Source: an uncultured Oscillospiraceae bacterium
GTDB taxonomy: Bacteria > Bacillota > Clostridia > Oscillospirales > Oscillospiraceae
DNA: 64,000 nucleotides
Direction of reading: 5' to 3'
NCBI GenBank assembly: GCA_949841355.1
Contig: CATKZP010000001.1
Coordinates: forward strand, 173,682 to 237,681
Shown: in pieces, positions 1 through 64,000 of the stretch
How the letters are laid out: each line of letters begins with the position of its first letter
Position numbering within the stretch: position 1 is the stretch's first letter
Notes under the pieces: generated by a model
Seen by the model: the letters and a program-made list of their open reading frames with translations, nothing else
What the model was told of the DNA's origin: nothing
Database searches by the model: none
Program-made: the position numbers and the translations under genes

Positions 1-7
1 GGGCGTC

Positions 8-1789
8 ATGGCCGGGGACGTGATGGGCGGCTTCGGCTCCACCGTGAGCCGGGTCGTAATCAACCTGATCCCCTTCATCCTGCTCTCCTTTCTGCCCTTG
101 GCCGCGTATGTCCTCCTGCGCGGCGCCATCGTCCCCGGCCAGGGGCAGGAGACCCCCGTGCGCATCATCCTGGCCGCCGTGCTGGTGGCCTGCCAGCTCA
201 CCGCCTTCCTGCTGTCCACCCTGGGGCCGGTGAAGAACTACTACACCTATGAGTTCACCCCCAACACCGCCGTCCCCCACTTCGGACTGACCGCCGCGCT
301 GCGGCTGGAGCTGGAGTACGCCGTGGCCGGCACGCCCGCCCCGCCCCTGGACCAGTTCCTGGACGACCCGGCGCCCACTGCGTCCCCCTCCGCCCCGGAT
401 GAGAGCGCCCAACCCTCCGGCGAGCCCTCCGCCCAGCCCTCCCAGCCCCCCAAGGAGTACGGCTTCAACACCCTGGACATCGACTTTGCGGCCCTGGCCG
501 AGGGCGAGGAAAACGAAACCGTCCGGAACATCCACGAGTATATGGCCACCCTCACCCCATCCCAGCAGAACGAGTACACCGGGATGTTTGAGGGCAAGAA
601 CCTTATCCTCATCACCGCCGAGGGCTTCGCCACCCCCGCCATCGACCAGGAGCTCACCCCCACCCTGTATCAGCTCAGCCGGGAGGGCTTCGTGTTCCAC
701 AACTTCTACCAGCCTGACTGGACCCAGTCCACCGTGGGCGGCGAGTTCGCGGTGATGACCGGCGTCATCCCCAACTGGTTCGGCAAGCGCACCGCCATGA
801 GCATGAGCGTGGAGCGCACCATGTCCCAGACCCTGGGCTGGAAGTTCCGGGAGGAGGGCTACAGCGTCCCCGCCTGGCACGACCACACCCACAGCTACTA
901 CGGGCGGGACCGCACCCACCCCAACATGGGCTATGACTACGCCGGGGTGGGCGGCGGACTGGAGCTGCCCCACGACGTCTGGCCCAACTCCGACCTGGAG
1001 ATGATGGAGGCCACCGTGGACGGCTATATCAGCGACTACGTGGAGAACGGCCAGCCCTTCCACGCCTACTATATGACGGTGAGCGGCCACGGCTATTACA
1101 ACTGGGGCGGCAACGCCATGTCCCGCAAGCACCGGGAGGCGGTGGAGGCCAAGTACCCCGACCTGTCCGAGACCTCCCAGGCCTACCTGGCCTGCAATAT
1201 GGAGCTGGACCTGGCCCTGGAATACCTGGTGGACAAGCTGGAGGCGGCGGGCATCGCTGACGACACCCTCATCGTCATGACCGGCGACCACTACCCCTAC
1301 CTGATGGTGATGGAGGACGGCACCGACTACTACAACGAGCTGCGGGGCTTTGAGGACAAGGAGGGGGATACCTCCCGCTACCGCAGCACCCTGCTGATGT
1401 GGTCGGGGGCCATCGAGGAGCCTGTCGACGTGGACGTGCCCTGCACCTCGGTGGACATCGTGCCCACCCTGTGCAATCTGTTCGGGCTGTCCTACGACTC
1501 CCGGCTCTACTCCGGGCGGGACGTGTTCGCCACCAACTACGAGCCGGACCAGTACTCCAACTGCATGCCCCTGGCGGTGTTCGCCAACAACAAGGGCCAG
1601 GGGAACAGCTGGATCACCGCCGCGGGCATCTATGAGGCGTCCGCCAAAACCTTCACCCCCAACGAGGGCGTGGAGGTGGACGAGGACTACGTCAAGCGGG
1701 TCCACCGCCTGGTGGCCGCCAAGGTGAATTACGCCAAGCTCATCATCCAGGAGGACTACTACGCCCTTGTCCAGCCGCTGGAGGAGTGA
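8..1789 (+). CDS. LTA synthase family / sulfatase-domain membrane protein (true start may lie upstream of the window)
   Basis: N-terminal TM segments followed by an alkaline-phosphatase-superfamily core (NLILITAE, STVGGEF, YYMTVSGHG, MTGDHYP). Confidence 0.8.
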   Translation: MAGDVMGGFGSTVSRVVINLIPFILLSFLPLAAYVLLRGAIVPGQGQETPVRIILAAVLVACQLTAFLLSTLGPVKNYYTYEFTPNTAVPHFGLTAALRLELEYAVAGTPAPPLDQFLDDPAPTASPSAPDESAQPSGEPSAQPSQPPKEYGFNTLDIDFAALAEGEENETVRNIHEYMATLTPSQQNEYTGMFEGKNLILITAEGFATPAIDQELTPTLYQLSREGFVFHNFYQPDWTQSTVGGEFAVMTGVIPNWFGKRTAMSMSVERTMSQTLGWKFREEGYSVPAWHDHTHSYYGRDRTHPNMGYDYAGVGGGLELPHDVWPNSDLEMMEATVDGYISDYVENGQPFHAYYMTVSGHGYYNWGGNAMSRKHREAVEAKYPDLSETSQAYLACNMELDLALEYLVDKLEAAGIADDTLIVMTGDHYPYLMVMEDGTDYYNELRGFEDKEGDTSRYRSTLLMWSGAIEEPVDVDVPCTSVDIVPTLCNLFGLSYDSRLYSGRDVFATNYEPDQYSNCMPLAVFANNKGQGNSWITAAGIYEASAKTFTPNEGVEVDEDYVKRVHRLVAAKVNYAKLIIQEDYYALVQPLEE

Positions 1790-1796
1790 GCGCGCA

Positions 1797-1832
1797 AAAC
1801 GGCCCGGCGGAGGATGCTCCGCCGGGCCGTTT
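1797..1832. terminator. Bidirectional intrinsic terminator
   Basis: 16-bp stem AAACGGCCCGGCGGAG-gatg-CTCCGCCGGGCCGTTT between convergent genes. Confidence 0.8.
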
Positions 1833-1864
1833 GATTGGGAAGCTGGGTTTTCCCGCACAGGGTC

Positions 1865-2779
1865 TTACCCCTCGTTTTCCGGCGATCCGCCGGCGATGGT
1901 GATGGCCTGGGGCAGGTTTTCCACATGGGTCACCGCCTGCTCCCCGCCGAACTCCCCGTCCACCGTCCAGGCCACGGGGCTTTCACAGGCAAAGGTGATC
2001 TCGCTGGCCGAGAAGCCGGTCACCGCGCCCCCCTCCGCCAGCTCCAGGGTGGTCAGGGCGGTGAGGATGGACTGCCAGTCCCTGCCGTTCTCCGGCCGGC
2101 GGATCAGAATAACCTCGAACCGGCCGTCGTCCAGGCGCACCTTGTCCCGGGGCAGGTTCACCAGCCCCCCCACCGACACGGTGTTCCCCACCATGCCGTA
2201 GATGAAGTCCCCCTCCATCTCCCGGCCGTCTCCGGTGGTCACCTTCATGTGGTAGCTGGGGATGTTGGACAGCTTGCCCATCCCCTCCAGCACATAGGCG
2301 AAGTGGCCCAGCAGGTTCTTGTTCACCTGGGGGGTGGAGTAGGACACGTCGGTGAACAGCCCGAAAGCCGCCACGTAGGTAAAGGGGTTCCCCTCCGCCA
2401 GCCCCACGTCGATGGCCCGGGGCACCCCCGCCCCCGCCGCCTCCGCCAGCTCCGGAAGGGTGCGGGGCAGCTCCAGCGTGCGGGAAAAGTCGTTGGTGGT
2501 GCCCGCCGGGATGTAGCCCAATACGGGCCGGCGCTCCCGGGGCAGCTCCAGCACGCCCCGGACGGTCTCGTTCAGGGTGCCGTCCCCGCCGGAGCACACC
2601 ACCCGGTCGAACTCGGGGCCTAAGTCCCGGACCGCGGCGGCGGCGTCCCCCCTGGCCTGGGTGGGGCGCACGGTGATCTCATAGCCCTGGCGGGTGAATA
2701 CCTCCAGCGCGTCGGACAGGTTCATTTTTGCGGTTTTGCGCCCGGCGGTGGGGTTATAGATGTAAAGCAGTTTTTTCAC
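1865..2779 (-). CDS. Diacylglycerol/lipid kinase family protein (YegS/BmrU-like)
   Basis: IYNPTAG, SGGDGTLNE, IPAGTTNDF and VDGE motifs; GTG start chosen from RBS. Confidence 0.9.
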   Translation of the reverse strand: MKKLLYIYNPTAGRKTAKMNLSDALEVFTRQGYEITVRPTQARGDAAAAVRDLGPEFDRVVCSGGDGTLNETVRGVLELPRERRPVLGYIPAGTTNDFSRTLELPRTLPELAEAAGAGVPRAIDVGLAEGNPFTYVAAFGLFTDVSYSTPQVNKNLLGHFAYVLEGMGKLSNIPSYHMKVTTGDGREMEGDFIYGMVGNTVSVGGLVNLPRDKVRLDDGRFEVILIRRPENGRDWQSILTALTTLELAEGGAVTGFSASEITFACESPVAWTVDGEFGGEQAVTHVENLPQAITIAGGSPENEG

Positions 2780-2994
2780 GCAGATCACTCCGAGCTCTTC
2801 TCCCAACCGCCGCCCGGGCGGCCTGGATGTTGTGGACAATATTATACCCAAATCCTTCCGGCATTACAATGAACAATCTGTAAAACCTCTTGATCTAGCG
2901 GGACACCGGGGCTATAATGTAAAAAGCGCCGGGGCTCCGCTCCATCCGCGCTGTTCGCGACGGCTCCGCGCTTCTTTGTAAGGATGTGACACCA

Positions 2995-3693
2995 ATGAAC
3001 CGTAAGACCCTGGCCGCCGCCTTTCCCCACACCCTGCCGGTGCTCATGGGCTACCTGTCCATCGGGGTGGTGTTCGGCTGGATGCTGTCGGCGGCGGGCT
3101 TCGCCCCCACCTGGGCGGCCGTCATGTCGTCCACCATTTACGCGGGCAGCGGCCAGTACCTGGGGGTGGAGCTGCTGAAAAACGCCTCCCCCCTGGGGGA
3201 CGCCGCCTTCCTCACCCTCATCATCAACTTCCGCCACCTGGTGTACGGCCTGTCCATGCTGGAAAAATTCCGGGGCATGGGCTGGCACAAGCTGTATATG
3301 ATCTTCTCCCTCACCGACGAGACCTACGCCCTGCTGGCCGGGGTGGAGGCCCCGGAGGGGGTGGACGAGAAGGATTTCTACTTCACCATCGCCGTGCTGG
3401 ACCACCTGTACTGGATCGCCGGGTCCATCCTGGGCGCGGTGGCGGGTGCCCTCATCACCATCAACACCGAGGGCATCGACTTCGCCATGACCGCCCTGTT
3501 CCTGGTCATCGCCGTGGAGCAGTGGCAGTCCAGCGCCCGCCACGCCCCGGTGTATCTGGGTGCGGCGGGCACCCTGGCCTGCCTACTGATCTTCGGGCCG
3601 GAAAACGGGCGGTTCCTCATCCCGGCGCTGGCCATTTTGGTGGCGGGGCTGCTGGTGATGCGGCCCCGGCTGGAGGGAGGGAACAAGCGGTGA
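2995..3693 (+). CDS. azlC: Branched-chain amino acid exporter, AzlC family
   Basis: YAGSGQY, NFRHLVYG and LTDETYA motifs; multi-TM. Confidence 0.9.
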   Translation: MNRKTLAAAFPHTLPVLMGYLSIGVVFGWMLSAAGFAPTWAAVMSSTIYAGSGQYLGVELLKNASPLGDAAFLTLIINFRHLVYGLSMLEKFRGMGWHKLYMIFSLTDETYALLAGVEAPEGVDEKDFYFTIAVLDHLYWIAGSILGAVAGALITINTEGIDFAMTALFLVIAVEQWQSSARHAPVYLGAAGTLACLLIFGPENGRFLIPALAILVAGLLVMRPRLEGGNKR

Positions 3694-4016
3694 ATATTTC
3701 ACAGATCGCCGCGCTGGTGGCGGTGATGGCCGTGGTGACCTTTCTCACCCGGGCCCTGCCCTTCCTGCTGTTCGGCCGGGGCGGCGAGCCCCCCAGATTC
3801 GTGCTCTATCTGGGCCGCTTCCTGCCCCCGGCGGTCATCGCCATGCTCATCGTGTACTGCTACCGCGCCACCAGCTTTGCCAGCTTGAGCGGCTGGGCTC
3901 CCGGCCTCATCGCGGGACTGGCGGTGGTCCTTCTTCACGTCTGGAAGAAAAACAACATGCTGTCCATTGTGGGAGGGACGATTCTATATATGGTGCTGGT
4001 CCAGGTAGTGTTCTGA
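3690..4016 (+). CDS. azlD: Branched-chain amino acid exporter, AzlD subunit
   Basis: GTG start overlapping the azlC stop (GTGA); TFLTRALPF and YLGRFLPPAVIAMLIVY motifs. Confidence 0.85.
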   Translation: MNISQIAALVAVMAVVTFLTRALPFLLFGRGGEPPRFVLYLGRFLPPAVIAMLIVYCYRATSFASLSGWAPGLIAGLAVVLLHVWKKNNMLSIVGGTILYMVLVQVVF

Positions 4017-4047
4017 CGGACAGCCGCAAACTGCATGTGAGCAAGCA

Positions 4048-4079
4048 AAAAGACAGCCGCCTTACGGCGGCTGTCTTTT
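4048..4079. terminator. Bidirectional intrinsic terminator (azlD / tuf)
   Basis: 14-bp stem AAAAGACAGCCGCC-ttac-GGCGGCTGTCTTTT. Confidence 0.85.
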
Positions 4080-4101
4080 ATGATGCGTTTCAGCGCTGGA
4101 A

Positions 4102-5304
<1,203 letters not shown>

Positions 5305-5414
5305 TTTGCGTGTTCCTCCTTGTAATTGGTTAAATAAAATGTGTTGCGGCAAATAGGTTTATGGGCCTATTTTATCCTATGGCGGCAGAAATTGCAACTA
5401 CGATTTTGGGAAAA

Positions 5415-7523
5415 TCACAGTTCTTCCTTCCGCCCGCGCTGGGCGATAATCTTTTCCGCGATATTCTTGGGAATCTCCACGTAGCTGTGGGGCTCCATGG
5501 TGTACTGGCCGCGGCCCTGGGTGCGGGAACGCAGGTCGGTGGCGTAGCCGAACATCTCGGACAGGGGCACCAGGGAGTCCACCTGGGTGGCTCCGGGCCG
5601 GGCCTCCTGGCCCTGGATCTGGCCGCGGCGGCTGGTCAAGTCACCGATGACGTTGCCCAGGTACTCGTCGGGGGCGATGACGGACACCTTCATAATGGGC
5701 TCCAGCAGGCAGGCCCCGGCCTTGCGGCAGGCCTCCTTGAAGGCCATGGAGCCGGCGATCTTGAACGCCATCTCGGAGGAGTCCACCTCGTGATAGGAGC
5801 CGAAGGTCAGGTGGACCTTCACGTCCACCACCGGGTAGCCGGCCAGCACGCCGGCCTGCATGGCACCCTGAATGCCCGCGTCCACGGCGGGGATGAACTC
5901 CTTGGGAATGACGCCGCCAGTGATCTCGTTGAGGAACTCGTAGCCCTTGCCAGGCTCGTTGGGCTCCACCTGGATGACCACGTGGCCGTACTGGCCCTTG
6001 CCGCCGGACTGGCGGGCGTACTTGGTGTCCTGCTTCACCGACTGCTTGATGGTCTCCTTGTAGGCCACCTGGGGCGCGCCCACGTTGGCCTCCACCTTGT
6101 ACTCGCGCAGCAGGCGGTCCACGATGATCTCCAGGTGAAGCTCGCCCATGCCGGCGATGATGGTCTGACCGGTCTCCTCGTCGGTGTAGGTCTTGAAGGT
6201 GGGGTCCTCCTCGGCCAGCTTCATCAGGGCAATGCCCATCTTCTCCTGGCCGGCCTTGGTCTTGGGCTCGATGGCCACGCGGATCACGGGCTCGGGGAAC
6301 TCCATGGACTCCAGAATGACGGGGTGCTTCTCCTCGCACAGGGTATCGCCGGTGGTGGAATTCTTCAGGCCGATGACGGCGGCGATGTCGCCAGAGTACA
6401 CGGTCTCGATATCCTCCCGGTGGTTGGCGTGCATTTGCAGGATGCGCCCGATGCGCTCCTTCTGCCGCTTGGTGGAGTTGAGCACCTGGGTGCCGGTGTT
6501 CAGCGTGCCGGAATAGACACGGATGAAGGACAGCCGGCCCACAAACGGATCGGTGGCGATCTTAAACGCCAGCGCGGAGAAGGGCTCGTCGTCGGAGGAC
6601 GGCCGCTCCTCCTCCTCCTCGGTGTCGGGGTTGACGCCCTTGATGGGAGGAATGTCGGTGGGGGCGGGCATATAGTCCACGATGGCGTCCAGCAGCTTCT
6701 GCACGCCCTTGTTCTTGTAGGACGTGCCGCACACCACGGGGACCATCAGGTTGTCGATGGTGCCCTTGCGGATGGCCTGGCGCAGAAGCTCGGTGGGGAT
6801 GGGCTGCTCCTCCAGAGCCAGCTCCATGATCTCCTCGTCGATGTCGGCGCAGGCGTCCACCAGCTTGGTGCGGTACTCCTGGGCCAGCTCCATCATGTCG
6901 GCGGGGATCTCCTCCACCCGCAGGTCCTTGCCCAGGTCGTCGTAGTAGAGGTCGGCGTTCATCTCCACCAGGTCGATGATGCCCTTGAAGGTCTCTTCTT
7001 TGCCGATGGGAAGCTGAATGGGCACGGCGTTGGCCTTGAGCCGGTCGTGGATCATGTTCAGCACGTTGTAGAAGTCGGCGCCCATGATGTCCATTTTATT
7101 GACATAGATCATGCGGGGGACCCGGTAATGGTCCGCCTGGCGCCAGACGGTCTCCGACTGGGGCTCCACGCCGCCCTTGGCGCACATGACGGTAACGGAA
7201 CCGTCCAGCACGCGCAGGGAGCGCTCCACCTCCACGGTGAAGTCCACGTGGCCCGGGGTGTCGATGATGTTGATTCGGGTCTGGGGGAACTGGTCCTTGG
7301 TGCCTTTCCAGTAGCAGGTGGTGGCGGCGGAGGTGATGGTGATGCCGCGCTCCTGCTCCTGTGCCATCCAGTCCATCGTAGCGGTACCGTCATGGGTCTC
7401 ACCGATCTTATAGTTCACGCCGGTGTAGTACAGGATACGCTCGGTGGTGGTGGTCTTACCGGCGTCAATGTGGGCCATGATCCCGATATTACGGGTATTT
7501 TCCAGAGTTACTTTTCTTGCCAT
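5415..7523 (-). CDS. fusA: Elongation factor G
   Basis: [42 protein letters not shown]. Confidence 0.99.
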
Positions 7524-7546
7524 ATTGGTTCAGCTTGCCTCCGTCC

Positions 7547-8017
7547 TTACCAGCGGTAGTGGGCGAACGCCTTGTTGGCCTCGGCCATCTTGTGGGTGTC
7601 CTCGCGCTTCTTCACGGCGGAGCCGGTGTTGTTGGCTGCGTCCATGATCTCGCCGGCCAGGCGCTCCTTCATGGTTTTCTCTCCCCGGTTGCGGGAGTAG
7701 CTGGTCAGCCAGCGCAGGCCAAGGGTCTGGCGCCGCTCGGGCCGAACCTCCATGGGGACCTGATAGGTAGAACCGCCCACGCGGCGGGACTTGGTCTCCA
7801 GGGAAGGCATGATGTTCTCAATGGCGGTGGTAAAGACCTCAAGGGGCTCCTTGCCGGTCTTATCCTTGATGATGTCAAAGGCACCGTAGACGACCTTCTG
7901 GGCTACGCCCTTCTTGCCGTCCAGCATGATGCTGTTGACGAGCTTAGTGACTAGGACGGAATTATACAGCGGGTCGGGCAGAATCTCCCGCTTGGGTACG
8001 TTTCCTCTTCTGGGCAC
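7547..8017 (-). CDS. rpsG: 30S ribosomal protein S7
   Basis: [16 protein letters not shown] ... [13 protein letters not shown]. Confidence 0.99.
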
Positions 8018-8213
8018 TTCGCTTCCCTCCTTCTACATAGAATTAGAATTCACAGGTACTCGAAGCCTTGAGCGGCGCCTTGCCGCGCCATGCCCAAGCA
8101 ATACCTCGTGCAATGCCTGTCCGAGGCCTACCCATAAAAATATGGAATAAACGCTCGGCAAGGCGGTTTGCCTTGCGCGTATGCGCAAAACTCGTTGTGG
8201 GTGAAGAAGCGGA

Positions 8214-8639
8214 TTACTTCTTCTTGGCAGCCTTGGGCCGCTTGGCGCCGTACTTGGAGCGGGCCTGCATACGGCCGTTGACGCCCTGGGTGTCCAGCGT
8301 GCCGCGGATGATGTGGTAACGAACGCCGGGCAGGTCCTTCACACGGCCGCCGCGGATCATCACCACGGAGTGCTCCTGCAGGTTGTGGCCCACGCCGGGA
8401 ATATAGGCGGTGACCTCGTAGCCGTTGGTCAGGCGCACACGGGCGATCTTCCGCAGCGCGGAGTTCGGCTTCTTCGGGGTGGAAGTACGAACGGCGGTGC
8501 AGACGCCCCGCTTCTGGGGAGAGGGCAGGTCGGTCTCCTTGTTCTTCAGGGTGTTCAGACCGTGCTGCATGGCGGGAGAGTTGGACTTGTAGGTGCTCTT
8601 CTCGCGGCCCTTGCGGACCAGTTGGTTAAAAGTAGGCAT
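8214..8639 (-). CDS. rpsL: 30S ribosomal protein S12
   Basis: [36 protein letters not shown]. Confidence 0.99.
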
Positions 8640-8722
8640 GATTTTCCTCCTTTCAATGAATATATATTTTAACGAACCATCCGAGGATTATTCGCTAAAA
8701 CCGGAAAAAGCTGGGACGGCGC

Positions 8723-8962
8723 TCAAATCGAGGCGGCGGCAGCGGTCCCCACGGCCACGCCGCAGGCCCGGCCCAGGGCCTTCATGGACTCGGCCCACAC
8801 CGTTTCCACGGCCTGTCCCGCCGCCTGGCGCTCCAGGGGGGCGGTGAGCTGCCCATCAGCGTCCTTAGCCAGATACAGCCGCTTGACCTGCCCGGCGGCC
8901 AGCGCCCGGCGGACCTGCTTGACGCCCACCACCTTGGCCGTGTTCTCCAATTCTGTGAGCAT
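8723..8962 (-). CDS. Ribosomal L7Ae/L30e/S12e family protein (YbxF-like)
   Basis: VVGVKQVRRAL...YLAKDAD...LGRACGVAVG; canonical position upstream of rpsL in Firmicutes. Confidence 0.85.
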   Translation of the reverse strand: MLTELENTAKVVGVKQVRRALAAGQVKRLYLAKDADGQLTAPLERQAAGQAVETVWAESMKALGRACGVAVGTAAAASI

Positions 8963-9034
8963 GGTCAGGCCCTCCTTTGCGCACCAGCGCAATTTGAAAT
9001 TATAGCATATCGTTTTGTCCCCGTCAAGCGGGTT

Positions 9035-10429
9035 TTACCCTTTTCTTTCCCCTTTTTGGGCCGCCGGGGCGGTTTTTTGGTCCAATCCGCCGCTCCAGGC
9101 CAGCAGCTGCCCCCGCCGGGCCCGGTAATAGGCCAGTCCGGCGGCGTCCGCCAGCGCCCAGCCGATGGGCACCGACCACCAAATCCCCGTCACCCCCAGG
9201 CCGGGAAGGGCACTGAGCAGGTAGGCCAGCGCCACCCGGGTGCCCAGGGAGATCACCGTCAGCACCACCGACATCCCCGGCCTGCCCAGCGCCCGGTACA
9301 GCCCGTACAGCAGAAACAGGCACCCGATGCCGCAGTAGAACGCCCCCTCGATGCGCAGGTAGCGCACCCCTTCCAGGATGGTGGAGGTCTCCCCCGCCTC
9401 CACAAACAGCCCCATCAGCGGCCCGGCAAAGGCCCACACCAGGGCGGACACCACCGCGCAGAACGCCATGCAGGCTATTACCGCGCCCTTCAGCCCCGCC
9501 CGGATGCGCTCTTCCTCCCGGGCACCGTAGTTCTGGGCGATGAAGGTGGAAAAGGCGTTGCCGAAGTCCTGCACGGGCATGTAGGCGAAGGCGTCGATCT
9601 TCACCGCCGCGGCGAAGGCGGCCATCACCGTGGGGCCGAAGCTGTTCACCAGCCCCTGCACCATGAGGATGCCCAGGTTCATCACCGACTGCTGCACGCA
9701 CGTGAGGATGGAGAAGCCCGCGATCTCCCGCACCCGCTCCCGCCGCACCCGGAAGCGGCCGCCGCAGGGGCGCAGGGCGGGGTATTTCATCAGGGTATAG
9801 CCGGCGATGCCCGCCCCGGAGAGGTATTGGGCGATGACGGTGGCCTCCGCCGCCCCTGCCGCGCCCCGCTCAAGGCCCAGCACAAACCACAGGTCCAGCC
9901 CGATGTTCACCGCCGCGGACACCGCCAGAAAGGCCAGCGGCACCACCGAATTGCCCACCGAGCGCAGAAACGAGGCGAAATAATTATAGAGGAACGTGGC
10001 GGCGATGCCGCAGAAGATGACGGCCAGGTACTCCCGCATCATCCCCCACACCTCGTCGGGCACCCGGAGGAACACCCGGATGCCGTCCAGGCAGGCGAAG
10101 GCCAGCAGGTTCAGCGCCAGGGTGATGCCGGCGATGAGGGCGAAAGCGGCGTGGGCTCCCTCCCGCAGGCCGTCCTCATCCCGCTGACCGAAGCGGATGG
10201 AGAACACCGCCCCGCTGCCCATGCACAGGCCCAGCAGAATGGAGGTGAGGAAGGTCATCAGCGTGAAGGACGACCCCACCGCCGCCAGGGCGTTCTTGCC
10301 CAGATACCGCCCTACGATCAGGGTGTCGGCCACGTTATAGCACTGCTGGAGCAGATCGCCCAGGATCATGGGCACGGCGAAGGCCAGCATAGAGCCCATC
10401 ACCGGTCCCTTTGTCAAATCCCTGTTCAC
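9035..10429 (-). CDS. MATE family efflux transporter
   Basis: DLTKGPVM..FAVPMILGDLLQQCYNVADTLIVGRYLG; 12-TM pattern. Confidence 0.92.
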   Translation of the reverse strand: MNRDLTKGPVMGSMLAFAVPMILGDLLQQCYNVADTLIVGRYLGKNALAAVGSSFTLMTFLTSILLGLCMGSGAVFSIRFGQRDEDGLREGAHAAFALIAGITLALNLLAFACLDGIRVFLRVPDEVWGMMREYLAVIFCGIAATFLYNYFASFLRSVGNSVVPLAFLAVSAAVNIGLDLWFVLGLERGAAGAAEATVIAQYLSGAGIAGYTLMKYPALRPCGGRFRVRRERVREIAGFSILTCVQQSVMNLGILMVQGLVNSFGPTVMAAFAAAVKIDAFAYMPVQDFGNAFSTFIAQNYGAREEERIRAGLKGAVIACMAFCAVVSALVWAFAGPLMGLFVEAGETSTILEGVRYLRIEGAFYCGIGCLFLLYGLYRALGRPGMSVVLTVISLGTRVALAYLLSALPGLGVTGIWWSVPIGWALADAAGLAYYRARRGQLLAWSGGLDQKTAPAAQKGERKG

Positions 10430-10441
10430 GCCTCCCCCTCC

Positions 10442-10885
10442 TCACTGCCGGAGAGGGGGCTTTTTTCTCACGTTCATGCGGAACAGGTTCTCTCCCGCCA
10501 CCAGGTTGTCGATTTCAATGGCGTAGTCGATCTCCAGCTCGCCCCCCGCCTCGTCCACCGTGGAGCGCATGCGCCGGGTGTTCACCCCGATGGACAAAGC
10601 GCCGTAGGGCGTCTCGTACATGGACAGGTGCCGCCTGCCCTCCTCAAAGACCATCTGGGAGTTGGTGTTCCCCTCCCGCAGGAGGGTGACCCGCCTGCCG
10701 TCGATGTGCACCTTTGTGGTGGTGCCCTCCAGCCCGGTGAGCTCGCTCTCCTGATAGGAGATGATGCAGCCGCCCTGGCCGTCCCGCTCCATAACGCCCG
10801 CGGTGACCAGCTCGATCTCCTCCGGGGCGCACTCGGCGTATATCTGCTTTCCTTTTATGGATATGATTACGTTGTCTGTTGTCAT
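10442..10885 (-). CDS. DUF1934 domain protein
   Basis: MVFEEGRRHLSMYETPYG beta-barrel motif; next to murI as in many Clostridia. Confidence 0.75.
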   Translation of the reverse strand: MTTDNVIISIKGKQIYAECAPEEIELVTAGVMERDGQGGCIISYQESELTGLEGTTTKVHIDGRRVTLLREGNTNSQMVFEEGRRHLSMYETPYGALSIGVNTRRMRSTVDEAGGELEIDYAIEIDNLVAGENLFRMNVRKKPPLRQ

Positions 10886-10919
10886 GGGTTCCCCTCGCAT
10901 ATGGTATAGGATGCCGTGC

Positions 10920-11735
10920 TCAATATGCCGTGATGTCGATTTGCTCCACCTCGCCGTGAACGTCCTCCCCCAGGAATACGGAGGCCAGCTCGGAGAAATC
11001 CCCCCCGCTGTCGCTGACGAAGTAGCGCCGCCGCCCAGCGCCCGGGCGCTGGTTGCGCAGGCCGTCCCACTCCAGCTGCTGCTTCACCCAGCGGGCGCAC
11101 TGCTCCCCCGCGTCCACCAGGGCGATGTCCGGCCCCACGGCCCCGCCGATGACCGCTTTCATCAGAGGGTAATGGGTGCAGCCCAGGATCAGGGTGTCCA
11201 CCCCCGCGGCCTTTATGGGGGCTAAGTACTCGGCGGCCACCGTCTCGGCCACCACGTCGCCGGGGCGGAAGCGGCCGTTCTCCACCAGCGGGACCAGCAG
11301 AGGGCAGGCCCGGGCGGTCACCGCCGTGCCGGGGCGCATGGCCTCCAGCGCCCGCTCGTAGGCCCCGGAGCGGATGGAAGCCCGGGTGCCGATGAGGCCC
11401 ACCCGGCCGTTCTGAGTCACGTGGGCGGCGGCCCGGGCGGCGGGCTCCACCACGCCAAAGATGGGGATGGCGTTCTCCTCCCGCAGCACGTCCAGCGCGG
11501 TGGCGGACACGGTGCCGCAGGCGATGACAATGGCCTTTGGGTCGAATGTGCGCAGGAAGGCCACGTCCTGCCGGGCATACTTCACCAGGATCTCCCTGGA
11601 CCGCCCGCCGTAGGGCACCCGGCCCGTGTCACCGAAATAGATCAGGTCCTCCTCCGGCATCAGCCGGGCCAGCTCCCGCAGGGCGGTGAGCCCCCCCAGG
11701 CCGGAGTCAAATACGCCGATGGGCCGTGTATCCAT
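10920..11735 (-). CDS. murI: Glutamate racemase
   Basis: PIGVFDSGLGGLT, VIACGT, LILGCTHYP. Confidence 0.95.
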   Translation of the reverse strand: MDTRPIGVFDSGLGGLTALRELARLMPEEDLIYFGDTGRVPYGGRSREILVKYARQDVAFLRTFDPKAIVIACGTVSATALDVLREENAIPIFGVVEPAARAAAHVTQNGRVGLIGTRASIRSGAYERALEAMRPGTAVTARACPLLVPLVENGRFRPGDVVAETVAAEYLAPIKAAGVDTLILGCTHYPLMKAVIGGAVGPDIALVDAGEQCARWVKQQLEWDGLRNQRPGAGRRRYFVSDSGGDFSELASVFLGEDVHGEVEQIDITAY

Positions 11736-12011
11736 CACAGTGCTCCTCCCCTCCACAAAACGCCGCCGCGCGCGAATCGAAACTAGGATATTATATGCTA
11801 TTCCTTTCCTAAAAACAAGAGCGGATTTGCAAACCTTCCGCAAACCCCTCCGCCGGGAAAAACCTGGCGGCAAACGGGGCGTTGGGATGTGTAATAGCCG
11901 CATATTTCTTGCGGAAAAAGAAGAAATGCCCGTTTTCCTGCTTTTCCCCCTTGCGGTTTCGGCCCAGAAATGATATACTACAGGTCCGCACCACGAAAGG
12001 AGGCGGCCACA

Positions 12012-12473
12012 ATGGGAAAACAGTCTGTGAAGCAGGTCGCCTCCAATCGGAAGGCGTTCCACGACTATTTTATTGAGGACAAGTACGAGGCGGGCATCGA
12101 GCTGGCCGGCACGGAGGTCAAGTCCATCCGGCTGGGAGCCGTCAACCTGCGGGACGCCTTTTGTTCGGTGAAGGACGGGGAGATGTTCCTGTACGGAATG
12201 CACATTTCCCCCTATGAGAAGGGCAATATCTTCAACAAGGACCCCCGGCGCACCAGAAAGCTGCTGCTCCACCGCCGGGAGATCATCAAGCTCCAGGCCC
12301 GGGTGCAGCAGGACGGGTATTCCCTCATCCCGCTCTCCCTGTACTTTTCCGGCCCCCGGGTGAAGGTGGAGCTGGCACTGGCCAAGGGCAAAAAGCTCTA
12401 CGACAAGCGGGAGGCCGCCGCTCAGCGGGACGCCAAGCGGGAGATGGACCGGGCCATGCGCGCCCATTACTGA
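12012..12473 (+). CDS. smpB: SsrA-binding protein
   Basis: [29 protein letters not shown] ... [10 protein letters not shown]. Confidence 0.97.
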
Positions 12474-12494
12474 GAAAAGAAAGGGATGGTAACT

Positions 12495-13013
12495 ATGAGC
12501 AATCCCATCGTCACCATTGAGATGGAGGACGGCGGCCTGATGAAGGCGGAGCTCTACCCCGACGTCGCGCCCAACACGGTGAACAACTTCATTTCCCTGG
12601 TCAAGGCCGGCTTTTTCGACGGGCTGATCTTCCACCGGGTGATCCCCGGCTTCATGATCCAGGGGGGCGACCCGGACGGCGCGGGCACCGGCGGGCCGGG
12701 CTACTGCATCAAGGGGGAGTTCTCCCAGAACGGCGTGAAAAACGACCTGCTCCACACCCGGGGCGTGCTGTCCATGGCCCGGGCCATGGACCCCAACTCG
12801 GCGGGCAGCCAGTTTTTCATCATGGTGGACGACGCGCCCCACCTGGACGGCGGCTACGCCGCCTTTGGCAAGGTGATTGAGGGCATGGACACTGCGGACG
12901 CCATCGCCGCCGCCAAGCGGGATTGGCGGGACTGTCCCAAGCAGGACCAGCGGATGAAGCGGGTCACCGTGGACACACAGGGCATGGACTATCCCGCGCC
13001 GGAGAAGGTATAA
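12495..13013 (+). CDS. Cyclophilin-type peptidyl-prolyl isomerase
   Basis: FHRVIPGFMIQGGDP, LSMARA, SAGSQFFI. Confidence 0.93.
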   Translation: MSNPIVTIEMEDGGLMKAELYPDVAPNTVNNFISLVKAGFFDGLIFHRVIPGFMIQGGDPDGAGTGGPGYCIKGEFSQNGVKNDLLHTRGVLSMARAMDPNSAGSQFFIMVDDAPHLDGGYAAFGKVIEGMDTADAIAAAKRDWRDCPKQDQRMKRVTVDTQGMDYPAPEKV

Positions 13014-13126
13014 GAAGGTTTTTCATCCTTGAGGGCAAAGCCTGACGGGTGGAAATAGATCAAATCCGCGGCGAAGCCGTCAGATCCTCCCGCAGAGCCG
13101 CCGCGGGGCGGACTTTGCGGCGACGA

Positions 13127-13473
13127 GGGGGCGTACTGGTTTCGACGGGGGCGCCGAAGCAGGAATAGCGAGCGGATGCGCCTGGCATCCTAAAAACGGG
13201 CAACTTATAAATTAAAGAACAACGATAACGTAGTTCTCGCCGCGGCTTAACGCGGCCGTCCCGCCCGGAAGGACCACGAGCCGGACCGGGGCGTCATCTT
13301 AGTGGTGAACATGAGTACGGAAAGAGTTGACCGTGCCATGGATCATGACTCTACCAAGCTCAGCAGTTTGACGGCCTGCGGCTGAGTAAGGGAATGTAAC
13401 CGACCGTCTGCGCTCGGAGAGGTTCCTGTGGACGCGCTTTTGGACAGGGGTTCGACTCCCCTCGCCTCCACCA
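13127..13473 (+). ncRNA. ssrA: tmRNA; tag frame 13215-13250 encodes (A)KNNDNVVLAAA*
   Basis: 5' GGGGGCG..TTTCGAC pairs with 3' CGCCTCC-ACCA including the G3:U alanine identity pair; T-arm GGGGTTCGACTCCCC; downstream of smpB. Confidence 0.96.
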
Positions 13474-13568
13474 CAAGAGAGTTGTACGAACCCAAGACGG
13501 CCAGCAAGTCACCATCTTCCTGACTGTGGAGTGTATCGTACTGCTCGCCCCGCTCAGTGTATGCGGGT

Positions 13569-13613
13569 AAAGAAAGTCCCTCAGAGTTACGGCTCCGAGG
13601 GACTTTCTTTTTT
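13569..13613 (+). terminator. Intrinsic terminator after tmRNA / prophage left end
   Basis: 14-bp stem AAAGAAAGTCCCTC...GAGGGACTTTCTTT followed by a T-run. Confidence 0.85.
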
Positions 13614-13806
13614 TGGCAAAAATCAGCAGACCACCCGTGCTATACTCCGGCCATAAGGAGAGCGGCTTGATTAGGATTTCACTGTCCATCGGGCTTGGCG
13701 GGCCTGGATGGGCGCGGGGGCTGTACATGGACAGAAAAAGCAGAGAGGCCCGGCACGGCCTCCCTGCTCAAAGTGGAATATGCCCCTGCTCTCCCCTCCC
13801 GGACGC

Positions 13807-14088
13807 TCACCTGGCGTCCGGGTCTTCTTTTTTGGCAGGGATGCACTCGACCTTCCCGGCGGTCATCAGATCTCCGGGGCCGCAGTCAAGGGCCTCGCAG
13901 ATGCTGCGAATCGTGGAGAGGGTCACTGTGTCCTGATACTTGTAGGTGTTCCGGATCACGTCCACCTTCACGCCCACTTTCTTAGCCAGCTGAAGGTCGG
14001 TGATATTCCGCTCCTGCATAAGGCGGTGCATGGGGTCAAAGGAAAGGTACACCCTTTCATAGCTGTCCGGGGTAGAAAAGTAGCTCAT
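13807..14088 (-). CDS. XRE/Cro-C1 family helix-turn-helix protein
   Basis: LMQERNITDLQLAKKVGV...VTLSTIRSICEALDCGPGDLM; RBS GGAGG. Confidence 0.8.
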   Translation of the reverse strand: MSYFSTPDSYERVYLSFDPMHRLMQERNITDLQLAKKVGVKVDVIRNTYKYQDTVTLSTIRSICEALDCGPGDLMTAGKVECIPAKKEDPDAR

Positions 14089-14099
14089 CGTCGGCCTCC

Positions 14100-14315
14100 T
14101 CAAATCTCGGTTCCGTCAGGGAGTGTGAATCGGATCTCAACCTGGCAGCCCAAAGCCCCCGCCAAGGCCAGAATATCCTTCTCGGTGAAGTTTCCCCGCG
14201 TCATTTTATTGGATAGGTTCTGCCGGGTCTGCCCAGAGGCTTCGGCGATGTCCCCCATCGTTTTGTTCTGACGCTTCATAATCAGCCGTATCTTTTCGGC
14301 CACCGTAATGTCCAT
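14100..14315 (-). CDS. XRE family helix-turn-helix protein
   Basis: VAEKIRLIMKRQNKTMGDIAEASGQTRQNLSNKM; RBS GGAGGTG. Confidence 0.85.
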   Translation of the reverse strand: MDITVAEKIRLIMKRQNKTMGDIAEASGQTRQNLSNKMTRGNFTEKDILALAGALGCQVEIRFTLPDGTEI

Positions 14316-14334
14316 GGCGTCACCTCCTACGACT

Positions 14335-14432
14335 ACTATACACCAATTCATGTCACTTGTCAAAAGTTTTTTTCAAAATCCACGAAAAAATGTAAAGTAG
14401 GTATTGACAAACGACACGAATTAGTGTAATAT
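14335..14432. promoter_or_regulatory. Divergent sigma70-type promoters with a shared operator-like spacer
   Basis: Minus: TTGACA-17-TATAGT (14363-14335); plus: TTGACA-17-TAATAT (14404-14432); both spacers contain GACAYGAATTRGTGT. Confidence 0.75.
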
Positions 14433-14491
14433 AAGGATTGTAAGGCAGGGGCGGCCAGCCCCTTAAGAAAGGAAGTGAGGAAGTGGACGAG

Positions 14492-14605
14492 ATGGCAACC
14501 AACACGGAGTACATCCTGCGGATGGTGCTTGAGCTGATTGACAAGTGCAAGACGCTGGAAGAGCTCCGGGAAGCGGTCAAGGCAGTGCTTGACGAAGCCA
14601 AATAA
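14492..14605 (+). CDS. Small hypothetical protein (37 aa, not in ORF track)
   Basis: MATNTEYILRMVLELIDKCKTLEELREAVKAVLDEAK* after a purine-rich RBS, first gene after the promoter. Confidence 0.65.
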   Translation: MATNTEYILRMVLELIDKCKTLEELREAVKAVLDEAK

Positions 14606-14731
14606 AAACGGGTAGCGGCCCCCGACCAAGGAAACCCGCTACCCAACCCACAGAGGGGAAGCCGAAAGCCTTACTTCGGCTCCCCTCCATGATAACAGAG
14701 TAAGGCAAAAAAATCAAGGAGGCAATCGATT

Positions 14732-15334
14732 ATGATGATCGAGGAATTTGAGAAGCGCACCGGCTTCTACCCCACGCTGGTACAGTACGAGGCCATTGAG
14801 CGGGCCTACATGGACTTCGATGGCGACAAGGACGCCTTCTGTAAGGCTTACAAGAAGAACGCCGACGGGATGGCCGAGCGCATCCAGCGCGAGGTCAACA
14901 TGGCCACCCTCAAAGCACAGCGTGACCAGGCCGCCGAGCTCACCCGCCGCGACGTCGAGATCGAGCGCCTGAAGAAGGAGTTGGAGCGGGAGCAGGAGTG
15001 GAAGCCCTACGAGGATACCCACAACGTCACCCAGGAGCAGTACGCCGACCTGGCCGAGAGCGTCCCCGGCGGCGCAGCGCGTTACATGACCGACGCCGAG
15101 GCCCTGGATTGGGTTTGCAGCGAGTTCGGCTTTGACCGCAGCAAGGTCACGATTCTGCATGAGATCGACGAGTACGAGGTCAACCGGCACCACCAGCTCC
15201 GCCGGACCGGGAAGAAGATCGACCGCCGCCCGATCTACTGCGCCACCGACTACCACTACATCCGCTTCAACGTCGGGCGTGGCGCCTGGCAGTGGGAAGC
15301 CTGGAACGGTCAGATCCGCCCCTTCTGGGATTAA
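14732..15334 (+). CDS. Hypothetical phage protein (200 aa)
   Basis: RBS AAGGAGG; coding-like codon usage. Confidence 0.8.
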   Translation: MMIEEFEKRTGFYPTLVQYEAIERAYMDFDGDKDAFCKAYKKNADGMAERIQREVNMATLKAQRDQAAELTRRDVEIERLKKELEREQEWKPYEDTHNVTQEQYADLAESVPGGAARYMTDAEALDWVCSEFGFDRSKVTILHEIDEYEVNRHHQLRRTGKKIDRRPIYCATDYHYIRFNVGRGAWQWEAWNGQIRPFWD

Positions 15335-15378
15335 CAAACGACCCGCCCCGGAGGTCACGAGGGCAGAAAGGAAAAAGT

Positions 15379-15516
15379 ATGATGCTTGAAATTAAATGCA
15401 TCCGTTCCGATTGTGAGTTCTGGCTTGACGGTCATTGCTCTTACGGCGGGGAGGCCGTAAACATTTCCGTAGCTGGCTGCGATACTTACGAACCAGCGGA
15501 GCAGGAAGAAAACTAA
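15379..15516 (+). CDS. Small Cys-containing hypothetical protein (45 aa)
   Basis: RBS AGAAAGGA; CxxxxCxxxxxxxC pattern. Confidence 0.6.
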   Translation: MMLEIKCIRSDCEFWLDGHCSYGGEAVNISVAGCDTYEPAEQEEN

Positions 15517-15807
15517 TGCCCGCAAGGCCGACGGCATTCGCCGCCGCTGGTGCAAGTCCAGCCGCCCCCGTAGTGGGGCGGGCGCTCATGGGTTTACCCA
15601 TCGGCACAGGGGGAGTCAACCGCCGCCCCTTTTACATACGCACCTTGAAAACGGAACAGGAAACGGCCACACCGCCCCCTGCCGCTGTCCACAGCGGGGC
15701 CCTGCGGTGGCAGAGGGGGTAAACACCCGCCCGCCCGGAGAACGCGCCACAAGGGGGCCGCAAACGGCAAACAGGGCCTTGCGGCCCTGCCCCCCGGTCT
15801 CGCTGGC

Positions 15808-15987
15808 TCATTCAAAGGCGATGGTCAGCATCCCGTTCCCAATGAAGAAATCGTTCTGGGTCAGCGGGTCAGCCATGAAGGTTTCCTTGGCCTCCTTCAG
15901 CATCCGGGCCAGCCGATCCGCTCCAAGCTGCTCCTGGACGGCCTTGCGGGTGGTTTTCTTGCCGTTGAGGTAGAATTTCATTTTCAT
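15808..15987 (-). CDS. Small hypothetical protein (59 aa)
   Basis: RBS GGAGG; downstream of a repeat promoter. Confidence 0.7.
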   Translation of the reverse strand: MKMKFYLNGKKTTRKAVQEQLGADRLARMLKEAKETFMADPLTQNDFFIGNGMLTIAFE

Positions 15988-16014
15988 GCTGCTGTCCTCC
16001 GTTTGTCTGTTTTC

Positions 16015-16171
16015 CCTTTCGGTACACACATATTCGCTCTGAACAAAGGAAATAGCAAGTGCATTCTGGGGCGAAATCTACACAAACATGACCGTTTGAA
16101 ATTGTGTAGTTTATTCTCAAAAATGACTTGCTATTATCTTGGTTCAGAGTGATTAATACACTACCGAAAGG
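16015..16171. promoter_or_regulatory. Repeat element copy 1: inverted repeat flanked by two divergent TTGCTA promoters
   Basis: CTACACAA(16078)-N16-TTGTGTAG(16109); plus TTGCTA at 16128 + 17 nt + GATTAATACACTACCGAAAGG; minus TTGCTA at 16058 ... GAATATGTGTGTACCGAAAGG. Confidence 0.8.
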
Positions 16172-16218
16172 CAAACGAAGTGCCCACCCCAGAGGCTATG
16201 GGCAGAAAGGATTTTGAA

Positions 16219-16791
16219 ATGAAATACGCTGACATCAACAAGAAGTACACCGCCATCATCGCCGAGTACCTGGCTAATGGGTACACCATCAACACCCGCA
16301 CCATGGGCGGCAGCCAGGGCGACTATGCGCACATCGACCTCACCAACGGCACCGAGGTCATCCGCATCCTGGTCGAAACCTTCCACGAATGGGGCAAGCT
16401 TTCCATCGAGGGCCTGGAGATCATCGTGGGCCGGGCGGACAGCGAGGTCATCCCGAACTGCGAGAGCGACTACTGCACCCTCTGGAACAACAGACTCGAC
16501 ATCATCAGCCGGGAACGCTTCTATGAGATCGGGGCGGATCGCCACCACGGGAAGTTCTACGGAACGCAGGAAGAAGCAACTGCCGCCCAGCAGCTGCGGT
16601 TCCAGCGGTACATTGCCAAGCACCAGGACAGCAAGACCGAGGACATCACCGCCAAGGCCATGGAGATTGCCAAGCGCATCATCCGCCGGGAATTCAATGT
16701 CAAGCGCATCTGCGAGGCCGACGTCACGGTCAGCAAGTACAGCGGCACCTACGCCGTCAAGTACAGAAACAAGGTCTACCGCCTGCATTAA
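16219..16791 (+). CDS. Hypothetical phage protein (190 aa)
   Basis: RBS AGAAAGGA, ATG at 16219. Confidence 0.8.
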   Translation: MKYADINKKYTAIIAEYLANGYTINTRTMGGSQGDYAHIDLTNGTEVIRILVETFHEWGKLSIEGLEIIVGRADSEVIPNCESDYCTLWNNRLDIISRERFYEIGADRHHGKFYGTQEEATAAQQLRFQRYIAKHQDSKTEDITAKAMEIAKRIIRREFNVKRICEADVTVSKYSGTYAVKYRNKVYRLH

Positions 16792-16856
16792 GGTGGAACA
16801 CAGCCGCCCCTCTGGGGAGCCGGGTGCCGTTGCGCCCGGCTTTTGGCACTGTAAAT

Positions 16857-16950
16857 CTACACAGTTTCCCTCCCCCGTCTTTGTGTAGTTTATTCTCAGA
16901 AATGACTTGCTATTACCTCCGTTTAGAGTGATTAATACACTACCGAAAGG
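16857..16950 (+). promoter_or_regulatory. Repeat element copy 2
   Basis: CTACACAG-N16-TTGTGTAG, 18 nt, TTGCTA-17-GATTAATACACTACCGAAAGG. Confidence 0.8.
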
Positions 16951-16978
16951 GAAAACCACAAAAACGGAGGAAAAAAAG

Positions 16979-17317
16979 ATGATTAGCTACGCACAGGCAT
17001 TGAGAAGAGCACGGGCAGCCAAGAGCGACTGGAACTCAGAGGAGCGGATTTCCAAAGCGACCATCACCTGGGCTGATGCCGAATGGGAGTACGAAGTGGA
17101 GGTCGAGAACGAGGACATGAGGGATTCCGAGTTCAAAGCCTGGGTCAAGGAAAATGCCGAGGACTTCGCCAAGGAAGCCGCCACCGAGGAGGGCACCACC
17201 TTTGAGGAACTCCTTGGAATCGACTACGACTACGAGCCCATCGACAACGACGAAAGGTTCCGGGATGACTACGAAGCCTACGCCGAGTTCGAGTGGGAAT
17301 GCCGCACCGGACGCTAA
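16979..17317 (+). CDS. Highly acidic hypothetical protein (112 aa)
   Basis: RBS GGAGG; 33 D/E vs 14 K/R by manual count. Confidence 0.8.
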   Translation: MISYAQALRRARAAKSDWNSEERISKATITWADAEWEYEVEVENEDMRDSEFKAWVKENAEDFAKEAATEEGTTFEELLGIDYDYEPIDNDERFRDDYEAYAEFEWECRTGR

Positions 17318-17325
17318 CCCCCAGC

Positions 17326-17357
17326 CGAGAGCAAGCCCCGAAGGGGGCTTGCTCTCG
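17326..17357 (+). terminator. Perfect hairpin, terminator-like
   Basis: CGAGAGCAAGCCCC-gaag-GGGGCTTGCTCTCG; no clear U-tract. Confidence 0.55.
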
Positions 17358-17410
17358 TTCAGCATCATGGTAAGCGGGCTGCACCCGTGAGCCGTGACCA
17401 CGATTGTAAA

Positions 17411-17504
17411 CTACACAAATGTGGGATGTGGAAATTGTGTAGTTTATTCCCAGAAATGACTTGCTATTATTGCGGTTTAGAGTGATTAATACACTACCGA
17501 AAGG
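17411..17504 (+). promoter_or_regulatory. Repeat element copy 3
   Basis: CTACACAA-N16-TTGTGTAG, 18 nt, TTGCTA-17-GATTAATACACTACCGAAAGG. Confidence 0.8.
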
Positions 17505-17530
17505 AAAAACACGAAACGGAGGATACGAAC

Positions 17531-17689
17531 ATGACCTACCAGGAACTCGAACAGAAGGTAATCAAGAACCGCCTCATCCTGCGGCGCTGTACCGACAGCA
17601 AAGCCCGCCGCCGCATCATCCGGGAAAACCACGAATTGATGACCGAAATGGACCGCCGCTGGACTGCGGCAGGGAGGGATCGGCGATGA
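17531..17689 (+). CDS. Small basic hypothetical protein (52 aa, not in ORF track)
   Basis: RBS GGAGG; MTYQELEQKVIKNRLILRR...; ATGA-coupled to the next gene. Confidence 0.7.
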   Translation: MTYQELEQKVIKNRLILRRCTDSKARRRIIRENHELMTEMDRRWTAAGRDRR

Positions 17690-18057
17690 CAAGATTTCAA
17701 CGGGAGCTGCGCGGCGACCTGGGTGCCTTTTGGCAGCAGCACGCCCAAGGCGAACTGGCAAAGGTCAAGGCTGACCTGGAAAGTGGGGCCATTACCATTG
17801 ACGGGGCGGGGGTTGCCCGGAACTGCATCGGGCGGGCCTTGATGGATGATCTGTTGGAGATGCTGGTGCTGGTCACCGACAAGGCCGACAGCGCCGCCAC
17901 GCAGGCCGCACGTGAGGCTGAAGTCAAAGCCGACCTGGAATCCTACCGGGCGGCGAGAAGGGCCCCCAGCGCCGAGGAAATGGCCGAGATGCGGGCCGCG
18001 TTCGGTGAGGGGTCCACGGTGGTGGATGTCCTCACCGGCGAGAAGATTTTCCTCTGA
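17686..18057 (+). CDS. Hypothetical phage protein (123 aa)
   Basis: ATG overlapping the upstream stop; ends EMRAAFGEGSTVVDVLTGEKIFL. Confidence 0.75.
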   Translation: MTRFQRELRGDLGAFWQQHAQGELAKVKADLESGAITIDGAGVARNCIGRALMDDLLEMLVLVTDKADSAATQAAREAEVKADLESYRAARRAPSAEEMAEMRAAFGEGSTVVDVLTGEKIFL

Positions 18058-18105
18058 CCGCCTGCCAAAATCCCAAACGTCTGGGAATTTGCCGCAAACA
18101 AAAAA

Positions 18106-18143
18106 ATCACCCCCTTACAGGCCAAAACCTGCAAGGGGGTGAT
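18106..18143. terminator. Terminator between the accessory cluster and the lysis cassette
   Basis: ATCACCCCCTTACAGG-ccaaaa-CCTGCAAGGGGGTGAT (one mismatch) with an A-run on its left. Confidence 0.7.
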
Positions 18144-18146
18144 GAG

Positions 18147-18479
18147 TTACTTTTTGTTGTTGATGGTCTTGATCTGTTCCAAGGTCTGCCGGAGCTTGTC
18201 GAAGCCGAACATGGCGGCGTAGGCCACGAAGATGCCAAGAACCACGGCCCCAGCAACCATATACCAGGTGATGGGGGTGCTGGTAATCTGGCACAGGGCG
18301 AAGAAGGCCAGCAGCGTGACCGCCATGGCCACCAGGAAGGCCAGCAGATTGGTGGGCATCTTCTCCCAGGTCAGCTTCTTCAACACCTCGGTGATGATGT
18401 TGGTCACCACCATGAGGATCAGCACCGCGGGAAGGAGCAGCGGGATCATGGCGGGGATATTATGGATGATGTTTTCCAT
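18147..18479 (-). CDS. Holin
   Basis: 110 aa, three hydrophobic segments, charged C-terminus, adjacent to endolysin. Confidence 0.75.
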   Translation of the reverse strand: MENIIHNIPAMIPLLLPAVLILMVVTNIITEVLKKLTWEKMPTNLLAFLVAMAVTLLAFFALCQITSTPITWYMVAGAVVLGIFVAYAAMFGFDKLRQTLEQIKTINNKK

Positions 18480-18492
18480 GGGGTTTTCCTCC

Positions 18493-19839
18493 TCAAATTT
18501 TCTTGCAGAAGTCCAGCGACACCCAGCCCTTGCCGGACTTCAGCTTGCCCCAGAGTGTGGCACCCGGGCCGGTGGCCTCGCTGACGATGGTGTAGACGCC
18601 GGGGGTGATGGCGTTCTGGACGATGGCGGTGTTGGTGCCGGGACCCTTGCGGATGCGCAGATCGGCGGCGGTGATGCGGACCTTATAGGGAACGCTGCTC
18701 ACGGGAGCGGAGGGCTGTACCGGGGCCGCGCCGGTGGCCCCCAGCTTGGCGTTCACCTTCGCGGCGATGTCGCCGAGCCGCTGGTAGATGTAGTCGCCGG
18801 GGCACGCCTTGTTGGCGAACCAGCGGTGAACCGTGAGGTTCTGCTTGGCGGGGTTGCCCACCAGGTTCTTGTCACCGAACCACAGCAGTTTCTTGATGCC
18901 GTTGCGCCGGCAGATGTCGGTACACAGCTCGATCAGCGCGGCCATGGCCTTCTCGGTGATGGCGTAGGGGTGCTTGGCCTCACAGGCCACCTCAATGGTA
19001 ACAGCCTGGTAGTCGTTGGAGGAGCCAGAGATTCCGTTCACCCGGATGGGGACGTTGACCCCGTTCACCTTCTTGTAGCCGCCCGTACACCAAGAGCGGT
19101 CCTTCTCCTCGACACACAGGCCGATGGAGCCATCGTACCCCACAACGTAGTTGCAGGAGGCCCCCTTGCTGCTGGGCTGGAACACCTCGCACCCCCGCTT
19201 GGCGGTCACCTGGCCGACAAAGCAGTGAATGGTGATGGTGTCGATGGCGTGGTTCCGGCCGACGGTCTTATTGGGAGAAATCAGCTTGACCGTGGCCAAA
19301 GGGCTGTTGGAAAATCCCATGGTGTTGACACTTCCTTTCTGTGCGTACTTGTCGAAATACTTCTGGCCGTACCCGGCCCGCTTGGCCTTCACGGCCTCGC
19401 TCTGATCCGCCGGGCGTTCGAACTGGAGCAGGACGGCATCGGAGGCGGCCCGGACACTGGTGGCGGTCTTCAGCGTGGCCAGAACCGTCTTGTAGCTGGT
19501 GGACAGCTCCTGCATCAAAAAGCCGAGCTGCATCTCCAGGTCGCCGATGCTCTTACCTGCATCTTTGGCGAATTTATGCAGGTTAGCCTTGCGAGTGTGG
19601 TACGTCCACTGTGCCAGTCCATACCCGGCGCAATCATGGGCGAAGTTGGTGTAGCTGCCGCTGTCCACCCTCTCGGTGTACTCGGCATCGGCCATGCCCA
19701 GCTTCCCCTCGTAGCTGTTCTGGAGGTTGTTGGGCCGCAGGCCAGACTCTGCGTAGAGGTTCCCCATCAGACCGGCGGCGCCAGCGTCGGTGAGCCCCTG
19801 GGCCTTCAGAAAGCTCCAGATTCTTTCTTCAGTATTCAT
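18493..19839 (-). CDS. Endolysin: phage-tail-lysozyme-like domain + Amidase_2 + SH3-like cell-wall-binding domain
   Basis: GLMGNLYAESGL / GYGLAQWT; ITIHC...HRWFANKACPG; LRIRKGPGT...WGKLKSGKGWVSLDF. Confidence 0.88.
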   Translation of the reverse strand: MNTEERIWSFLKAQGLTDAGAAGLMGNLYAESGLRPNNLQNSYEGKLGMADAEYTERVDSGSYTNFAHDCAGYGLAQWTYHTRKANLHKFAKDAGKSIGDLEMQLGFLMQELSTSYKTVLATLKTATSVRAASDAVLLQFERPADQSEAVKAKRAGYGQKYFDKYAQKGSVNTMGFSNSPLATVKLISPNKTVGRNHAIDTITIHCFVGQVTAKRGCEVFQPSSKGASCNYVVGYDGSIGLCVEEKDRSWCTGGYKKVNGVNVPIRVNGISGSSNDYQAVTIEVACEAKHPYAITEKAMAALIELCTDICRRNGIKKLLWFGDKNLVGNPAKQNLTVHRWFANKACPGDYIYQRLGDIAAKVNAKLGATGAAPVQPSAPVSSVPYKVRITAADLRIRKGPGTNTAIVQNAITPGVYTIVSEATGPGATLWGKLKSGKGWVSLDFCKKI

Positions 19840-19842
19840 CGC

Positions 19843-20226
19843 TTATCCGACTCCTCCTTCTTCCCCGCCCTCATTGGGCGGTTTATCTTCCTGCCTGCTT
19901 CTGCCGAATACCATCCCCTCGTTGTGCTCGAAGATGTTCTCCAGCACCTTCAGCGCGTTCACTCCCAAAATGGTGGTAATGGCCTGCTGGGAGAGCTCCA
20001 CTACCGGGAACGGCTGATATAGCTTGACGGTGGAATAAACGGCGATGACGTAGGACACCGACACCCAACCCAGCGCAAATATTTGGGTGGTAGCGAACAG
20101 AAACCTTGTTACCGACTGCAGGACATTGGGCCGGGGCTTTCCTGTCCGCAGTTCCTTCACCCGTTTCCGCAGATGCCGGATAGTGGCCGCACTGAACACG
20201 ATACCCAGGGCAGCCCCCACAATCAA
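19843..20226 (-). CDS. Membrane protein in the lysis cassette (start uncertain)
   Basis: Hydrophobic segments; only a TTG start in frame. Confidence 0.55.
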   Translation of the reverse strand: MIVGAALGIVFSAATIRHLRKRVKELRTGKPRPNVLQSVTRFLFATTQIFALGWVSVSYVIAVYSTVKLYQPFPVVELSQQAITTILGVNALKVLENIFEHNEGMVFGRSRQEDKPPNEGGEEGGVG

Positions 20227-20286
20227 AGCGGCAGCGGCGATTAAAATCGACCTTAAGATGTCCGTTGCACATCATCCTTTCGCAGT

Positions 20287-20577
20287 TCAGTCTGTATCTT
20301 CAACATCATGGGCCGCCTGGTTCAGATGCTTCTCCAGCTTATCCAAGGCGGCAGTTACAGGGCCGTTGCACCCTTTCTCCTTAAGACCCTTGAGGCAGGC
20401 AAGCACCCCATAGCAGATAAGGGTCTGTTCGTTGCGGATTGCCGCGATAGCCTCGTCCTGCTTCTTGTTCCGCAGTACAAACCTGTGGCACCATAAGGCA
20501 ACGCCACCGATCACCCCCAGGGCGGTCAGCAGCGCGGCCAGCTCGATGAGCATATCCGCGCTGATTGTCACTTCCAT
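20287..20577 (-). CDS. Putative holin-like membrane protein
   Basis: One N-terminal TM helix plus coiled coil; first gene of the lysis cassette. Confidence 0.55.
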   Translation of the reverse strand: MEVTISADMLIELAALLTALGVIGGVALWCHRFVLRNKKQDEAIAAIRNEQTLICYGVLACLKGLKEKGCNGPVTAALDKLEKHLNQAAHDVEDTD

Positions 20578-20602
20578 TTACACATTCCCCCAAAGATAAA
20601 TT

Positions 20603-20628
20603 TGGGAGGACGGTATCCCGTCCTCCCA
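20603..20628 (-). terminator. Hairpin separating tail/DGR genes from lysis genes
   Basis: TGGGAGGACGG-tatc-CCGTCCTCCCA. Confidence 0.6.
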
Positions 20629-20633
20629 TTGGC

Positions 20634-21080
20634 TTACTGTCGTTTGACTACCGCCCCCACCAGGGCGGCGATGTGCCGGAGGTCCTCCACCGGCGCATCA
20701 TAGAAGTCGTGGTTCCAGATCCAGAAGTCCTCGTGTTCCGGCCGCTTGTAGTTCTGGCACAGGGGGTCGGCCCACACCTTATTCCACCGGGCCTGCAGTT
20801 CCGCCCGGCACTTCTCTCCAGCGTTGGGCGGTGTCTCCAGCCGGGTGAGGATGGCGGCCACCAGCTGGCCACGCTCCTGGCCCTGGCCGTCATCGTCCTG
20901 GCTGAAGAACTCGTGGGCGTTCTGGCTGGTATCCACGCACAGCGGCTGGCCTTTCCACAACAAAAAACCATCCTGGGCCTCCAGGATGGAACCGTATGGA
21001 ATATTGACCTGCTGGCCATTGCAGCCCTTGAACCTCGCCCGCCTCCGGGCGACGTACCTTTTGTGGATGATCTGCTCCAT
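20634..21080 (-). CDS. Hypothetical phage protein (148 aa)
   Basis: ORF with RBS in co-directional operon. Confidence 0.7.
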   Translation of the reverse strand: MEQIIHKRYVARRRARFKGCNGQQVNIPYGSILEAQDGFLLWKGQPLCVDTSQNAHEFFSQDDDGQGQERGQLVAAILTRLETPPNAGEKCRAELQARWNKVWADPLCQNYKRPEHEDFWIWNHDFYDAPVEDLRHIAALVGAVVKRQ

Positions 21081-21083
21081 GGC

Positions 21084-21248
21084 TTACTCCTCCGTGGTCT
21101 CGGCGGGGGCCTTGCTGGGCAGCATACCCATCAGCTCGGTATACTCCTCCGCCGTGATCTTGCTGGACGCCAGGAAGATGTCCAGCTTCTCCTCCATGCC
21201 TTCGATCTGGCCGCGCTCGATCATGCGCTTAAGGGTCCGATACAGCAT
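21084..21248 (-). CDS. XkdX-like small tail-associated protein (54 aa, not in ORF track)
   Basis: MLYRTLKRMIERGQIEGMEEKLDIFLASSKITAEEYTELMGML; ITxEEY motif. Confidence 0.65.
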   Translation of the reverse strand: MLYRTLKRMIERGQIEGMEEKLDIFLASSKITAEEYTELMGMLPSKAPAETTEE

Positions 21249-21265
21249 CTTCTACACCTCCCCTC

Positions 21266-21601
21266 TCAAATGGTCTCACTATCTGCCGCCACACCAAGCT
21301 CCAACAGGGTGATGCGGTATTCGTGGTCTACGGTCAGGCCGTCAATGTCTGCCGAAAGGTCGTGGGCCGCAGCGACCATCGGGCCGGCGTCCGTTTCCTC
21401 CAGCATGACGATATCCAGCACCCCCATACCCTCCGGGGACTCTCGGCCCAGCAGGCGGTAGGGCGTCCCTTCAAAAGCAATGCCCGAAGCCTCCGGCTCC
21501 GGGCACAGGTTGTAGCAGCCGTTCTCGGCCTGCTTGATGTAAGTGGGGGTCTCGGTCATGCCGATGCGTTCCCCATTACTGGTTCGTGTGATTGTGAACA
21601 T
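21266..21601 (-). CDS. Hypothetical tail-fibre-associated protein (XkdW-like position)
   Basis: RBS GGAGGTG; C-terminal EYRITLLELG coiled-coil motif; precedes the XkdX-like gene. Confidence 0.55.
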   Translation of the reverse strand: MFTITRTSNGERIGMTETPTYIKQAENGCYNLCPEPEASGIAFEGTPYRLLGRESPEGMGVLDIVMLEETDAGPMVAAAHDLSADIDGLTVDHEYRITLLELGVAADSETI

Positions 21602-22734
21602 TTTGCACCTCCAAAAAAGATAGCATGGTAGAGCCGCCGTAGGCGAAGCAGGCGGCCATGGTCATTGAAATTGCGGTAGTAGGCGCTCTGGCATTCCATG
21701 TACTGCTCCACGTCTTTCAGGGGACGCTTGCCCGCCTTGAACTCCCGATAGAACAGCTTCAGCTTCCGCCTGGCTCGCTTTACACCGTCCCGACTGCCGT
21801 TGACCTTGATTTTCCCGGTTTCCGTCAGGGTAAACCGGGCTTTGCAGAATCGGAAGGGCTTTGTGAGGGGGATGATCTGGCACTTACGCTTGTTGACACG
21901 GATGCCCATAGCTTCAAAGCGCCGAACCAGCTCCCGCGCAAATTCCTTCAGGTTTTCAACGTCGGGCAGGATAGCCCAATAATCATCCGCATAGTGGCCG
22001 AAGCAATGGACGCCCATCTGACATTTGGCCCAATTATCTACGGCACTGGGCAGCGACATCATCTCCAGCTGGCTCGGCTCCACACCAAGCGGCATCCCAC
22101 GTCCCGGTATGGGGGTAGGGGCGTTCTGAACGATAGTATCGGGCACCAATCGTAAATCAGGGTTGGGAATCAGGCGCTGGTGCCGCTGATAGATTTCGGT
22201 CTGCGGCGCCCATGGGAAAAATTTCTTTAGGTCCAGCAGCATAATGGCACCTGCCCGTCCATAGTGCCGGAAGTGCCAGTGTAGATGGTTCTTGAGCCGA
22301 TCAAATTGCCAGTGGAGCCCCTTTCCCTTTTGACTGGCACCGTTGTCGTAGATCATGCTGGGGCCATACAAGGGAACCAGCACCTCATTACAGAGAGTCT
22401 TGTGGATCTGCCGGTCGGTGATGTGGGGTGCGTCAATGGGGCGCACCTTGCCACGTTCGCGCAGGGTAAAATGGACACACTTTTTGGATTTCCACGTTCC
22501 GTCCAGAATCATTCGCCGCCTACTGGCGGTACCGGAAAACAGGTGGGATTCAAAGTTCTGGACGCTCTGTTTCCACCGGACGCCGTTGCAGCACTTCCGG
22601 CCATGAAAGAACATCTTCCGGTAGCTATACACTTTGCCAATGGGGCCGAGGGCGGCGCATCTGGCCTCTCTCTTTGCCTGCCGCTTTGCCTTGCGGCGTT
22701 GATACCGCGCCTCCCGGCGCTCCGAACTTGTCAT
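21556..22734 (-). CDS. DGR reverse transcriptase
   Basis: HITDRQIHK, LDLKKFF, GMPLGVEPSQ (SQ signature), HYADD catalytic motif, basic C-terminus. Confidence 0.93.
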   Translation of the reverse strand: MTSSERREARYQRRKAKRQAKREARCAALGPIGKVYSYRKMFFHGRKCCNGVRWKQSVQNFESHLFSGTASRRRMILDGTWKSKKCVHFTLRERGKVRPIDAPHITDRQIHKTLCNEVLVPLYGPSMIYDNGASQKGKGLHWQFDRLKNHLHWHFRHYGRAGAIMLLDLKKFFPWAPQTEIYQRHQRLIPNPDLRLVPDTIVQNAPTPIPGRGMPLGVEPSQLEMMSLPSAVDNWAKCQMGVHCFGHYADDYWAILPDVENLKEFARELVRRFEAMGIRVNKRKCQIIPLTKPFRFCKARFTLTETGKIKVNGSRDGVKRARRKLKLFYREFKAGKRPLKDVEQYMECQSAYYRNFNDHGRLLRLRRLYHAIFFGGAKCSQSHEPVMGNASA

Positions 22735-22972
22735 AAAAAAGTATTCGCCCTCCGTACAGTCGTCTTGTAGGGTGCCGTCTAAATCTGCGTTGCCCCAATA
22801 CACATGAAACGGGTTAGGCACATACCCCGCCATGCAAGAAGCGTCCGTGTAGGGGCATCAAAGGGCAGTTTTAGGGATTGGGTACCCAGGGAAGTATCTC
22901 TCCTTTTGCTAAGGTCGTCTTTCACCTGGCCAGATAAATCCAGCCTGTTACTCCATTTGACCCAGCATAGCA

Positions 22973-23100
22973 AAATCCGGGCAGCAGGCCCCCAGAGGCA
23001 TTAGCGTTGTTGTTGTTGTAGTTGCCGTCGGTGTTGACGATGCAGAAGTTATTGTTGTTGTTGTAATTAGGGGAGCGGAGCCACCACCACACCGCCGAGG
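22973..23100 (-). repeat. DGR template repeat (TR)
   Basis: 128 bp co-linear with 24054-24181; 13 AAY codons in the target frame; non-coding position between avd and RT. Confidence 0.95.
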
Positions 23101-23132
23101 GACAAATTTTCAGAGATACACCCAATTCTTGC

Positions 23133-23597
23133 TCAGGGTCTTTTCTTTTGAGCCAGGGATTTGACCGCGCCCTTTAAGAGCTCATTCTCCTTGTCAATCA
23201 GCTCCCCCAGGCTCTGCGCCATCTTGTCCAACTTCTCTGAGGCATCCTTAGCGCCGACGGTCTTCCCCTTTGAGGTGGTAAAGCACCCCTCCGGGTTTTC
23301 CATCATCACCAGGTAGCAGTGGGTCAGCCGGGAATCCAGCGCCATGAGAGAGGCCCGCGCTTCCAGGAGGTGAGCTTTCCGAAGCTCAATGCGCTGCGGG
23401 TCTGATGGGAAGATGCTGTTTGCCTTTTCAGCATGGTCAATGACCTCACCGGCCAGTTTGGCCACAGGCTCTGCAACGAGACGGGAGTATCTGGCCGACA
23501 GCCTTGTCAGAAAATTCAGCGTTTCCACATAAATCTGATGGGCCGTGTTGATAAACTCCGCCTTGCTGGTGGTGCGTTTTTGTGCGAGTACCGACAT
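23133..23597 (-). CDS. avd: Avd-like DGR accessory protein (four-helix bundle)
   Basis: 154 aa helical protein between target and TR; RYSRLVAEPVAKLAGEVIDHAEKANSIF..RIELRKAHLLEARASL; assigned mostly by position and size. Confidence 0.75.
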   Translation of the reverse strand: MSVLAQKRTTSKAEFINTAHQIYVETLNFLTRLSARYSRLVAEPVAKLAGEVIDHAEKANSIFPSDPQRIELRKAHLLEARASLMALDSRLTHCYLVMMENPEGCFTTSKGKTVGAKDASEKLDKMAQSLGELIDKENELLKGAVKSLAQKKRP

Positions 23598-23598
23598 T

Positions 23599-23787
23599 TT
23601 ACACCCCTGTTTCTGTCTCTCTGGGCTTGATGGGTCCACGCTCCCGTTCCACTTCCTCCAGATGCTTCAGCAGAACAAATTCGATGTAGTTCGTTACAGA
23701 GCGGTGTTCTTCCGTTGCCAGCGTTCCAACTTTGTTAAAGACTTCATCGGTGAGGCGCAGGGTAAACACCCGTTTTGTTGTCGCCAT
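23599..23787 (-). CDS. Arc/ribbon-helix-helix DNA-binding protein
   Basis: KRVFTLRLTDEVFNKVGTLATEEHRSVTNYIEFVL; RBS GGAGGG. Confidence 0.8.
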   Translation of the reverse strand: MATTKRVFTLRLTDEVFNKVGTLATEEHRSVTNYIEFVLLKHLEEVERERGPIKPRETETGV

Positions 23788-23818
23788 ACTTGACCCTCCA
23801 ACTGATAGGCATAAGGCT

Positions 23819-23875
23819 ATTATACGGTTGATGTTGCCCTTTGTATGCAGTCTAAAGGCAGGTAAGTGATAGCAT
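23819..23875 (-). promoter_or_regulatory. Putative promoter/operator of the RHH-avd-TR-RT unit
   Basis: TATAAT at 23824-23819; ATGCTATCA and ATGCCTATCA near-repeats flank it; no clear -35. Confidence 0.45.
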
Positions 23876-23961
23876 TTCCCGAAATTTATCGAATTTTGGT
23901 GGAAATTAACGGAGACCCAAAAATAAAAAATCGCGTCGGGCGCTTACGCGCCCTCCGTGTT

Positions 23962-24045
23962 CCGGCCCTGGCGGGCCGGTGAGCGTCCTGCCGGGAGGCC
24001 GCCCGCTTTCGCGGGCGGATCAGGCCGGGATCCTCTGCGGAGGAT
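23962..24045 (-). other. Hairpin/cruciform array 3' of VR
   Basis: Stems of 6, 8 and 7 bp with 4-nt loops CGCA, GAAA and GCCA on the minus strand. Confidence 0.7.
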
Positions 24046-25913
24046 TAGACAGCAAAGCCGGGCAGCAGGCCCCCAGAGGCATAAGCGTTGCTGTCGCCGT
24101 AGGAGCCGTCGGTGTAGACGATGCAGAAGTAACGGTTGCTGGCGTAATAAGGGGAGCGGAGCCACCACCACACCGCCGAGGCGGTGGATGTGTGTCTATA
24201 GGCAATTTTGCTATTACCAGCTTTATAATAGGCGTACTGAGCCTGAGAGTTTTTCTCAGTGTTATTTGCATAACCATCGTTACCCTGTACCTCATAGTTC
24301 GACAGGAGGAACAGGTAGTCAGTGGTTGCCGTCACATTGCCCGCTACATGGCCGGTGTTATTGCCCACGTTGTCCGTGTACTTAGTCACAGACTTCATGC
24401 AGCTCCGCAAATCAGAGGGAAGGGCCGCCATCAGACTGTTAGCCACAGGGCTGGTCGGGGTTTTGCTGTTACCCAGCAGCGTCTTCCGCATATAGCTGTC
24501 CTTCCAGCCGCCCACATTGGTGTTGCTGCTGTTCATGTGGAAATAACCGTCCCCAGAAACACCGGAGCCGTAGTTGTTGTCACACAGAGCCACCATCTTC
24601 CCGCTGATCTTGCCGATCTGGAAGTGGATGCGGTTGGCACCTTCCTTGCCGCTGTTGTGATTGAATCCCAAGATGAACGCCTGCACAGACAGATTGGAGA
24701 TACCGAAGCTGCCCACCGTACCGTTGATAGTGATGGTCTTGGTGTCTCCCACCGCCCAATAGCTGGCCCCTGTACCGGCATCCGAGACCTGTTTGATGGT
24801 GCTCCAGGAGTTGTCGTTGAGGGTGTTGGTGGGGAGGGTCACCGTCACGCTGCACGTCTTATCCGCCGGCGCAAGGTGATTGGTGCCCGCCGCCACCTTG
24901 ACGGTGATAGTTGCGCTGCCCTTGCCCTTGGCAGTCACGGTAACGTTGGAGCCCGACACGCTCACCGTGGCCACGCTGGTATTACTGGAGGTGGCGGAGA
25001 TTGTGCCATCCCCGGCCCTCGTTACACCGATAGTGCCGGACATAGCCCCTGCGTTCAGCGACAGGCTGGTCTTATTCAGCGACAGGCTACCCGCCGCCTT
25101 GGCAATGCTCCACGAGACTGTCTTGGCGGTAGTCGTACCGTCCGGCCACTGGAAGTTGGCCCCCGGCGTGAAGCTCGCGCTGTAGGTTCCGACATTGGTT
25201 GCCTTACTGGTGCCGCCGATGGTCATTTTACTGGTGTCGTATCCGGTGAACTGCCCCGTCAGTTCACCGCCCGTATAGGTCTGCGCGGCCTTTGCGGTAG
25301 GGACACTGATGACAGCCCGCTGGATCGTCCACTGAATCGTCTTTGCCGTGGTGGTGCCATCCGGCCACTTGAAGCCCTCTTTGGGTGTGACTGTGGCCTC
25401 GTAGGTTCCCACGTTCGTCCCGCTGGTGGTTCCGCCCAGCGTGAGCTTGGATGTGTCCAGCCCGTTCCATGAGGGGCTTTGTACGGCCCCCGTGTAGTAA
25501 AGCGCACCGTTCTGCGTAGGAACGATATTGATGGTGCTGTTGAGATCGGTGATGGCTTTTGCGGCATCCTCTGCCGCTTTCTGCGCATTCTCCGCAGCTG
25601 TTTTTGCCGTGCCTGCATCCCGCTTGGCCGCGTTTGCGGCATCGAGAGCGTCGGCGGCGGCCTGCCTGATCTCCCCGATGGTGCCCTCGTTGGTGGTGGC
25701 TTTTTCCAGCGCCTCGTCCGCCGTGGACTTCGCGGCGTTGGCGTTGGTATCCGCAGCATTCGCCCTCTCCAGAGCAGCGTTCGCCGTAGACTGTGCGCTG
25801 TTGGCAATATCCTGCACACCTTCTGCGGCAACTTTGGCGGCGTTCGCAATGTCAGAGACATCCCTCAGCTCTTTCGCGGTGACACCAGGGACATTCACAG
25901 TTCCAAATGCCAT
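24045..25913 (-). CDS. DGR target: tail fibre / receptor-binding protein (coiled coil, two ~73-aa repeats, Ig-like domain, DUF6273-like C-terminal domain)
   Basis: Twice-repeated TNVGTY...F.WPDGTTTAKT; SSNTSVATVS Ig motif; ends WWWLRSP...GLLPGFAV. Confidence 0.88.
   Translation of the reverse strand: MAFGTVNVPGVTAKELRDVSDIANAAKVAAEGVQDIANSAQSTANAALERANAADTNANAAKSTADEALEKATTNEGTIGEIRQAAADALDAANAAKRDAGTAKTAAENAQKAAEDAAKAITDLNSTINIVPTQNGALYYTGAVQSPSWNGLDTSKLTLGGTTSGTNVGTYEATVTPKEGFKWPDGTTTAKTIQWTIQRAVISVPTAKAAQTYTGGELTGQFTGYDTSKMTIGGTSKATNVGTYSASFTPGANFQWPDGTTTAKTVSWSIAKAAGSLSLNKTSLSLNAGAMSGTIGVTRAGDGTISATSSNTSVATVSVSGSNVTVTAKGKGSATITVKVAAGTNHLAPADKTCSVTVTLPTNTLNDNSWSTIKQVSDAGTGASYWAVGDTKTITINGTVGSFGISNLSVQAFILGFNHNSGKEGANRIHFQIGKISGKMVALCDNNYGSGVSGDGYFHMNSSNTNVGGWKDSYMRKTLLGNSKTPTSPVANSLMAALPSDLRSCMKSVTKYTDNVGNNTGHVAGNVTATTDYLFLLSNYEVQGNDGYANNTEKNSQAQYAYYKAGNSKIAYRHTSTASAVWWWLRSPYYASNRYFCIVYTDGSYGDSNAYASGGLLPGFAV
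24054..24181 (-). repeat. DGR variable repeat (VR) at the 3' end of the tail-fibre gene
   Basis: 16 mismatches to TR, all at TR adenines. Confidence 0.95.
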
Positions 25914-25918
25914 TGATT

Positions 25919-26359
25919 TTACTCCTTTCCTTGTTCAATCCAGTATTCCGCCGCAATAGCGGCACTGGGCACACTGGCGGCCCGCAGGCGTACCTTGCCC
26001 TCCATGGACTCGCAGGTCGGGCACAGACCGCACTCAACCGCCGCATCAAGCCCGGCGGGGGCAAGTGTTATCTCCACCCGATCCGTGGCTGTCACGCCGG
26101 TCACCGGCATATCGTAATAGTTCGGATAGTTCTCTGTCTCATCCTTCTCCCAGCCGGTTGCAGGAATGGTGCATGAAGTCCCCTTCGGCTTGTCCTGCTT
26201 TCCCGCAATGTCCTTCGCAGTCAGCTCGGAGAGCCTTGCGAAGTCTTCTCCAAGACCAGAGACGGCGGACTTATTCTCGTCCGCCGCCCCCTTCAACCGA
26301 GCGAGAGAGGAAAGCAGAGCGGCCCACGACTGGGGGTCGAACGCTTTCCACTTCCACAT
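25919..26359 (-). CDS. Tail-fibre-associated protein
   Basis: Shares a TIPxxGW...CGLCP domain with 27175-28491. Confidence 0.6.
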   Translation of the reverse strand: MWKWKAFDPQSWAALLSSLARLKGAADENKSAVSGLGEDFARLSELTAKDIAGKQDKPKGTSCTIPATGWEKDETENYPNYYDMPVTGVTATDRVEITLAPAGLDAAVECGLCPTCESMEGKVRLRAASVPSAAIAAEYWIEQGKE

Positions 26360-26375
26360 GGATATTACCTCCCAC

Positions 26376-26861
26376 TTACTCGCCCTGGGCCTCGTCTGCG
26401 AACAGCGCAAGGATCTCGGCCTCGGTTGCCGTGGTGATGTCCTCGGCCTTCACATAGCCGGACAGATCCACAAAGCCGGCCAGAACATCGTACTTGTACT
26501 CCTCCCCAGACTGTACGACGACCACGTTGGTCCCGGCGGGGTGCTTCTTACCCGCACCCTCAACGAAGCTGTCAGTTGTGGTGAACTTGTCGGTCACGTT
26601 GACAACCAGTCCCAGATTGACCTCGGTCAGCTCAGGCAGATCAGCAAAGGCCGCGCTGCCGCCGGCCTTGTAGGTGCTGGACACCTTGGCGTTGATGGCG
26701 GCGGTGACCTGCTCCTCGGTCTGATACTTGGCATCGTTGGTCAGGGCGGAGACGGCGGTAGGGATAGCGTCCTTGCGGGCGTACTTGGCCTTCATCTGGT
26801 CAGAGAAAGTGGTCAGGTTTTCCAGGGAGATGTTTTTCGTCTTAGCAGTAGTCTCAGGCAT
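26376..26861 (-). CDS. Tail-fibre-associated hypothetical protein
   Basis: ORF with RBS in the fibre operon. Confidence 0.6.
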   Translation of the reverse strand: MPETTAKTKNISLENLTTFSDQMKAKYARKDAIPTAVSALTNDAKYQTEEQVTAAINAKVSSTYKAGGSAAFADLPELTEVNLGLVVNVTDKFTTTDSFVEGAGKKHPAGTNVVVVQSGEEYKYDVLAGFVDLSGYVKAEDITTATEAEILALFADEAQGE

Positions 26862-26898
26862 TTTTATTCCTCCTAAAATGTCGTTCAAGAAAAGTGGA

Positions 26899-26932
26899 GG
26901 AGCGCACGACATCTCGGCCTGTCGTGCGCTCC
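26899..26932 (-). terminator. Internal terminator-like hairpin in the tail-fibre operon
   Basis: 13-bp stem GGAGCGCACGACA/TGTCGTGCGCTCC followed on the minus strand by CACTTTTCTT. Confidence 0.55.
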
Positions 26933-26941
26933 TTGCTGGTC

Positions 26942-27148
26942 TTACTCGCCGGTGGTTTCGCCGCCGCTGGGCTCCGGCTCCTTGAACAGGGCCAGAACCT
27001 CCTCGGTGGTGGCGTAGGTAACGCCGGCGGCCTCGATGTTCTGGATCTGCTCCTTGACCTTGGCAACCTCGGCCTTGGTGGCGATGAGGGGCGCGGCCGC
27101 CTGCAGGGCGTCCAGGGTCACGGCCTTCTGGGTAGTGTTCTCAGACAT
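26942..27148 (-). CDS. Small tail-associated protein (68 aa)
   Basis: RBS AAAGGAG; shares the ATxEEVLALF motif with the neighbouring gene. Confidence 0.6.
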   Translation of the reverse strand: MSENTTQKAVTLDALQAAAPLIATKAEVAKVKEQIQNIEAAGVTYATTEEVLALFKEPEPSGGETTGE

Positions 27149-27174
27149 GGTTTTTGCTCCTTTCTAAATAATTT

Positions 27175-28491
27175 TTATTCCTGGCCTTTGTCGGCCTTGG
27201 AACCATTGAAAAGCTCCGACACCTCAGCACTGCCGGCGGTGTCGAGGGAAATGTTGCCCCTCCCATCAATCTGCAGGCCAGAGCCAGGCTTGACCATCAC
27301 GCCGCCCAAGGTTGTTCCATCTGCCGCAGGAAGCGAGTAGGACGGGCCAGGAGCGGGAGACGGGCCGCTATACTGCGAGGCGTCCAGGAGCGTAAGGCGG
27401 GCACGGAGGGGCGTAGCGGGGGCCTCCTTTGCGTAGAGCCGAAGGGTGCCGTCCATCGTCTGTGTGGCAGGGCACAATCCGCAGTCCCCGGCCGCTTGCA
27501 GGGACTCAGGCAGGATGGTGAGCATTGGGGTAAGAGTCGCTGTAATGGCCTCGCTGACGATATCGATATGGATGGGGAACAGCCCGTCGGTGTCGTTACC
27601 TGCCTCCCAGCCAACGGTCGGGATGGTGATTTCCTCGCGGCTGTGAACATCTCCCAGCAGGATGACACTCACGCTGATTTCCTCGGCCGGAATGCTCTCG
27701 GCATAGACGCGCAAGGCCCCAGAGAGAGTGCTGGCAGTGGTACACAAGGCGCAGCCATTCGCCACACCAATAGATGAGGGCAGGACCGACAGCATCGGGA
27801 CCATATCCTCCTCCACCTTCGCATGGGCGATGTCCCGACGGTAGGCATACACCCCGCCAGTCTCGTCGTCAGGCTCCCAGCCTTCCGCAGGGATGGTCAA
27901 CTCGATACGCTCCGCACGGACCACGCCGCCCCCCAGCTTATCCTGCAGAGCTTTCACGGCTTGCCGGATGTCCTGGTGGGTCTCTGCATCGCGGCCATGC
28001 TCGGTGATGAGCTGCTGCACGGACTCCAGCGTAACCAAGGCGTCAGGGTCGATAGTGGCCGACACGTTGTCCACATCCCCAACGGCGGCGATGATGTCGA
28101 AATGAGCCAGCTTGCCCACGATGGAGCTTGCCGGGCGAATCCACTCCGGCTCGTTCTCCAGGCACAGGGCCGTGAACGGGACCTCGCCCTCGTCCGGGTC
28201 CTCAGCGTAGAGGATCAGCCAAGTGCAGTAGAATCCGTTCTCCACATGAACGCTGTTGATCTGGACCGACACCTGACACTCACCGTCAACCGGGTTTGTG
28301 ACGGAGCTTATCATAGCGTCCATGACATACTCAGGCGGTTCCGTGAGGGTCTTGGGCGTCAGGTCTTCCGGCATCGCCCCCTTGCCAGCTGCCACGCGAG
28401 TGTAGTGCATCCGGCACCGGCCCGCGAGGACTTTGGCAATGAGGGCAATACCTTTGAGGCTGCCATAGCAGCCATCTTCAATTTTTGGCAC
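27175..28491 (-). CDS. Tail fibre/collar protein
   Basis: Baseplate-attachment-like N-terminus after the wedge genes, then two repeated domains. Confidence 0.7.
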   Translation of the reverse strand: MPKIEDGCYGSLKGIALIAKVLAGRCRMHYTRVAAGKGAMPEDLTPKTLTEPPEYVMDAMISSVTNPVDGECQVSVQINSVHVENGFYCTWLILYAEDPDEGEVPFTALCLENEPEWIRPASSIVGKLAHFDIIAAVGDVDNVSATIDPDALVTLESVQQLITEHGRDAETHQDIRQAVKALQDKLGGGVVRAERIELTIPAEGWEPDDETGGVYAYRRDIAHAKVEEDMVPMLSVLPSSIGVANGCALCTTASTLSGALRVYAESIPAEEISVSVILLGDVHSREEITIPTVGWEAGNDTDGLFPIHIDIVSEAITATLTPMLTILPESLQAAGDCGLCPATQTMDGTLRLYAKEAPATPLRARLTLLDASQYSGPSPAPGPSYSLPAADGTTLGGVMVKPGSGLQIDGRGNISLDTAGSAEVSELFNGSKADKGQE

Positions 28492-28505
28492 AGGTACTCC
28501 TCCTT

Positions 28506-29429
28506 TTAGTCAATTCGCTTTGGTTTGATGTGGCTGTGCATATAGGCCCCGCCCCGCCCACTCCTGCGGCCCACAGAGGCCATGTGGGTATCGGGTAGTG
28601 CTCCGGTAAGGGTGGGCGGAAGAAGGCTGCTGTGCGCCACGGAAACGGGCTTGTGGAATGCCTTATCCTTGCCGACCGGGGATGCCGAGATAGCCGCCTG
28701 TTGAACCGCAGCGTGGCCGACCGAGAACCCGGTCCTCGCGGTTCGATCCTCCCCGATTGGTGTATAGGAAAAATCCGTTGCCACAGATCCGCCGTGCGCA
28801 ACAGCCATATCCCAGATGAGTTCCCGGTCTTTTCCGATGGGGAGGTACTTGTAGAACGTCCCGATGGCTCCGCCGTGGGAAATGGGCAGGTCAAAGCGGT
28901 AGGTGCGGTATGTCCTCACATATAGCCGCATACCTACGCCGGCGGCGACAATGCGCTTGATTGCCCAGGCGATAGGCTCGATCAGGTCTTGCCGCTCCTG
29001 CGTCAGGAGCAGCCAGTCCACATAGAGGGCAATCTTGGCCGGGAACACGTCCTCGAACTCAACATCGTGGTTCTCGACGCCCAGTAGGTCAGCGGCGGCC
29101 CTGATGACTGTATCGGTATCGCCGCCGGATAGCTGGGACAGAATCTTGACCCGGATTGCGAGGCGGTACAGCGCATCGCTCTCGCTGAACCGCTGAACAC
29201 CCCAGTTGGCCCCATACCTGTCCAGGACAGCGCCCCTCGCCGCCTCCAGGTCATCCCATTGCTTTACCAGCTCCGCGTTTTCCTGGACGATGTCCAGGCC
29301 CCAGGCGAACAGAGAGAACAGCTTGCCGATGTTCGTCTCCAGCGGTCGGCCCTGCTGGTGGTTATCGTAGTCCTTCCGGCTGTAGGCGCTGGTCAGCGCA
29401 TACAGCATTTCAGATAGATAGTTCTTCAC
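28506..29429 (-). CDS. Baseplate wedge protein (gp48/DUF2612-like)
   Basis: GAVLDRYGANWGVQR..SDALYRLAIRVKI motif; follows baseplate J. Confidence 0.65.
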   Translation of the reverse strand: MKNYLSEMLYALTSAYSRKDYDNHQQGRPLETNIGKLFSLFAWGLDIVQENAELVKQWDDLEAARGAVLDRYGANWGVQRFSESDALYRLAIRVKILSQLSGGDTDTVIRAAADLLGVENHDVEFEDVFPAKIALYVDWLLLTQERQDLIEPIAWAIKRIVAAGVGMRLYVRTYRTYRFDLPISHGGAIGTFYKYLPIGKDRELIWDMAVAHGGSVATDFSYTPIGEDRTARTGFSVGHAAVQQAAISASPVGKDKAFHKPVSVAHSSLLPPTLTGALPDTHMASVGRRSGRGGAYMHSHIKPKRID

Positions 29430-30604
29430 TCCACGATCACCATGCTTTCATCGGTGACGGCCTTCTCCCTGGCAGCAACCTCGATGTTCTTCCAGCTGAA
29501 GTGCTCACCATCGGAGCTGATCTGGAGGTCGAAGTCCACCACCCCCGGCACCTTCAGAACAATCGTGGGCAGGGTCACGTTGATAACGTCCTGCCCTATG
29601 TTCAGTCCGCCGCGAGTGTTCACGCCAATGTGCTGGATGATGGCCTGTTTGATCCGCTCGATGCCGTCCAGGGGGAACTTGCTGTCCGTTACGAGGTTGA
29701 ACACCTTCACCCATATGCCGACGGGGGTCGGGCGGCTGAAATGGACATCGTAAAGCCTCCCGTCAGCCTTGACCACGGAGACCGTTGTGTTTCCGTAGGT
29801 CTGGATGCCTGCGGCCTTCCGGCGGTAGATGGCTTTCGCCACGTCCTCGTCCAATCCTCCGTATGCAACGATCTCAACAGAGTGAGGGGGCAGCCCGGTC
29901 TTGCTCTCAAAGTCGGTGTCGTTCTCCTCCCCGGCGACTGCGATGACTGCCTCAACGCTCTCGTAAATCTCCGCGATAATGGCGTCGATGTTCACGCCGC
30001 CGGCGAAGTCCACCGATTTGTAGTACCGTTCCCGGAACTCGGCGGGGGTTTCTGTGTTTCTGCCGCCTTCAAAGGCTTTCTCGTTTGTCACAGACCTGAT
30101 GCCGAGTTTCGGATTTGAAATGTTCTTTATCGTTCCCTCGGCGGAATTGCCGTCAGGCCCAGCGACCGCCGCCGACGCCGGGAGGGTCACGCTGCCGCCT
30201 GTGATCACTCCGGCTCTGAGCGTGACATACTGCACCCCGGCTGTGGTCTCGGCAAGAAAGCCCGCCGGGACCTCCACATTGTCGTCGCCGTAAAATGTCA
30301 GGTAGCCCATGGCTTTCTGCGCTCCCAGGAGCCGTATACCGATCATCCGGCCAAGGTGGAGGAGGCTGGCGCCAACCGCAGTGTCAACGAACCGGCTGTT
30401 GTACACATCCTCCAGAGTAGAGAACAGGAGGTTCAGCACCCAAGCGAAGATCCGCAGGAAGATTCCGAGCGGGGATCGGACGGTCAGGTTGGCCTTGGAG
30501 CCGAACAACTCACGGGCCTTGTACTCCAGGGCATCCAGCAGCTCCGCATAGGTCGGACGCCTAAAGCCAGCATCGGTCAGGCCCCACTCGTTCGGTTTCG
30601 CCAT
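29426..30604 (-). CDS. Baseplate J/gp47 family protein
   Basis: GLTDAGFRRPTYAELL, GGRNTETPAEFRERY. Confidence 0.88.
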   Translation of the reverse strand: MAKPNEWGLTDAGFRRPTYAELLDALEYKARELFGSKANLTVRSPLGIFLRIFAWVLNLLFSTLEDVYNSRFVDTAVGASLLHLGRMIGIRLLGAQKAMGYLTFYGDDNVEVPAGFLAETTAGVQYVTLRAGVITGGSVTLPASAAVAGPDGNSAEGTIKNISNPKLGIRSVTNEKAFEGGRNTETPAEFRERYYKSVDFAGGVNIDAIIAEIYESVEAVIAVAGEENDTDFESKTGLPPHSVEIVAYGGLDEDVAKAIYRRKAAGIQTYGNTTVSVVKADGRLYDVHFSRPTPVGIWVKVFNLVTDSKFPLDGIERIKQAIIQHIGVNTRGGLNIGQDVINVTLPTIVLKVPGVVDFDLQISSDGEHFSWKNIEVAAREKAVTDESMVIVE

Positions 30605-30975
30605 TACGCTGTCACCTCCAATTCGATGGTCTCGCCGCTGACGAGCGTGGCCGAAAACTCAGCCGTCACGCTCCGCCCGTCATATGAGACATTGAGTGTG
30701 TCTATCCGGGAAACCTCATCTTCCTGGAAGATGGCCTCTCGGACAATGTCTTGGATTTCGTTGATGTCTATTTCGTTCTGATTCGTGCCCATAATGCGCT
30801 CATAGTCGGTGCCATGTACCAGGTCGGCGAAGAACTCAGCCTTCCAGGTCAGGAGCGCGTGGCGCACGTTCTGGACGGTCGTATCAGCACCATAGATTTT
30901 CACGAAATTGCCGCCCCCATCGAAAACCAGATCGCGGGTCTCAGGGTCAATCAGCAAGGTCATGTCCTCATCCAT
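30604..30975 (-). CDS. Baseplate wedge initiator (DUF2634/gp46-like)
   Basis: DLVFDGGGNF, WKAEFFADLVHGTDY; position before baseplate J. Confidence 0.7.
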   Translation of the reverse strand: MDEDMTLLIDPETRDLVFDGGGNFVKIYGADTTVQNVRHALLTWKAEFFADLVHGTDYERIMGTNQNEIDINEIQDIVREAIFQEDEVSRIDTLNVSYDGRSVTAEFSATLVSGETIELEVTA

Positions 30976-31002
30976 ATGGCCGCGCTCCTTTCTCCATCCG
31001 GG

Positions 31003-31275
31003 TTACGCTCCGAACTGCAAGCCCAGGTGGGCATACAACCCTCGCGTGAGCTGCTTTTCGATTTCATCCACATAGACGGTCACGGGCTTGCCGTTCACCC
31101 GGATTTCCCGCGTCTCCCGGAGGAGCGGCTGGGCCGCAGAGTCTGCCGCAGGCTGGGAGGCAGACATGGACAACGGAGGCTCAGGCAGAAAGCCAAGGGC
31201 CTCCATGCACTTGTGGTCGCAGGTATCGACATACGGGCAGGACTGGCAGCCTGCCGCGAGTTTTGACAGTCCCAT
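31003..31275 (-). CDS. Hypothetical protein with CxxCxxxxxC N-terminus
   Basis: RBS AAAGGAG; inserted between PAAR and wedge genes. Confidence 0.6.
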   Translation of the reverse strand: MGLSKLAAGCQSCPYVDTCDHKCMEALGFLPEPPLSMSASQPAADSAAQPLLRETREIRVNGKPVTVYVDEIEKQLTRGLYAHLGLQFGA

Positions 31276-31412
31276 TGGGAAGTCTCCTTTCAGAACCGGC
31301 CACAGAGTTGCGCAGTGCCCCCAGGAAGGCGGGGATACGGCGCAAGGTGGGTAAGGGTTGGGCTAAAGATAAAAGCCGCTGTGGGCGGCTTAAAATCGCT
31401 TGCAGGGGGCAG

Positions 31413-31703
31413 TCACCCGCCTATGACCACGTTGCCGCTGCCGTCCTGGACTGCTCCGCCTATGGAGACGGCATCGCCAACGCGGGCGGCGGGTTTCCCG
31501 TTGATGACCACCTTGGAACTCCCGGCGGCAATTACATCCTGATGGCCAGGATGCGTCACGCAGCCGTGGGCGGAATAGTGGTCCCCCACACGTCCGGCCG
31601 GCCTCCCGTTGATGTAAACGTTGGGACTCCCCTCAACGAGGGGGACAGGCGGGCAGGCGTCATGCCCGGTGCAGTTATCGTTCAGCCTCGTAGCCGCCGG
31701 CAT
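31413..31703 (-). CDS. PAAR-repeat spike tip protein
   Basis: MPAATRLND, GRPAGRVGD, GKPAARVGD with metal-binding His/Cys. Confidence 0.92.
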   Translation of the reverse strand: MPAATRLNDNCTGHDACPPVPLVEGSPNVYINGRPAGRVGDHYSAHGCVTHPGHQDVIAAGSSKVVINGKPAARVGDAVSIGGAVQDGSGNVVIGG

Positions 31704-31714
31704 AGAATCACCTC

Positions 31715-32314
31715 CTAATTGAGATACACCTTGTCGCCGGTCGTGACCACCATCTTCCCACCCAGCGTGATGGTCATGTCGGTGGACTTCATATCAATCG
31801 AAGTGGCGGCGAACTCGGCAGTAGTGTCTTCGTTCTTCACAATCACCTTGTCCTTGGTGACAGCAACGTAAATCTTGCCGTCCTCAGTGGCAATGCAGAT
31901 GCTCTCATCAGGCAGGCCCTTTACCGCGTAGCTCCCGGCCACCAGCGCCCCCATAAAGATGGCGTCGGTCGTGGCGTGGTTCCGCTCGGTCAGGGGCTTG
32001 GCCTCCTTGCCCCCGGTCACGGTGGCATCCATATCGTGGTCCAAGTAGACCACGGTGCCGATGTCACCCTCTTTTATCCAGGGGCGGAAGATAAAGCCGC
32101 CGCAGTGCGTGAGGGCAACGGGTACCTTCAGAATTGGCGGCTGGCTTTCGTACTTACCGTTCTCCAGGTGTTTGGAGAGCGGCTGGACGTTCACGGTCAT
32201 CTTTGCGGGATCAAAGGACATCACCTGCACCGTAGCGGCCACGCAGATGGATTCCCGGAGCTTGTCATCGTGAATCCGCTGGTAATTGTACTGGTTTACA
32301 TCAGCCAGTCCCAT
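31715..32314 (-). CDS. Central spike protein (Gp138-like)
   Basis: FDPAKMTVNVQP, PWIKEGDIG..YLDHDMD, RNHATTDAIF. Confidence 0.75.
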   Translation of the reverse strand: MGLADVNQYNYQRIHDDKLRESICVAATVQVMSFDPAKMTVNVQPLSKHLENGKYESQPPILKVPVALTHCGGFIFRPWIKEGDIGTVVYLDHDMDATVTGGKEAKPLTERNHATTDAIFMGALVAGSYAVKGLPDESICIATEDGKIYVAVTKDKVIVKNEDTTAEFAATSIDMKSTDMTITLGGKMVVTTGDKVYLN

Positions 32315-32327
32315 GAACAATCCCTCC

Positions 32328-33170
32328 TCAGTATGGTTTCAGCTCCATGGAAGTCTTCCAATCCCCGGTCCGGCCTCCCTTGTGGCTGCCCTTCACTACA
32401 ATGAACCTGCCGTTCAAGTCGCTGGACTGGACCTTCACGACCTCGGCGGTGGCGATGCTGTAGTTGAGCAGGCAGGAGCGGGAGATGGTATCCTCTTTTC
32501 GATCCTCCCCGGTCTTCTGCGAGTTCAGGTCGGTCTCGACCTGGATGGCAACGGTTTCCTCGTCGGAGCGGAGGAGGCCGGTCGCCGGGGTGAGCGTGAC
32601 GCCGTTATTGATACCGTCATCCGCCTTTGTGATGTAGACCTGCCCAGTGGTTCGGACTATGAACCGGCTCTTGCACTCATTCACCACGATCTCCGTGAGC
32701 ACCTTCTTCAGATTCCCCCGGCAGACGCGGCCCCGCGGGTAGCTGGTGTCGATGGACAACTCACACCTGGCGACCTCCACCCCAAAGATGTTCAACAGGT
32801 CCCGGATGATCGCGGACGCCTTTACGTTCTCCGTGTAGGTCTTGTTGACGATCCGTCCCAGGATTTCCTCCGCACAGGGCTGGACGGTCAGGGTGGACGT
32901 CCAATCCACATTGTTCTGCTTGTGCTTCAGTCCGACCACCTTGCCGACCAGGATGCAGCCGACGTTCCCCTGGTAGCCGGCGTTCAAGATCACGGGATCG
33001 TCTTTCTTGATGCCGTTGCGGGTATTAGCGGAGAGGTTTGTCACGGTCACGGTAGCCACCGGGGGCTCGTCGCTGTCCTCGAAGGGAATATTGAACGTGA
33101 AGTTCATTCCGTCCAGATCGTACTTGCTGTTCCCGATGACCAGTGTAGCCGCCCGAATCCAAAAGGCCAT
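32328..33170 (-). CDS. Baseplate hub protein
   Basis: ATVTVTNLS, VILNAGY motifs; position. Confidence 0.7.
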   Translation of the reverse strand: MAFWIRAATLVIGNSKYDLDGMNFTFNIPFEDSDEPPVATVTVTNLSANTRNGIKKDDPVILNAGYQGNVGCILVGKVVGLKHKQNNVDWTSTLTVQPCAEEILGRIVNKTYTENVKASAIIRDLLNIFGVEVARCELSIDTSYPRGRVCRGNLKKVLTEIVVNECKSRFIVRTTGQVYITKADDGINNGVTLTPATGLLRSDEETVAIQVETDLNSQKTGEDRKEDTISRSCLLNYSIATAEVVKVQSSDLNGRFIVVKGSHKGGRTGDWKTSMELKPY

Positions 33171-33171
33171 A

Positions 33172-33528
33172 TCACTCCACCTTCCTTTCGTGGAGGTAGA
33201 GTTTCACATCCTTCCCGAAGTTCTCCCATGTGACCTCGGAGATGCTGTCGCCGGTAATGCAGGACGGGATGATGACCGGGATTGGGAACCGCTCATCCTC
33301 GACCACGTTGAACAGGGGACGGCCATAGCGGACGATCTCCCCGAAGGTGAGGACGTTTCCGTTCACATCGTACAGGTCAATCGTGAAGAACTTCCCGGTG
33401 GCGTTGTACTTGACCGTGAACGAGTAGGTGCGGTCAGTCAGCTTCACCGAAAAGGTGTATGGCACACGCGACACGTCGATGGTGATATACTGCACATCAG
33501 AGTTCAGGTCTATCAGCTGCAGGGCCAT
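33172..33528 (-). CDS. Baseplate plug-like protein
   Basis: YSFTVKYN..FFTIDLYD motif; position. Confidence 0.6.
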   Translation of the reverse strand: MALQLIDLNSDVQYITIDVSRVPYTFSVKLTDRTYSFTVKYNATGKFFTIDLYDVNGNVLTFGEIVRYGRPLFNVVEDERFPIPVIIPSCITGDSISEVTWENFGKDVKLYLHERKVE

Positions 33529-33540
33529 ATTCGTTCCCCC

Positions 33541-34134
33541 TTACACGGCGAGGCCGTCATAGGCCCCGGTCTGCCTCGTCAACGGAGCGGCACTGCTGGG
33601 CTGTGTGTACGCTGCACCATGCCGCTCCACGCTGGCCGAGCTTACCGACTGCAGGGACACCATCGTCAGGCCGGCGTTGGCTGTTTTCGCCAGCTGCTGG
33701 TCTTCAGCCTTTCCATCATCCTGGCTGGTCATTGGCAGCGCGCCATCCATCGGGACATACTCCGCGGAACTGATCTGTACCTGCTTTAGAGTCGCAGAGA
33801 AGGATGCGCCGTTCCTGTTCTTATACGAGCGGTCAAACTTGAGGCTCGTGAAGACGAGGTTGGACATCCGAGTGACGCCTATATAGGTGATGATATCCCG
33901 CGAGGCCCGCATGGCTTTCAGAGCGTTTATTGCGCTGTTTCCGCCGATAATCACGCCGGAGATATTGAGAGTGCCGGATGCATTGTTCACATGGTCGTTT
34001 ATCTCGGCACCGTTCTCAATCGGATTGGAGGTGACGGTGCTGCTGTAACTCTCACTTTCCTTCTCAACGACACCGTTTTTCAAAGGCTCAAAGCGGACTG
34101 TACCGCCCTTCCTGCTGGTGAGTATATAGGCCAT
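33541..34134 (-). CDS. Baseplate/Dit-like tail protein
   Basis: ESYSSTVTSNPIENGAEINDH motif. Confidence 0.7.
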   Translation of the reverse strand: MAYILTSRKGGTVRFEPLKNGVVEKESESYSSTVTSNPIENGAEINDHVNNASGTLNISGVIIGGNSAINALKAMRASRDIITYIGVTRMSNLVFTSLKFDRSYKNRNGASFSATLKQVQISSAEYVPMDGALPMTSQDDGKAEDQQLAKTANAGLTMVSLQSVSSASVERHGAAYTQPSSAAPLTRQTGAYDGLAV

Positions 34135-34154
34135 ACCGCCACCTCCAATTTCGG

Positions 34155-34538
34155 CTATGGTTTCACATCGACTGTGGGTAACACCTCGGTGTGGAAATAA
34201 AGCTGATAGTGGTACGGGTCTGTGTGTGTCCCCGTGATGTCCTCAACAACGTACAGGGTATAGTCATTGAGGTAGATATAGTTTTTCTTATACTCGTTCT
34301 GGCCCACCTTGCAGGTCACGACCAGTTCACTCGCGGAGTTATTGCTGACGCTCATATAGCCTTCCGCTTCCAGGATGATGGTGTCGGTGCGAGCATTGTA
34401 AACGGTGATCCTGCGCTCGCACTCGAAGTAATCAGCCTGTTTGGACAGATTGGTGTTCACTTTGTCCGCCTCGGAGCAGGCAGACAAAGTGATGAGACAC
34501 AGCATAAGTGTAAAAAGTCCGGCAAACAGTTTTTTCAT
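34155..34538 (-). CDS. Phage-encoded lipoprotein
   Basis: MKKLFAGLFTLMLCLITLSA-C lipobox signal peptide. Confidence 0.75.
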   Translation of the reverse strand: MKKLFAGLFTLMLCLITLSACSEADKVNTNLSKQADYFECERRITVYNARTDTIILEAEGYMSVSNNSASELVVTCKVGQNEYKKNYIYLNDYTLYVVEDITGTHTDPYHYQLYFHTEVLPTVDVKP

Positions 34539-34552
34539 GATGTTTCCTCCAA

Positions 34553-37500
34553 TCAAAATGCGTATTGGTTCTTGAGAGCCGCCTGCTGAAGCTCCTCCTC
34601 GCGGAACTCATCGTACAGCTCCCTCATCTTGGTCTCAAATTCAGCCATAAGCTGCGCCCGCATCTCCTCCAAGGCCTCGCTGTCTGCGTTGCCCTCAACC
34701 GTAATCTGGACCGTGACTGTCGGGGAGAAGGTAAACCCACCACCGCCATTCCCGGTAGAGCCGCCGTCCGGCTCAGGGATGCCGCCGTTGCCGCCGCCAT
34801 CAACCTGCTCAGGATAGCCGCCCTCACCGTCTTCATCGCCGGCATACTGTTCGTAGCTTGGGGGATTGAAGTCTTCAACAAGCGGGTTCACGCTGTAGGT
34901 AACGTCGGAAACGGACGGAGTATTGACGTCCTCAATGATGGGGCTGACCTTGTAAACGGAATCAGCAATGGCGTTTCCGATTTCGTCAATTCCCTCAACA
35001 TTCGGATACACACCATAGGTCACATCAGCAGGGCCGTTCGGCTCAGGAACATCAATTTCAGGCCCATCCAGATTTGTCGGGACAGCCCCCTTAATGTCCT
35101 CAGTGACGTCCTTCATGCTGTCACCGAAGCCCTTACCGAGACCCAAGGCCATATTGTCGCCGATTTCAGCGAATACAGTAGACGGGCTGTGGATGCCCAG
35201 GAAGCCCTTGATGCCGTTTACAATGTCGCCTGCGAAGCCCTTGACCTTATCAGCCACCCAGCTCGCCATTGATGATATGCCGCTCCACAGGCCCTCCACA
35301 ATGCTCTTGCCAACGCCAAGCACCATGCCGGGTATCTCGCCGAACGCACCGAGAATAGCCGCTCCAATCGCCGGCAACTGCGCCACAAGCTGAGGTATCG
35401 CAGAGATGATACCGGCCCCCAGCTCCAGGAGCAGGGTCACGCCGGTCGAAACTATGGAGGGGAAGTTCTCGCTCAGGGTGCCAACGATGCCGGTAATAAT
35501 GGCGGGTATCTGTCCGATCAGTTCAGGCAGGGCCCCTATGATGCCGGTGGCCAGCGAGGTGAGTATCTGGACGCCCTGTTCCAGGATCGTGGGCAGGTTC
35601 TCTGTGACGAAGCCGCAGATGGACGTGACCACCTCCGGCAGCATTTCGACCAGCGTGGGTATCGCGCCAATGATGCCGTCTGTCAGCGACAGCAGAATGG
35701 TGGAACCTTGCTCCAGAATGGTGGGCAGGCTCTCTGTCAGGAAGCCAAGTATCTGGTCAATCAGCTCCGGCAACTGCCCAATGAGCACTGGAATTGCGCC
35801 AATGATACCGTCAGCCAAACCGCTGATGAGCTGCATCCCAGCATCAATCACCAGGGGCAGATTCTCTATCAGTGTCCCGGCCATGAGCATCACTGTCTCG
35901 ACCATGGACGGTATCAGCGTGGGAAGCATATCGCCGAGGCCAGACGCCAGCGACGCGATGATTTCCATGGCCGCCCCGGCCAGCACTGGCAGGCTGCTCA
36001 GGATGCCGTCACCCAGCAGGGTCACGATCTGGATTGCCGCATCGATAATCAGCGGCGAGTTGTCCAACAACCCCTGGCCCAGCGCGCCAAGCAGCTGCAT
36101 CCCGGCATCAATTGCGGTCGGTAGCATTTCGACGATCATGCCGAGGCCGTCACTCAGGATTCCGCCGAGGGCACCCATCGCCCCGGTCAGGCCACCCTCC
36201 TGGAACGCCTCCGAGAGTTTCGTGACCGAATCTGTGCCGAACTGTGTAAACTGCCGCAGGGATGGGGTCAGCCCATCAGAAATAACAATTTGAGCGCCCT
36301 CCAAGGCGCTCTTGAACAGCGTTATATCACCGGCCAGGTTGTCAAGCTGGGTATCGGCCATGGCCTGCGCCGCGCCCGATGTGTTGTCAAAGGCGGTTTG
36401 CAGGTCTCCGAGGTCCCCGCCGAGGGCTTTAACGACATCCTCCTGGGATGTGCCAGCGTCTGCGGCCTCCAGAAGTGCATCGGCAAAGGCTTCGGCGTTG
36501 CCGCCGGAGGTCTTGAGGATGTCAGAGAACGCCTTTTCGCTGATACCGAGCTTGCCGAGGTTGCCCTGCATGGCCGTGAGGTCGATTCCAACATCGGACA
36601 GTGAATCGGACAGGCTGCCCATGTTGACCCACGCACCGTCAATAGCCGCGCCCAGCTCATCGAAACGCTCTGCGCTGGTGCCGAGCATGGCATTTACGGA
36701 CTTCAGGTCTACCTTGTTGAATATCTCATTGAGCGCTTGGGTCTGCTCCTCCTGCGTCAGCGAGGAGAGAGCGCCGTTCAGATCACCAAAGGTCTCGTTC
36801 AGCGGACGCAGGTTGCCTTCTGCATCGAATGCATTTACGCCCAATGCTTCCAGCTGAGCCGCCGCTTTGTCCGTGGGGGCAGACAGAGATAGGATCATGT
36901 TACGGAGGGCCGTTCCGCCTTCCGCGCCCTTGATGCCGTTGTCCGCGAGGACGCCCAGAGCCATACTCAGCTCCGTCGTGCCGCCGGACAGGTTCTTTGC
37001 GGTGCCGCCTACCGTGAGGATCGCATCGCCAAGCTGCTGGACGCTGGTGTTTGACTTGGAGCTCGCCGCCGCCATCTTGTCTACAAGGTCAGCGGTTTCC
37101 CCCATTGACAGCCCCAGCGCAGACTGGGCGTCCGTCACCATGTCCGACGCGGCCGCCAGATCAATGCCGCCCGCCGCTGCCAGGTTCAGCACGTTTGGCA
37201 GCATGGTCATGGATTTCTCGGCATCGTAACCGGCCAGGGCCATGTAGTTCAGCGCGTCAGCTGCTTCGGAGGCGGAGAACGCTGTGTTTGCGCCCATCTC
37301 CTGCGCAAACTCTCGGAGCTGGTTAAAGTTCTGGCTTGCCTCAGAGGTGGCGTCGTTCAGCTCCGCCACAGAATAGCCCATTGTAGCGGCTACCTGGGAC
37401 ATGGACGAATCGAAGGCCATCCCCGTGTTGACGGAGGCGGCAGCGAAGCCGCCAACGGCCACAGTAGCGGCAGTCAGGCCGATTGCCGCCACTTTGCCGA

Positions 37501-38500
37501 TGCCCTTTAGGATGCCGCCCAGCTTTTCAAATTTGCCGCCGGTATTCTCCGCCGCATCGCCCAGATTTTCAACATCTGGTCTGGCGCCGTTCGCCGCGTC
37601 GCCTACATCGTCCGCTGCGTCTGCGGCCTCATTTGCTCCGCGGACAAAATCAATGAACCGGCTCCTGGCGTGGTCTATCGCCCCGCCAAGGCCGCTTTTG
37701 ATGGTCTCTATCGGGTGTGTGAACCCTTCCCTGATGCTGCTTGCCCCGGACACCACGCTGTCCTTGATGCCCGTCATTTTGGTGACAACATTCTCCTTGA
37801 GGTCGGTCACCCTCTCGCCAATATGGGTGATGGCCCCGCCCACGCCGGAGCGGAGGGCCGAGGAGAGGCTGTTGCCGCTGTCTATCCCAGCGAGGAATGA
37901 CTTGCGGAAGGCAGAACCGATACCGCCAGCGTCGTCTTCCAGATCCCCGATGTCATTGGTCAGATCGCGGATGTTGCGCCTGGCTTGATCCACGTCAACA
38001 TCAATGTCGATGTCGCCAGCGCCGTCCCCAAGGCTCCCGATATCATGGGACAGGTCTTGTAAATCGGAGTGGGCCCGGTCTGTGTCAACGTCAACTTCGA
38101 TATCAGGCGGGTCCTGACCGAGGTTGGTAACGCGGTCTTCCAGATTTTGAACATCGGTCTGCGCCCGCTCGGTATCGACTTCAATGTCAATGTCTGCGGA
38201 TCGTTCGCCAAGGCTGCCGATGTCGCCGGTCAGTTCCCGGATACTTTCCTCAGCCTGGTCAGTATCTGCGTCTACGGTGATGTCTGTACCATCAGCGCCG
38301 GACTGAAGGTCCCCGATGTCACCCGCAAGATCACGGATGTTTTCGGACGCCTGTTCAGTATCAGCGATGATGTCCACATCACCCGCAGCCTCGGCCCGCA
38401 GCGTACCAAGCATCCCCATGAGGTTACGGATACCTGCCTCGGCTTGTTCTGTAATTGCTCTTACGGTTATGCCATATGATAAACTGCGGGCCTCATCCAC
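34553..38500 (-). CDS. Tape measure protein (TP901-like core)
   Basis: 1315 aa; FDSSMSQVAATMG, TAFSASEAADALNYMALAG, LADNGIKGAEGGTALRN; LPxLI repeats. Confidence 0.92.
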   Translation of the reverse strand: MDEARSLSYGITVRAITEQAEAGIRNLMGMLGTLRAEAAGDVDIIADTEQASENIRDLAGDIGDLQSGADGTDITVDADTDQAEESIRELTGDIGSLGERSADIDIEVDTERAQTDVQNLEDRVTNLGQDPPDIEVDVDTDRAHSDLQDLSHDIGSLGDGAGDIDIDVDVDQARRNIRDLTNDIGDLEDDAGGIGSAFRKSFLAGIDSGNSLSSALRSGVGGAITHIGERVTDLKENVVTKMTGIKDSVVSGASSIREGFTHPIETIKSGLGGAIDHARSRFIDFVRGANEAADAADDVGDAANGARPDVENLGDAAENTGGKFEKLGGILKGIGKVAAIGLTAATVAVGGFAAASVNTGMAFDSSMSQVAATMGYSVAELNDATSEASQNFNQLREFAQEMGANTAFSASEAADALNYMALAGYDAEKSMTMLPNVLNLAAAGGIDLAAASDMVTDAQSALGLSMGETADLVDKMAAASSKSNTSVQQLGDAILTVGGTAKNLSGGTTELSMALGVLADNGIKGAEGGTALRNMILSLSAPTDKAAAQLEALGVNAFDAEGNLRPLNETFGDLNGALSSLTQEEQTQALNEIFNKVDLKSVNAMLGTSAERFDELGAAIDGAWVNMGSLSDSLSDVGIDLTAMQGNLGKLGISEKAFSDILKTSGGNAEAFADALLEAADAGTSQEDVVKALGGDLGDLQTAFDNTSGAAQAMADTQLDNLAGDITLFKSALEGAQIVISDGLTPSLRQFTQFGTDSVTKLSEAFQEGGLTGAMGALGGILSDGLGMIVEMLPTAIDAGMQLLGALGQGLLDNSPLIIDAAIQIVTLLGDGILSSLPVLAGAAMEIIASLASGLGDMLPTLIPSMVETVMLMAGTLIENLPLVIDAGMQLISGLADGIIGAIPVLIGQLPELIDQILGFLTESLPTILEQGSTILLSLTDGIIGAIPTLVEMLPEVVTSICGFVTENLPTILEQGVQILTSLATGIIGALPELIGQIPAIITGIVGTLSENFPSIVSTGVTLLLELGAGIISAIPQLVAQLPAIGAAILGAFGEIPGMVLGVGKSIVEGLWSGISSMASWVADKVKGFAGDIVNGIKGFLGIHSPSTVFAEIGDNMALGLGKGFGDSMKDVTEDIKGAVPTNLDGPEIDVPEPNGPADVTYGVYPNVEGIDEIGNAIADSVYKVSPIIEDVNTPSVSDVTYSVNPLVEDFNPPSYEQYAGDEDGEGGYPEQVDGGGNGGIPEPDGGSTGNGGGGFTFSPTVTVQITVEGNADSEALEEMRAQLMAEFETKMRELYDEFREEELQQAALKNQYAF

Positions 38501-38519
38501 AAGTCATCCCCCCCTTTCT

Positions 38520-38651
38520 TCATTCGTTTTTGCTGGGTTTCTTGTTCCACACGGTCTGCCAAAGGAGCCGGGCCTGCTCCGCCTCAGCGAACTCCGCCAG
38601 ATCCATCTCCTTGAGTTCAGTGTAGCTGATACCACCCATGCAGAACGTCAT
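38520..38651 (-). CDS. Second tail-assembly-chaperone ORF (gpT-like), possibly reached by frameshift
   Basis: Short ORF overlapping the end of the chaperone in another frame, just before TMP. Confidence 0.5.
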   Translation of the reverse strand: MTFCMGGISYTELKEMDLAEFAEAEQARLLWQTVWNKKPSKNE

Positions 38652-38667
38652 GCGCCAGAACCGTTCT

Positions 38668-38976
38668 TTACGTTGCGCTCTTTTCCGCGCTTCCGTCGGA
38701 TTCAGCTCGCTCCGACAGAAAGTTCTCGATCTCACGCACCAGCTCGGTGGGGGTGACGATGTCGTCCTGCTCGTCAAAGAACTTCAGGCCGTGCTTGGCG
38801 ACCTCGGCGGGAGCGATGACGCAGCTCTTGATGAGAGAGTCGGCATACTTCGCCGTGTTCTTCCGGCCGCTGGCGGGGCGGACATACAGGTCCGTCAGAT
38901 TGGTGTAGTGGGTAAAGCTCACGCTCTGGAGCGTGTACTCCACATCGTTCACGATAACGATCTTCTGTCTTGCCAT
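38668..38976 (-). CDS. Tail assembly chaperone
   Basis: 102 aa between tube and TMP; RBS GGAGG. Confidence 0.7.
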   Translation of the reverse strand: MARQKIVIVNDVEYTLQSVSFTHYTNLTDLYVRPASGRKNTAKYADSLIKSCVIAPAEVAKHGLKFFDEQDDIVTPTELVREIENFLSERAESDGSAEKSAT

Positions 38977-39074
38977 GGTAAAGCCTCCCATATAATTTTG
39001 AGTGCGGGACCGAAACGGTATCACGTTCCGGCCCCGCCTGCTATGTTTGTGGCTGCTGTGCTTCCCGGCCTTCA

Positions 39075-39467
39075 TCACATGATGAGGATGTCGGGGATCA
39101 GGAACACGAACTGAACATCCGGGGCGTCCTTGCCGCGCACGATATCGGGCAGTTTCTCCACCATACAGTTCTGGGCGAAGAAAATCTTGCCGTTGTCGTT
39201 GGCGTCCGTGATGGCGAGGTTCGCCTGGACGCTCTTCTCGGCGCACTGCTCCAGGTAGGGGATGTCCGGGGACTCCTGCTGGAGCGTGATGGTCAGCTTT
39301 CCGGCCTTGTTTGCGTTCATGATGTAGGTGGTGTCGCCCTTGACGCCCTTTTTCATCGAGTGGTTGGCCTCGTCACGGGCCAGCGTGAACAGGCTATCGC
39401 CGAACATACGCAGCTGTCTGCCGTTGTAGGCGACGTTCACTTTCAGCGGGTCATAGTTCTTCAGCAT
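39075..39467 (-). CDS. Tail tube protein (DUF3277-like)
   Basis: YDPLKVNVAYNG, GKLTITLQQESP; follows sheath. Confidence 0.8.
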   Translation of the reverse strand: MLKNYDPLKVNVAYNGRQLRMFGDSLFTLARDEANHSMKKGVKGDTTYIMNANKAGKLTITLQQESPDIPYLEQCAEKSVQANLAITDANDNGKIFFAQNCMVEKLPDIVRGKDAPDVQFVFLIPDILIM

Positions 39468-39484
39468 AGCTTTTTACCTCCTCA

Positions 39485-40978
39485 TTAGAGCGTTGCCCGG
39501 AGGACGCCCTTGGTCTTGACCTGATGGACGGCGCCGCACAGCAGGGCCTCCCAGGTGATGTCGGGCATGACCCGGTTCCGGCGCTGCTCCTCCGTGCTCT
39601 CCGCGTACTTCGGGATATTCACGGTGAAAATGCCAGCCCTGCTCTCCTGGTCACGGGCCACGATGTTGTGATCCTCGTCCGCCGCCTCAGCCAGAGCCTG
39701 CAGCACCGCTGTGGCAATGAGGCCAAAGCCGGCGTCGCTGTAGTCAATGTTGGCGTTCTCCAGCAGGATGTCGTAAAGCAGGTCCCGCATCCGCTTGGCG
39801 ATCCAGTCGCCGCCCAGCACCACATCGATGAACTCACCGTTGAGGCAGACGCCCTCCTTGACGTACTGGCGCTTGTACTCCTCAGTGAGATAGTTGACAT
39901 GGTTCTCGTTCAGCTGGTTGCGCTGGCCCTCGGTCAGCTTGGGCCGACTGATGAGCTTCGTGCCCTCGCTGGTGGCGGCGTTGCCGTCCTGCGGCCTCTT
40001 GAACTTCCAGGTCACGTTCTTCGGATAGAACGGGCCGACGTTGCCGGTGTAGGAGGCGTCGGGCTCCTCGCTGAGGTACTTCTCCTCGGTGTAGATGACA
40101 GCGGCGCGGGCGGTGTTGTCGGCGAAGTCGAGGTCGCTGGTCTGGCCCATGTAGAACTTCCGGTGATCCTCCACGCCGGTGCCAAGCTCCGCCTCGGTAG
40201 GCTCACTGGCCTCGGCGAACTTTGCCAGGGTCTTGACGAACTCCGGCTCGTCCCGGTCGGTCAGGAAGTAGTACCAATCATCGTCCTCGTCCCGCTGGAA
40301 CTCCTTGATGGTCTCGATGAGGCTGTCAGCGGCGGTCATGGCGTCCTTGCCGTTGGTGAAGGTCTTTTTCCCGGTGGCGACGAACTCCTGAGACATAGCC
40401 TCGTCCAGGAAGATTTCAATGCGCTCAGGAATGGAGTCGGTGCTGCCGCCCTCGGTGGCGGTGAACGTGACCACGGTGTCCTTCGCGGAGGCGGTGTAGG
40501 TCTTGCCGCCCTTGGTAAAGGAAGCCCCGTTGAACTGTGCCGCCAGCTTCATGCCGTCCTCGATCTCGACTTTTGCGGTCAGCGTGACCACGGCCTTGTC
40601 GTCGCCGCCGATCCGCACGTAGAGCTTCTGCTTCGCGGCGGGGGCGTCAAACGGGAACACATCGTTGTCGAAATCGATAACGAAGGTAGCGGCGACAGCG
40701 GGGGATGCGGTGGGCGGCTCGAATCCCACGATCTTGAACTTGTTGACCAGCGTCTCGGCCAGCGTGGTCTTGCCCTGGTTCATCAGGGTGGTCGCCTTGC
40801 GGACAATCTTCGAGTTGGGGGTCTTTCCATCATCCCCATAGACAGCCTTGACGCTCTCAACATCCCGGTACACACCGACGGGCTGGGCCCCGGTGGTCGA
40901 GATGAGCAGAATGTCAAGGCTCTCCTTTGTCGTAGGCAGCGCGTCGCGCTTCACAACGACAATTACGTCTTTTGCCAT
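39485..40978 (-). CDS. Tail sheath protein (DUF3383-like)
   Basis: DDDWYYF, VTWKFK, EFIDVVLGGDWI, AVHQVKTKG. Confidence 0.85.
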   Translation of the reverse strand: MAKDVIVVVKRDALPTTKESLDILLISTTGAQPVGVYRDVESVKAVYGDDGKTPNSKIVRKATTLMNQGKTTLAETLVNKFKIVGFEPPTASPAVAATFVIDFDNDVFPFDAPAAKQKLYVRIGGDDKAVVTLTAKVEIEDGMKLAAQFNGASFTKGGKTYTASAKDTVVTFTATEGGSTDSIPERIEIFLDEAMSQEFVATGKKTFTNGKDAMTAADSLIETIKEFQRDEDDDWYYFLTDRDEPEFVKTLAKFAEASEPTEAELGTGVEDHRKFYMGQTSDLDFADNTARAAVIYTEEKYLSEEPDASYTGNVGPFYPKNVTWKFKRPQDGNAATSEGTKLISRPKLTEGQRNQLNENHVNYLTEEYKRQYVKEGVCLNGEFIDVVLGGDWIAKRMRDLLYDILLENANIDYSDAGFGLIATAVLQALAEAADEDHNIVARDQESRAGIFTVNIPKYAESTEEQRRNRVMPDITWEALLCGAVHQVKTKGVLRATL

Positions 40979-40995
40979 TTTGCGTTTCCTCCTTC

Positions 40996-41529
40996 TTACT
41001 GGTGTGCGTTTCCTGGGGTATTGGCCTCCCGAATAGTGGTGGCCGGCATCTCGTCGGTGCGGATATAGGCAAAGCGCACATCGAATCCGTACCGGCGAAC
41101 GGTATCCTCCACCACAAATCCGCTCCGGTTTGCGACGGAGCCAACATTGCGGATCACGATATCCTCGCTGCCGACCAGGATGCAATGCCCGTTCAGCAGG
41201 AAGAACCCGTGCGCCTTGTCAGCGAGGCCAAGAGCCTCATCCTCGCCGTAGATATAGCTGCCGTCCTCAGCCTCCCGGTTCTGACCGCAGAAGGTGAAAG
41301 ACATCGTTGCCTCTACCGGCTCGGAACGTATGTGGCGGTAGCCTTGCTCCTCATCCCCCACGACCTCATGCCGCCCAAAGGCGTGGTTGGATGTGCGCGG
41401 TGTCAGGACACTGTAGTAGCAGTATGGGAACTCTGGCCGGTCCGCTATCTGGTCAGACAGAACAACAGGACGACCGGTGTGCGCTTCAAGGCCGGACACA
41501 ATAGCGTTACGGGCCTGGACGAACGTCAC
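40996..41529 (-). CDS. Tail terminator / neck protein
   Basis: RPEFPYCYY motif; position before sheath. Confidence 0.6.
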   Translation of the reverse strand: MTFVQARNAIVSGLEAHTGRPVVLSDQIADRPEFPYCYYSVLTPRTSNHAFGRHEVVGDEEQGYRHIRSEPVEATMSFTFCGQNREAEDGSYIYGEDEALGLADKAHGFFLLNGHCILVGSEDIVIRNVGSVANRSGFVVEDTVRRYGFDVRFAYIRTDEMPATTIREANTPGNAHQ

Positions 41530-41882
41530 TTCTTCACCACCCCTTCCACGATGTACCGCACCATGGGGTGGATACTGTTGTGGCTCAGCGAGGTCTTGAC
41601 GGTGTATCTCTGGCCATCGAAGGTGTCCTCAATGATCTGGTTGGTGCCGATCTCCACCGGGTCATCGGTGTAGAGTTTCTGCGAGTTCTCGGTGTACGTC
41701 CCTTCCGGCAGATCCTTCAGGTCCTTGTCCGATAGCGGCATGACGATGCCTTTGAACGTCTTTACCGCCTTTTCGACCGGACGGGACTGCCCGCCGGGGC
41801 CATCGCGGACAAAGGTGCGCTCATAGACCTTCAGCGAGTGAAGCAAGGCCCTGGGGAGCCTGGGTGTTGCCGCAAAATTCAT
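41526..41882 (-). CDS. Head-tail adaptor
   Basis: DLKDLPEG..KLYT..DGQRYTV; position. Confidence 0.55.
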   Translation of the reverse strand: MNFAATPRLPRALLHSLKVYERTFVRDGPGGQSRPVEKAVKTFKGIVMPLSDKDLKDLPEGTYTENSQKLYTDDPVEIGTNQIIEDTFDGQRYTVKTSLSHNSIHPMVRYIVEGVVKK

Positions 41883-42508
41883 TCTATTACCACCTCGTAA
41901 GCAATCCGGTCACGGATGTGTGTGCCGGATTCATATAGCGTGGTGTGCTGCGTCTTGTGGTCGAAATCAGACTTCGGTGTGACCCTGTTCTGATCGATGA
42001 AGCTCTGCGCCAGCTGGGCGGCCTGGGCCCCGATGGACTCTGCCGCAGCGGTGGGGGTGATGGTCCCCTCCAGCATCTTTACCATTGCCCCGGTCACGAT
42101 GCTGCCCAGTTCTTTCTGCTGTGCGTCAAAACTCGCCCGGATAAAGGAACGTTCCGGGAGGGTAACACTTTTCACCAGCAGATACATCGCCTCACTCTCC
42201 GTCTTGCCGCCGCGTTTCTTCTTGTCCCGGACCATGAGGAGTTTGCCGTCCTTCGCGTTGACAAAACGCAGGTCGCTGAAGGCTCTGGGAGAGCCGGCGG
42301 CCTGGGCCTCCTTGGTCAGAGGGATGGCGAGGTACTTTCCCTTCTTGGGCTTGATAGTGGCGCCATACTCATGGGCGTGGGCGATGGCCATAATATCGGA
42401 GTCCGCCTTACCACCAACGATGCCCACCCGGATTTTCTTCTGCTCCATCTCCTGGCACGCGGCTTTGATGCGGTTGAAGTCTTCCAGGAGCCGCTCTATC
42501 CCGTCCAC
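41879..42508 (-). CDS. Neck/tail-completion protein
   Basis: IRVGIVG..IAHAHEYGATI, LPERSFIRASFD. Confidence 0.6.
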   Translation of the reverse strand: MDGIERLLEDFNRIKAACQEMEQKKIRVGIVGGKADSDIMAIAHAHEYGATIKPKKGKYLAIPLTKEAQAAGSPRAFSDLRFVNAKDGKLLMVRDKKKRGGKTESEAMYLLVKSVTLPERSFIRASFDAQQKELGSIVTGAMVKMLEGTITPTAAAESIGAQAAQLAQSFIDQNRVTPKSDFDHKTQHTTLYESGTHIRDRIAYEVVIE

Positions 42509-42509
42509 A

Positions 42510-43133
42510 TCAATACCTCCTGTACAGATTGACAATCTGCAGCCAGGCGGCTGGCGTGGACTTGTCGAAGGTCCAGCTTACATCCGAGATGGAGAAGGAT
42601 TTCAGCCCCTGGGAGCCGTTCTGCATATTCGCATACGCCTGGGACACCATGTCCCAGACAAGGCCCTCCAGGTCTGCTGGGAGCGTCTGGGGCTCCTCGT
42701 CCGTGGCATCCTTCGGAAGCACATAGCCTGCCGTGTAGCACACCTCAATGTTCCGCTTGGTCTCAATAATGTCATTGGCAAGGCCCCGGCGGTACCCGGC
42801 CCTCAGCCAGCCGTCATCCCGGTAGATGACGCCGATGTTGGCGGTCTGCCCGTAGTCGTAGAGTTCAGGGGGGACAATCCTCCCGGCCTCTTTGACATAG
42901 TCAACGCTGACGATTGGGTATTTCAGCGTGACCAGCTCCTGCTGGCCGTCGGCCTCGTAGAACTCACGGTAGGTGTTCTTGCCGAGGGGTCTGCCCACCT
43001 GCTGCTCCACCCAGGACGACGCCTTATTGATCAGCAGTTCAACGAGGGTACAGGTGCGCTCGTCGGTCTCATCATCAAGGCTCAGCATGAGCTTCATCCT
43101 GTCAAGCGTGGTAAGTGCGTTATTCGCAAGCAT
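42510..43133 (-). CDS. Head-tail connector (gp6/gp15-like)
   Basis: LTTLDRMKLML, VCYTAGY, LPADLEG, SFSISDVSW. Confidence 0.7.
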   Translation of the reverse strand: MLANNALTTLDRMKLMLSLDDETDERTCTLVELLINKASSWVEQQVGRPLGKNTYREFYEADGQQELVTLKYPIVSVDYVKEAGRIVPPELYDYGQTANIGVIYRDDGWLRAGYRRGLANDIIETKRNIEVCYTAGYVLPKDATDEEPQTLPADLEGLVWDMVSQAYANMQNGSQGLKSFSISDVSWTFDKSTPAAWLQIVNLYRRY

Positions 43134-43187
43134 ACAAACCTCCTGTCAGTATAGGGGCGGCAGGTTGCCCCACCGCCCCTTGACCCT

Positions 43188-43364
43188 CTATTCGGCGTTC
43201 TCGGGCCGTTCCTGGCCGTCCCCGTTGCCTCCGGGGGTAGGAGGCGCACCCTTGCCTTCCCCCTTGCCAGGGGGCGCGACAGGCGGCTTTCCGGCCTTCT
43301 TCTCCTTGCCGGGGGCAGCCGCCTTGTTTGCGGACGGCTTTACGATGTCATAGAACCTCGGCAT
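43188..43364 (-). CDS. Small low-complexity head-associated protein
   Basis: RBS AGGAG; P/G/K-rich 58 aa. Confidence 0.5.
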   Translation of the reverse strand: MPRFYDIVKPSANKAAAPGKEKKAGKPPVAPPGKGEGKGAPPTPGGNGDGQERPENAE

Positions 43365-43377
43365 TTCGTGGCCCTCC

Positions 43378-43779
43378 TTACACCGGCTGAACGGCGGCGT
43401 CTCCCAGCACGACCGCAAGGCCGCCGGTGGTCTCGTCGTTCCCGGTGACGGTGAACTTCACAATGGACTTCAAGCCCACAAGGTCAACATCAATGTTGAC
43501 CACACCACCAGCGGGCACGTCACCCTCATCATCCGCAGCCTCGATGGGCTCGTTCTTGAAGGTGTACTCCCCGCCGGTGGTCTGCTTCTCAGGGAACACC
43601 CGCTCGTCAGTGACGGGCGCGAAAGTCTCACCGTCGTCACTGTGCTCCACCTTCACGGTCATCGTGGCGCCGGACGCAACGTTGGCGCCGATGACGGCGG
43701 AGAGAAAACCCGTCCGGTCGATGGCCTCGCCGGACTTGTAGGGGATCGCAGTCACGTTCTGAAACAGATTGCGCTTCAT
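43378..43779 (-). CDS. Head-associated protein (decoration/cement-like position)
   Basis: Immediately after the major capsid gene. Confidence 0.5.
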   Translation of the reverse strand: MKRNLFQNVTAIPYKSGEAIDRTGFLSAVIGANVASGATMTVKVEHSDDGETFAPVTDERVFPEKQTTGGEYTFKNEPIEAADDEGDVPAGGVVNIDVDLVGLKSIVKFTVTGNDETTGGLAVVLGDAAVQPV

Positions 43780-43802
43780 TGTCTCATTTCCTCCTTCTCA
43801 GA

Positions 43803-45374
43803 TTAGACGGGGACGGCAACGCCGGTAGCCACCACGAAGCTCTCGTCATGGCGCAGGCCCACGTCCACGTTGTCGATGGCCCGGATGAGGGTCTGGTCGT
43901 TCTCGAAAGCGGACACAAGGTTGCCCGCCTCGTCAGTCCAGGAGCCCTCGCGGCTGGTCTCGATCTCCAGGGCGCCCTGCTCACCGATGATGAGGTCGTT
44001 CCAGTTGCCGAAGGCGATCTTGGTCTTGCCATCCTCGGTGTCGATCAGGTTGGTGGTGCGGTAGGGGTAGCCCGCCAGGGTGCGCTGCTTGTTCATCTCC
44101 TCAGCAAAGATGAAGCCGCCCACCTGGTCGCGCATGGACTTGAAGAACTGCTCCACGCTGGTGTTGAACACGAAGCCCAGGGCATCAGCATAGACGTTGT
44201 TCTTCAGCACAGAGGCGACCAGGAAGTTGGGGAACATGGCGGTCAGAACGCCATCGGCGCTGGCATAGGAGGCGCCGGCATCGGCGGCCTTGATGTTCTG
44301 GACGGCCTTGTTGTTGAACAGGCCGAGGGGCTGGAACTCCCCGCCGGTGCCGCGGAAAGCACCCCAATCCACGCCCAAGGCCATCTGCTTGGTCACGTCC
44401 TGGCCCACGATGACGTCGTTGTCGAAGCTGGTGGACCGAAGGAGGTCGTTGCTCATGGGAATGAGGGCGGTCAGCTTCTTGGAGGACAGGCGGATGTTGC
44501 CGAACTTGGGGGCGGTCTTGGGGATCTTCCGGTTCTCCCCGGTGTACATGGCGCGGGTACCAGTCTTCAGCTTGGGGATGTTCAGATTGCCGTGATCCAT
44601 GGCCAGCCGGCGGGCGCCCAGGTCGTAGATGACCGTGGCGGGGTACAGCAGTTCGATAATCTCGTCCGCATAGACCTCCGGCACCAGGTATCCGCCATCG
44701 GTGGGCTGGGTCGCGGCCAGGGCCTTGAACTCGCGGGCCATCTCAGCATCGTTGAACTTGTGCTCGGCGACATAGGCGGCCCGCTCGACCTCGCCTCCAG
44801 AGGCGTGGATGCACTTCACGGCGCGGCCGAACATACCGTAGGCGGTCTTGCGCCGCTCAGGGGCGGACATAGACTGGATACGGGCCTTGAAACCGCTGGT
44901 GGCACCGCCGTCACGGGATGCGCCGGTGGAGAGGAACAGGCTGGAGTATTTGCGCTGCGCAGGGGCAGCGGGGGCGGGCGTAGCAGCAGGAGCCGGAGCG
45001 GGAGCGGCGCCCTTCTGGGCGGAGGGGCCCTCGGCACCCTTCTGGGCCGCAGGCTCACCGGAGCCGGGCTTGGCAGAGGGCTCACCGGCAGACTTCTGGC
45101 AGGCTTTCAGAGCGTCCAGCACCTGAGAGATGAACTCAGGCGTAATGGTGGGGTCGCCGCCCTCACCTTCGCCTTCGCCCTCGCCCTTGCTTTCGTCGCC
45201 TTCGGGAGCGCCGCCCTCACCAGCGGGGTCGCCAATGCCGCCGGCCTCGATAATGGCGTTCATCTCGGCCATGATGTCATCCTGGGTGATGGCGCTGGGG
45301 TCCTTGCCCGCCGCGATGAGGTTCGCAAACACCTGTGCGATGAGGGCGGCGAGCTGTTCCTGGGTCAGTTTCAT
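43803..45374 (-). CDS. Major capsid protein, HK97 family, with long N-terminal scaffold region
   Basis: GGYLVPEVYADEIIELL, LSSKKLTALIPMSNDLL, FGNWND..LEIETS, DQTLIRA. Confidence 0.9.
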   Translation of the reverse strand: MKLTQEQLAALIAQVFANLIAAGKDPSAITQDDIMAEMNAIIEAGGIGDPAGEGGAPEGDESKGEGEGEGEGGDPTITPEFISQVLDALKACQKSAGEPSAKPGSGEPAAQKGAEGPSAQKGAAPAPAPAATPAPAAPAQRKYSSLFLSTGASRDGGATSGFKARIQSMSAPERRKTAYGMFGRAVKCIHASGGEVERAAYVAEHKFNDAEMAREFKALAATQPTDGGYLVPEVYADEIIELLYPATVIYDLGARRLAMDHGNLNIPKLKTGTRAMYTGENRKIPKTAPKFGNIRLSSKKLTALIPMSNDLLRSTSFDNDVIVGQDVTKQMALGVDWGAFRGTGGEFQPLGLFNNKAVQNIKAADAGASYASADGVLTAMFPNFLVASVLKNNVYADALGFVFNTSVEQFFKSMRDQVGGFIFAEEMNKQRTLAGYPYRTTNLIDTEDGKTKIAFGNWNDLIIGEQGALEIETSREGSWTDEAGNLVSAFENDQTLIRAIDNVDVGLRHDESFVVATGVAVPV

Positions 45375-45380
45375 GTTCAA

Positions 45381-46157
45381 TTACCTCCTGTTTTTGTTGG
45401 GGATGATTTCGAATACCATCCCGGCGTTTTTGGTCTGCTTTTTGGGGTCTGCGCTTTTCTTGGGTTTCGCTGCGGGGGCGGGCGGGTCGTCCGGATCAGC
45501 CGGGGGCGGGTCAGCGTCAGGCGTGTCCATGAACGAGAGGATTTCCAGCAGCTCCTTGACCACTGCGATGAACGGCTTCAGCGCGTCCATCCTCCGGCGG
45601 GAGATTTTGCCGGTCTTGGCCTCGGTCCTCAGTTCCTCCACCAGCGACTTCACGTCCTCGATTTTAGCCTGATCGTTCATGGCCCAGGTGACGATGGACA
45701 CCTCCCACAGCTTGATCTCCTTCAGATGCCGGATGCCGGTCTCGCTGTCATAGTCGAAAACGACAGCATCATAGCCGATAGAGAGCTCCCCCAAGACACC
45801 GTCTTTGAGTAACGTCCGAATATCCCGGCCCAATGAGGTATTGCTGATTTTGCCTCGGATGAAAAGGCCGCGATCATCTTCTCGCAGTTCAATCGGCCTT
45901 CCCACCGGGAGCCAGCAGTTATTGTGCAACGCCAAGATTTTGATGCGGTTGAAGTCTTCCACAATGGTTTTGGCGAAGGCTCCCTTCTCGATAACATCGC
46001 CGCCATCATCCACGTTGCCAAACACAGCCGCATACCCGGAGAACTCGCCAGTGCTCTCGTCTGCGCTTTCCAGCACAAATGAGGCCGACTTATATTCCCG
46101 CTGAGGTGTGTCCGACTTCTTCTCCCGTGTAGCGACTCCCCGTTGTGCTCTTGCCAT
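45381..46157 (-). CDS. HK97-family prohead protease
   Basis: FSGYAAVFGNVDDGGDVIEKGAF, LSIGY, LWEVSIVTWAMN. Confidence 0.92.
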   Translation of the reverse strand: MARAQRGVATREKKSDTPQREYKSASFVLESADESTGEFSGYAAVFGNVDDGGDVIEKGAFAKTIVEDFNRIKILALHNNCWLPVGRPIELREDDRGLFIRGKISNTSLGRDIRTLLKDGVLGELSIGYDAVVFDYDSETGIRHLKEIKLWEVSIVTWAMNDQAKIEDVKSLVEELRTEAKTGKISRRRMDALKPFIAVVKELLEILSFMDTPDADPPPADPDDPPAPAAKPKKSADPKKQTKNAGMVFEIIPNKNRR

Positions 46158-46193
46158 GCGGTCTACCTCCTTTCCTCAGAATTACGGGCATTG

Positions 46194-48305
46194 TTAAAAA
46201 CCGCCGTATGTCAGGTAACACCGGCAGTTGATAACCTCTTCCGGGCGGTCGTCCGATGGGTCTCTCGGAAAGAGGAGCCCGTTGGAGAACGTCTCGTTGA
46301 TGGGGACTGTCTCCCCTTCCATGGAAACGTGGTCAACCTTCCCATGCGTACCGTCCCGCGGGTCCTTCTGCGGCCTGTGGTGCCACGTCTTGGTCTTGGC
46401 TCCCGCCGCCTTCATCATGTCGAACTGACCTGTAGCAAGGGACATCATGGTCTCCTGGCGGGCAATCAGCTTGGCCCGCTTGTGGGATGTATCCATCTCC
46501 TCATAGACGGCCTTCTTCAGCTCGGCTTGGCTGGCGCCGTTGGCGATCCCGTCAGCAATGATGTCCGCGATGCTGTCGCGGGTGGTCTGCTCGATGCCGA
46601 CAATGTGCTTGGCGCCGTTGACCTTTACAACGGATACAAACTCCGGTCGGGTAATGTTGGTGATGCCGTGGTACTCCTCGGCGAGTTTGACCCCGGCCTC
46701 ATACGCTTCCTTCCAGAGCGGCATAAACATGGCCTGCAGCTTTTTGGATTCGGCGCTCCAGTCCAGCAGTCCAGCGGCCACGCTGTTGGCAATGCGGATC
46801 TGCTCGGCCTCCTCCAGAGCGTTCCAGAGATCCATGTCCAGCGTTCCATCAGGGAGCAGGTATTGACTCAGCTCATCGAAGGCAGTGGTATCCTCTGCTT
46901 TCTGGCTGAGCCCCAGGGCTTTCTGAACCGCCGACCGCTGCTCGGCGAAATGCCGCGAGATTGCCGCCTCGAAGGACTTACTGTGTTTCCGCACAGCCTG
47001 TTCCTCGCGCTGAAGCATGGCCGTGACGCTCGCCGGCAGGGACTTCTCACCCGGAACCGGGGCTGTAGTATCGAGACCGTCCTGCAGGATGGCTTGCGAC
47101 ACCTTGGCCGGGTCGTCGCTCTCCCGGAGGAACAGGTCGGTGATGGAGGTCTTATACACATCGCCGCCCTCAATACCGGGGCGGCCCAGCAGCTCGCGGG
47201 ACTCGTTCTTCGTCAGAAGCCCGGCGTCCCACCCCTCCAGCGCCACGGCCTTGTCGAACTCCTTGTCGTAGGGGATGACCGGGTCAAACTCCCACACGAG
47301 GCTGTCGTCGCCGAACATCGAAAGGAGCTGCATATTGAGTGCCTGCTGCCGATTGCTGATGCGGGGCATCAGCACGTTCTTGGCATAGATGTACTGAGCG
47401 GCGTCCGCCGTGGCCCGGTTGCTGTTTTCCGTGATGCCCATGATCTCTCTGGGCACACCGAAATGCTCCAGCACGGCGTCCCGCATGGCAAGCCGGCTCT
47501 CAAGAAAGCCCATGTCCTTGCCGTGCGCATCCCCCAGCTTTTCAACCCTCACATCCCCGCCCAGGGCCGCCATGCGGTGGCTTTTGTCTACGCCCCGGTG
47601 CTTTTTTTCCCAATCGGCTGTGAAAACGTCGAGCTGCTCCTTTGTGGCGCCCGGTATTGCAAACACAAACGGCGGGGTGGCGTCATTGTAGAAGAACCGC
47701 TTTTGGAACTTCGCCGCATATTCGTCGATCTCCACCTCATCGGCTACACTCTCCGCCACGCCCAGGCCCCGCATGAACGGGTCCAGCGGGTTAAGCTGTT
47801 TCATCACGAACATATCATCCACCGACACGGTCATGGTCAGCCCGCTCGGGGATGTGATCAGGTACCCCGGATTGCCGAGGTACGGAGTCATCTTGACCCA
47901 GTGGGGAGGCACGTTCCACAGTTCCACCGGGCGTTCGTATTCGTCCCGCTCGACAAGCATGAAGCTCTCGCCGACAAGCATCAGGTAAATCTCGTTGAGC
48001 CGCCACATGGCAGAACTGGTCATCTCATAGAGCGGGTTGGGCTGCGCCATCAGGTCAAGGAACGGATGCTTCGTGACCTCAGTCTTGGAGCCGTCCGGGG
48101 CAACGCGGTACAGATGCCCGTTGAGATTGGCAAGGTCGCTCGCGATCCTCTCCACCACCGCCAGACGTGGGCTCTTTGAGAACATCTCCAGCCATTCGGC
48201 GGTGTTGCGGGAGGGCGGCCGCGCCCAGCGGGAAACAAAGCTGCCGTCACGCCGGTACTGGGCACTCACTTTTTGCCTTCCACGAATAATGTCGAAAAGT
48301 CTCAT
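46194..48305 (-). CDS. Portal protein fused to a C-terminal MuF/SPP1-gp7-like domain
   Basis: HK97-portal motifs (GESF, DMGFLESR, FGVP..MG) then LIARQET, KTWH, FSNGLLFP, EVINCRC. Confidence 0.88.
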   Translation of the reverse strand: MRLFDIIRGRQKVSAQYRRDGSFVSRWARPPSRNTAEWLEMFSKSPRLAVVERIASDLANLNGHLYRVAPDGSKTEVTKHPFLDLMAQPNPLYEMTSSAMWRLNEIYLMLVGESFMLVERDEYERPVELWNVPPHWVKMTPYLGNPGYLITSPSGLTMTVSVDDMFVMKQLNPLDPFMRGLGVAESVADEVEIDEYAAKFQKRFFYNDATPPFVFAIPGATKEQLDVFTADWEKKHRGVDKSHRMAALGGDVRVEKLGDAHGKDMGFLESRLAMRDAVLEHFGVPREIMGITENSNRATADAAQYIYAKNVLMPRISNRQQALNMQLLSMFGDDSLVWEFDPVIPYDKEFDKAVALEGWDAGLLTKNESRELLGRPGIEGGDVYKTSITDLFLRESDDPAKVSQAILQDGLDTTAPVPGEKSLPASVTAMLQREEQAVRKHSKSFEAAISRHFAEQRSAVQKALGLSQKAEDTTAFDELSQYLLPDGTLDMDLWNALEEAEQIRIANSVAAGLLDWSAESKKLQAMFMPLWKEAYEAGVKLAEEYHGITNITRPEFVSVVKVNGAKHIVGIEQTTRDSIADIIADGIANGASQAELKKAVYEEMDTSHKRAKLIARQETMMSLATGQFDMMKAAGAKTKTWHHRPQKDPRDGTHGKVDHVSMEGETVPINETFSNGLLFPRDPSDDRPEEVINCRCYLTYGGF

Positions 48306-48313
48306 ATTTCACC

Positions 48314-49714
48314 TCAGTAAACGAACGAGTAAGCAAAAGGCTGCTGCCCGGTTTCGATTTCTAAAAACGCATTTGCGGATGCGTCCACCATGTCCTTGAA
48401 CTTCCCGTCCGGGAAATTCTCCAGTTGGAGCAGATACGGCTCGTTCCATTCGCCGGCGAGTATGTCGAAATTGCCCGCCTGCCACTGGGCGGCCATGGGC
48501 TCCGCTCTGGTCGCCTTGCTGCCGGACTCCAGTTCGGTGGTCACATTGAAGCCAGACAGGAATTTGATGTAGGACTCCGCCTGCTCCTTTCCCGCTTGTC
48601 CGGGGTCCTGTGGGAGCCGGATGCGCACATCGCCGTATTTGTCCCGGTCCATTTGCGCCGTCATTAGAATGGTCTTGCGCACATCGGAGGCTGCCATCTG
48701 CCTGTTTACCACATCCGCGATGATATACCGCCCGTTGCTGCGCTTGCCCATGAGGACTCCTGCGGTATAGGCGGGGTCACCCTTCTGTGTTTTCTCGGAT
48801 GCCGCCAAGTCCCAGCACCGCACCCAGCGCACAACGTCCGTAGGCACGGCGTCCAGTCTTTTTCCAAGCTGGGCGCGCTTGAAGAACAGCCCGGCGGCAG
48901 CTTTGATTTTCCAGTTGCCGTGCAGGAGCCGTTCCCGCTCCACGAGGGCCATGGCCTCCAGATTGGCGAGGTAGCCGGGGTCCTTCTCCAGCAGGAGTTT
49001 GTTATCGTAGACCGAAGCGGCAATAAAGGTAACGGACTTGGGCTTGTCCCGCTCCGTCTTTGTGGTGAGATTGAACCGTTCCCACAGTTCTTCGCGGGTG
49101 TCGGCCCAATGGATGACCTCCTCAATTCGGATGAACCAGCGGATTACCCCGCTGCGCTCCGGGATGGCATATCCTGTTTTCGGGTCGATCCACCACTCGA
49201 TAAACTTGGCAACCCAGCTGTCAGGGTCGGGGTTGCATGATGCTCGCGTATACGGCTTTACGCCACAAAGTGAGCGATTTCGGGAGAACATATAAAAAAA
49301 CGTCTTTTCGCTGAAGTGGGTCAACTCATCGAAATACAGGGCGCATATTTGGCTCCCCTGCCATTTTCCGAGGTCTAAATCCCGCTCGATATGTTTGAAG
49401 CTGACCTTGGAGCACGTTCGGCCTTTGGGGTTCATGAACTTCCACTGGCATCTTCCCAGGACTGGGACAGCATTCGGAAGGCCCGTATACAGATCGAGCG
49501 AAGTGTCCCACAAACCACCCTCGGAGAATATCTGATTGTGGTTCTTGCGGAAAAACACCGCACCGAAACCCTGCACATGGGTATAGTGGAGCGCGTCCAG
49601 CAGCATACCGTAGGTCTTTCCGCCGCCGGCCGCGCCGCCATAGATCACCACATCTGCCGGAGAGGACAGAAACGCCTCCTGCGGTCCCGGCTGTGGTCTG
49701 ATCTCCTTGTCCAT
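48314..49714 (-). CDS. Terminase large subunit
   Basis: PQPGPQEAFL, GGAAGGGKT, YFDELTHF, RCWDLAA, KDMVDA. Confidence 0.93.
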   Translation of the reverse strand: MDKEIRPQPGPQEAFLSSPADVVIYGGAAGGGKTYGMLLDALHYTHVQGFGAVFFRKNHNQIFSEGGLWDTSLDLYTGLPNAVPVLGRCQWKFMNPKGRTCSKVSFKHIERDLDLGKWQGSQICALYFDELTHFSEKTFFYMFSRNRSLCGVKPYTRASCNPDPDSWVAKFIEWWIDPKTGYAIPERSGVIRWFIRIEEVIHWADTREELWERFNLTTKTERDKPKSVTFIAASVYDNKLLLEKDPGYLANLEAMALVERERLLHGNWKIKAAAGLFFKRAQLGKRLDAVPTDVVRWVRCWDLAASEKTQKGDPAYTAGVLMGKRSNGRYIIADVVNRQMAASDVRKTILMTAQMDRDKYGDVRIRLPQDPGQAGKEQAESYIKFLSGFNVTTELESGSKATRAEPMAAQWQAGNFDILAGEWNEPYLLQLENFPDGKFKDMVDASANAFLEIETGQQPFAYSFVY

Positions 49715-49717
49715 ACA

Positions 49718-50209
49718 CTATCCCCCTCTTCCGTTGTCGGGCAGGTAGATGTGTACGGTCTCCTTTTCCCCTTCTTCAGAGCCAGACGCCTCAGCCGCAG
49801 CTTTCTTTGTTTCCAGCTCCTGCCTGAACCGCAGTTCTTCCTTTCGCAGTTTCAGCTCCTGTTTTTTCATATCCAGATGGGGGCTGTCCCCGCCGGTATC
49901 CCGAATAAACTCAGCGGCCCGGACGTCACCCCGGATTGCTTTCATCAGAATACCGGCCAGCATCACGTCCTGATAAGTGGCGTCCTCCACGTCGATGCCG
50001 AGCGCCAGCAGCCGCGGCGTGACCTTCTCCACGAACTCCTGCTCACTGACGTCCAGGCCGGCACCCAGCAGGGCATTCAGCGTCTGCCGCATGGTTTTTC
50101 TCCGCCGTCTGGCCGCCCCGGACGCCACGCCGCCCTTCTTGCCGTTTTTCACGGCTTCATCATGGCTTTGGTCGCTGGTAAACGGTATTAGATTCTTCTC
50201 ATTTGCCAT
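49718..50209 (-). CDS. Terminase small subunit (KGG-motif type)
   Basis: NLIPF..AVKNGKKGGVASGAARRRRK, KAIRGDVRAAEFIRDT; directly upstream of TerL. Confidence 0.72.
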   Translation of the reverse strand: MANEKNLIPFTSDQSHDEAVKNGKKGGVASGAARRRRKTMRQTLNALLGAGLDVSEQEFVEKVTPRLLALGIDVEDATYQDVMLAGILMKAIRGDVRAAEFIRDTGGDSPHLDMKKQELKLRKEELRFRQELETKKAAAEASGSEEGEKETVHIYLPDNGRGG

Positions 50210-50261
50210 ACCACCACCTTCCCCCTATACGCCCCCTTCGCGCCATATAGCTGGCATTCCA

Positions 50262-50579
50262 TCAGACTGGCCATCCCTTGAATTCCTTGGCCTCTTGTTC
50301 GGCAATATCCGCTTTGGCCTTCTTGATGCGCACCTCGGCTTCCAGCGCCTCCCGCTCCAAGGCATCTTTGCGGCCAGCCGCCTTGTCCCGAAGGTACTGT
50401 ATATAAGCCTGGGTGGACTCCACCACGTTATAGCGTTTCCCGGCGGGGGTGTCCCTTTTCTTCAGTACACCATCTCTGGTGAGTTGGCTGATGCTCTGGG
50501 CGGACAGGGTTAACAGCCTCGCCAGGTCTTCCGCCTTGCAATAGCCAGGGGTTTCTTCAATCGTTCCGTTTCTTGGCAA
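50262..50579 (-). CDS. Nu1-like (lambda TerS-type) winged-helix protein, apparently C-terminally short
   Basis: LARLLTLSAQSISQLTRDGVL..RYNVVESTQAYIQYLR..LEAEVRIKKAKADIAE. Confidence 0.6.
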   Translation of the reverse strand: MPRNGTIEETPGYCKAEDLARLLTLSAQSISQLTRDGVLKKRDTPAGKRYNVVESTQAYIQYLRDKAAGRKDALEREALEAEVRIKKAKADIAEQEAKEFKGWPV

Positions 50580-50662
50580 CTTTATCGCCCTTTCTGAAAA
50601 ATAGCAGCACAAAACAGGCGGACGGCCCAAATTGGAGCCGCCCGCCGTCTCGCCGGTTATAT

Positions 50663-50857
50663 TTACATCTGGTGCCGATGGATGGTGTCGAGGATGCGCT
50701 CCTGCTCATCCGCACCCACACCGATGCTCTCCAGCGCCTCTCGTGTCCCACAGTCGGGGCAGATGGGGCCGCTGTTGTCCCTGGCCATGGCTGGGCGCTC
50801 GGTGTATGTCCGCCCGCACCTGGGGCAGACGTGCTCGCTCACTGTTTTGTCGCGCAT
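50663..50857 (-). CDS. Small zinc-ribbon protein
   Basis: CPRCG and CPDCG pairs. Confidence 0.65.
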   Translation of the reverse strand: MRDKTVSEHVCPRCGRTYTERPAMARDNSGPICPDCGTREALESIGVGADEQERILDTIHRHQM

Positions 50858-51321
50858 AAAACTGCCTCCCCTTTACTGTCTGCGTATGCATCCAGAAGGA
50901 TGCGCGGGTCAAAGCCAAAGCTCCGATACCCTTGTGTGCAGGTGATGAAGTAGGAATTGCTGGGCGTTCCGAGGGGCCTGTCCGCGTACATGGCGTAGGC
51001 AAAACCCTCCAGGGTGCGCACCTCGCCGGAGCCGGCCAGCGTTACCTCCAGTTCCATGTCCATCTTGTGGTAGAACACGGGGTAGCCCTCATAGCGGTCG
51101 AGGCTGCGCTCATCCGCCGCCGTGACCTCCCACACCGCCACTGGCACCCTGCCTCCCTCCCATGGTTCAATGGTGAGGTAGGAGCCGGTCTTGCTCCCCT
51201 TGAACAGCAGTCGGTAGTTCTCGATGACTGCGGTGCCGACAACAGTCGCCCCAGGGCAGCGTCCCCGCATCTGCGGCAGGTTGAGGTTGCTGCCGTAGGC
51301 AATGTAAAACCTTTTCGCCAT
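50839..51321 (-). CDS. Gamma-glutamylcyclotransferase (AIG2-like) family protein
   Basis: YIAYGSNL, LDRYEGYP..Y motifs. Confidence 0.88.
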   Translation of the reverse strand: MAKRFYIAYGSNLNLPQMRGRCPGATVVGTAVIENYRLLFKGSKTGSYLTIEPWEGGRVPVAVWEVTAADERSLDRYEGYPVFYHKMDMELEVTLAGSGEVRTLEGFAYAMYADRPLGTPSNSYFITCTQGYRSFGFDPRILLDAYADSKGEAVLCATKQ

Positions 51322-51412
51322 TTCCGATCCGTCCTTTCCGAAGGGCATCCCCTTCTACTGCCTAAAGCCCGCTTGTGGCGGGTTAGGCGGGGCGGTGCGG
51401 AGCCGGGGTGGG

Positions 51413-52363
51413 TCAGGCGGCCCTTCCGTTGCGGAAGGCCGCGTTCCCGGCGAGGCGGCGGGTCAGGAGGTCGCGGGCGGTGGCGAATTCCTCTCCGATG
51501 AACCCCAGCCGGAGGAGCCAAGTCCTCATGGCGTACTTGGGGTTGTCGGTCTGTTGGGGCTTGGGGCTGGCGTTCTTGAGGGCTTTGGCCATTTGGCTGA
51601 GGGCCAGGCAAAGCTGGATGTAGCTTTTCAGTTGTCCGGCGTGGAGGCCGTTCTTGCGATCGGTGGTCGGTGCGTCGAACTGAAAAAGGCGGAACTCAAT
51701 CGTGCCTTTGGTGAAGGTGGCGTGGAGGTTGAGCATATGGTAGCGGCTCTCGTTGTAGTGGGCGCTGCGGCTCTCGTAGCTCCTGCTGTTGCAGGTGTAC
51801 CAAACCTCGGCAAGGTCGGCCATTGTGGTGGGCTTTTGCCGGTTCAGCTTGTCCAAAAAGGCGGGGTTCACCGTTTTGCAGTAGTGGCTCATCCGGCCCC
51901 GGTCGAGGTTGAGGGCGTCCGCCAGGAGGCGTTCATGGCTGGCCATGATGTTGGCCAGGTTCCGCAGGCTCTGCGGGGTGTGGCCCTTGGCTCCGATGTG
52001 GATGTGGACTCCGCAACCCCTGGTGGCGTCGCTCTTGGCCCCGGCCTTGCGCAGGTGCCTGACCAACCCTTGGAGGAGGTCCATGTCGGCGTAGGTCAGG
52101 ATCGGAGTGACCATCTCGCACTTTTCGCTGTCCGGCCCGTGGATGCTGACGTCCTTCTGGAACTTCCACTCGCGGCCCTGGGCGTCCCAGGCGGACCAGG
52201 TCATGTAACCGTTGCGGGTGGCGGTGTTCTGGTAGCGGCGGGTGCCGAAGAACTCGGCGGCCAGCTTGGCGGCCTTGCTCCGCTCGATGTTGTTCATCTC
52301 GACCTCAACCCCGATGGTCTGCTTCTTCATCTCGGCGACCTGGTTCATCAGCTTCTCGTTCAT
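51413..52363 (-). CDS. Amidoligase (COOH-NH2 ligase type 2) family protein
   Basis: IGVEVEM, EMVTP, GCGVHIHIG, RYHMLN, TIEFRLF. Confidence 0.88.
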   Translation of the reverse strand: MNEKLMNQVAEMKKQTIGVEVEMNNIERSKAAKLAAEFFGTRRYQNTATRNGYMTWSAWDAQGREWKFQKDVSIHGPDSEKCEMVTPILTYADMDLLQGLVRHLRKAGAKSDATRGCGVHIHIGAKGHTPQSLRNLANIMASHERLLADALNLDRGRMSHYCKTVNPAFLDKLNRQKPTTMADLAEVWYTCNSRSYESRSAHYNESRYHMLNLHATFTKGTIEFRLFQFDAPTTDRKNGLHAGQLKSYIQLCLALSQMAKALKNASPKPQQTDNPKYAMRTWLLRLGFIGEEFATARDLLTRRLAGNAAFRNGRAA

Positions 52364-52391
52364 TGTGTTGTCCTCCGTTTGTTGTGTTTTC

Positions 52392-52486
52392 CCTTTCGGT
52401 AGTGTATTAATCACTCTAAACGGAGTTAATAGCAAGTTATTTCGAGCCATAAAGTACACAAGGATGTGGGGCTTGTTTTGGTGTAT
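52392..52486 (-). promoter_or_regulatory. Repeat element copy 4 (drives amidoligase)
   Basis: Minus strand TTGCTA-17-GATTAATACACTACCGAAAGG with a degenerate inverted repeat (GTACACAA at 52454) 18 nt upstream. Confidence 0.78.
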
Positions 52487-53149
52487 TTACACCGCCTTGC
52501 CGCCGGATTTGAAGGCCGAGGAGCCGGTGAGGTTACGGAGCAGAATCTTCCGCTCCTCCTTGTACTCGGCCCCGATGAAGCCCAGCCGGAGGAGGAAACA
52601 CCGGAATGCGTACTTGTCGTTGTCGGTGTCCTTATCCTTGGCGGTGATGCGCTTCTGGTTCCGCGCCATGTCGCAGAGCGCGGTGATCAGGTGCGTGTAT
52701 GCCTTGACCTCCTCGGCGGTGGTCTCACCGCTGAACCAGGGGAAGGAAACCGTGTCGGCCTCCACCTGGACCGGCAGCAGGTCAACACCCAGGGCCTTGC
52801 GGATCAGCCGCCCCTTGGCGGCGATGAGGCTGTGGAGGTTGTTGAGGGCCTCCGGGGTGAAGCTGTCCGCGGGCATCTGAATGGTGAGCCCATCGTGCGC
52901 CGAGGGCTGCTCCGCCCCGGCGTCGGCCTCAAAGCCCATGCTGGCCAGTCGCTCGATGAGGTTCTCGATCTCCTCGCTGTCGGCCCGGTCGTCGAAGGTG
53001 ACGGTGCCGCTGCGGTCAATGGTGAAATAGTCCACTTGGTAGGCAAAGCTGGGGGCGCCCAGGTACTTGGCCTCGGCCCCGGTGATGTTGGCGATGGCAT
53101 CGACCAGAGACTTGCGGTCGGCCCCGGTGCGGTTGTATTTGATTGTCAT
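52487..53149 (-). CDS. Conserved phage protein (commonly labelled virulence-related protein)
   Basis: YLGAPSFAYQVD..IDRSG, VSFPWF, KYAFRCFLLRLGFIG. Confidence 0.7.
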   Translation of the reverse strand: MTIKYNRTGADRKSLVDAIANITGAEAKYLGAPSFAYQVDYFTIDRSGTVTFDDRADSEEIENLIERLASMGFEADAGAEQPSAHDGLTIQMPADSFTPEALNNLHSLIAAKGRLIRKALGVDLLPVQVEADTVSFPWFSGETTAEEVKAYTHLITALCDMARNQKRITAKDKDTDNDKYAFRCFLLRLGFIGAEYKEERKILLRNLTGSSAFKSGGKAV

Positions 53150-53176
53150 GGCTGTCTGCCTCCTTGCTTTTGTTGG

Positions 53177-53260
53177 CTACATATATCACTCTGTAGGCCA
53201 CAAATAGCAAGTCATTTCTCAGCCTGACTATCACAAATTATCCAGGCCACTCTTGTGTAG
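53177..53260 (-). promoter_or_regulatory. Repeat element copy 5
   Basis: CTATCACAA(53228)-N16-TTGTGTAG(53260); minus TGACTTGCTA-17-GATATATGTAG. Confidence 0.72.
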
Positions 53261-54824
53261 ACCACACAATGCCAGCCAGCACAAAGAACACATTGGGCAG
53301 CGCGACCCCGTTCCCCCACATTTTGTACTCGGCAGAATCCGAATGCGGAGACTGCAGCCAGCTGACGATCTGGTTCCTTGTCTTGGGCTTGGTGGCCGCC
53401 CCTATGATCCTGCGGTGGGTCTCCCAGACCTCCGACCAGAAGGTGATGTCCTCCTCTGTCGGCTCCGGGGTCTCCAGGCCGGCGCACCACCAGTCCGGGA
53501 ACCCCTGTAACCTGGCACACTCTGTGGGGGTCAGCCTTCTCACGGTGTATCCCCGGTTGACTGCTGTTGGGTCTTTGAAATCCCGCGCCAGCAGCGTGGG
53601 GGCCTGCTCCTTACTGACCTGTGGAAATCCGCACATGGTCATGGCGTAGGCCGCAGGGTCAGCCACCACCGCCACCCCGCCCTGGTTGGAATCCGGGGGA
53701 TTGCCCCCGGTGTCGATAGTCCTGGCGGTGTCCGTCTCGTAAACGTTCTGTCGGGCGTTTCTTGTGCCCTCCGAAGTGAAACGGACATCGTATGTCCGCA
53801 TCCCCACCACAAAGGGCTGGTTGTTGCCCCCGGTGCCGTAGGTAGAGCTGACCGTGGGAGCAGTATCGAGGGGGCCGGTGTAGCGCGTGTCCTGGCTGTG
53901 GTTCTCATACACAGCGGCGGGGACCACCCCGGCCCGGAGCGTTGGGGAGCACTCCTCGCCATAGCCGATAGACCGGCTTGCGGCGGAATGCTCCGTGCAG
54001 AAGCCTGCCGCCATCACACAGGGCGGGTGGCCGTGGCTCTCCGCCCGGAGGGTGCTGGCCACCTCCTCCGAGATGTCCATGCGGCCCCCGCCCTGGTCGT
54101 TCAAGCAGATCCCGCCTGCAGCTCCAGTGCCCGCCGAAGGATATCGGGCAGCTCTTTGCCACGTGCGGAAGCTCGCCGCAGAATACCCAGACAGGCCCTC
54201 GGACTCAAAGAGTACCCGTCCGGCGCATTGGCCTCTAAGATCTCCGACAAGGTAACAGCGGCGCCTTCGCTGGGGGACTCCCCAGAATTGTGCATCAAAA
54301 ACTCTGTACGCAATGCTCCATCGGTCTCCCATGTAAATGTCGGCGTAGGGCCATCGGTTTTTCTCAGGCATAGGCACCGAGGCCCCCGGCTCTGCGATAC
54401 CGATGACCGCATCGAGGACCGCCTTGAAGTCGAAGCCCTGATTCGAGCTGAAGGCCCCAACAACGTTCTCCCAGCAGACCCAGCGCGGGTATTGTCCATT
54501 GGTTGCACACCTCATTTCTTTGATGATGCGGATGGCCTGATAGAAAAGGGAGGACTGTGCCCCCTCCAGACCGGCCCGCTTGCCGGCGATGCTCATGTCG
54601 GTGCAGGGTGAGCCGAAGGTGATGATGTCCACCGGCTCGATCTCCGCGCCGTTGATAGAGGACACGTCTCCCAGATGCCGCATCCCCGGCAGCCGCTTTG
54701 TGGTTACCCGGATGGGGAACGGCTCGATTTCTGAGGCCCACACCGGGGTAACGCCAGCCAGCAGGCCGCCCAAGGGGAAGCCCCCGGAGCCGTCAAACAG
54801 GCTCCCCAGCTTTAACCTATCCAC
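53238..54824 (-). CDS. DNA cytosine-5 methyltransferase
   Basis: SLFDGSGG (motif I), FGSPC (IV), WENV (VI), PQRRRR (VIII), LTPTECARLQGFP, GNGV. Confidence 0.93.
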   Translation of the reverse strand: MDRLKLGSLFDGSGGFPLGGLLAGVTPVWASEIEPFPIRVTTKRLPGMRHLGDVSSINGAEIEPVDIITFGSPCTDMSIAGKRAGLEGAQSSLFYQAIRIIKEMRCATNGQYPRWVCWENVVGAFSSNQGFDFKAVLDAVIGIAEPGASVPMPEKNRWPYADIYMGDRWSIAYRVFDAQFWGVPQRRRRCYLVGDLRGQCAGRVLFESEGLSGYSAASFRTWQRAARYPSAGTGAAGGICLNDQGGGRMDISEEVASTLRAESHGHPPCVMAAGFCTEHSAASRSIGYGEECSPTLRAGVVPAAVYENHSQDTRYTGPLDTAPTVSSTYGTGGNNQPFVVGMRTYDVRFTSEGTRNARQNVYETDTARTIDTGGNPPDSNQGGVAVVADPAAYAMTMCGFPQVSKEQAPTLLARDFKDPTAVNRGYTVRRLTPTECARLQGFPDWWCAGLETPEPTEEDITFWSEVWETHRRIIGAATKPKTRNQIVSWLQSPHSDSAEYKMWGNGVALPNVFFVLAGIVWSTQEWPG

Positions 54825-56064
54825 CGGCGCCGACCTCTTTGACCAGGTCTGCGTAGGGGATACGCTCCCCGTCTCGAAGGACGTGGATGCCGCAGGTGTC
54901 CCCGGAGCCCTCCGCATAGCGACGGAGGATGACGGAGGCATATTTCTCATCCAGTTCCATCGTGTGGCAGATCCGCCCCAGCTGCTCACAGGCCATAAGG
55001 GTGGAGCCGGAGCCGCCGAAGGTATCCAGAACGATGGCGTTCTCCTGGGATGAGTTTTGAATTGGATAGCCCAGTAGATCCAGCGGCTTGGAGGTAGGGT
55101 GGTTCTCGTTCCGCTTGGGCTTGTCGTAGTTCCAGATGGTGGTCTGCTTGCGGTCGGAATACCAGCGGTGCTTGCCGTTCTGAAGGAAGCCGTACAGAAC
55201 CGGCTCATGCTGCCACTGGTAGTCGCTGCGGCCCAGCACCAGGGAGTTCTTCACCCAGATACACACCCCAGCCAGGTGCAGGCCAGCGTCAATGAACGCC
55301 CGGCGGAAATTGAGCCCCTCCGTATCCGCATGAAAAACATAGGCCGCCCCTCCTGGCTCCAGGTGGGCGACCATGTTTGTAAGGGATTGGAGGAGAAAAC
55401 GGTAAAAGTCATCCCCCTTGATGGAGTCGTTTTGAATGGTCAGCCCATCCGAGGACTTGAAGGAGACGCCATAGGGGGGATCGGTCAGGATGAGGTTGGC
55501 CTTCTTCCCGTCCATCAGCGTGGCCACGTCCTCGACGGAGGTGGCATCGCCGCACATCAGGCGGTGCCTGCCCACCGTCCAGACATCGCCCCGCTTCACG
55601 AAGGAGGCTTTCTCCAGGGCAGTGGTGAGGTCGAACCCGTCATCGTGCGCAGTCGCTTTGGTGAGGTCTGCGAACATGGAGGAGAGCTCCTGCTCGTCAA
55701 AGCCTGTGGGATACACATCCACGCCGCCGGCAGTGAGCTCGGCCAGCAGGGACGTCAGCTTTTCATCATCCCATTCGCCAGTGATCTTGTTGAGAGCGAT
55801 GTTCAGCCGCTTTTCGTCCACCTCGGACAGCTCGACCACGCTGACCTCGCTCTCCTCCACCCCCAGATCTAAAAGGACGCGGAGCCGCTGGTGGCCGCCG
55901 ATCACACTCCCTGTGCTGCGGTTCCACACGATGGGCTCCACGTTCCCGAAGGAGAGGATGGACGCCTTCAGCTTTTCATAGGCCGGATCTCCCGGCTTGA
56001 GAGCCTTCCGGGGGTTGTACTCCGCCGGGTTCAGCTCCGATAATTTCATCTTCACAATTTCCAT
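54817..56064 (-). CDS. ParB-N-terminal + N4/N6 DNA methyltransferase
   Basis: YNPRK..GGHQRL ParB-like domain; LTDPPY; HPTSKP; LDTFGGSGST. Confidence 0.92.
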   Translation of the reverse strand: MEIVKMKLSELNPAEYNPRKALKPGDPAYEKLKASILSFGNVEPIVWNRSTGSVIGGHQRLRVLLDLGVEESEVSVVELSEVDEKRLNIALNKITGEWDDEKLTSLLAELTAGGVDVYPTGFDEQELSSMFADLTKATAHDDGFDLTTALEKASFVKRGDVWTVGRHRLMCGDATSVEDVATLMDGKKANLILTDPPYGVSFKSSDGLTIQNDSIKGDDFYRFLLQSLTNMVAHLEPGGAAYVFHADTEGLNFRRAFIDAGLHLAGVCIWVKNSLVLGRSDYQWQHEPVLYGFLQNGKHRWYSDRKQTTIWNYDKPKRNENHPTSKPLDLLGYPIQNSSQENAIVLDTFGGSGSTLMACEQLGRICHTMELDEKYASVILRRYAEGSGDTCGIHVLRDGERIPYADLVKEVGAGG

Positions 56065-56264
56065 CGTGAAGACCTCCTTTTGTCGTCTGTCACCGCTGTA
56101 CGACGCTGGCGGTCGCCGTACCCGATGCAAGACCACGCGCAAAGGAGAGAAAGCGCGGAGCCAAAAACCTCCCTTCAAAAAGGATGGCGGCCCTCCTGCA
56201 GGAGAGCCGCCTGGCTGATTTAGGATTTTCGCAAGCCTACCATAACACAAAGCGGCAGCGTTCG

Positions 56265-56684
56265 TCAACGCTCGCGGGTGTTCGCGCCGCTACAACTTTT
56301 CAGATGTCGGTAGCATATGGCCCTGACGCTGTTCGCCGTGTTCCTGCCGCCGATGGCCTCGGCCACCTGGAGCCAGGTCATGCAGTGGATGAACCGCAGG
56401 CGGAAGATCATGCGGGTCTGGTCGTCTTTGATGGCACCGATGTACTTCTCCAGCTTTTTCTTTTCCTCGGCGCACCTCTGTTCGAGGTAATCGATCTTGC
56501 TTTGCAGTTCCCAGAGTTCAGCGGCCAGATTGCCCACCTTGTCTGATACCCCTGGCGCATGGGGCATTCCCGTGATCACCTGCGCCCCCGGCCCTGCCGC
56601 TGCGTACAGGGATGAGAGCATCTCCCGGTTCCGCTCCAACCGCTCGTGTAGCTTATAGTATTTCGATAGTTCCTGCAGCGTCAT
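56265..56684 (-). CDS. Late-gene activator, ArpU/RinA/DUF1492-like
   Basis: RMIFRLRFIHCMTWLQVAEAIG C-terminal HTH; position just upstream of the late operon. Confidence 0.7.
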   Translation of the reverse strand: MTLQELSKYYKLHERLERNREMLSSLYAAAGPGAQVITGMPHAPGVSDKVGNLAAELWELQSKIDYLEQRCAEEKKKLEKYIGAIKDDQTRMIFRLRFIHCMTWLQVAEAIGGRNTANSVRAICYRHLKSCSGANTRER

Positions 56685-56714
56685 GCCACCAGCCCCTCCG
56701 TGTTATGTATTACT

Positions 56715-56906
56715 TCAAAATCCCAGACGTTTGGGATTTTGGCCCGGTTTCTCTTTGTGCCAAACTGAACCTGTTTTCGTGAAGTGCATCCAGCCGCGCC
56801 CCGGCTCATATCGGGCCGCAGGTTTCTTGCAGGCTGGGCAGTAGATGGACGGATGCACACCTGCGGACTGCATCCCGCCCCGGCTGTTCCCGCTCCTTCT
56901 GCTCAT
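56715..56906 (-). CDS. Small hypothetical protein (CxxC)
   Basis: ATGA-coupled in operon. Confidence 0.5.
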   Translation of the reverse strand: MSRRSGNSRGGMQSAGVHPSIYCPACKKPAARYEPGRGWMHFTKTGSVWHKEKPGQNPKRLGF

Positions 56907-57067
56907 ACGCTATCCTTCTTTGGCTCATAGCGGGTAAAATCCACCGGGTGCTTTGGATTCATGACAGAAAGCACAATGTCCTCATTGCTTATGCACCAAT
57001 CTGAGATTGGGCATCTCCCATCAGAAAAATGACTGCACGATCCGCACGGCGTTCCTGTGGTCTTCAC
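56903..57067 (-). CDS. Small Cys-rich hypothetical protein (54 aa, not in ORF track)
   Basis: GTG start and TGA stop both overlap neighbours; CGSC..C..C. Confidence 0.55.
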   Translation of the reverse strand: MKTTGTPCGSCSHFSDGRCPISDWCISNEDIVLSVMNPKHPVDFTRYEPKKDSV

Positions 57068-57639
57068 ACCTCTCCCACCTCCTGCTCACGGCGGTTCCAC
57101 ATATCCCGAACCTGCCCCGTTTCCTGCGCAGTGCCGGGATCAATTCCGGCAAGGCACTCAGCACACCAGCAGCGCCACCGCTCGCCTGCCGGGCTGCCAT
57201 ACCTTTCGTAGAATATGCTGGTTCCCCCGCAGAATGGGCAAGGCTTCAACCTCATGTTCTCGTTGCCCGGAGCAGGCTCGAACAACTCTATGGAATCGTC
57301 ACCTGCCCCTCCCACAAAGAATCGTTGCGTTGTAGGAATCCGCGCCGCTTTGTCATCCCAATACTCCGAAGCACCGACCTTCCGGGGGCGGGTTCCGAAT
57401 TCCTCAATCCAGTCCGGGAGGCTCTCGTTCACGGCATCGAAGGTCAGGCCCCAGCCCTCACAGGCGGCGATGGCGTCCAGAAGAAGCTGGTCCTCCCGGC
57501 AGGTCCAGAGGATCAGGCCCGCCCCGGCCCGTTGCTCTGCCTGGGCTCGCCTGATAACGGGCCAGTTCGGTTCCCCAATCTCCGGGTAGGCGTTGGTGCA
57601 GAGGCACCCGTCAAAGTCGATTGCGATTGCTTTTCTCAT
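57064..57639 (-). CDS. HAD-family phosphatase domain fused to a Lar-like restriction-alleviation zinc domain
   Basis: IAIDFDGCL..LILWTCR..YWDDKA; LKPCPFCGG..WCAEC..WNRR. Confidence 0.75.
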   Translation of the reverse strand: MRKAIAIDFDGCLCTNAYPEIGEPNWPVIRRAQAEQRAGAGLILWTCREDQLLLDAIAACEGWGLTFDAVNESLPDWIEEFGTRPRKVGASEYWDDKAARIPTTQRFFVGGAGDDSIELFEPAPGNENMRLKPCPFCGGTSIFYERYGSPAGERWRCWCAECLAGIDPGTAQETGQVRDMWNRREQEVGEV

Positions 57640-57827
57640 TCGTTCGCTGCCCCTGCCTTCTTCAGATACTCCTTGGTGGTCATTTTCGTGATGGTGAGCT
57701 GGAGGACATTGGGGTCGTCAATCAGCCGGTGAACTTCCTCCATGCTCATCGAGTACCCGGTGCCAGTGTACTCCAGGACAACTTTTCCCATGCCCTGCTT
57801 GTACTTCACCTTGTATGTATCGCTCAT
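57636..57827 (-). CDS. Hypothetical protein (63 aa)
   Basis: Coupled ORF. Confidence 0.55.
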   Translation of the reverse strand: MSDTYKVKYKQGMGKVVLEYTGTGYSMSMEEVHRLIDDPNVLQLTITKMTTKEYLKKAGAANE

Positions 57828-58060
57828 TACGTTGCAGTCCTCCCTTTGTAGTAGATTCGCTTTGCCTCGTGGATGTGGGTGCAGTGCTTGTCTGGAATAT
57901 AGAGTTCCACGGAGATCCGCCGTCCCTGTCGGAACACCCTTCTGACCTCATCAGCCAGGACTGGCCCCATGGTCTCCCCGTTGTCATCCAGCGTCTGGAA
58001 TCTGAACCGCTCGCCAACGTAGCCGGTGAAGTTCGCCGCCTGAAAACTCGTAATTTTCAT
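57827..58060 (-). CDS. Hypothetical protein
   Basis: MKITSFQAANF...; coupled ORF, start uncertain. Confidence 0.5.
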   Translation of the reverse strand: MKITSFQAANFTGYVGERFRFQTLDDNGETMGPVLADEVRRVFRQGRRISVELYIPDKHCTHIHEAKRIYYKGRTAT

Positions 58061-58064
58061 GGCA

Positions 58065-58331
58065 TCAGGAAAACGGTCTGGGCGGGTGGCTCTTGATATA
58101 CTCCAGGGACGAGCCGACATCTTCCTTACATCCTCCCCTCAGCTTCAGCAACAGGGAGGCCAGAACCCCACGGGGGTGTGGCTCCTCATTTCCGGTGGAG
58201 CGGATCATAACAGGGTGGGCCGCTATCTCCTCCAGGACCAGCAGCCGGTGTTCCAGCGCCCGGACTCTTCCGTCCATGTAGGTGACTTTGGCCTCCATCT
58301 TCCGCAGGCGCTTCTCCCGGCGGGCGCTCAC
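58065..58331 (-). CDS. Hypothetical coiled-coil protein
   Basis: GTG start overlapping the upstream stop. Confidence 0.45.
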   Translation of the reverse strand: MSARREKRLRKMEAKVTYMDGRVRALEHRLLVLEEIAAHPVMIRSTGNEEPHPRGVLASLLLKLRGGCKEDVGSSLEYIKSHPPRPFS

Positions 58332-58837
58332 TTCTTCACCCCGGACACGCCCGTCTGCAGGAGGAATCCGAGCAGCATCCAGACCTTGCCCTTGATGCGC
58401 TCCAGGCAAATCTCTTTGCCCATCTCCTCGCTGTAGTTCTCAGGGCTGACGCAGGAGGACGCCTCCACGATCTCAAAGCCGTTCACCAGGACGACCCGGA
58501 CGACGGTGGTTTTCTCCCCCAGGGTGGTGACGTGAACCTCCGCGATGAAGTCGTCCACCATCTTCTGGCTGATGCTGGGCTGGTCGGGCTTCAGATCCGT
58601 GTTCACCTCGATGGGGAGGTAGGCCCGCTCGAAGACCTCCTTGGGCGACCAGCTCTCGTAGCCGTCGGCGTAGCGGACGGCGTAGCCCTCCCGCGTGGAG
58701 CTGGCCAGATCGGGAATGCGGGCATTCTCCTCAGCCCACTCCTCGCTGGCCTTCTTCAGAAAGTGGCCGCCCTCCTTCAGCTCATAGAGGGTGGCGGGCT
58801 CCGCCTCGACGATTTTGGTTCCGATGTACTGTTTCAT
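58328..58837 (-). CDS. Two-domain protein: YIGTK N-terminal domain + N4 gp49/Sf6 gp66-like domain
   Basis: MKQYIGTKIVEAEP..GYAVRYADGYESWSPKEVFERAY; KTTVVRVVLVNGFEIVEASSCVSPENYSEEMGKEIC..WMLLGFLLQ. Confidence 0.75.
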   Translation of the reverse strand: MKQYIGTKIVEAEPATLYELKEGGHFLKKASEEWAEENARIPDLASSTREGYAVRYADGYESWSPKEVFERAYLPIEVNTDLKPDQPSISQKMVDDFIAEVHVTTLGEKTTVVRVVLVNGFEIVEASSCVSPENYSEEMGKEICLERIKGKVWMLLGFLLQTGVSGVKK

Positions 58838-58949
58838 GTTTTTTCTTTCCTTTCATCGTTTATTCAAAAGCCCCCGAAGGAGACCCTTGTACTTGGTGGC
58901 CCGGTTCTTCAGGATATAGAGCACCTGGGCAATGTACGGGTGCCTCTGC

Positions 58950-59267
58950 TTATACATGGCCGTTGCCTCTCTGACAGTCCGGGCAATAGTCCTCCCACTT
59001 GTCCCCGTTCTTCCTGCGAATCCATCCCGCCCGCTCGGTCTTCTCATCAATGGCATCCCAGTCGAGCGAATAGATGGTTTTCCCGCAACCGTCACACACC
59101 CGGCTGGCCGGACTTTTCCGCTCCAGCGAGGACATAAAGAATGCGGCAAACAATACTATCCACCAATGGTTAAAATGGATCGCAAGCGCAGCGAAGCACA
59201 GCATCACAACGCTATTCTTGACGGCCCACGCAGTCCATGCGCTTTTACTCATGTTCAGCCCCCTCAC
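58950..59267 (-). CDS. Hypothetical membrane-anchored zinc-finger protein
   Basis: Two hydrophobic segments, CDGC and CPDC. Confidence 0.55.
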   Translation of the reverse strand: MRGLNMSKSAWTAWAVKNSVVMLCFAALAIHFNHWWIVLFAAFFMSSLERKSPASRVCDGCGKTIYSLDWDAIDEKTERAGWIRRKNGDKWEDYCPDCQRGNGHV

Positions 59268-59563
59268 TTCTCCGGCATCCGATAGACCTTCGGGCGTGCA
59301 AAAGCAAATGCGGCTTTGTGGGCACTACCTTCGGTTCTGAAATACATTCCGTATTCCTGGACGATTTCCTCCAGCACCTCCATGGCCCTGGCCTCGCTCT
59401 CGTACTCCCCCAGGCTCTCGGTGACATCCTCGGCCAGAGGGAAGGAGGCCAGCACCTTGACAGGCTTCCCCTCCTCGTGACCTCCATAGAGGGACGAAAG
59501 GAAAACGGTTCCAGCCCTCTCCATGTTGAGCAGGCATTTCCTGTTTTGGCTTACAATCAGCAT
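59264..59563 (-). CDS. Hypothetical protein
   Basis: MLIVSQ...LGEYESEARAMEVLEEI motif common in Firmicute phage early genes. Confidence 0.6.
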   Translation of the reverse strand: MLIVSQNRKCLLNMERAGTVFLSSLYGGHEEGKPVKVLASFPLAEDVTESLGEYESEARAMEVLEEIVQEYGMYFRTEGSAHKAAFAFARPKVYRMPEK

Positions 59564-60009
59564 AGTATTTCCCCCTTCAGATTCAGCTCCCAAAGTCCCT
59601 GCATCCCCTTTGCCGGTATCGGCGAATTAACGGGTACTCTCCCGTGAAACTCCCAGGCGTACCGACCCAGGGTGAAATCGCCCAGGGCGAGCTCCATGGG
59701 CGTGAGCTTCGCCACGAAGTCCTCTGTGATGAGGTGGCAGCGGGTCAGGAGGGCCGTTCCCACGATAGCCCCGGTAGGCAGGTGGTCCAGTTCCCCGGGC
59801 CGCGGGAACAGGCTATCGAAATAGTCCAGTGTGGTCCACCCGTCCCCGCGGTCAGCGACCAGCACGTCGATAGTCTGACGCACCGGCCGCTTAGCCGCAT
59901 GGATAGCGATGGGCCCGCGATAGGAAGTGGCCCAGCTGCGGGTTTCATACTTCTTCCTGCCAGACACCAGTAGGGAGGCCCAGGGCTGCCAGATAGTGAG
60001 TGCTTTCAT
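59557..60009 (-). CDS. ASCH domain protein
   Basis: MKALTIWQPWASLLVSGRKKYETRSW..GPIAIHA, PAKGMQGLW. Confidence 0.9.
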   Translation of the reverse strand: MKALTIWQPWASLLVSGRKKYETRSWATSYRGPIAIHAAKRPVRQTIDVLVADRGDGWTTLDYFDSLFPRPGELDHLPTGAIVGTALLTRCHLITEDFVAKLTPMELALGDFTLGRYAWEFHGRVPVNSPIPAKGMQGLWELNLKGEILC

Positions 60010-60113
60010 TTTCTGCCTCTTTTCTTATTTATCTGCTTTCCAATAGCAGGAAGAACCCATCCCGCAGTTACAAACCCCGCCACATAGCCGATAAACAACC
60101 AGTCAATTGTCAT
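60006..60113 (-). CDS. Small membrane peptide (35 aa, not in ORF track)
   Basis: MTIDWLFIGYVAGFVTAGWVLPAIGKQINKKRGRK*; start and stop both overlap neighbours. Confidence 0.5.
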   Translation of the reverse strand: MTIDWLFIGYVAGFVTAGWVLPAIGKQINKKRGRK

Positions 60114-60481
60114 TACGTCTCCTCCCCTCCCTCCAAAATCTTTTTTACTTCCCGGAGCTGGTCGAGGGAGTAGCGTTTGACCTTCAGCCAGCTTGTGGCC
60201 TCCTGCGCCCAGTCCTGCAGGTCGATCAGTTCCTTGTGCTCGGCCACGGCCCCGGTTGTCGAGAACAGGAGGCGCTTCGCTCCGTAGTCCCTGTCCTCGA
60301 CCAAGTGAGTGGTGCTGTTGGCTGGCTCATAGAACCGGGCCTCCCGCCCCATGTCTCTGACGGTGACATACCGCCTGCCGACCTTGGTGACCTCGACCTC
60401 TGTTGCGGTGCCAAAAGCGCCCTGGTACCTGTCCTCGAGTATGTAGGCAGTCTGGCCGACTTTGAAATCCTTAATTGTCAT
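60113..60481 (-). CDS. Hypothetical beta-barrel-fold protein
   Basis: FKVGQTAY..VTKVGRRYVTV. Confidence 0.6.
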   Translation of the reverse strand: MTIKDFKVGQTAYILEDRYQGAFGTATEVEVTKVGRRYVTVRDMGREARFYEPANSTTHLVEDRDYGAKRLLFSTTGAVAEHKELIDLQDWAQEATSWLKVKRYSLDQLREVKKILEGGEET

Positions 60482-60636
60482 GGCCGCAAATATCTCCTTG
60501 AACTGTTTTGTCTCTTTCCTCTGGCGGCCCCCACAGGCGTCCTGTGTTGGCTTTTGCGGCTGGGGTGGGGCCACTTCCTCAGCCGCATCACCTGGGCCGT
60601 CAGTGCCGCCAACAGCCCCGCCAGCGTGGCGATTTA

Positions 60637-61047
60637 TCAGGTGTCCTTCACCCAATGCGCCCGGATCAGCTTAGGTGGCTTCACGGGCACGGTTGTGTAC
60701 TCGATGGTGACAATGCGCTGATAGTGGATGATCCCACCGCACCTCATACACTCCGTCGTATCCTCATCGCTGCGCTCAAAGGAATCCCGGTCAATGTTCC
60801 CGCAGTAGGGGCAGATAATATTCGCCTCAAGCTCCCTCAACTCCGGGGAGGTGTTCAGTTTGGTGGCGAGAGGGCGAACGCCAGCATACCCTTCCTTGGG
60901 GTTCAGGACGCCAACCTCGAACTGCTGGCCAGCGACATCCAGCACTCTCCCGATTTGGGGGGCGGCATCTACAGTGCCGATGAGAGGATACTCCGTTTTA
61001 TTAAACCCCAGCTTGGGCCAGTTAGTAATATCGTATAACGTGGTCAT
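60637..61047 (-). CDS. Hypothetical zinc-ribbon protein
   Basis: CPYCG and CMRCG. Confidence 0.6.
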   Translation of the reverse strand: MTTLYDITNWPKLGFNKTEYPLIGTVDAAPQIGRVLDVAGQQFEVGVLNPKEGYAGVRPLATKLNTSPELRELEANIICPYCGNIDRDSFERSDEDTTECMRCGGIIHYQRIVTIEYTTVPVKPPKLIRAHWVKDT

Positions 61048-61466
61048 TTTTTCTCATCCTCCAGCTTGTAGCGATATGCCAGCCACGTCTTGCCGCAGTT
61101 CTCAAACACCGCCATTTCGCCGTGAGCCTCTCGGCAAAGCTCATATTCTGCGTCAACCAGCATCCACGCACCACCGCCCCCATCCATTTTGGTGATCCAC
61201 ACCGGCGTCCCGTCCATCTTCGGCAGATCATCAGGGGTCAGCGGTTTGTTCTCTTCCATCCGCAGCAGTTCCGCCATCTTCGCCCGGCGATCCATCCTGC
61301 ACAACCCCATGATTTCTTCCGGCGTCAGGCCGGTGTCCTCGTAGGCGGCGAGGCGGTCAATCGCAATCGGAAGCTTTTCAAGTATTCGAGAAGGGATGGC
61401 CTTATCATAAATTGTGAGGCTCAGTCCCCAATGTCCATCATCGCATTTAACGGTCAGTCGTTCCAC
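61044..61466 (-). CDS. Hypothetical phage protein
   Basis: MERLT..RLAAYEDTGLTPEEI. Confidence 0.65.
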   Translation of the reverse strand: MERLTVKCDDGHWGLSLTIYDKAIPSRILEKLPIAIDRLAAYEDTGLTPEEIMGLCRMDRRAKMAELLRMEENKPLTPDDLPKMDGTPVWITKMDGGGGAWMLVDAEYELCREAHGEMAVFENCGKTWLAYRYKLEDEKK

Positions 61467-61469
61467 GCT

Positions 61470-61976
61470 TTATCCCTCCTTTTCCTTCAACGCCGCTTCT
61501 CTTGTGGTAAATACGGTTTTGCCTACTTCGCAAAATTTTACCGGGAACACTCGCCCGTTCTTAAACTGGATATGCAGGAATGGCTCTTTGCTTAAACCGA
61601 TAAAAACGACCTCGCATGGATACGGCTTGTCTTTCTCCCGCAGATAGTCTCCGCGCTGGGCGAAATTAGCGTACACCGTTCCGCCCAGCCCACACGGCAG
61701 AATCACCAGCCTGTCTTGGACCTTCGCCTGCAAAATGGGCAGCGCCTCTTTTTTGAGTTCCTGATTGCTTGCCTGCAACGCTATGACTTCCTCCGGCTCC
61801 AGCCCGGTGTCCTCATAGGCAGCGAGGCGTTCCCATGCGGCCTCTTCCCATGCACACCCATCAGCGCAAAGCCCTTGTATGGCTTGGCAGTCTCCACCTT
61901 CGAAATGGGTGCAACACACACCCGGCATCCCGCTGATCCTCGGCTCTCTGCTTGTCAACCGTTCCATTCCGCCCAC
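61470..61976 (-). CDS. Hypothetical phage protein
   Basis: MERLT..RLAAYEDTGLEPEEV..GKTVFTTREAA. Confidence 0.65.
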   Translation of the reverse strand: MGGMERLTSREPRISGMPGVCCTHFEGGDCQAIQGLCADGCAWEEAAWERLAAYEDTGLEPEEVIALQASNQELKKEALPILQAKVQDRLVILPCGLGGTVYANFAQRGDYLREKDKPYPCEVVFIGLSKEPFLHIQFKNGRVFPVKFCEVGKTVFTTREAALKEKEG

Positions 61977-62182
61977 CCTTTCTTCTCGGCCAGCTGGTCA
62001 AGGTCAGTCTGGGCTTCCTCACGGCTTCCGCGCCACGGGACGGCGGCCACACCCTTCCAGCCGACATCACCCTGTTTCTCCGGCCGCTGGTACCGGGCCT
62101 TAAAGGTGTTCTCACCAAGGCCAGGCATGACCTGGTACTTCCAACCGCGGCTGTCGATGTATTTCTTAGGCATTCTGGGCAA
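61955..62182 (-). CDS. Hypothetical protein (75 aa)
   Basis: RBS GGAGG; coupled ORF. Confidence 0.6.
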   Translation of the reverse strand: MPRMPKKYIDSRGWKYQVMPGLGENTFKARYQRPEKQGDVGWKGVAAVPWRGSREEAQTDLDQLAEKKGWAEWNG

Positions 62183-62197
62183 CCTCCTCGCCTTTCT

Positions 62198-62743
62198 TCA
62201 GTTCTGATATTCTCTGGCTTCCGGTACCCATTGAAGCCGAATCATCTCTTTGCACTTGCACTGAACTTCAACCACTGGTTCCTCGCTGTTGGTCTTGCCC
62301 CAGCTCTCATGCTGGCAGTACGGACAGGTGGCGTGGTACCGGCCAAGCTGGCCCGTGAGGTCGATGTGGTGGCCGCATTTGCACTCTATCTCGGTCTGGT
62401 ACTCCCGCAGGAATGTCCCGAAGGTGTTCCCGCACTCCGGGCAGTGGAGGCGAAGCAGTCCCCGCGCCCCTTCCGGCTTTTTCTCCGGGGGCGAGGCGGG
62501 TGCGGTCTCCGCTGCCAGCAACGGGTCGGCGGGGGGCTGGCTCTCCGGGTTCAGTCCCGCCGGCTCCGGTGCCTTGGGAGTCGGGGTGTACTCGTTCATC
62601 AGACGCTGGACAGTTCTCTTTGCTCTGGTGATTCCCTCTCTGGTGTCCGGCACTTCGACCGTTGTGTCAACAATGGTGTGGCCTCCCCGGTCAATGCAAA
62701 GGGAAAATGTGTAGGTTTGGGGCAGTTCGATTGAAAAGCTCAT
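62198..62743 (-). CDS. Hypothetical multi-zinc-ribbon protein
   Basis: CPECG, CKCG, CPYC, CKC. Confidence 0.65.
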   Translation of the reverse strand: MSFSIELPQTYTFSLCIDRGGHTIVDTTVEVPDTREGITRAKRTVQRLMNEYTPTPKAPEPAGLNPESQPPADPLLAAETAPASPPEKKPEGARGLLRLHCPECGNTFGTFLREYQTEIECKCGHHIDLTGQLGRYHATCPYCQHESWGKTNSEEPVVEVQCKCKEMIRLQWVPEAREYQN

Positions 62744-62755
62744 GATGACTCCTCC

Positions 62756-63595
62756 TTAAAAACCGTTCCAGACCTGACGTCCGCAGTATTCAAAGCACTC
62801 AGCATCGGCGCAATCTTCCGGGGTCAGATCTGCGATCCGCTTCCGGCTCCTGGAAATGAACAGGTCAGAATCCATGGGCGGTTTCGGGTTCTTATCCCGG
62901 AGCAGATTGTCCATGCCTATTACTGCAGCATAGGTCTTTGGTTCGTGTTCTTTGATGTACTGAAAAAAATAGTTGCGGTGGAAGGGGCAGAACGCGCAGG
63001 CGCTGGCCTTCGTGTCCAGGCCCCATTCCTCCAGGATGTACTTGTAGTTGTCCGCTCGTGTCAGACCCATCTCGACCAGGGGGAAGCGGTTCACAAAGAG
63101 CCGGTTCGGATTCTCCTTGCACCGCTGCTTTTCTTCTGCACTGAAGCCCATGTGCATCTCGTGAGCCTTGACATCCTCCGGCCGGAGCCGTTGGCCCTTT
63201 CGGTACCCAAGCAGTTCCCAGCGGACGAACTTAGAAATGGCCTCGATCTTGTAGTCAATGGTGCAGTTCCGGGGCATTTTGGATTTGTGCCCGTCTTCCT
63301 TCAGCGTCCACCAAGGGACGCTGATCGTGCGGCGCTCACCGAAGTTCTCCATAAAGTCCCGGTACAGAGGCGTGTCCAAGACGTAGAAGGGTATGCCGAC
63401 CGCTTCGCAGGCCCGTCGGGTAAACTCCACCTGCTGCATCACCCAGGGCGGCTCCAGGCCGAGGTCACAGAAAATAACCGCATCGTAGATCGGAACCGCC
63501 GTGTGCAGCACCGGCTTATTCATGTCGGCGTTATCGCAGGCCATCAGCGCCAGCGCCGTGGATTGCGTACCGGCCCCGAAAGAGAGAATCTTCAT
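62756..63595 (-). CDS. PAPS-reductase-like PP-loop adenine-nucleotide alpha-hydrolase
   Basis: ILSFGAGTQST, VIFCDLGLEP, CTIDYKI, GFSAEEKQR, SACAFCPF. Confidence 0.78.
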   Translation of the reverse strand: MKILSFGAGTQSTALALMACDNADMNKPVLHTAVPIYDAVIFCDLGLEPPWVMQQVEFTRRACEAVGIPFYVLDTPLYRDFMENFGERRTISVPWWTLKEDGHKSKMPRNCTIDYKIEAISKFVRWELLGYRKGQRLRPEDVKAHEMHMGFSAEEKQRCKENPNRLFVNRFPLVEMGLTRADNYKYILEEWGLDTKASACAFCPFHRNYFFQYIKEHEPKTYAAVIGMDNLLRDKNPKPPMDSDLFISRSRKRIADLTPEDCADAECFEYCGRQVWNGF

Positions 63596-63723
63596 GGCCT
63601 TTTGTAACCCGTGCATTGTTTCGAGCCGCAAAGGGCGGCGAGCTGAATCGGCGTTCCCTTGGGCGCATTTTTGTAGTTAACGGGACAATCCTTGTTTTTG
63701 CACTCATTGCAGCAGTATTTCAC
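63592..63723 (-). CDS. Small Cys-rich protein (43 aa, not in ORF track)
   Basis: GTG start, CCNEC..C..C..C; stop overlaps the PAPS-reductase ATG. Confidence 0.5.
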   Translation of the reverse strand: MKYCCNECKNKDCPVNYKNAPKGTPIQLAALCGSKQCTGYKRP

Positions 63724-63757
63724 GACGCTTCCCTCCGGTCAGACCGCTTAGAAAAAC

Positions 63758-63982
63758 TCACAATGACCTCTCCTGTCTTTTCGTAAATCTCAGTTCGCGC
63801 TCAAACTCATGGTAATCCCGTGGCTCAATTTTCCCGCGTTCTTCCAAAAACGGACGATACAACCGCTCATCGAACATCTTCACATCCATGTACTGTGCAG
63901 TGAAAACGAAACATTTTTCGAGAGATGTGCGGTCTTTAATTGTTACTCTGCCCATCTCAATTCCGAGCATCCTCGCCACCAC
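63758..63982 (-). CDS. Hypothetical protein
   Basis: ORF near the window edge, start uncertain. Confidence 0.45.
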   Translation of the reverse strand: MVARMLGIEMGRVTIKDRTSLEKCFVFTAQYMDVKMFDERLYRPFLEERGKIEPRDYHEFERELRFTKRQERSL

Positions 63983-64000
63983 GGTTGAACCTCCGTCCCA

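Follow-up and report, generated by a model that had tools for sequence, protein, structure and literature searches.

The 64-kb window, as the whole stretch of DNA analysed here is called, contains a Ca. Heliusvirales prophage integrated at the tmRNA gene, together with 13 kb of host DNA. Within this prophage, a conserved 120-bp module, made up of a switch, a promoter, and a leader, is present six times, 5' of small accessory-gene units. The six promoter units are near-identical and share five inverted-repeat (IR) sites, at 16078 (used on both strands), 16857, 17411, ~52455, and ~53229. The features of the left-end cluster, the amidoligase side, and the candidate regulator are as follows.

15808..15987, minus strand: 59-aa family-5 gene that stays constant as the partner on one flank of the bidirectional site; followed by a hairpin at ~15772-15789; no match in Pfam, PHROG or NCBIfam
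15988..16058, minus strand: predicted promoter A(-), -35 TTGCTA 16058-16053, -10 GAATAT 16035-16030, leader, ribosome-binding site (RBS)
16078..16109: IR A, exact CTACACAA-N16-TTGTGTAG, common to two divergent promoters
16128..16218, plus strand: predicted promoter A(+), -35 TTGCTA 16128-16133, 17-bp spacer, -10 GATTAA 16151-16156; predicted start near 16163, leader reaching the ATG at 16219
16219..16791, plus strand: cassette gene A, 190 aa (203 aa from GTG 16180), phrog_38037, function unknown; terminator 16819-16844
16857..16978, plus strand: module B, IR 16857-16888 (CTACACAG/TTGTGTAG), -35 16907-16912, -10 16930-16935, leader, RBS
16979..17317, plus strand: cassette gene B of family 2, encoding a very acidic 112-aa protein; a hairpin without a T-run follows at 17327-17356
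17411..17530, plus strand: module C, exact IR 17411-17442, -35 17461-17466, -10 17484-17489, leader, RBS
17531..18057, plus strand: two-gene cassette C (52 aa and 123 aa); bidirectional terminator 18106-18143
50617..52363, minus strand: unit D, amidoligase 51413-52363 (PF12224), GGACT 50839-51321, zinc ribbon 50663-50857 (64 aa, CxxC..CxxC), terminator 50617-50646
52364..52488, minus strand: module D, degenerate IR 52488-52455 (AAATACACCA/TTGTGTAC), -35 52435-52430, -10 52412-52407, leader, RBS
52487..53149, minus strand: unit E gene, 220 aa, N-terminal part of phrog_2443 'amidoligase enzyme'
53150..53269, minus strand: module E, IR 53260-53229 (CTACACAA/TTGTGATAG), -35 53210-53205, -10 GATATA 53187-53182, divergent leader; an extra (third), everted half-site at 53269-53262
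56265..56684, minus strand: candidate regulator, Ltr/ArpU-type, 139 aa, long N-terminal helices and a C-terminal sigma-region-4-like HTH; strong terminator 56186-56211 after it

The sequence-only reading placed five IRs ahead of six near-identical promoters, and the counts in the window bear this out. The exact CTACACAA-N16-TTGTGTAG dyad occurs twice (16078-16109 and 17411-17442; 0 expected from 100 shuffles), the arm 8-mer six times against 0.91 expected, and GATTAATACACTACCGAAAGG in four exact copies against 0 expected. A profile of the six units recovers exactly those six from the 64 kb (E = 3e-23 to 3e-30), with no further copies. As also stated earlier, some IRs are degenerate: three of the five (16857, 52455, and 53229) depart from the exact form seen at 16078 and 17411. 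The proposed single regulon, which links the left-end genes to the amidoligase/GGCT unit, is supported. Strong hairpins end units A, B, C, and D and the leftward unit, whereas unit E has no closing hairpin. A T-run follows only the hairpins of A, C, D, and the leftward unit, the 14-bp stem after unit B continuing instead as GTTCAGC. The earlier statement that units are often closed by a hairpin stands for all units except E, and for B without a T-run. Across the family, a hairpin lies upstream of modules in 40% of cases compared with 21% of controls, and the terminator falls outside the conserved sequence.

More than 130 phage and prophage loci contain the module, with about 190 copies in all. 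A 21-mer search returned ~190 copies (166 unique) from 84 sources, and a scan by the IR alone, independent of the 21-mer, recovered the same promoters beside amidoligase loci. Relatives hold up to five sites per locus, and the window holds five dispersed ones. The IR core is identical in phages assigned to many Clostridia families, and the same module is spread across a whole order of gut phages.

Each module is ordered as dyad, 16-17 nt linker, -35, 17-bp spacer, -10, leader, and RBS. The family consensus of the dyad is AWNTRCACAA-N16-TTGTGYANWT, and its conserved half-site, TAAANTACACAA, spans ~10-12 bp. Two helical turns (21 bp) separate the CACA/TGTG cores of the two half-sites, and the whole site is ~36-40 bp long. 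The gap keeps its length (of 107 units, 85 have 16 nt, 17 have 17 nt, and 4 have 15 nt) and not its sequence, with T-rich flanks and a G+C-rich middle. Thus, the earlier description of conserved arms and gap length around a variable gap holds overall, except that the arms exceed 8 bp and the N16 is not fully random. Conservation resides in the sequence of the arms: the covariation expected of an RNA stem was not found, compensatory changes being absent and mirrored positions agreeing at about the chance rate, with would-be A:C mismatches (27) about as frequent as G:T (33). An Rfam search matched no family. The IR is best read as the predicted protein site of a dimeric regulator and not as a hairpin. 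In most variants, a TACAC-like half-site (TACAC/GTGTA) recurs at the predicted start in either orientation.

In the window, TTGCTA is followed by exactly 17 nt ending in AGAG(T/C), then by GATTAA, GAATAT or GATATA. The wider family shows TTGCTA, TTGATA, and TGGATA at -35, and GATTAA, GAATAT, and TAATAT at -10, the general -10 form being (G/T)AWWAW. The 17-bp spacing and the A at the second -10 position are invariant, and TAATAT lineages keep the same register. The module hexamers match 7-9 of 12 consensus positions, compared with 10-11 of 12 for the phage's own switch promoters. Ahead of the RBS there is a short conserved leader, ACCGAAAGGGAAAAC; this leader and the AGAG are near-invariant yet made of non-consensus bases, and neighbouring positions are free.

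The right-arm end lies 18, 18, 18, 18, 17, and 19 nt from TTGCTA in the window, in agreement with the 17-19 bp proposed earlier. Overall, the IR keeps its distance from the -35 to within 1 bp. In 120 of 164 units, the IR centre is 33.5-35.5 bp from the -35, across 94 different linker sequences. Most alternative spacing classes are one helical turn away, at 24 (10 units) and 45 (25 units, 20 linkers), although this phasing derives from few events (two linker types for class 24, three clusters for class 45); classes 49 and 70 (9 units) are off phase. Measured from the IR centre, the predicted transcription start is ~70 bp away, the variant classes having ~60 or 81 bp. A single IR can also stand symmetrically between two divergent promoters, an arrangement kept in at least nine loci; the head-to-head organisation of IR A recurs in L012, L038, L042, L051-L053, L067, L069, and L077. 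The public 'RNA' runs consist of assembled contigs that break at the repeats or are DNA-like. The conserved arms, fixed gap, strict spacing, and shared IR support the architecture proposed earlier, that of a protein site upstream of the -35 of a promoter with a non-consensus -10. This pattern is best read as the site of a dimeric regulator, most likely an activator, ahead of weak sigma-A-type promoters.

The genes downstream of the modules are diverse, 180 ORFs falling into 29 families. Among relatives, the arrays beside the bidirectional site differ (9-2-7, 9-2-3, 2, 3, 11-2-3-1, 11-2-7, and 1), and in L038 module A is joined to gene B through a breakpoint inside a shared 26-nt block, which belongs to the promoter/leader block and not to the IR. 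The proposal of exchangeable cassettes holds because cassette content differs among relatives and one breakpoint lies inside a module. On this sequence pattern, exchange looks like homologous recombination between repeats rather than a dedicated site-specific system. Common regulation and cassette exchange appear compatible, and both appear to be true.

The timing and the binder of the regulon can be approached through relatives. In NatCom_991 and NatCom_20922, the same module stands directly upstream of the terS/TerL operon, and one NatCom_991 module heads a serine recombinase gene. Because the module heads terS/TerL in relatives, "middle/late" fits better than the "early" regulon suggested before, which is not supported. 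In the window, unit D has the last promoter ahead of terS; a terS-like gene at 50579 comes next after its terminator, with no promoter between, and late expression from unit D would need read-through of this strong terminator. The position upstream of terS/TerL is where Ltr activators act (PMC3753634). The leading candidate for the binder, from sequence and a predicted model, is the sigma-region-4-like Ltr/ArpU-type protein at 56265-56684. This protein has a phrog_36 match at E = 1.9e-17 and a weak one to sigma-70 ECF region 4. Its model (pLDDT 79.7) has long helices, and the C-terminal domain aligns over 61 columns with the domain by which SigD binds the -35 (3vep_D; rmsd 2.7 A, probability 0.97); the half-site TTGTGT would itself resemble a -35 element. 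Two observations count against this candidate. The site architecture is wrong for the family: the Ltr proteins studied so far recognise a set of three 7-nt direct repeats that closely follows the gene encoding them (PMC3753634), whereas the module has a dyad and no such repeats are present at 56040-56290. Furthermore, the Ltr-like protein of the window and those of NatCom_991 and NatCom_28274 share only 28-30% identity and have different predicted recognition helices, whereas the IR core is the same. The XRE proteins, also proposed as binders, are unlikely, since no half-site occurs in the switch region to which they belong (14316-14482), where the promoters are near-consensus.

Several known systems share parts of this organisation. 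Class I activator-dependent promoters bind CRP at -61.5, -71.5, and -82.5, and P2 Ogr-type late promoters carry TGT-N12-ACA near -55. Like the module, these systems place a dyad upstream of the -35 of a weak core promoter, on one helical face and in one-turn steps; the module differs in its ~36-40-bp site, its half-site cores two turns apart, and its two off-phase lineages. The phi29 p4 site, 5'-AACTTTTT-15 bp-AAAATGTT-3' (PMC1904284, PMC3100819), likewise has two unequal, pseudo-symmetric inverted arms of ~8 bp and a 15-16-bp gap, and the elongated p4 dimer, bound upstream of a weak late promoter, aids RNA polymerase binding, much as proposed for the module. In contrast, p4 arms are A-tracts unrelated to the module's TACACAA, the p4 site needs three A-tracts, one of them in the gap, where the module is G+C-rich, and phi29 groups four sites in one region, unlike the five dispersed sites here and up to five per locus in relatives. 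No p4 homologue was seen.

The promoter-early stem-loops (PeSLs) of T4-type phages (PMC2839356, PMC4122927) are also small conserved regulatory cassettes, repeated in hyperplastic regions before individual ORFans, and recombination between copies accounts for insertions, deletions, and replacements between close relatives. However, PeSLs combine a strong sigma-70 promoter with a terminator stem-loop and have no regulator site, whereas the module has a weak promoter, a phase-locked dyad, and a conserved leader, leaves the terminator outside the conserved sequence, and occurs in temperate phages of Clostridia. The Ltr superfamily of late activators (RinA, ArpU, and LtrA-C), with their terS promoters (PMC3753634, PMC3152322), resembles the present case in that a small sigma-region-4-like activator gene ends the replication/early module upstream of packaging and, in relatives, the promoter lies directly upstream of terS/TerL. 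Known Ltr targets are three 7-nt direct repeats adjoining the activator gene at a single late promoter; the module, in contrast, presents a dyad whose arms are 16 bp apart, lies both 3-6 kb and 35 kb from the candidate gene, and appears 3-6 times in a genome, where it mostly serves accessory genes, with a putative binder. Finally, NrdR box pairs share blocks split by a 15-16-bp length-only linker, one-turn-longer variants, and outer ACAC/GTGT (PMC13584703, PMC12051234), although each NrdR block comprises an entire 16-bp palindrome overlapping nrd promoters, which it represses, whereas the module blocks are single half-sites that misfit the box.

The preferred explanation, with a probability of roughly 0.55, is a portable transcription-control module in which a dyad-bound regulator recruits RNA polymerase to weak promoters and the repeats double as homology patches. 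A dimeric or tetrameric protein would bind the pseudo-symmetric pair of half-sites, TAAANTACACAA and its mirror, kept on one helical face upstream of a weak promoter presumably read by the host's main sigma factor. The bound protein, for which the Ltr/ArpU-type protein would be the most likely identity, would probably bring in RNA polymerase, like class-I activators and phi29 p4. All module-headed units would then fire jointly as a middle/late regulon, comprising the left-end ORFan cassettes, the amidoligase/GGCT/zinc-ribbon operon, and, in relatives, the terS/TerL operon and the serine recombinase. Because the repeats are near-identical, the modules also appear to act as homology patches, letting single-gene cassettes enter, leave, and pass from one phage to another or from one hot spot to the other. 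The module's anatomy, conservation, spacing, and distribution and the variation of its cassettes are observed, whereas promoter activity, activation in preference to repression, timing, and the identity of the binder are predictions.

A phage repressor is a doubtful but possible alternative. The IR would then be its operator, holding host-recognised promoters off in the lysogen or after the early phase, with the protein possibly also on the TACAC-like half-site at the start point, which would suit a repressor loop. Identical operator-plus-promoter units dispersed through the genome agree with such a role, which has precedents in other temperate phages (the conserved inverted repeats of phiC31 and the C1 operators of P1), and the serine recombinase under the NatCom_991 module is not a typical late gene. 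Nonetheless, a dyad wholly upstream of the -35, centred near -70 with variant classes mostly one turn off, core hexamers weaker than those of unregulated-type phage promoters, and an XRE switch region devoid of half-sites all argue against a repressor. It is unlikely, though compatible with the activator reading, that a processive antiterminator, acting like lambda Q, is loaded at conserved promoter-proximal blocks, namely TTTAGAG between -20 and -14 and, near the start, ACCGAAAGGGAAAAC, which contains a GNRA-type mini-hairpin. Transcripts could then pass the unit-end terminators into terS and the late genes, with the IR serving the regulator or a partner. The promoterless position of terS behind the unit D terminator, the near-invariance of AGAG and leader, and a leader loop that varies among GAAA, GCAA, and GTAA point this way. 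On the other hand, the hairpin stem has just 2-3 bp, no Q-, N- or LoaP-like protein was found, and relatives need no read-through because a full module lies directly upstream of terS.

That a conserved host factor occupies the dyad and couples the units to host physiology is quite improbable. In sequence, the ACACAA/TTGTGT half-sites coincide with the outer halves of an NrdR box, NrdR sites share the linker behaviour (PMC13584703), and the IR core stays constant across many Clostridia families while the phage Ltr-like protein falls to 28-30% identity. However, the arms misfit the 16-bp NrdR box (C4, A6, A8, T9, T11, G13), with C-G ~21 nt apart instead of 9. The only full box, in NatCom_28274, is accidental and has no second box, and no IR occurs in the window's 13 kb of host DNA. 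Very improbable is an RNA or ssDNA hairpin (terminator, processing site or leader) or an attC-like site of a cassette-excising recombinase. The arms can pair as an 8-bp stem, the cassettes are clearly mobile, and the promoter spacer pairs with the RBS (-8.0 compared with -4.5 kcal/mol for shuffled spacers), which is relevant only in read-through RNA. Against a structural role, the arms are conserved in sequence and not in pairing, in the bidirectional arrangement the two units cannot both be transcribed from a start upstream of the IR, and real terminators sit just upstream of the IRs. Against excision, each element lies 5' of its cassette with its own promoter, the window has no integron-type integrase, and the observed breakpoint is outside the IR. 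The module probably places accessory genes under one regulator and marks the points at which cassettes are swapped.

The repeated element of this Ca. Heliusvirales prophage is a real, well-defined, lineage-wide regulatory module, in which a dyad (an inverted repeat, IR) is followed by a linker, a -35 hexamer, a 17-bp spacer, a -10 hexamer, a leader and a ribosome-binding site (RBS). The sequence-only reading had proposed five IRs in front of six near-identical promoters, and alignment of the six proposed units yields one common architecture. Exact CTACACAA-N16-TTGTGTAG occurs at 16078 and 17411 and in 0 of 100 shuffles, while the window holds six occurrences of the arm 8-mer (0.91 expected) and four exact copies of the 21-mer GATTAATACACTACCGAAAGG (0 expected). 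The IRs at 16857, about 52455 and about 53229 proved degenerate, the last having a third, everted half-site, and the distance of 17-19 nt claimed between the end of the right arm and TTGCTA holds in all six units. A profile built from these units recovers the same six across the 64 kb (E = 3e-23 to 3e-30) and no seventh. Closure by a hairpin, which had also been claimed, stands for units A, B and C and the leftward unit at the left end, and for unit D, the hairpin after unit B being without a T-run; unit E does not share it. Modules in front of a 220-aa gene (window 53229-53269; loci L126, L150, L158 and L178) carry three half-sites, of which two form a closely set everted pair, TTGTGT-N4-ACACAA, and one is the distal partner also present in the other modules; these E-type modules have a divergent leader without the ACCGAAAGG box.

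DNA similarity groups the phage with the PV0364xx genomes of Ca. Heliusvirales. Promoters are nowhere mentioned in the paper describing this order, and no earlier description of the module was found in the literature. Genes were called with our own script, and exact-protein look-ups of two large ORFs gave no match. The prophage is arranged in the window as follows.

1-13013: host genes for EF-G, EF-Tu, SmpB and a cyclophilin-type prolyl isomerase
13127-13473 (+): tmRNA gene, adjoining smpB; its 3' end is the prophage start
Left arm (+): two XRE genes, then a twister-sister ribozyme, then units A, B and C
From beyond 64000 down to 18147 (-): phage body, with small early genes, the Ltr/ArpU-like protein (56265-56684), two DNA methylases, unit E and unit D, followed by a terS-like gene, TerL, portal, capsid, tail genes, a reverse transcriptase with RT-2 RNA, and endolysin
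21556-22833 (-): retroelement reverse transcriptase ORF (RVT_1)
22727-22965 (-): retroelement RT-2 RNA (169.8 bits)
24045-25913 (-): DUF6273 protein, 622 aa, possible retroelement target

The last three features belong to a likely diversity-generating retroelement (21556-25913, -). The twister-sister ribozyme (15515-15598, +; Rfam 80.9 bits) lies just 5' of the module cluster; contig depth over it is several-fold above that of its neighbours in every run, and variant contigs omit about 145-155 nt (15364-15372 to 15518-15519) immediately before it. Because the virome-like public run X18 contains the phage without the host flank, its contig switching at about 13468, the phage appears to be released.

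A scan of relatives for further copies, which had been suggested earlier, identified 190 modules by profile. Of these, 166 are unique, and a single locus holds at most five. With the 21-mer as sole query, 32 contigs were obtained from IMG/VR and 50 from genomes, the latter mostly labelled Oscillospiraceae or other Clostridia, with several Lachnospiraceae; Flintibacter muris DSM 110149 (locus L069) is among them. An exact 21-mer at 1299-1319 of a Nitrosomonas marina contig (NZ_FOCP01000026.1, locus L041) lacks the surrounding module and is probably a chance match, about 0.3 being expected in 596 Gb. A consensus built from 64 standard units consists of near-invariant blocks alternating with free positions, in the following order.

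TAAANTACACAA - 16-nt gap - TTGTGTANTTTAT - CAGAAWTRAC - TTGCTAT - about 9 free nt - GTTTAGAG
followed by (T/C)GAWTAWT - about 7 nt - TACCGAAAGGGAAAAC - AAACGGAGG - ATG

The free positions between conserved blocks indicate that the blocks are kept by selection and not by recent copying alone. A promoter-blind scan for the IR only (TACACAA-N16-TTGTGTA) lands at the same promoters, adjoining amidoligase clusters, and uncovers further, more diverged promoter forms.

An inverted repeat of this kind could act as a protein-binding site on DNA or as a hairpin in RNA, and several features favor the former. In 107 confident sites, what is conserved in each arm is the sequence itself (T, C, A, C, A at 92-99%), and mirrored positions agree no more often than expected, save for weak excesses at positions 3 and 5 that can be explained by relatedness. 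Were the arms to pair, A:C mismatches (27) would be as frequent as G:T (33). The arms are slightly unequal, the distal one often being CACAG with A at position 3 and the proximal one always TTGTG with C or G at that position. The gap, whose sequence is not conserved, is 16 nt long in 85 sites; 17 sites have 17 nt and four have 15. At the usual length, the CACA core lies 21 bp from the TGTG core, on the same helix face. At site A, a single IR (16078-16109) stands symmetrically between two divergent promoters, at 34.5 and 35.5 bp, an arrangement kept in at least nine other loci; such sharing is natural for a symmetric protein and incompatible with a transcript that starts 5' of the IR for both units. 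Rfam covariance models gave no match at the gathering threshold, and a search of 15900-17600 returned only a chance miRNA hit (E = 0.44). With no Rfam family and no covariation between its arms, an RNA element was rejected.

The promoter part is equally constrained. In 165 of the 166 units, a spacing of 17 bp separates TTGCTA, TTGATA or TGGATA from (G/T)AWWAW, and the A at position 2 of the -10 hexamer is invariant. TTGCTA accounts for 142 of the 166 -35 elements, TTGATA for 11 and TGGATA for 9; the -10 takes the forms GATTAA, GAATAT and GATATA, with TAATAT in more distant phages at an unchanged register. Hexamers and spacing together point to a promoter of the sigma-70/sigma-A type, predicted to serve the main sigma factor of the host. 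To our knowledge, no sporulation or sigma-H promoter consensus fits the module. The series TAATAC..ACTA..GGGA is faintly T7-like, but a promoter for a phage single-subunit RNA polymerase was rejected because no such polymerase occurs among the ORFs, the largest of which encode tape measure, portal, the DUF6273 protein and a methylase, and because the -35/17 bp/-10 architecture accounts for the conservation. Of the 12 consensus positions, the module hexamers match only 7-9, and the phage's own switch promoters 10-11; weak hexamers of this kind suggest an activator-dependent promoter. Transcription likely starts at a conserved A seven bases past the -10 hexamer, within TACCGAAAGG, and the RNA would then open with ACCGAAAGGGAAAAC. 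In most promoter variants, the predicted start carries an IR-half-site-like TACAC/GTGTA that may point either way (in the window at 16157-16163, 16024-16030 and equivalent places); this motif could be a third contact of the same protein.

The distance from IR to promoter falls into discrete classes. Among 164 unique pairs, the IR centre lies 33.5-35.5 bp from the -35 in 120, 24 bp in 10 and 45-45.5 bp in 25, and the remaining distances are 49 bp in five pairs and 70 bp in four. Thus 155 of the 164 share three spacings and nine, from two lineages, are off phase, few independent events standing behind the classes. In the main class, the spacing never varies by more than 1 bp over 94 distinct linkers, and the 45-bp class comprises 20 linkers in three sequence clusters. 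If the -35 box is taken as -35, the IR centre falls near -70, or else near -60 or -81. Class-I activators use centre positions near -60, -70 and -81. In the 45-bp class (e.g., L003:5266, L010:3564 and L016:3485), the extra 11 bp between IR and -35 form a small G+C-rich palindrome, such as GGCCGATCAACGGCC or TGCCTGCAAATCCGGCA, whose sequence drifts while its length is constant.

The variable part of the promoter spacer is often CCTCCGTTT, the complement of the RBS AAACGGAGG, throughout the modules; in the window, for example, 16913-16921 compares with 16963-16971. Predicted spacer:RBS duplexes average -8.0 kcal/mol, against -4.5 for shuffled spacers, over 162 units that are not independent of one another. 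The spacer could therefore mask the RBS, in read-through transcripts only. Among candidate public RNA runs, assembled contigs end at repeat-induced graph breaks (e.g., 16141 = 16171-30); in others, tmRNA depth is no greater than that of phage DNA, and a single raw-read run gave zero reads. Run X37 is RNA-like (tmRNA at about 7800x), with structural genes and cassettes equally at about 10x.

In its probable mode of action, the module comes closest to weak late promoters with an activator site of the class-I or phi29-p4 type; a p4 site has the form 8-15-8. The candidate regulator is a 139-aa protein (56265-56684, -) that matches phrog_36 (E = 1.9e-17) and phrog_248 and, weakly, sigma-70 ECF region 4. 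In its predicted model, two long helices accompany a C-terminal domain, which can be superposed on the domain of Mycobacterium tuberculosis SigD that binds the -35. The gene sits between the replication and packaging modules, as it does in the related phages NatCom_991 and NatCom_28274. The half-site TTGTGT may resemble a -35 element, and a coiled-coil dimer of SigD-like domains could span half-sites two turns apart. Ltr-superfamily proteins are late-gene activators of Gram-positive phages, and characterised members act at a set of three 7-nt direct repeats just beyond the gene of the activator (PMC3753634). Ltr-dependent promoters share the genomic role of the module, but their three-repeat target is not matched here: 56040-56290 holds no such repeats, only a terminator, and the candidate target is instead the dyad. 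The missing repeats count against the Ltr-like protein as binder of the dyad, as does the identity of only 28-30% shown by its homologues in two distant Heliusvirales, where the IR core is unchanged.

Other binders have also been considered. The last gene of the amidoligase/GGACT operon of unit D encodes a 64-aa zinc ribbon (50663-50857, -; CxxC-x18-CxxC) that is 48-59% identical across phages whose Ltr-like proteins share 28-30%; it may serve the amidoligase/GGCT system instead of binding the dyad. The 59-aa protein encoded on one side of the bidirectional site falls in a narrow family without annotation, and PDB sequence searches with it, the zinc ribbon and the Ltr-like protein gave nothing useful. 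The XRE proteins are unlikely binders: their genes have divergent promoters near consensus (14335-14432), and their switch region at 14316-14482 contains no half-sites. An NrdR operator, with two 16-bp boxes (C4, A6, A8, T9, T11, G13) and a 15-16-bp linker (PMC13584703), was rejected since the arms lack the box pattern.

The regulon had been proposed as early, and 'middle/late' fits better, a timing judged from modules that head terS/TerL operons in relatives and so hold the position of late promoters. In NatCom_991, three modules head the amidoligase operon, small genes with TerL, and a serine recombinase; in a further related phage, NatCom_20922, they head the amidoligase gene and the terS-TerL operon. 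Both have a module directly 5' of terS; in the window, module D is separated from terS by three genes and a terminator. A strong terminator (50617-50646) closes unit D (amidoligase, GGACT, zinc ribbon), and the terS-like gene has no recognisable promoter of its own after it (50580-50662, -). Expression of the late genes in the window thus seems to depend on antitermination or on read-through from unit D.

The 180 ORFs headed by modules form 29 families, mostly small ORFans, at two hot spots, and include amidoligase-type proteins (67), an Nmad4 domain protein, DUF7698, DUF7678 and many small, often acidic ORFans. The suggestion that the repeats delimit exchangeable cassettes is upheld by a comparison of 10 loci, in which gene content between modules varies among relatives.

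Gene families, in order, next to the bidirectional site
Window: 9-2-7
L012: 9-2-3
L038: 2
L051 and L069: 3
L052: 11-2-3-1
L053: 11-2-7
L067: 1

Families 3 and 1 also occur 3' of the amidoligase gene in L010, L028 and L070. L038 is identical to window module A up to CTACCGAAAGG and continues with the leader of gene B, the fusion lying inside AGAGTGATTAATACACTACCGAAAGG, which places the breakpoint of a deletion or insertion within a shared block. One X37 contig links 16918 directly to 17473. Together, the differing arrays, the L038 breakpoint and the X37 join indicate that the repeats act as exchange points. The module evolves like the PeSLs of T4-type phages (PMC2839356, PMC4122927), conserved promoter motifs repeated beside ORFans in variable regions, where recombination between copies likewise leads to indels among relatives. 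In contrast to PeSLs, it lacks a conserved terminator stem-loop; of 160 modules, only 64 have a hairpin on their 5' side, and these hairpins show no sequence conservation. Integron attC sites are imperfect IRs 3' of promoterless cassettes moved by IntI, whereas the module lies 5' of its gene and brings its own promoter. The observed breakpoint falls outside the IR, contrary to attC-type exchange, and no tyrosine recombinase was found among the called window genes searched. A dedicated recombinase need not be assumed for cassette exchange.

These features could be combined in a promoter-linked gene-cassette system peculiar to Ca. Heliusvirales. The modules would drive the traffic of small genes (ORFans, DNA-modification genes and perhaps anti-defence genes) from phage to phage and from one of the two hot spots to the other, and mini-circle intermediates could take part in it. 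A single sigma-region-4-like Ltr-type protein would bind the TTGTGT half-sites two helical turns apart and turn on all cassettes together, while the anti-RBS in the promoter spacer would shield each cassette from read-through translation. That one regulator, cassette traffic and insulation all hold jointly is doubtful, at roughly one chance in five.

Gut phages of the order Ca. Heliusvirales are widespread and for the most part uncultured, and the module supplies a sequence signature for a co-regulated gene set, by which members, ORFans included, can be found in any Heliusvirales genome. If a sigma-region-4-like protein binds the dyad, the recognition range of Ltr/ArpU regulators would be wider, and binding to -35-like half-sites, if true, would be a new recognition mode for the Ltr superfamily. 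The arrays show that accessory-gene mosaicism is shaped by repeated regulatory cassettes beyond the T4-type phages. Moreover, the module offers a compact, regulated part for gene expression in Oscillospiraceae and Lachnospiraceae, where genetic parts are scarce.

Follow-up and report, generated by a model that had tools for sequence, protein, structure and literature searches.

The diversity-generating retroelement (DGR) described here, a hypermutation cassette of widespread gut-bacterial phages, most likely belongs to a sub-family that carries, as an optional extra, a dedicated DNA-binding module, namely a small ribbon-helix-helix (RHH) gene already present in databases and a conserved non-coding block of 36 nt. 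We give a probability of roughly 55% to the reading that RHH heads an RHH-avd-TR-RT operon whose promoter it controls itself, in the manner of Arc at Pant or of CopG. A facultative module of regulator and operator fits the observations best because RHH is coupled to avd, its beta-strand is invariant, the block is co-inherited with it at a promoter-like element, and its relatives are Arc-like.

The window, by which we mean the whole 64-kb stretch of DNA analysed, holds a complete DGR on its minus strand, the strand of every feature described below, within a prophage tail and lysis region. The target gene (24045..25913) encodes a tail-fibre-like protein of 622 aa with a C-terminal DUF6273 domain (Pfam, E=1.4e-15) and contains the VR (24181..24054), which aligns over 128 nt with the template repeat (TR, 22973..23100); 16/16 mismatches between them fall at TR adenines. 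The reverse transcriptase (RT) of 425 aa (21556..22833) matches Pfam RVT_1 (E=7.6e-11) and PHROG 1423 (E=1e-66), and the locus has what defines a DGR, an RT gene and a TR/VR pair that differs at TR adenines. Four GC hairpins and then an AT-rich spacer separate the target gene from the RHH gene (23599..23787), which is preceded by the RBS GGAGGG (23799-23794). The initial annotation had placed a 62-aa RHH protein between VR and avd with its stop one base from the avd ATG, and this is confirmed (23787..23599, minus strand): the TAA stop occupies 23601-23599, one base follows, and the avd ATG occupies 23597-23595, with the avd RBS inside the last RHH codons.

From its profile matches and modelled structure, the 62-aa protein is an Arc/CopG-type ribbon-helix-helix protein, predicted to bind DNA. 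The matches are weak and consistent across Pfam, PHROG and the PDB: RHH_7 (E=2e-4; 22 bits, gathering score 27) and Arc (E=5e-3; 17 bits, gathering score 20.4) in Pfam, 'Arc-like repressor' in PHROG (E=6e-6), and HP0222 in a profile search of the PDB (E=2e-4), where Arc itself was marginal (E=0.68). The AF2 model (pLDDT 86) has an extended N-terminus followed by helices H14-26 and H31-50, and its top Foldseek matches in the PDB are the RHH proteins CopA-SO, AmrZ, Arc and CopG (probability 0.9-0.98, rmsd 0.8-2.7 Å); model and fold search agree on the beta-strand-helix-helix topology of the RHH superfamily (~45 residues). The strand K5-R-V-F-T-L-R-L12, corresponding to the part with which RHH proteins read DNA, precedes the two helices and a variable, disordered tail of 12 aa. 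Residues K5, V7, F8, T9, L10, R11 and L12 are invariant in 22 aligned DGR-linked RHH sequences, as are G51 and I53 within the otherwise variable tail. Because dN/dS is 0.08 (dS ~1.5, 19 representatives), the ORF is a real gene under strong purifying selection.

The product of the next gene (23133..23597; 154 aa) has no sequence-profile match in Pfam, NCBIfam or the PDB. Its AF2 model (pLDDT 85) consists of four long helices forming a four-helix bundle, and the best consistent Foldseek match in the PDB is 2gsc (probability 1.0, target-normalised TM 0.82), a member of PF05635, the Avd-type family. We call the protein, which corresponds to PHROG 30516, Avd-like on position and modelled fold alone. 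A first-gene RHH translationally coupled to such a neighbour might also act like an antitoxin and counter some harmful effect of the proteins encoded downstream, as in type II toxin-antitoxin systems, and the RHH protein does have a weak RelB-like antitoxin match in NCBIfam (E=2e-4; 21 bits, cut-off 50), a HicB-like match in PHROG and many antitoxins among its Foldseek matches. We regard this as highly improbable: the family matches cover the generic RHH domain only, the C-terminal tail is unlike toxin-binding tails, and the partner has no toxin family match in Pfam, PHROG or NCBIfam. Moreover, RHH-less cassettes with an 82-88% identical Avd are common, which argues that Avd is tolerated without RHH. 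Membership of a type II toxin-antitoxin system was rejected on the Avd-like neighbour, the tail of just 12 aa and the occurrence of Avd without RHH.

In a comparison of ~180 related loci, with the RHH clade delimited at no less than 68% identity, a clade member lies directly 5' of avd in 106/106 of the loci that carry one. The adjacency was seen in 16/16 metagenome contigs, in phages Taranis, Roos and Pioen, in 67 further IMG/VR loci, in one further genome of the same order and in 22 species-representative genomes. The two genes must, judged by their spacing, be co-transcribed: they lie 1-6 nt apart where gene ends were read, and in each of the 106 loci the tblastn match of RHH stops 5-42 nt short of avd; RHH is promoter-proximal and coupled to its cargo gene, as in first-gene RHH operons. 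In metagenomes from the guts of humans and other animals the sub-family is extremely common, and among cultured bacteria it is present in genomes of Faecalibacterium, Dysosmobacter, Muriventricola and Pseudoflavonifractor. Close homologues of RHH number in the hundreds; a single RHH sequence is indexed in 2,289 of the collection's blocks, and 1,278 member sequences fall into one Avd cluster.

Beyond the clade, the next-nearest homologues of RHH (42-45% identity) are stand-alone Arc-like genes, none of them near an RT; they include the nearest non-DGR homologues (42% identity), Arc-like repressors from the immunity region of Brevibacillus phages. No close homologue was found in 400 other genomes of the phylum, and among the best 29 weaker matches (at most 45% identity) 0 lay within 1.5 kb of an RT or an Avd of this type. 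These immunity-region relatives could point to a phage-level regulator, which would act as a roadblock or insulator of fibre-gene read-through into the fibre-accessory and lysis genes downstream, or at other phage or host promoters, and have avd-TR-RT as mere neighbours; the late-region setting, like that of the P22 immI arc/mnt genes, and the embedding of the DGR between tail-fibre and lysis genes on one strand, with an ORF overlapping the end of RT, are also what such a regulator would lead one to expect. We find it rather improbable nonetheless, given that the RHH clade, tightly coupled to avd, is never found apart from it, that RHH-less sister phages retain the same downstream genes, and that a search of the 64-kb window allowing up to 3 mismatches finds the conserved block a single time, with no second copy at that threshold as a sign of a regulon.

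The association holds in one direction. The initial annotation had treated the RHH gene as the DGR's own, had proposed a survey of its co-occurrence with avd and would have taken rare co-occurrence as a refutation. The result is mixed: RHH always accompanies avd, and only a sub-clade of this Avd family has RHH, namely 22/80 species-representative loci. RHH is present in 2/16 DGR-type RT loci among 401 genomes of the order and is absent from the species-representative loci wherever Avd identity falls below 72%, and on these grounds RHH as a general DGR feature was rejected. It is also missing from 12/95 IMG/VR and metagenome loci with enough upstream sequence, whose Avd is 82-88% identical. The avd tree requires RHH to have been gained or lost at least 3 times with good support (6 times by parsimony), and it includes an RHH+/RHH- sister pair with 100% support. 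As these comparisons portray it, RHH with its block is an optional add-on to the DGR.

Among Avd relatives at 62-68% identity, 26/38 loci have RHH-less gaps of 57-130 nt between target gene and avd, and in one short gap of this kind, looked at in detail, no spacer resembling a promoter is seen. In these distant relatives avd is probably read through from the target gene, as in BPP-1. RHH and its promoter fit a derived insertion, because the distant Avd relatives mostly have short gaps without RHH.

The aligned spacers of RHH+ loci share the 36-nt non-coding block (23842..23877 in the window, AAATGCTATCACTTACCTGCCTTTAGACTGCATACA), a candidate RHH operator with the consensus aAA.TGCTATCAcTtgaC.Gtcttt.GActGCATACA. 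Mean pairwise identity, computed among 19 representatives, is 80.5% for the block and 88.5% for the -10 hexamer, compared with 47% at RHH third codon positions, 46% in the leader and 28% in the upstream flank; the block is thus conserved at a divergence that has saturated synonymous sites (dS ~1.5). The block ends in GCATACA, which stands at the -35 position relative to TATAAT (23819..23824), a candidate -10 hexamer of a DGR-internal promoter that is conserved as TA[TCA]AAT. The spacing between the two is exactly 17 nt and invariant in RHH+ loci, and TAnAAT lies 29-32 nt from the RHH start codon. Presence of the block in 73/73 RHH+ loci and 0/12 RHH-less loci is the pattern that would be expected of a regulator and its operator; part of it could be due to one indel inherited from a common ancestor. 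The region 23790-23900 contains TGCTATCAC, two TTGACnG-like sites and GCATACA; the TTGACnG-like pair stands in tandem within the block, 11 bp apart, a geometry that would suit two RHH dimers and makes these the candidate sites.

A strict sigma-70 consensus scan of 22800-24300 returned no promoter, so the assignment of an internal promoter is based on comparative conservation only. TATAAT has neither a consensus -35 (CATACA, a 3/6 match) nor a TG extension. There is a second candidate -10, TGC-TATCAC (23874-23866), which is homologous to the promoter of RHH-less loci, and the choice between the two bears on the sign of regulation. If TATAAT is the -10, the tandem sites would fall at about -38 to -57, a position more typical of an activator; if TGC-TATCAC is, they would fall at +1, a repressor position, and the operator geometry changes. 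RHH might accordingly be an activator, the promoter with its weak -35 firing only when RHH is bound upstream (~-38 to -57), which would make autoregulation positive and the DGR bistable (on or off) instead of buffered. The conserved but non-consensus GCATACA at the -35 position, with the tandem sites just upstream, would suit that arrangement, as would the much better stand-alone promoter that RHH-less cassettes need and have; some RHH proteins, such as AmrZ (PMC3325190), both activate and repress. We consider activation unlikely, in view of the fact that RHH proteins encoded first in the operons of mobile elements (Arc, CopG, antitoxins, IS605 Arc) mostly repress and that a true -10 at TGC-TATCAC would place the sites where a repressor binds.

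TATAAT at 23824-23819 and the two near-repeats said in the initial annotation to flank it, ATGCTATCA (23875-23867) and ATGCCTATCA (23803..23812), are all present. As a flanking cis element the pair did not survive comparison. ATGCTATCA is part of the conserved block; ATGCCTATCA, in the leader between the -10 and the RBS, is not conserved, its 'TATGCC' being partly kept in some lineages and absent from Taranis-like and L035-like lineages, and an 8-of-9 direct repeat arises in 51% of shuffles of the 143-nt spacer. With the downstream copy not conserved and such repeats common by chance, the pair was rejected as a conserved operator. The leader RNA folds no better than its shuffles (z = -1.2).

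Two of the hairpins ahead of the spacer deserve separate description. Just 3' of the VR, CCGCCCGC-GAAA-GCGGGCGG (23999..24018) is a perfect 8-bp inverted repeat that appears in the MFE structure; its position is kept and its stem varies among relatives. By analogy with the target hairpin of BPP-1 it may serve, as a hairpin or cruciform, in target recognition by the DGR. The other (23919..23953) is terminator-like in the MFE fold and consists of GGGCGC-GTAA-GCGCCC (23953-23938), 7 nt and a T-run (23930-23919). Its stem varies by lineage and is still complementary (GGCGGC/GCCGCC, CCGGCGC/GCGCCGG, GGGTGC/GCACCC). A strict terminator scan did not call it, because the T-run lies 7 nt from the stem; as a candidate terminator it would end or attenuate the target-gene transcript.

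The suggestion that RHH-avd-TR-RT is a separate transcription unit fares well at its start, where the hairpin and T-run ahead of RHH, the conserved GCATACA-N17-TAnAAT and the short RHH-avd gap all point the same way, and less well at its 3' end, where the stop of RT lies within the ORF that comes next (21601..21266) and lysis genes with the DGR's orientation come after it. A search 3' of RT revealed a weak terminator-like hairpin (21506-21480) and no clear terminator, so that the 3' end of the unit is not clearly insulated and the operon may run into downstream genes.

Where RHH+ loci carry the block, all of the RHH-less close relatives (12/12) carry TGCTATA[CA]T, and 9/12, those with a shorter spacer of ~170 nt, pair it with a TTGGCT-like -35 located 17 nt upstream. 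The resulting promoter-like element, TTGGCT-N17 ending in TGC-TATACT, stands directly before the avd RBS and looks, by prediction, like a good, constitutive extended -10 promoter. The RHH+ and RHH-less forms differ by a replaced segment and not by simple deletion. Because the RHH-less relatives have a promoter there too, an internal promoter for avd-TR-RT looks general in the clade.

Both kinds of cassette diversify their targets alike. TR-to-VR mismatches number 15 at the median in RHH+ loci (n=73, 96% at A) and 15.5 in RHH-less loci (n=62, 97% at A), a count that is a saturating, historical measure and is blind to differences in rate. Because adenine mutagenesis looks the same with and without it, RHH is dispensable for adenine mutagenesis and retrohoming and is not core machinery. 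This bears on whether RHH could be a mechanistic accessory of the DGR that binds VR-adjacent DNA or Avd and tethers RT, Avd and TR-RNA so as to favour retrohoming in cis. The block does lie ~170-200 nt 3' of the VR and the hairpins, G51 and I53 are invariant in a tail that otherwise varies, and two database proteins are independent in-frame RHH-Avd fusions, the stop being changed to E in one and to Q in the other. However, the RHH-less sister cassettes show the same adenine-specific diversification of the VR, the module has been gained or lost at least 3 times, and the fusions, which arise trivially where both genes share a frame, are singletons on ~1 kb contigs among more than 1,300 Avd clusters. 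To our knowledge, BPP-1-type DGRs need no such RHH factor. We view an accessory role as distinctly improbable.

The reading that we prefer, an autoregulated operon headed by RHH, would work as follows. RHH would be the first cistron of an RHH-avd-TR-RT transcript that starts downstream of the tail-fibre target gene and its trailing hairpin and T-run, at the internal promoter GCATACA-N17-TATAAT (23848-23819). RHH dimers would most likely bind the 36-nt block (23877-23842), abutting or overlapping that promoter, with the tandem TTGACnG-like pair, 11 bp apart, as the candidate binding site. By binding there RHH would feed back on its own synthesis, and the amounts of Avd, TR-RNA and RT would stay at a set level whatever the phage copy number or the extent of read-through from the late operon. 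This transcription start, the binding of RHH to the block, repression over activation and any role in the lysogen are inferred. RHH and block would together be a facultative regulatory module outside the retrohoming machinery, sister cassettes having a plain extended -10 promoter in place of the module and a VR that is diversified just as well. A broader proposal, which we offer tentatively and place somewhat below even odds, is that RHH and block are a plug-in control module that sets the amount of Avd, TR-RNA and RT, and hence the mutation rate of the receptor-binding tip, and that phage lineages flip between a regulated (RHH+) and an unregulated state (RHH-less, with the constitutive extended -10 promoter) by cassette swap.

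The cassette shares its general plan with the prototype DGR, that of Bordetella phage BPP-1 (mtd-avd-TR-brt): in both, the VR is C-terminal in the target and is followed by a GC hairpin whose loop is 4 nt long, a TR and an RT are accompanied by a small accessory gene for a helical protein, and the changes from TR to VR are adenine-specific. The present cassette differs in its inserted RHH gene, promoter-like element and conserved cis block, in an Avd-like protein that Pfam cannot detect, and in a DUF6273 target protein instead of Mtd. We know of no DNA-binding gene between mtd and avd in BPP-1.

Arc at the P22 promoter Pant and CopG at copG-repB of pMV158 repress their own promoters and thereby cap the downstream product, and the immI genes of P22 are likewise found in a late region, next to the tailspike gene. 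Like them, the present RHH is small and stands first in an operon of a mobile element, coupled to the next gene. Unlike in those systems, the cargo is a retroelement and not an antirepressor or Rep protein, profile comparison relates the protein to Arc only marginally (E=0.68), and repression is here proposed by analogy. A further parallel is offered by the Arc proteins of IS605-family transposons, which have been shown experimentally to repress the element's own promoter and whose homologues are suggested to restrain neighbouring machinery in many contexts; DGRs, retroelements and reverse transcriptases are not mentioned in that work (bioRxiv 10.64898/2026.09.24.754181). In both cases the RHH protein is an optional accessory of a selfish or diversifying element, on the IS605 side one that binds the element's own intergenic promoter and represses its enzymes, and the element class differs, being TnpA/TnpB there.

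Within its invariant part the block includes TATCACT, a fit to the heptad WATCACW bound by the omega repressor of pSM19035, itself an RHH protein; we treat this as a lead only. The motif T9-x-R11 of the RHH beta-strand likewise resembles Thr29-x-Arg31 of omega. The likeness to omega goes no further, in that omega needs at least 2-4 contiguous heptads (PMC9499535), the block holds a single exact heptad, and the two proteins have no detectable sequence relationship.

Little is known in the field about how DGR mutagenesis is switched or dosed. In the literature searched we found no paper linking DGRs with RHH, Arc, CopG or any dedicated regulator, and the DGR papers found treat the cassette as target, avd, TR and RT, without a regulator. 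If the proposal of a plug-in module is true, RHH would be the first dedicated transcription factor of a DGR, and the regulation of DGR activity would become directly testable, the module being present in the cultivable Faecalibacterium phages Taranis, Roos and Pioen. A defined protein, a 36-nt element and natural pairs with and without them give a clean experimental handle on DGR regulation, and the module could supply a compact control part for engineered DGR-based diversification. If RHH merely buffers expression, it would be a modest addition to DGR biology.

FP_Taranis (NC_047914), Roos and Pioen belong to the same DGR family and have cultured hosts. FP_Taranis shares the DUF6273 target, a spacer of ~214 nt and an RHH protein of 61 aa (81% identical), followed after 6 nt by an Avd-like gene and then by RT. 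The automatic RefSeq annotation already names the Taranis protein gp69 'Arc-like repressor'. The papers on phages Taranis, Roos and Pioen do not discuss the RHH gene, and a 2024 paper on Faecalibacterium prophages makes no mention of RHH, avd or accessory genes (PMC11792537). Cornuault 2018 found no Avd homologue in phage Taranis (PMC5883640); the same Avd-like gene is present there and encodes a protein of 152 aa.

DGR cassettes closely related to the one in the window, yet without the ribbon-helix-helix (RHH) gene, are available as natural 'minus-regulator' controls. Nine such sister cassettes (L026, L028, L034, L037, L038, L040, L067, L071 and L085, at about 3829-4001) and those of three further loci, L022-L024, encode Avd proteins that are 82-88% identical, and in all of them the motif TGCTATA[CA]T lies directly 5' of the avd ribosome-binding site. 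In the nine, the spacer is ~170 nt long and carries a TTGGCT-like -35 element 17 nt upstream of TGCTATA[CA]T; in L022-L024 the spacer is longer, at ~260 nt, and contains TGCTATAAT with only a weak -35. Many viral contigs among the IMG/VR loci L020-L098 begin or stop 120-470 nt upstream of avd, probably as assembly breaks that arise from VR heterogeneity or from the TR/VR repeat, and contig ends at this distance bias any contig-based census of the VR-avd interval.

The slot 5' of avd is also used by a different gene. A Cys-rich ORF, about 80-118 aa long, is conserved among three distant DGRs from the same order of bacteria (L135:4058-4366, L136:1501-1740 and L139:4002-4358, oriented with RT on the plus strand), where it sits directly 5' of a canonical-looking avd and overlaps it. 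Its motifs are A(K/E)ELSCIIG…E(S/T)PC…C…, followed by …RC… close to the end, and it has no match in Pfam. This ORF is another small accessory gene, located in the same slot as RHH.

Within the RHH protein itself (window 23599-23787, minus strand), residues E47, G51 and I53 of the tail segment 47-53 are invariant throughout the clade, forming an E-x3-G-x-I pattern set in a C-terminal tail that otherwise varies; the three conserved residues may make up a short contact motif, used for instance to bind a partner or to join one dimer to another. Two database entries, P0215 and P0216, are in-frame RHH-Avd fusions of 218 aa on contigs of 1,375 and 901 nt. Both occur in a lineage in which the RHH and Avd genes share a common frame with 6 nt between them, and at the junction one protein has E (…PKGVELKMSVL…) and the other Q (…PKGVQLKMSVL…) in place of the RHH stop. 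They could represent sequencing errors or rare read-through variants that occur naturally.

The Avd-like protein (window 23133-23597, minus strand) belongs to a family with >1,300 clusters, listed as PHROG 30516 of 'unknown function' and without a match in Pfam or NCBIfam. Its predicted fold is a four-helix bundle resembling PDB 2gsc. For the Faecalibacterium phage Taranis, whose DGR is of the same family, the published account was 'no Avd found' (PMC5883640).

The stretch 3' of the VR stop codon (window 23938-24045, minus strand) holds four hairpins, with GAAA as the loop of the second and GTAA as that of the last. The stem of the last hairpin varies in sequence by lineage with its complementarity kept, and a T-run lies 4-8 nt past it, an arrangement unlike that of a textbook terminator. 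At the other end of the DGR, a 111-aa ORF with no assigned family (21266-21601, minus strand) has its start 46 nt ahead of the RT stop codon; in relatives, the same kind of overlap with the end of RT is seen for a CBM_5_12 protein. The DGR transcript may therefore run on past RT: inside this ORF lies a 12-bp terminator-like hairpin (21480-21506), and downstream of it are lysis genes on the same strand as the DGR.
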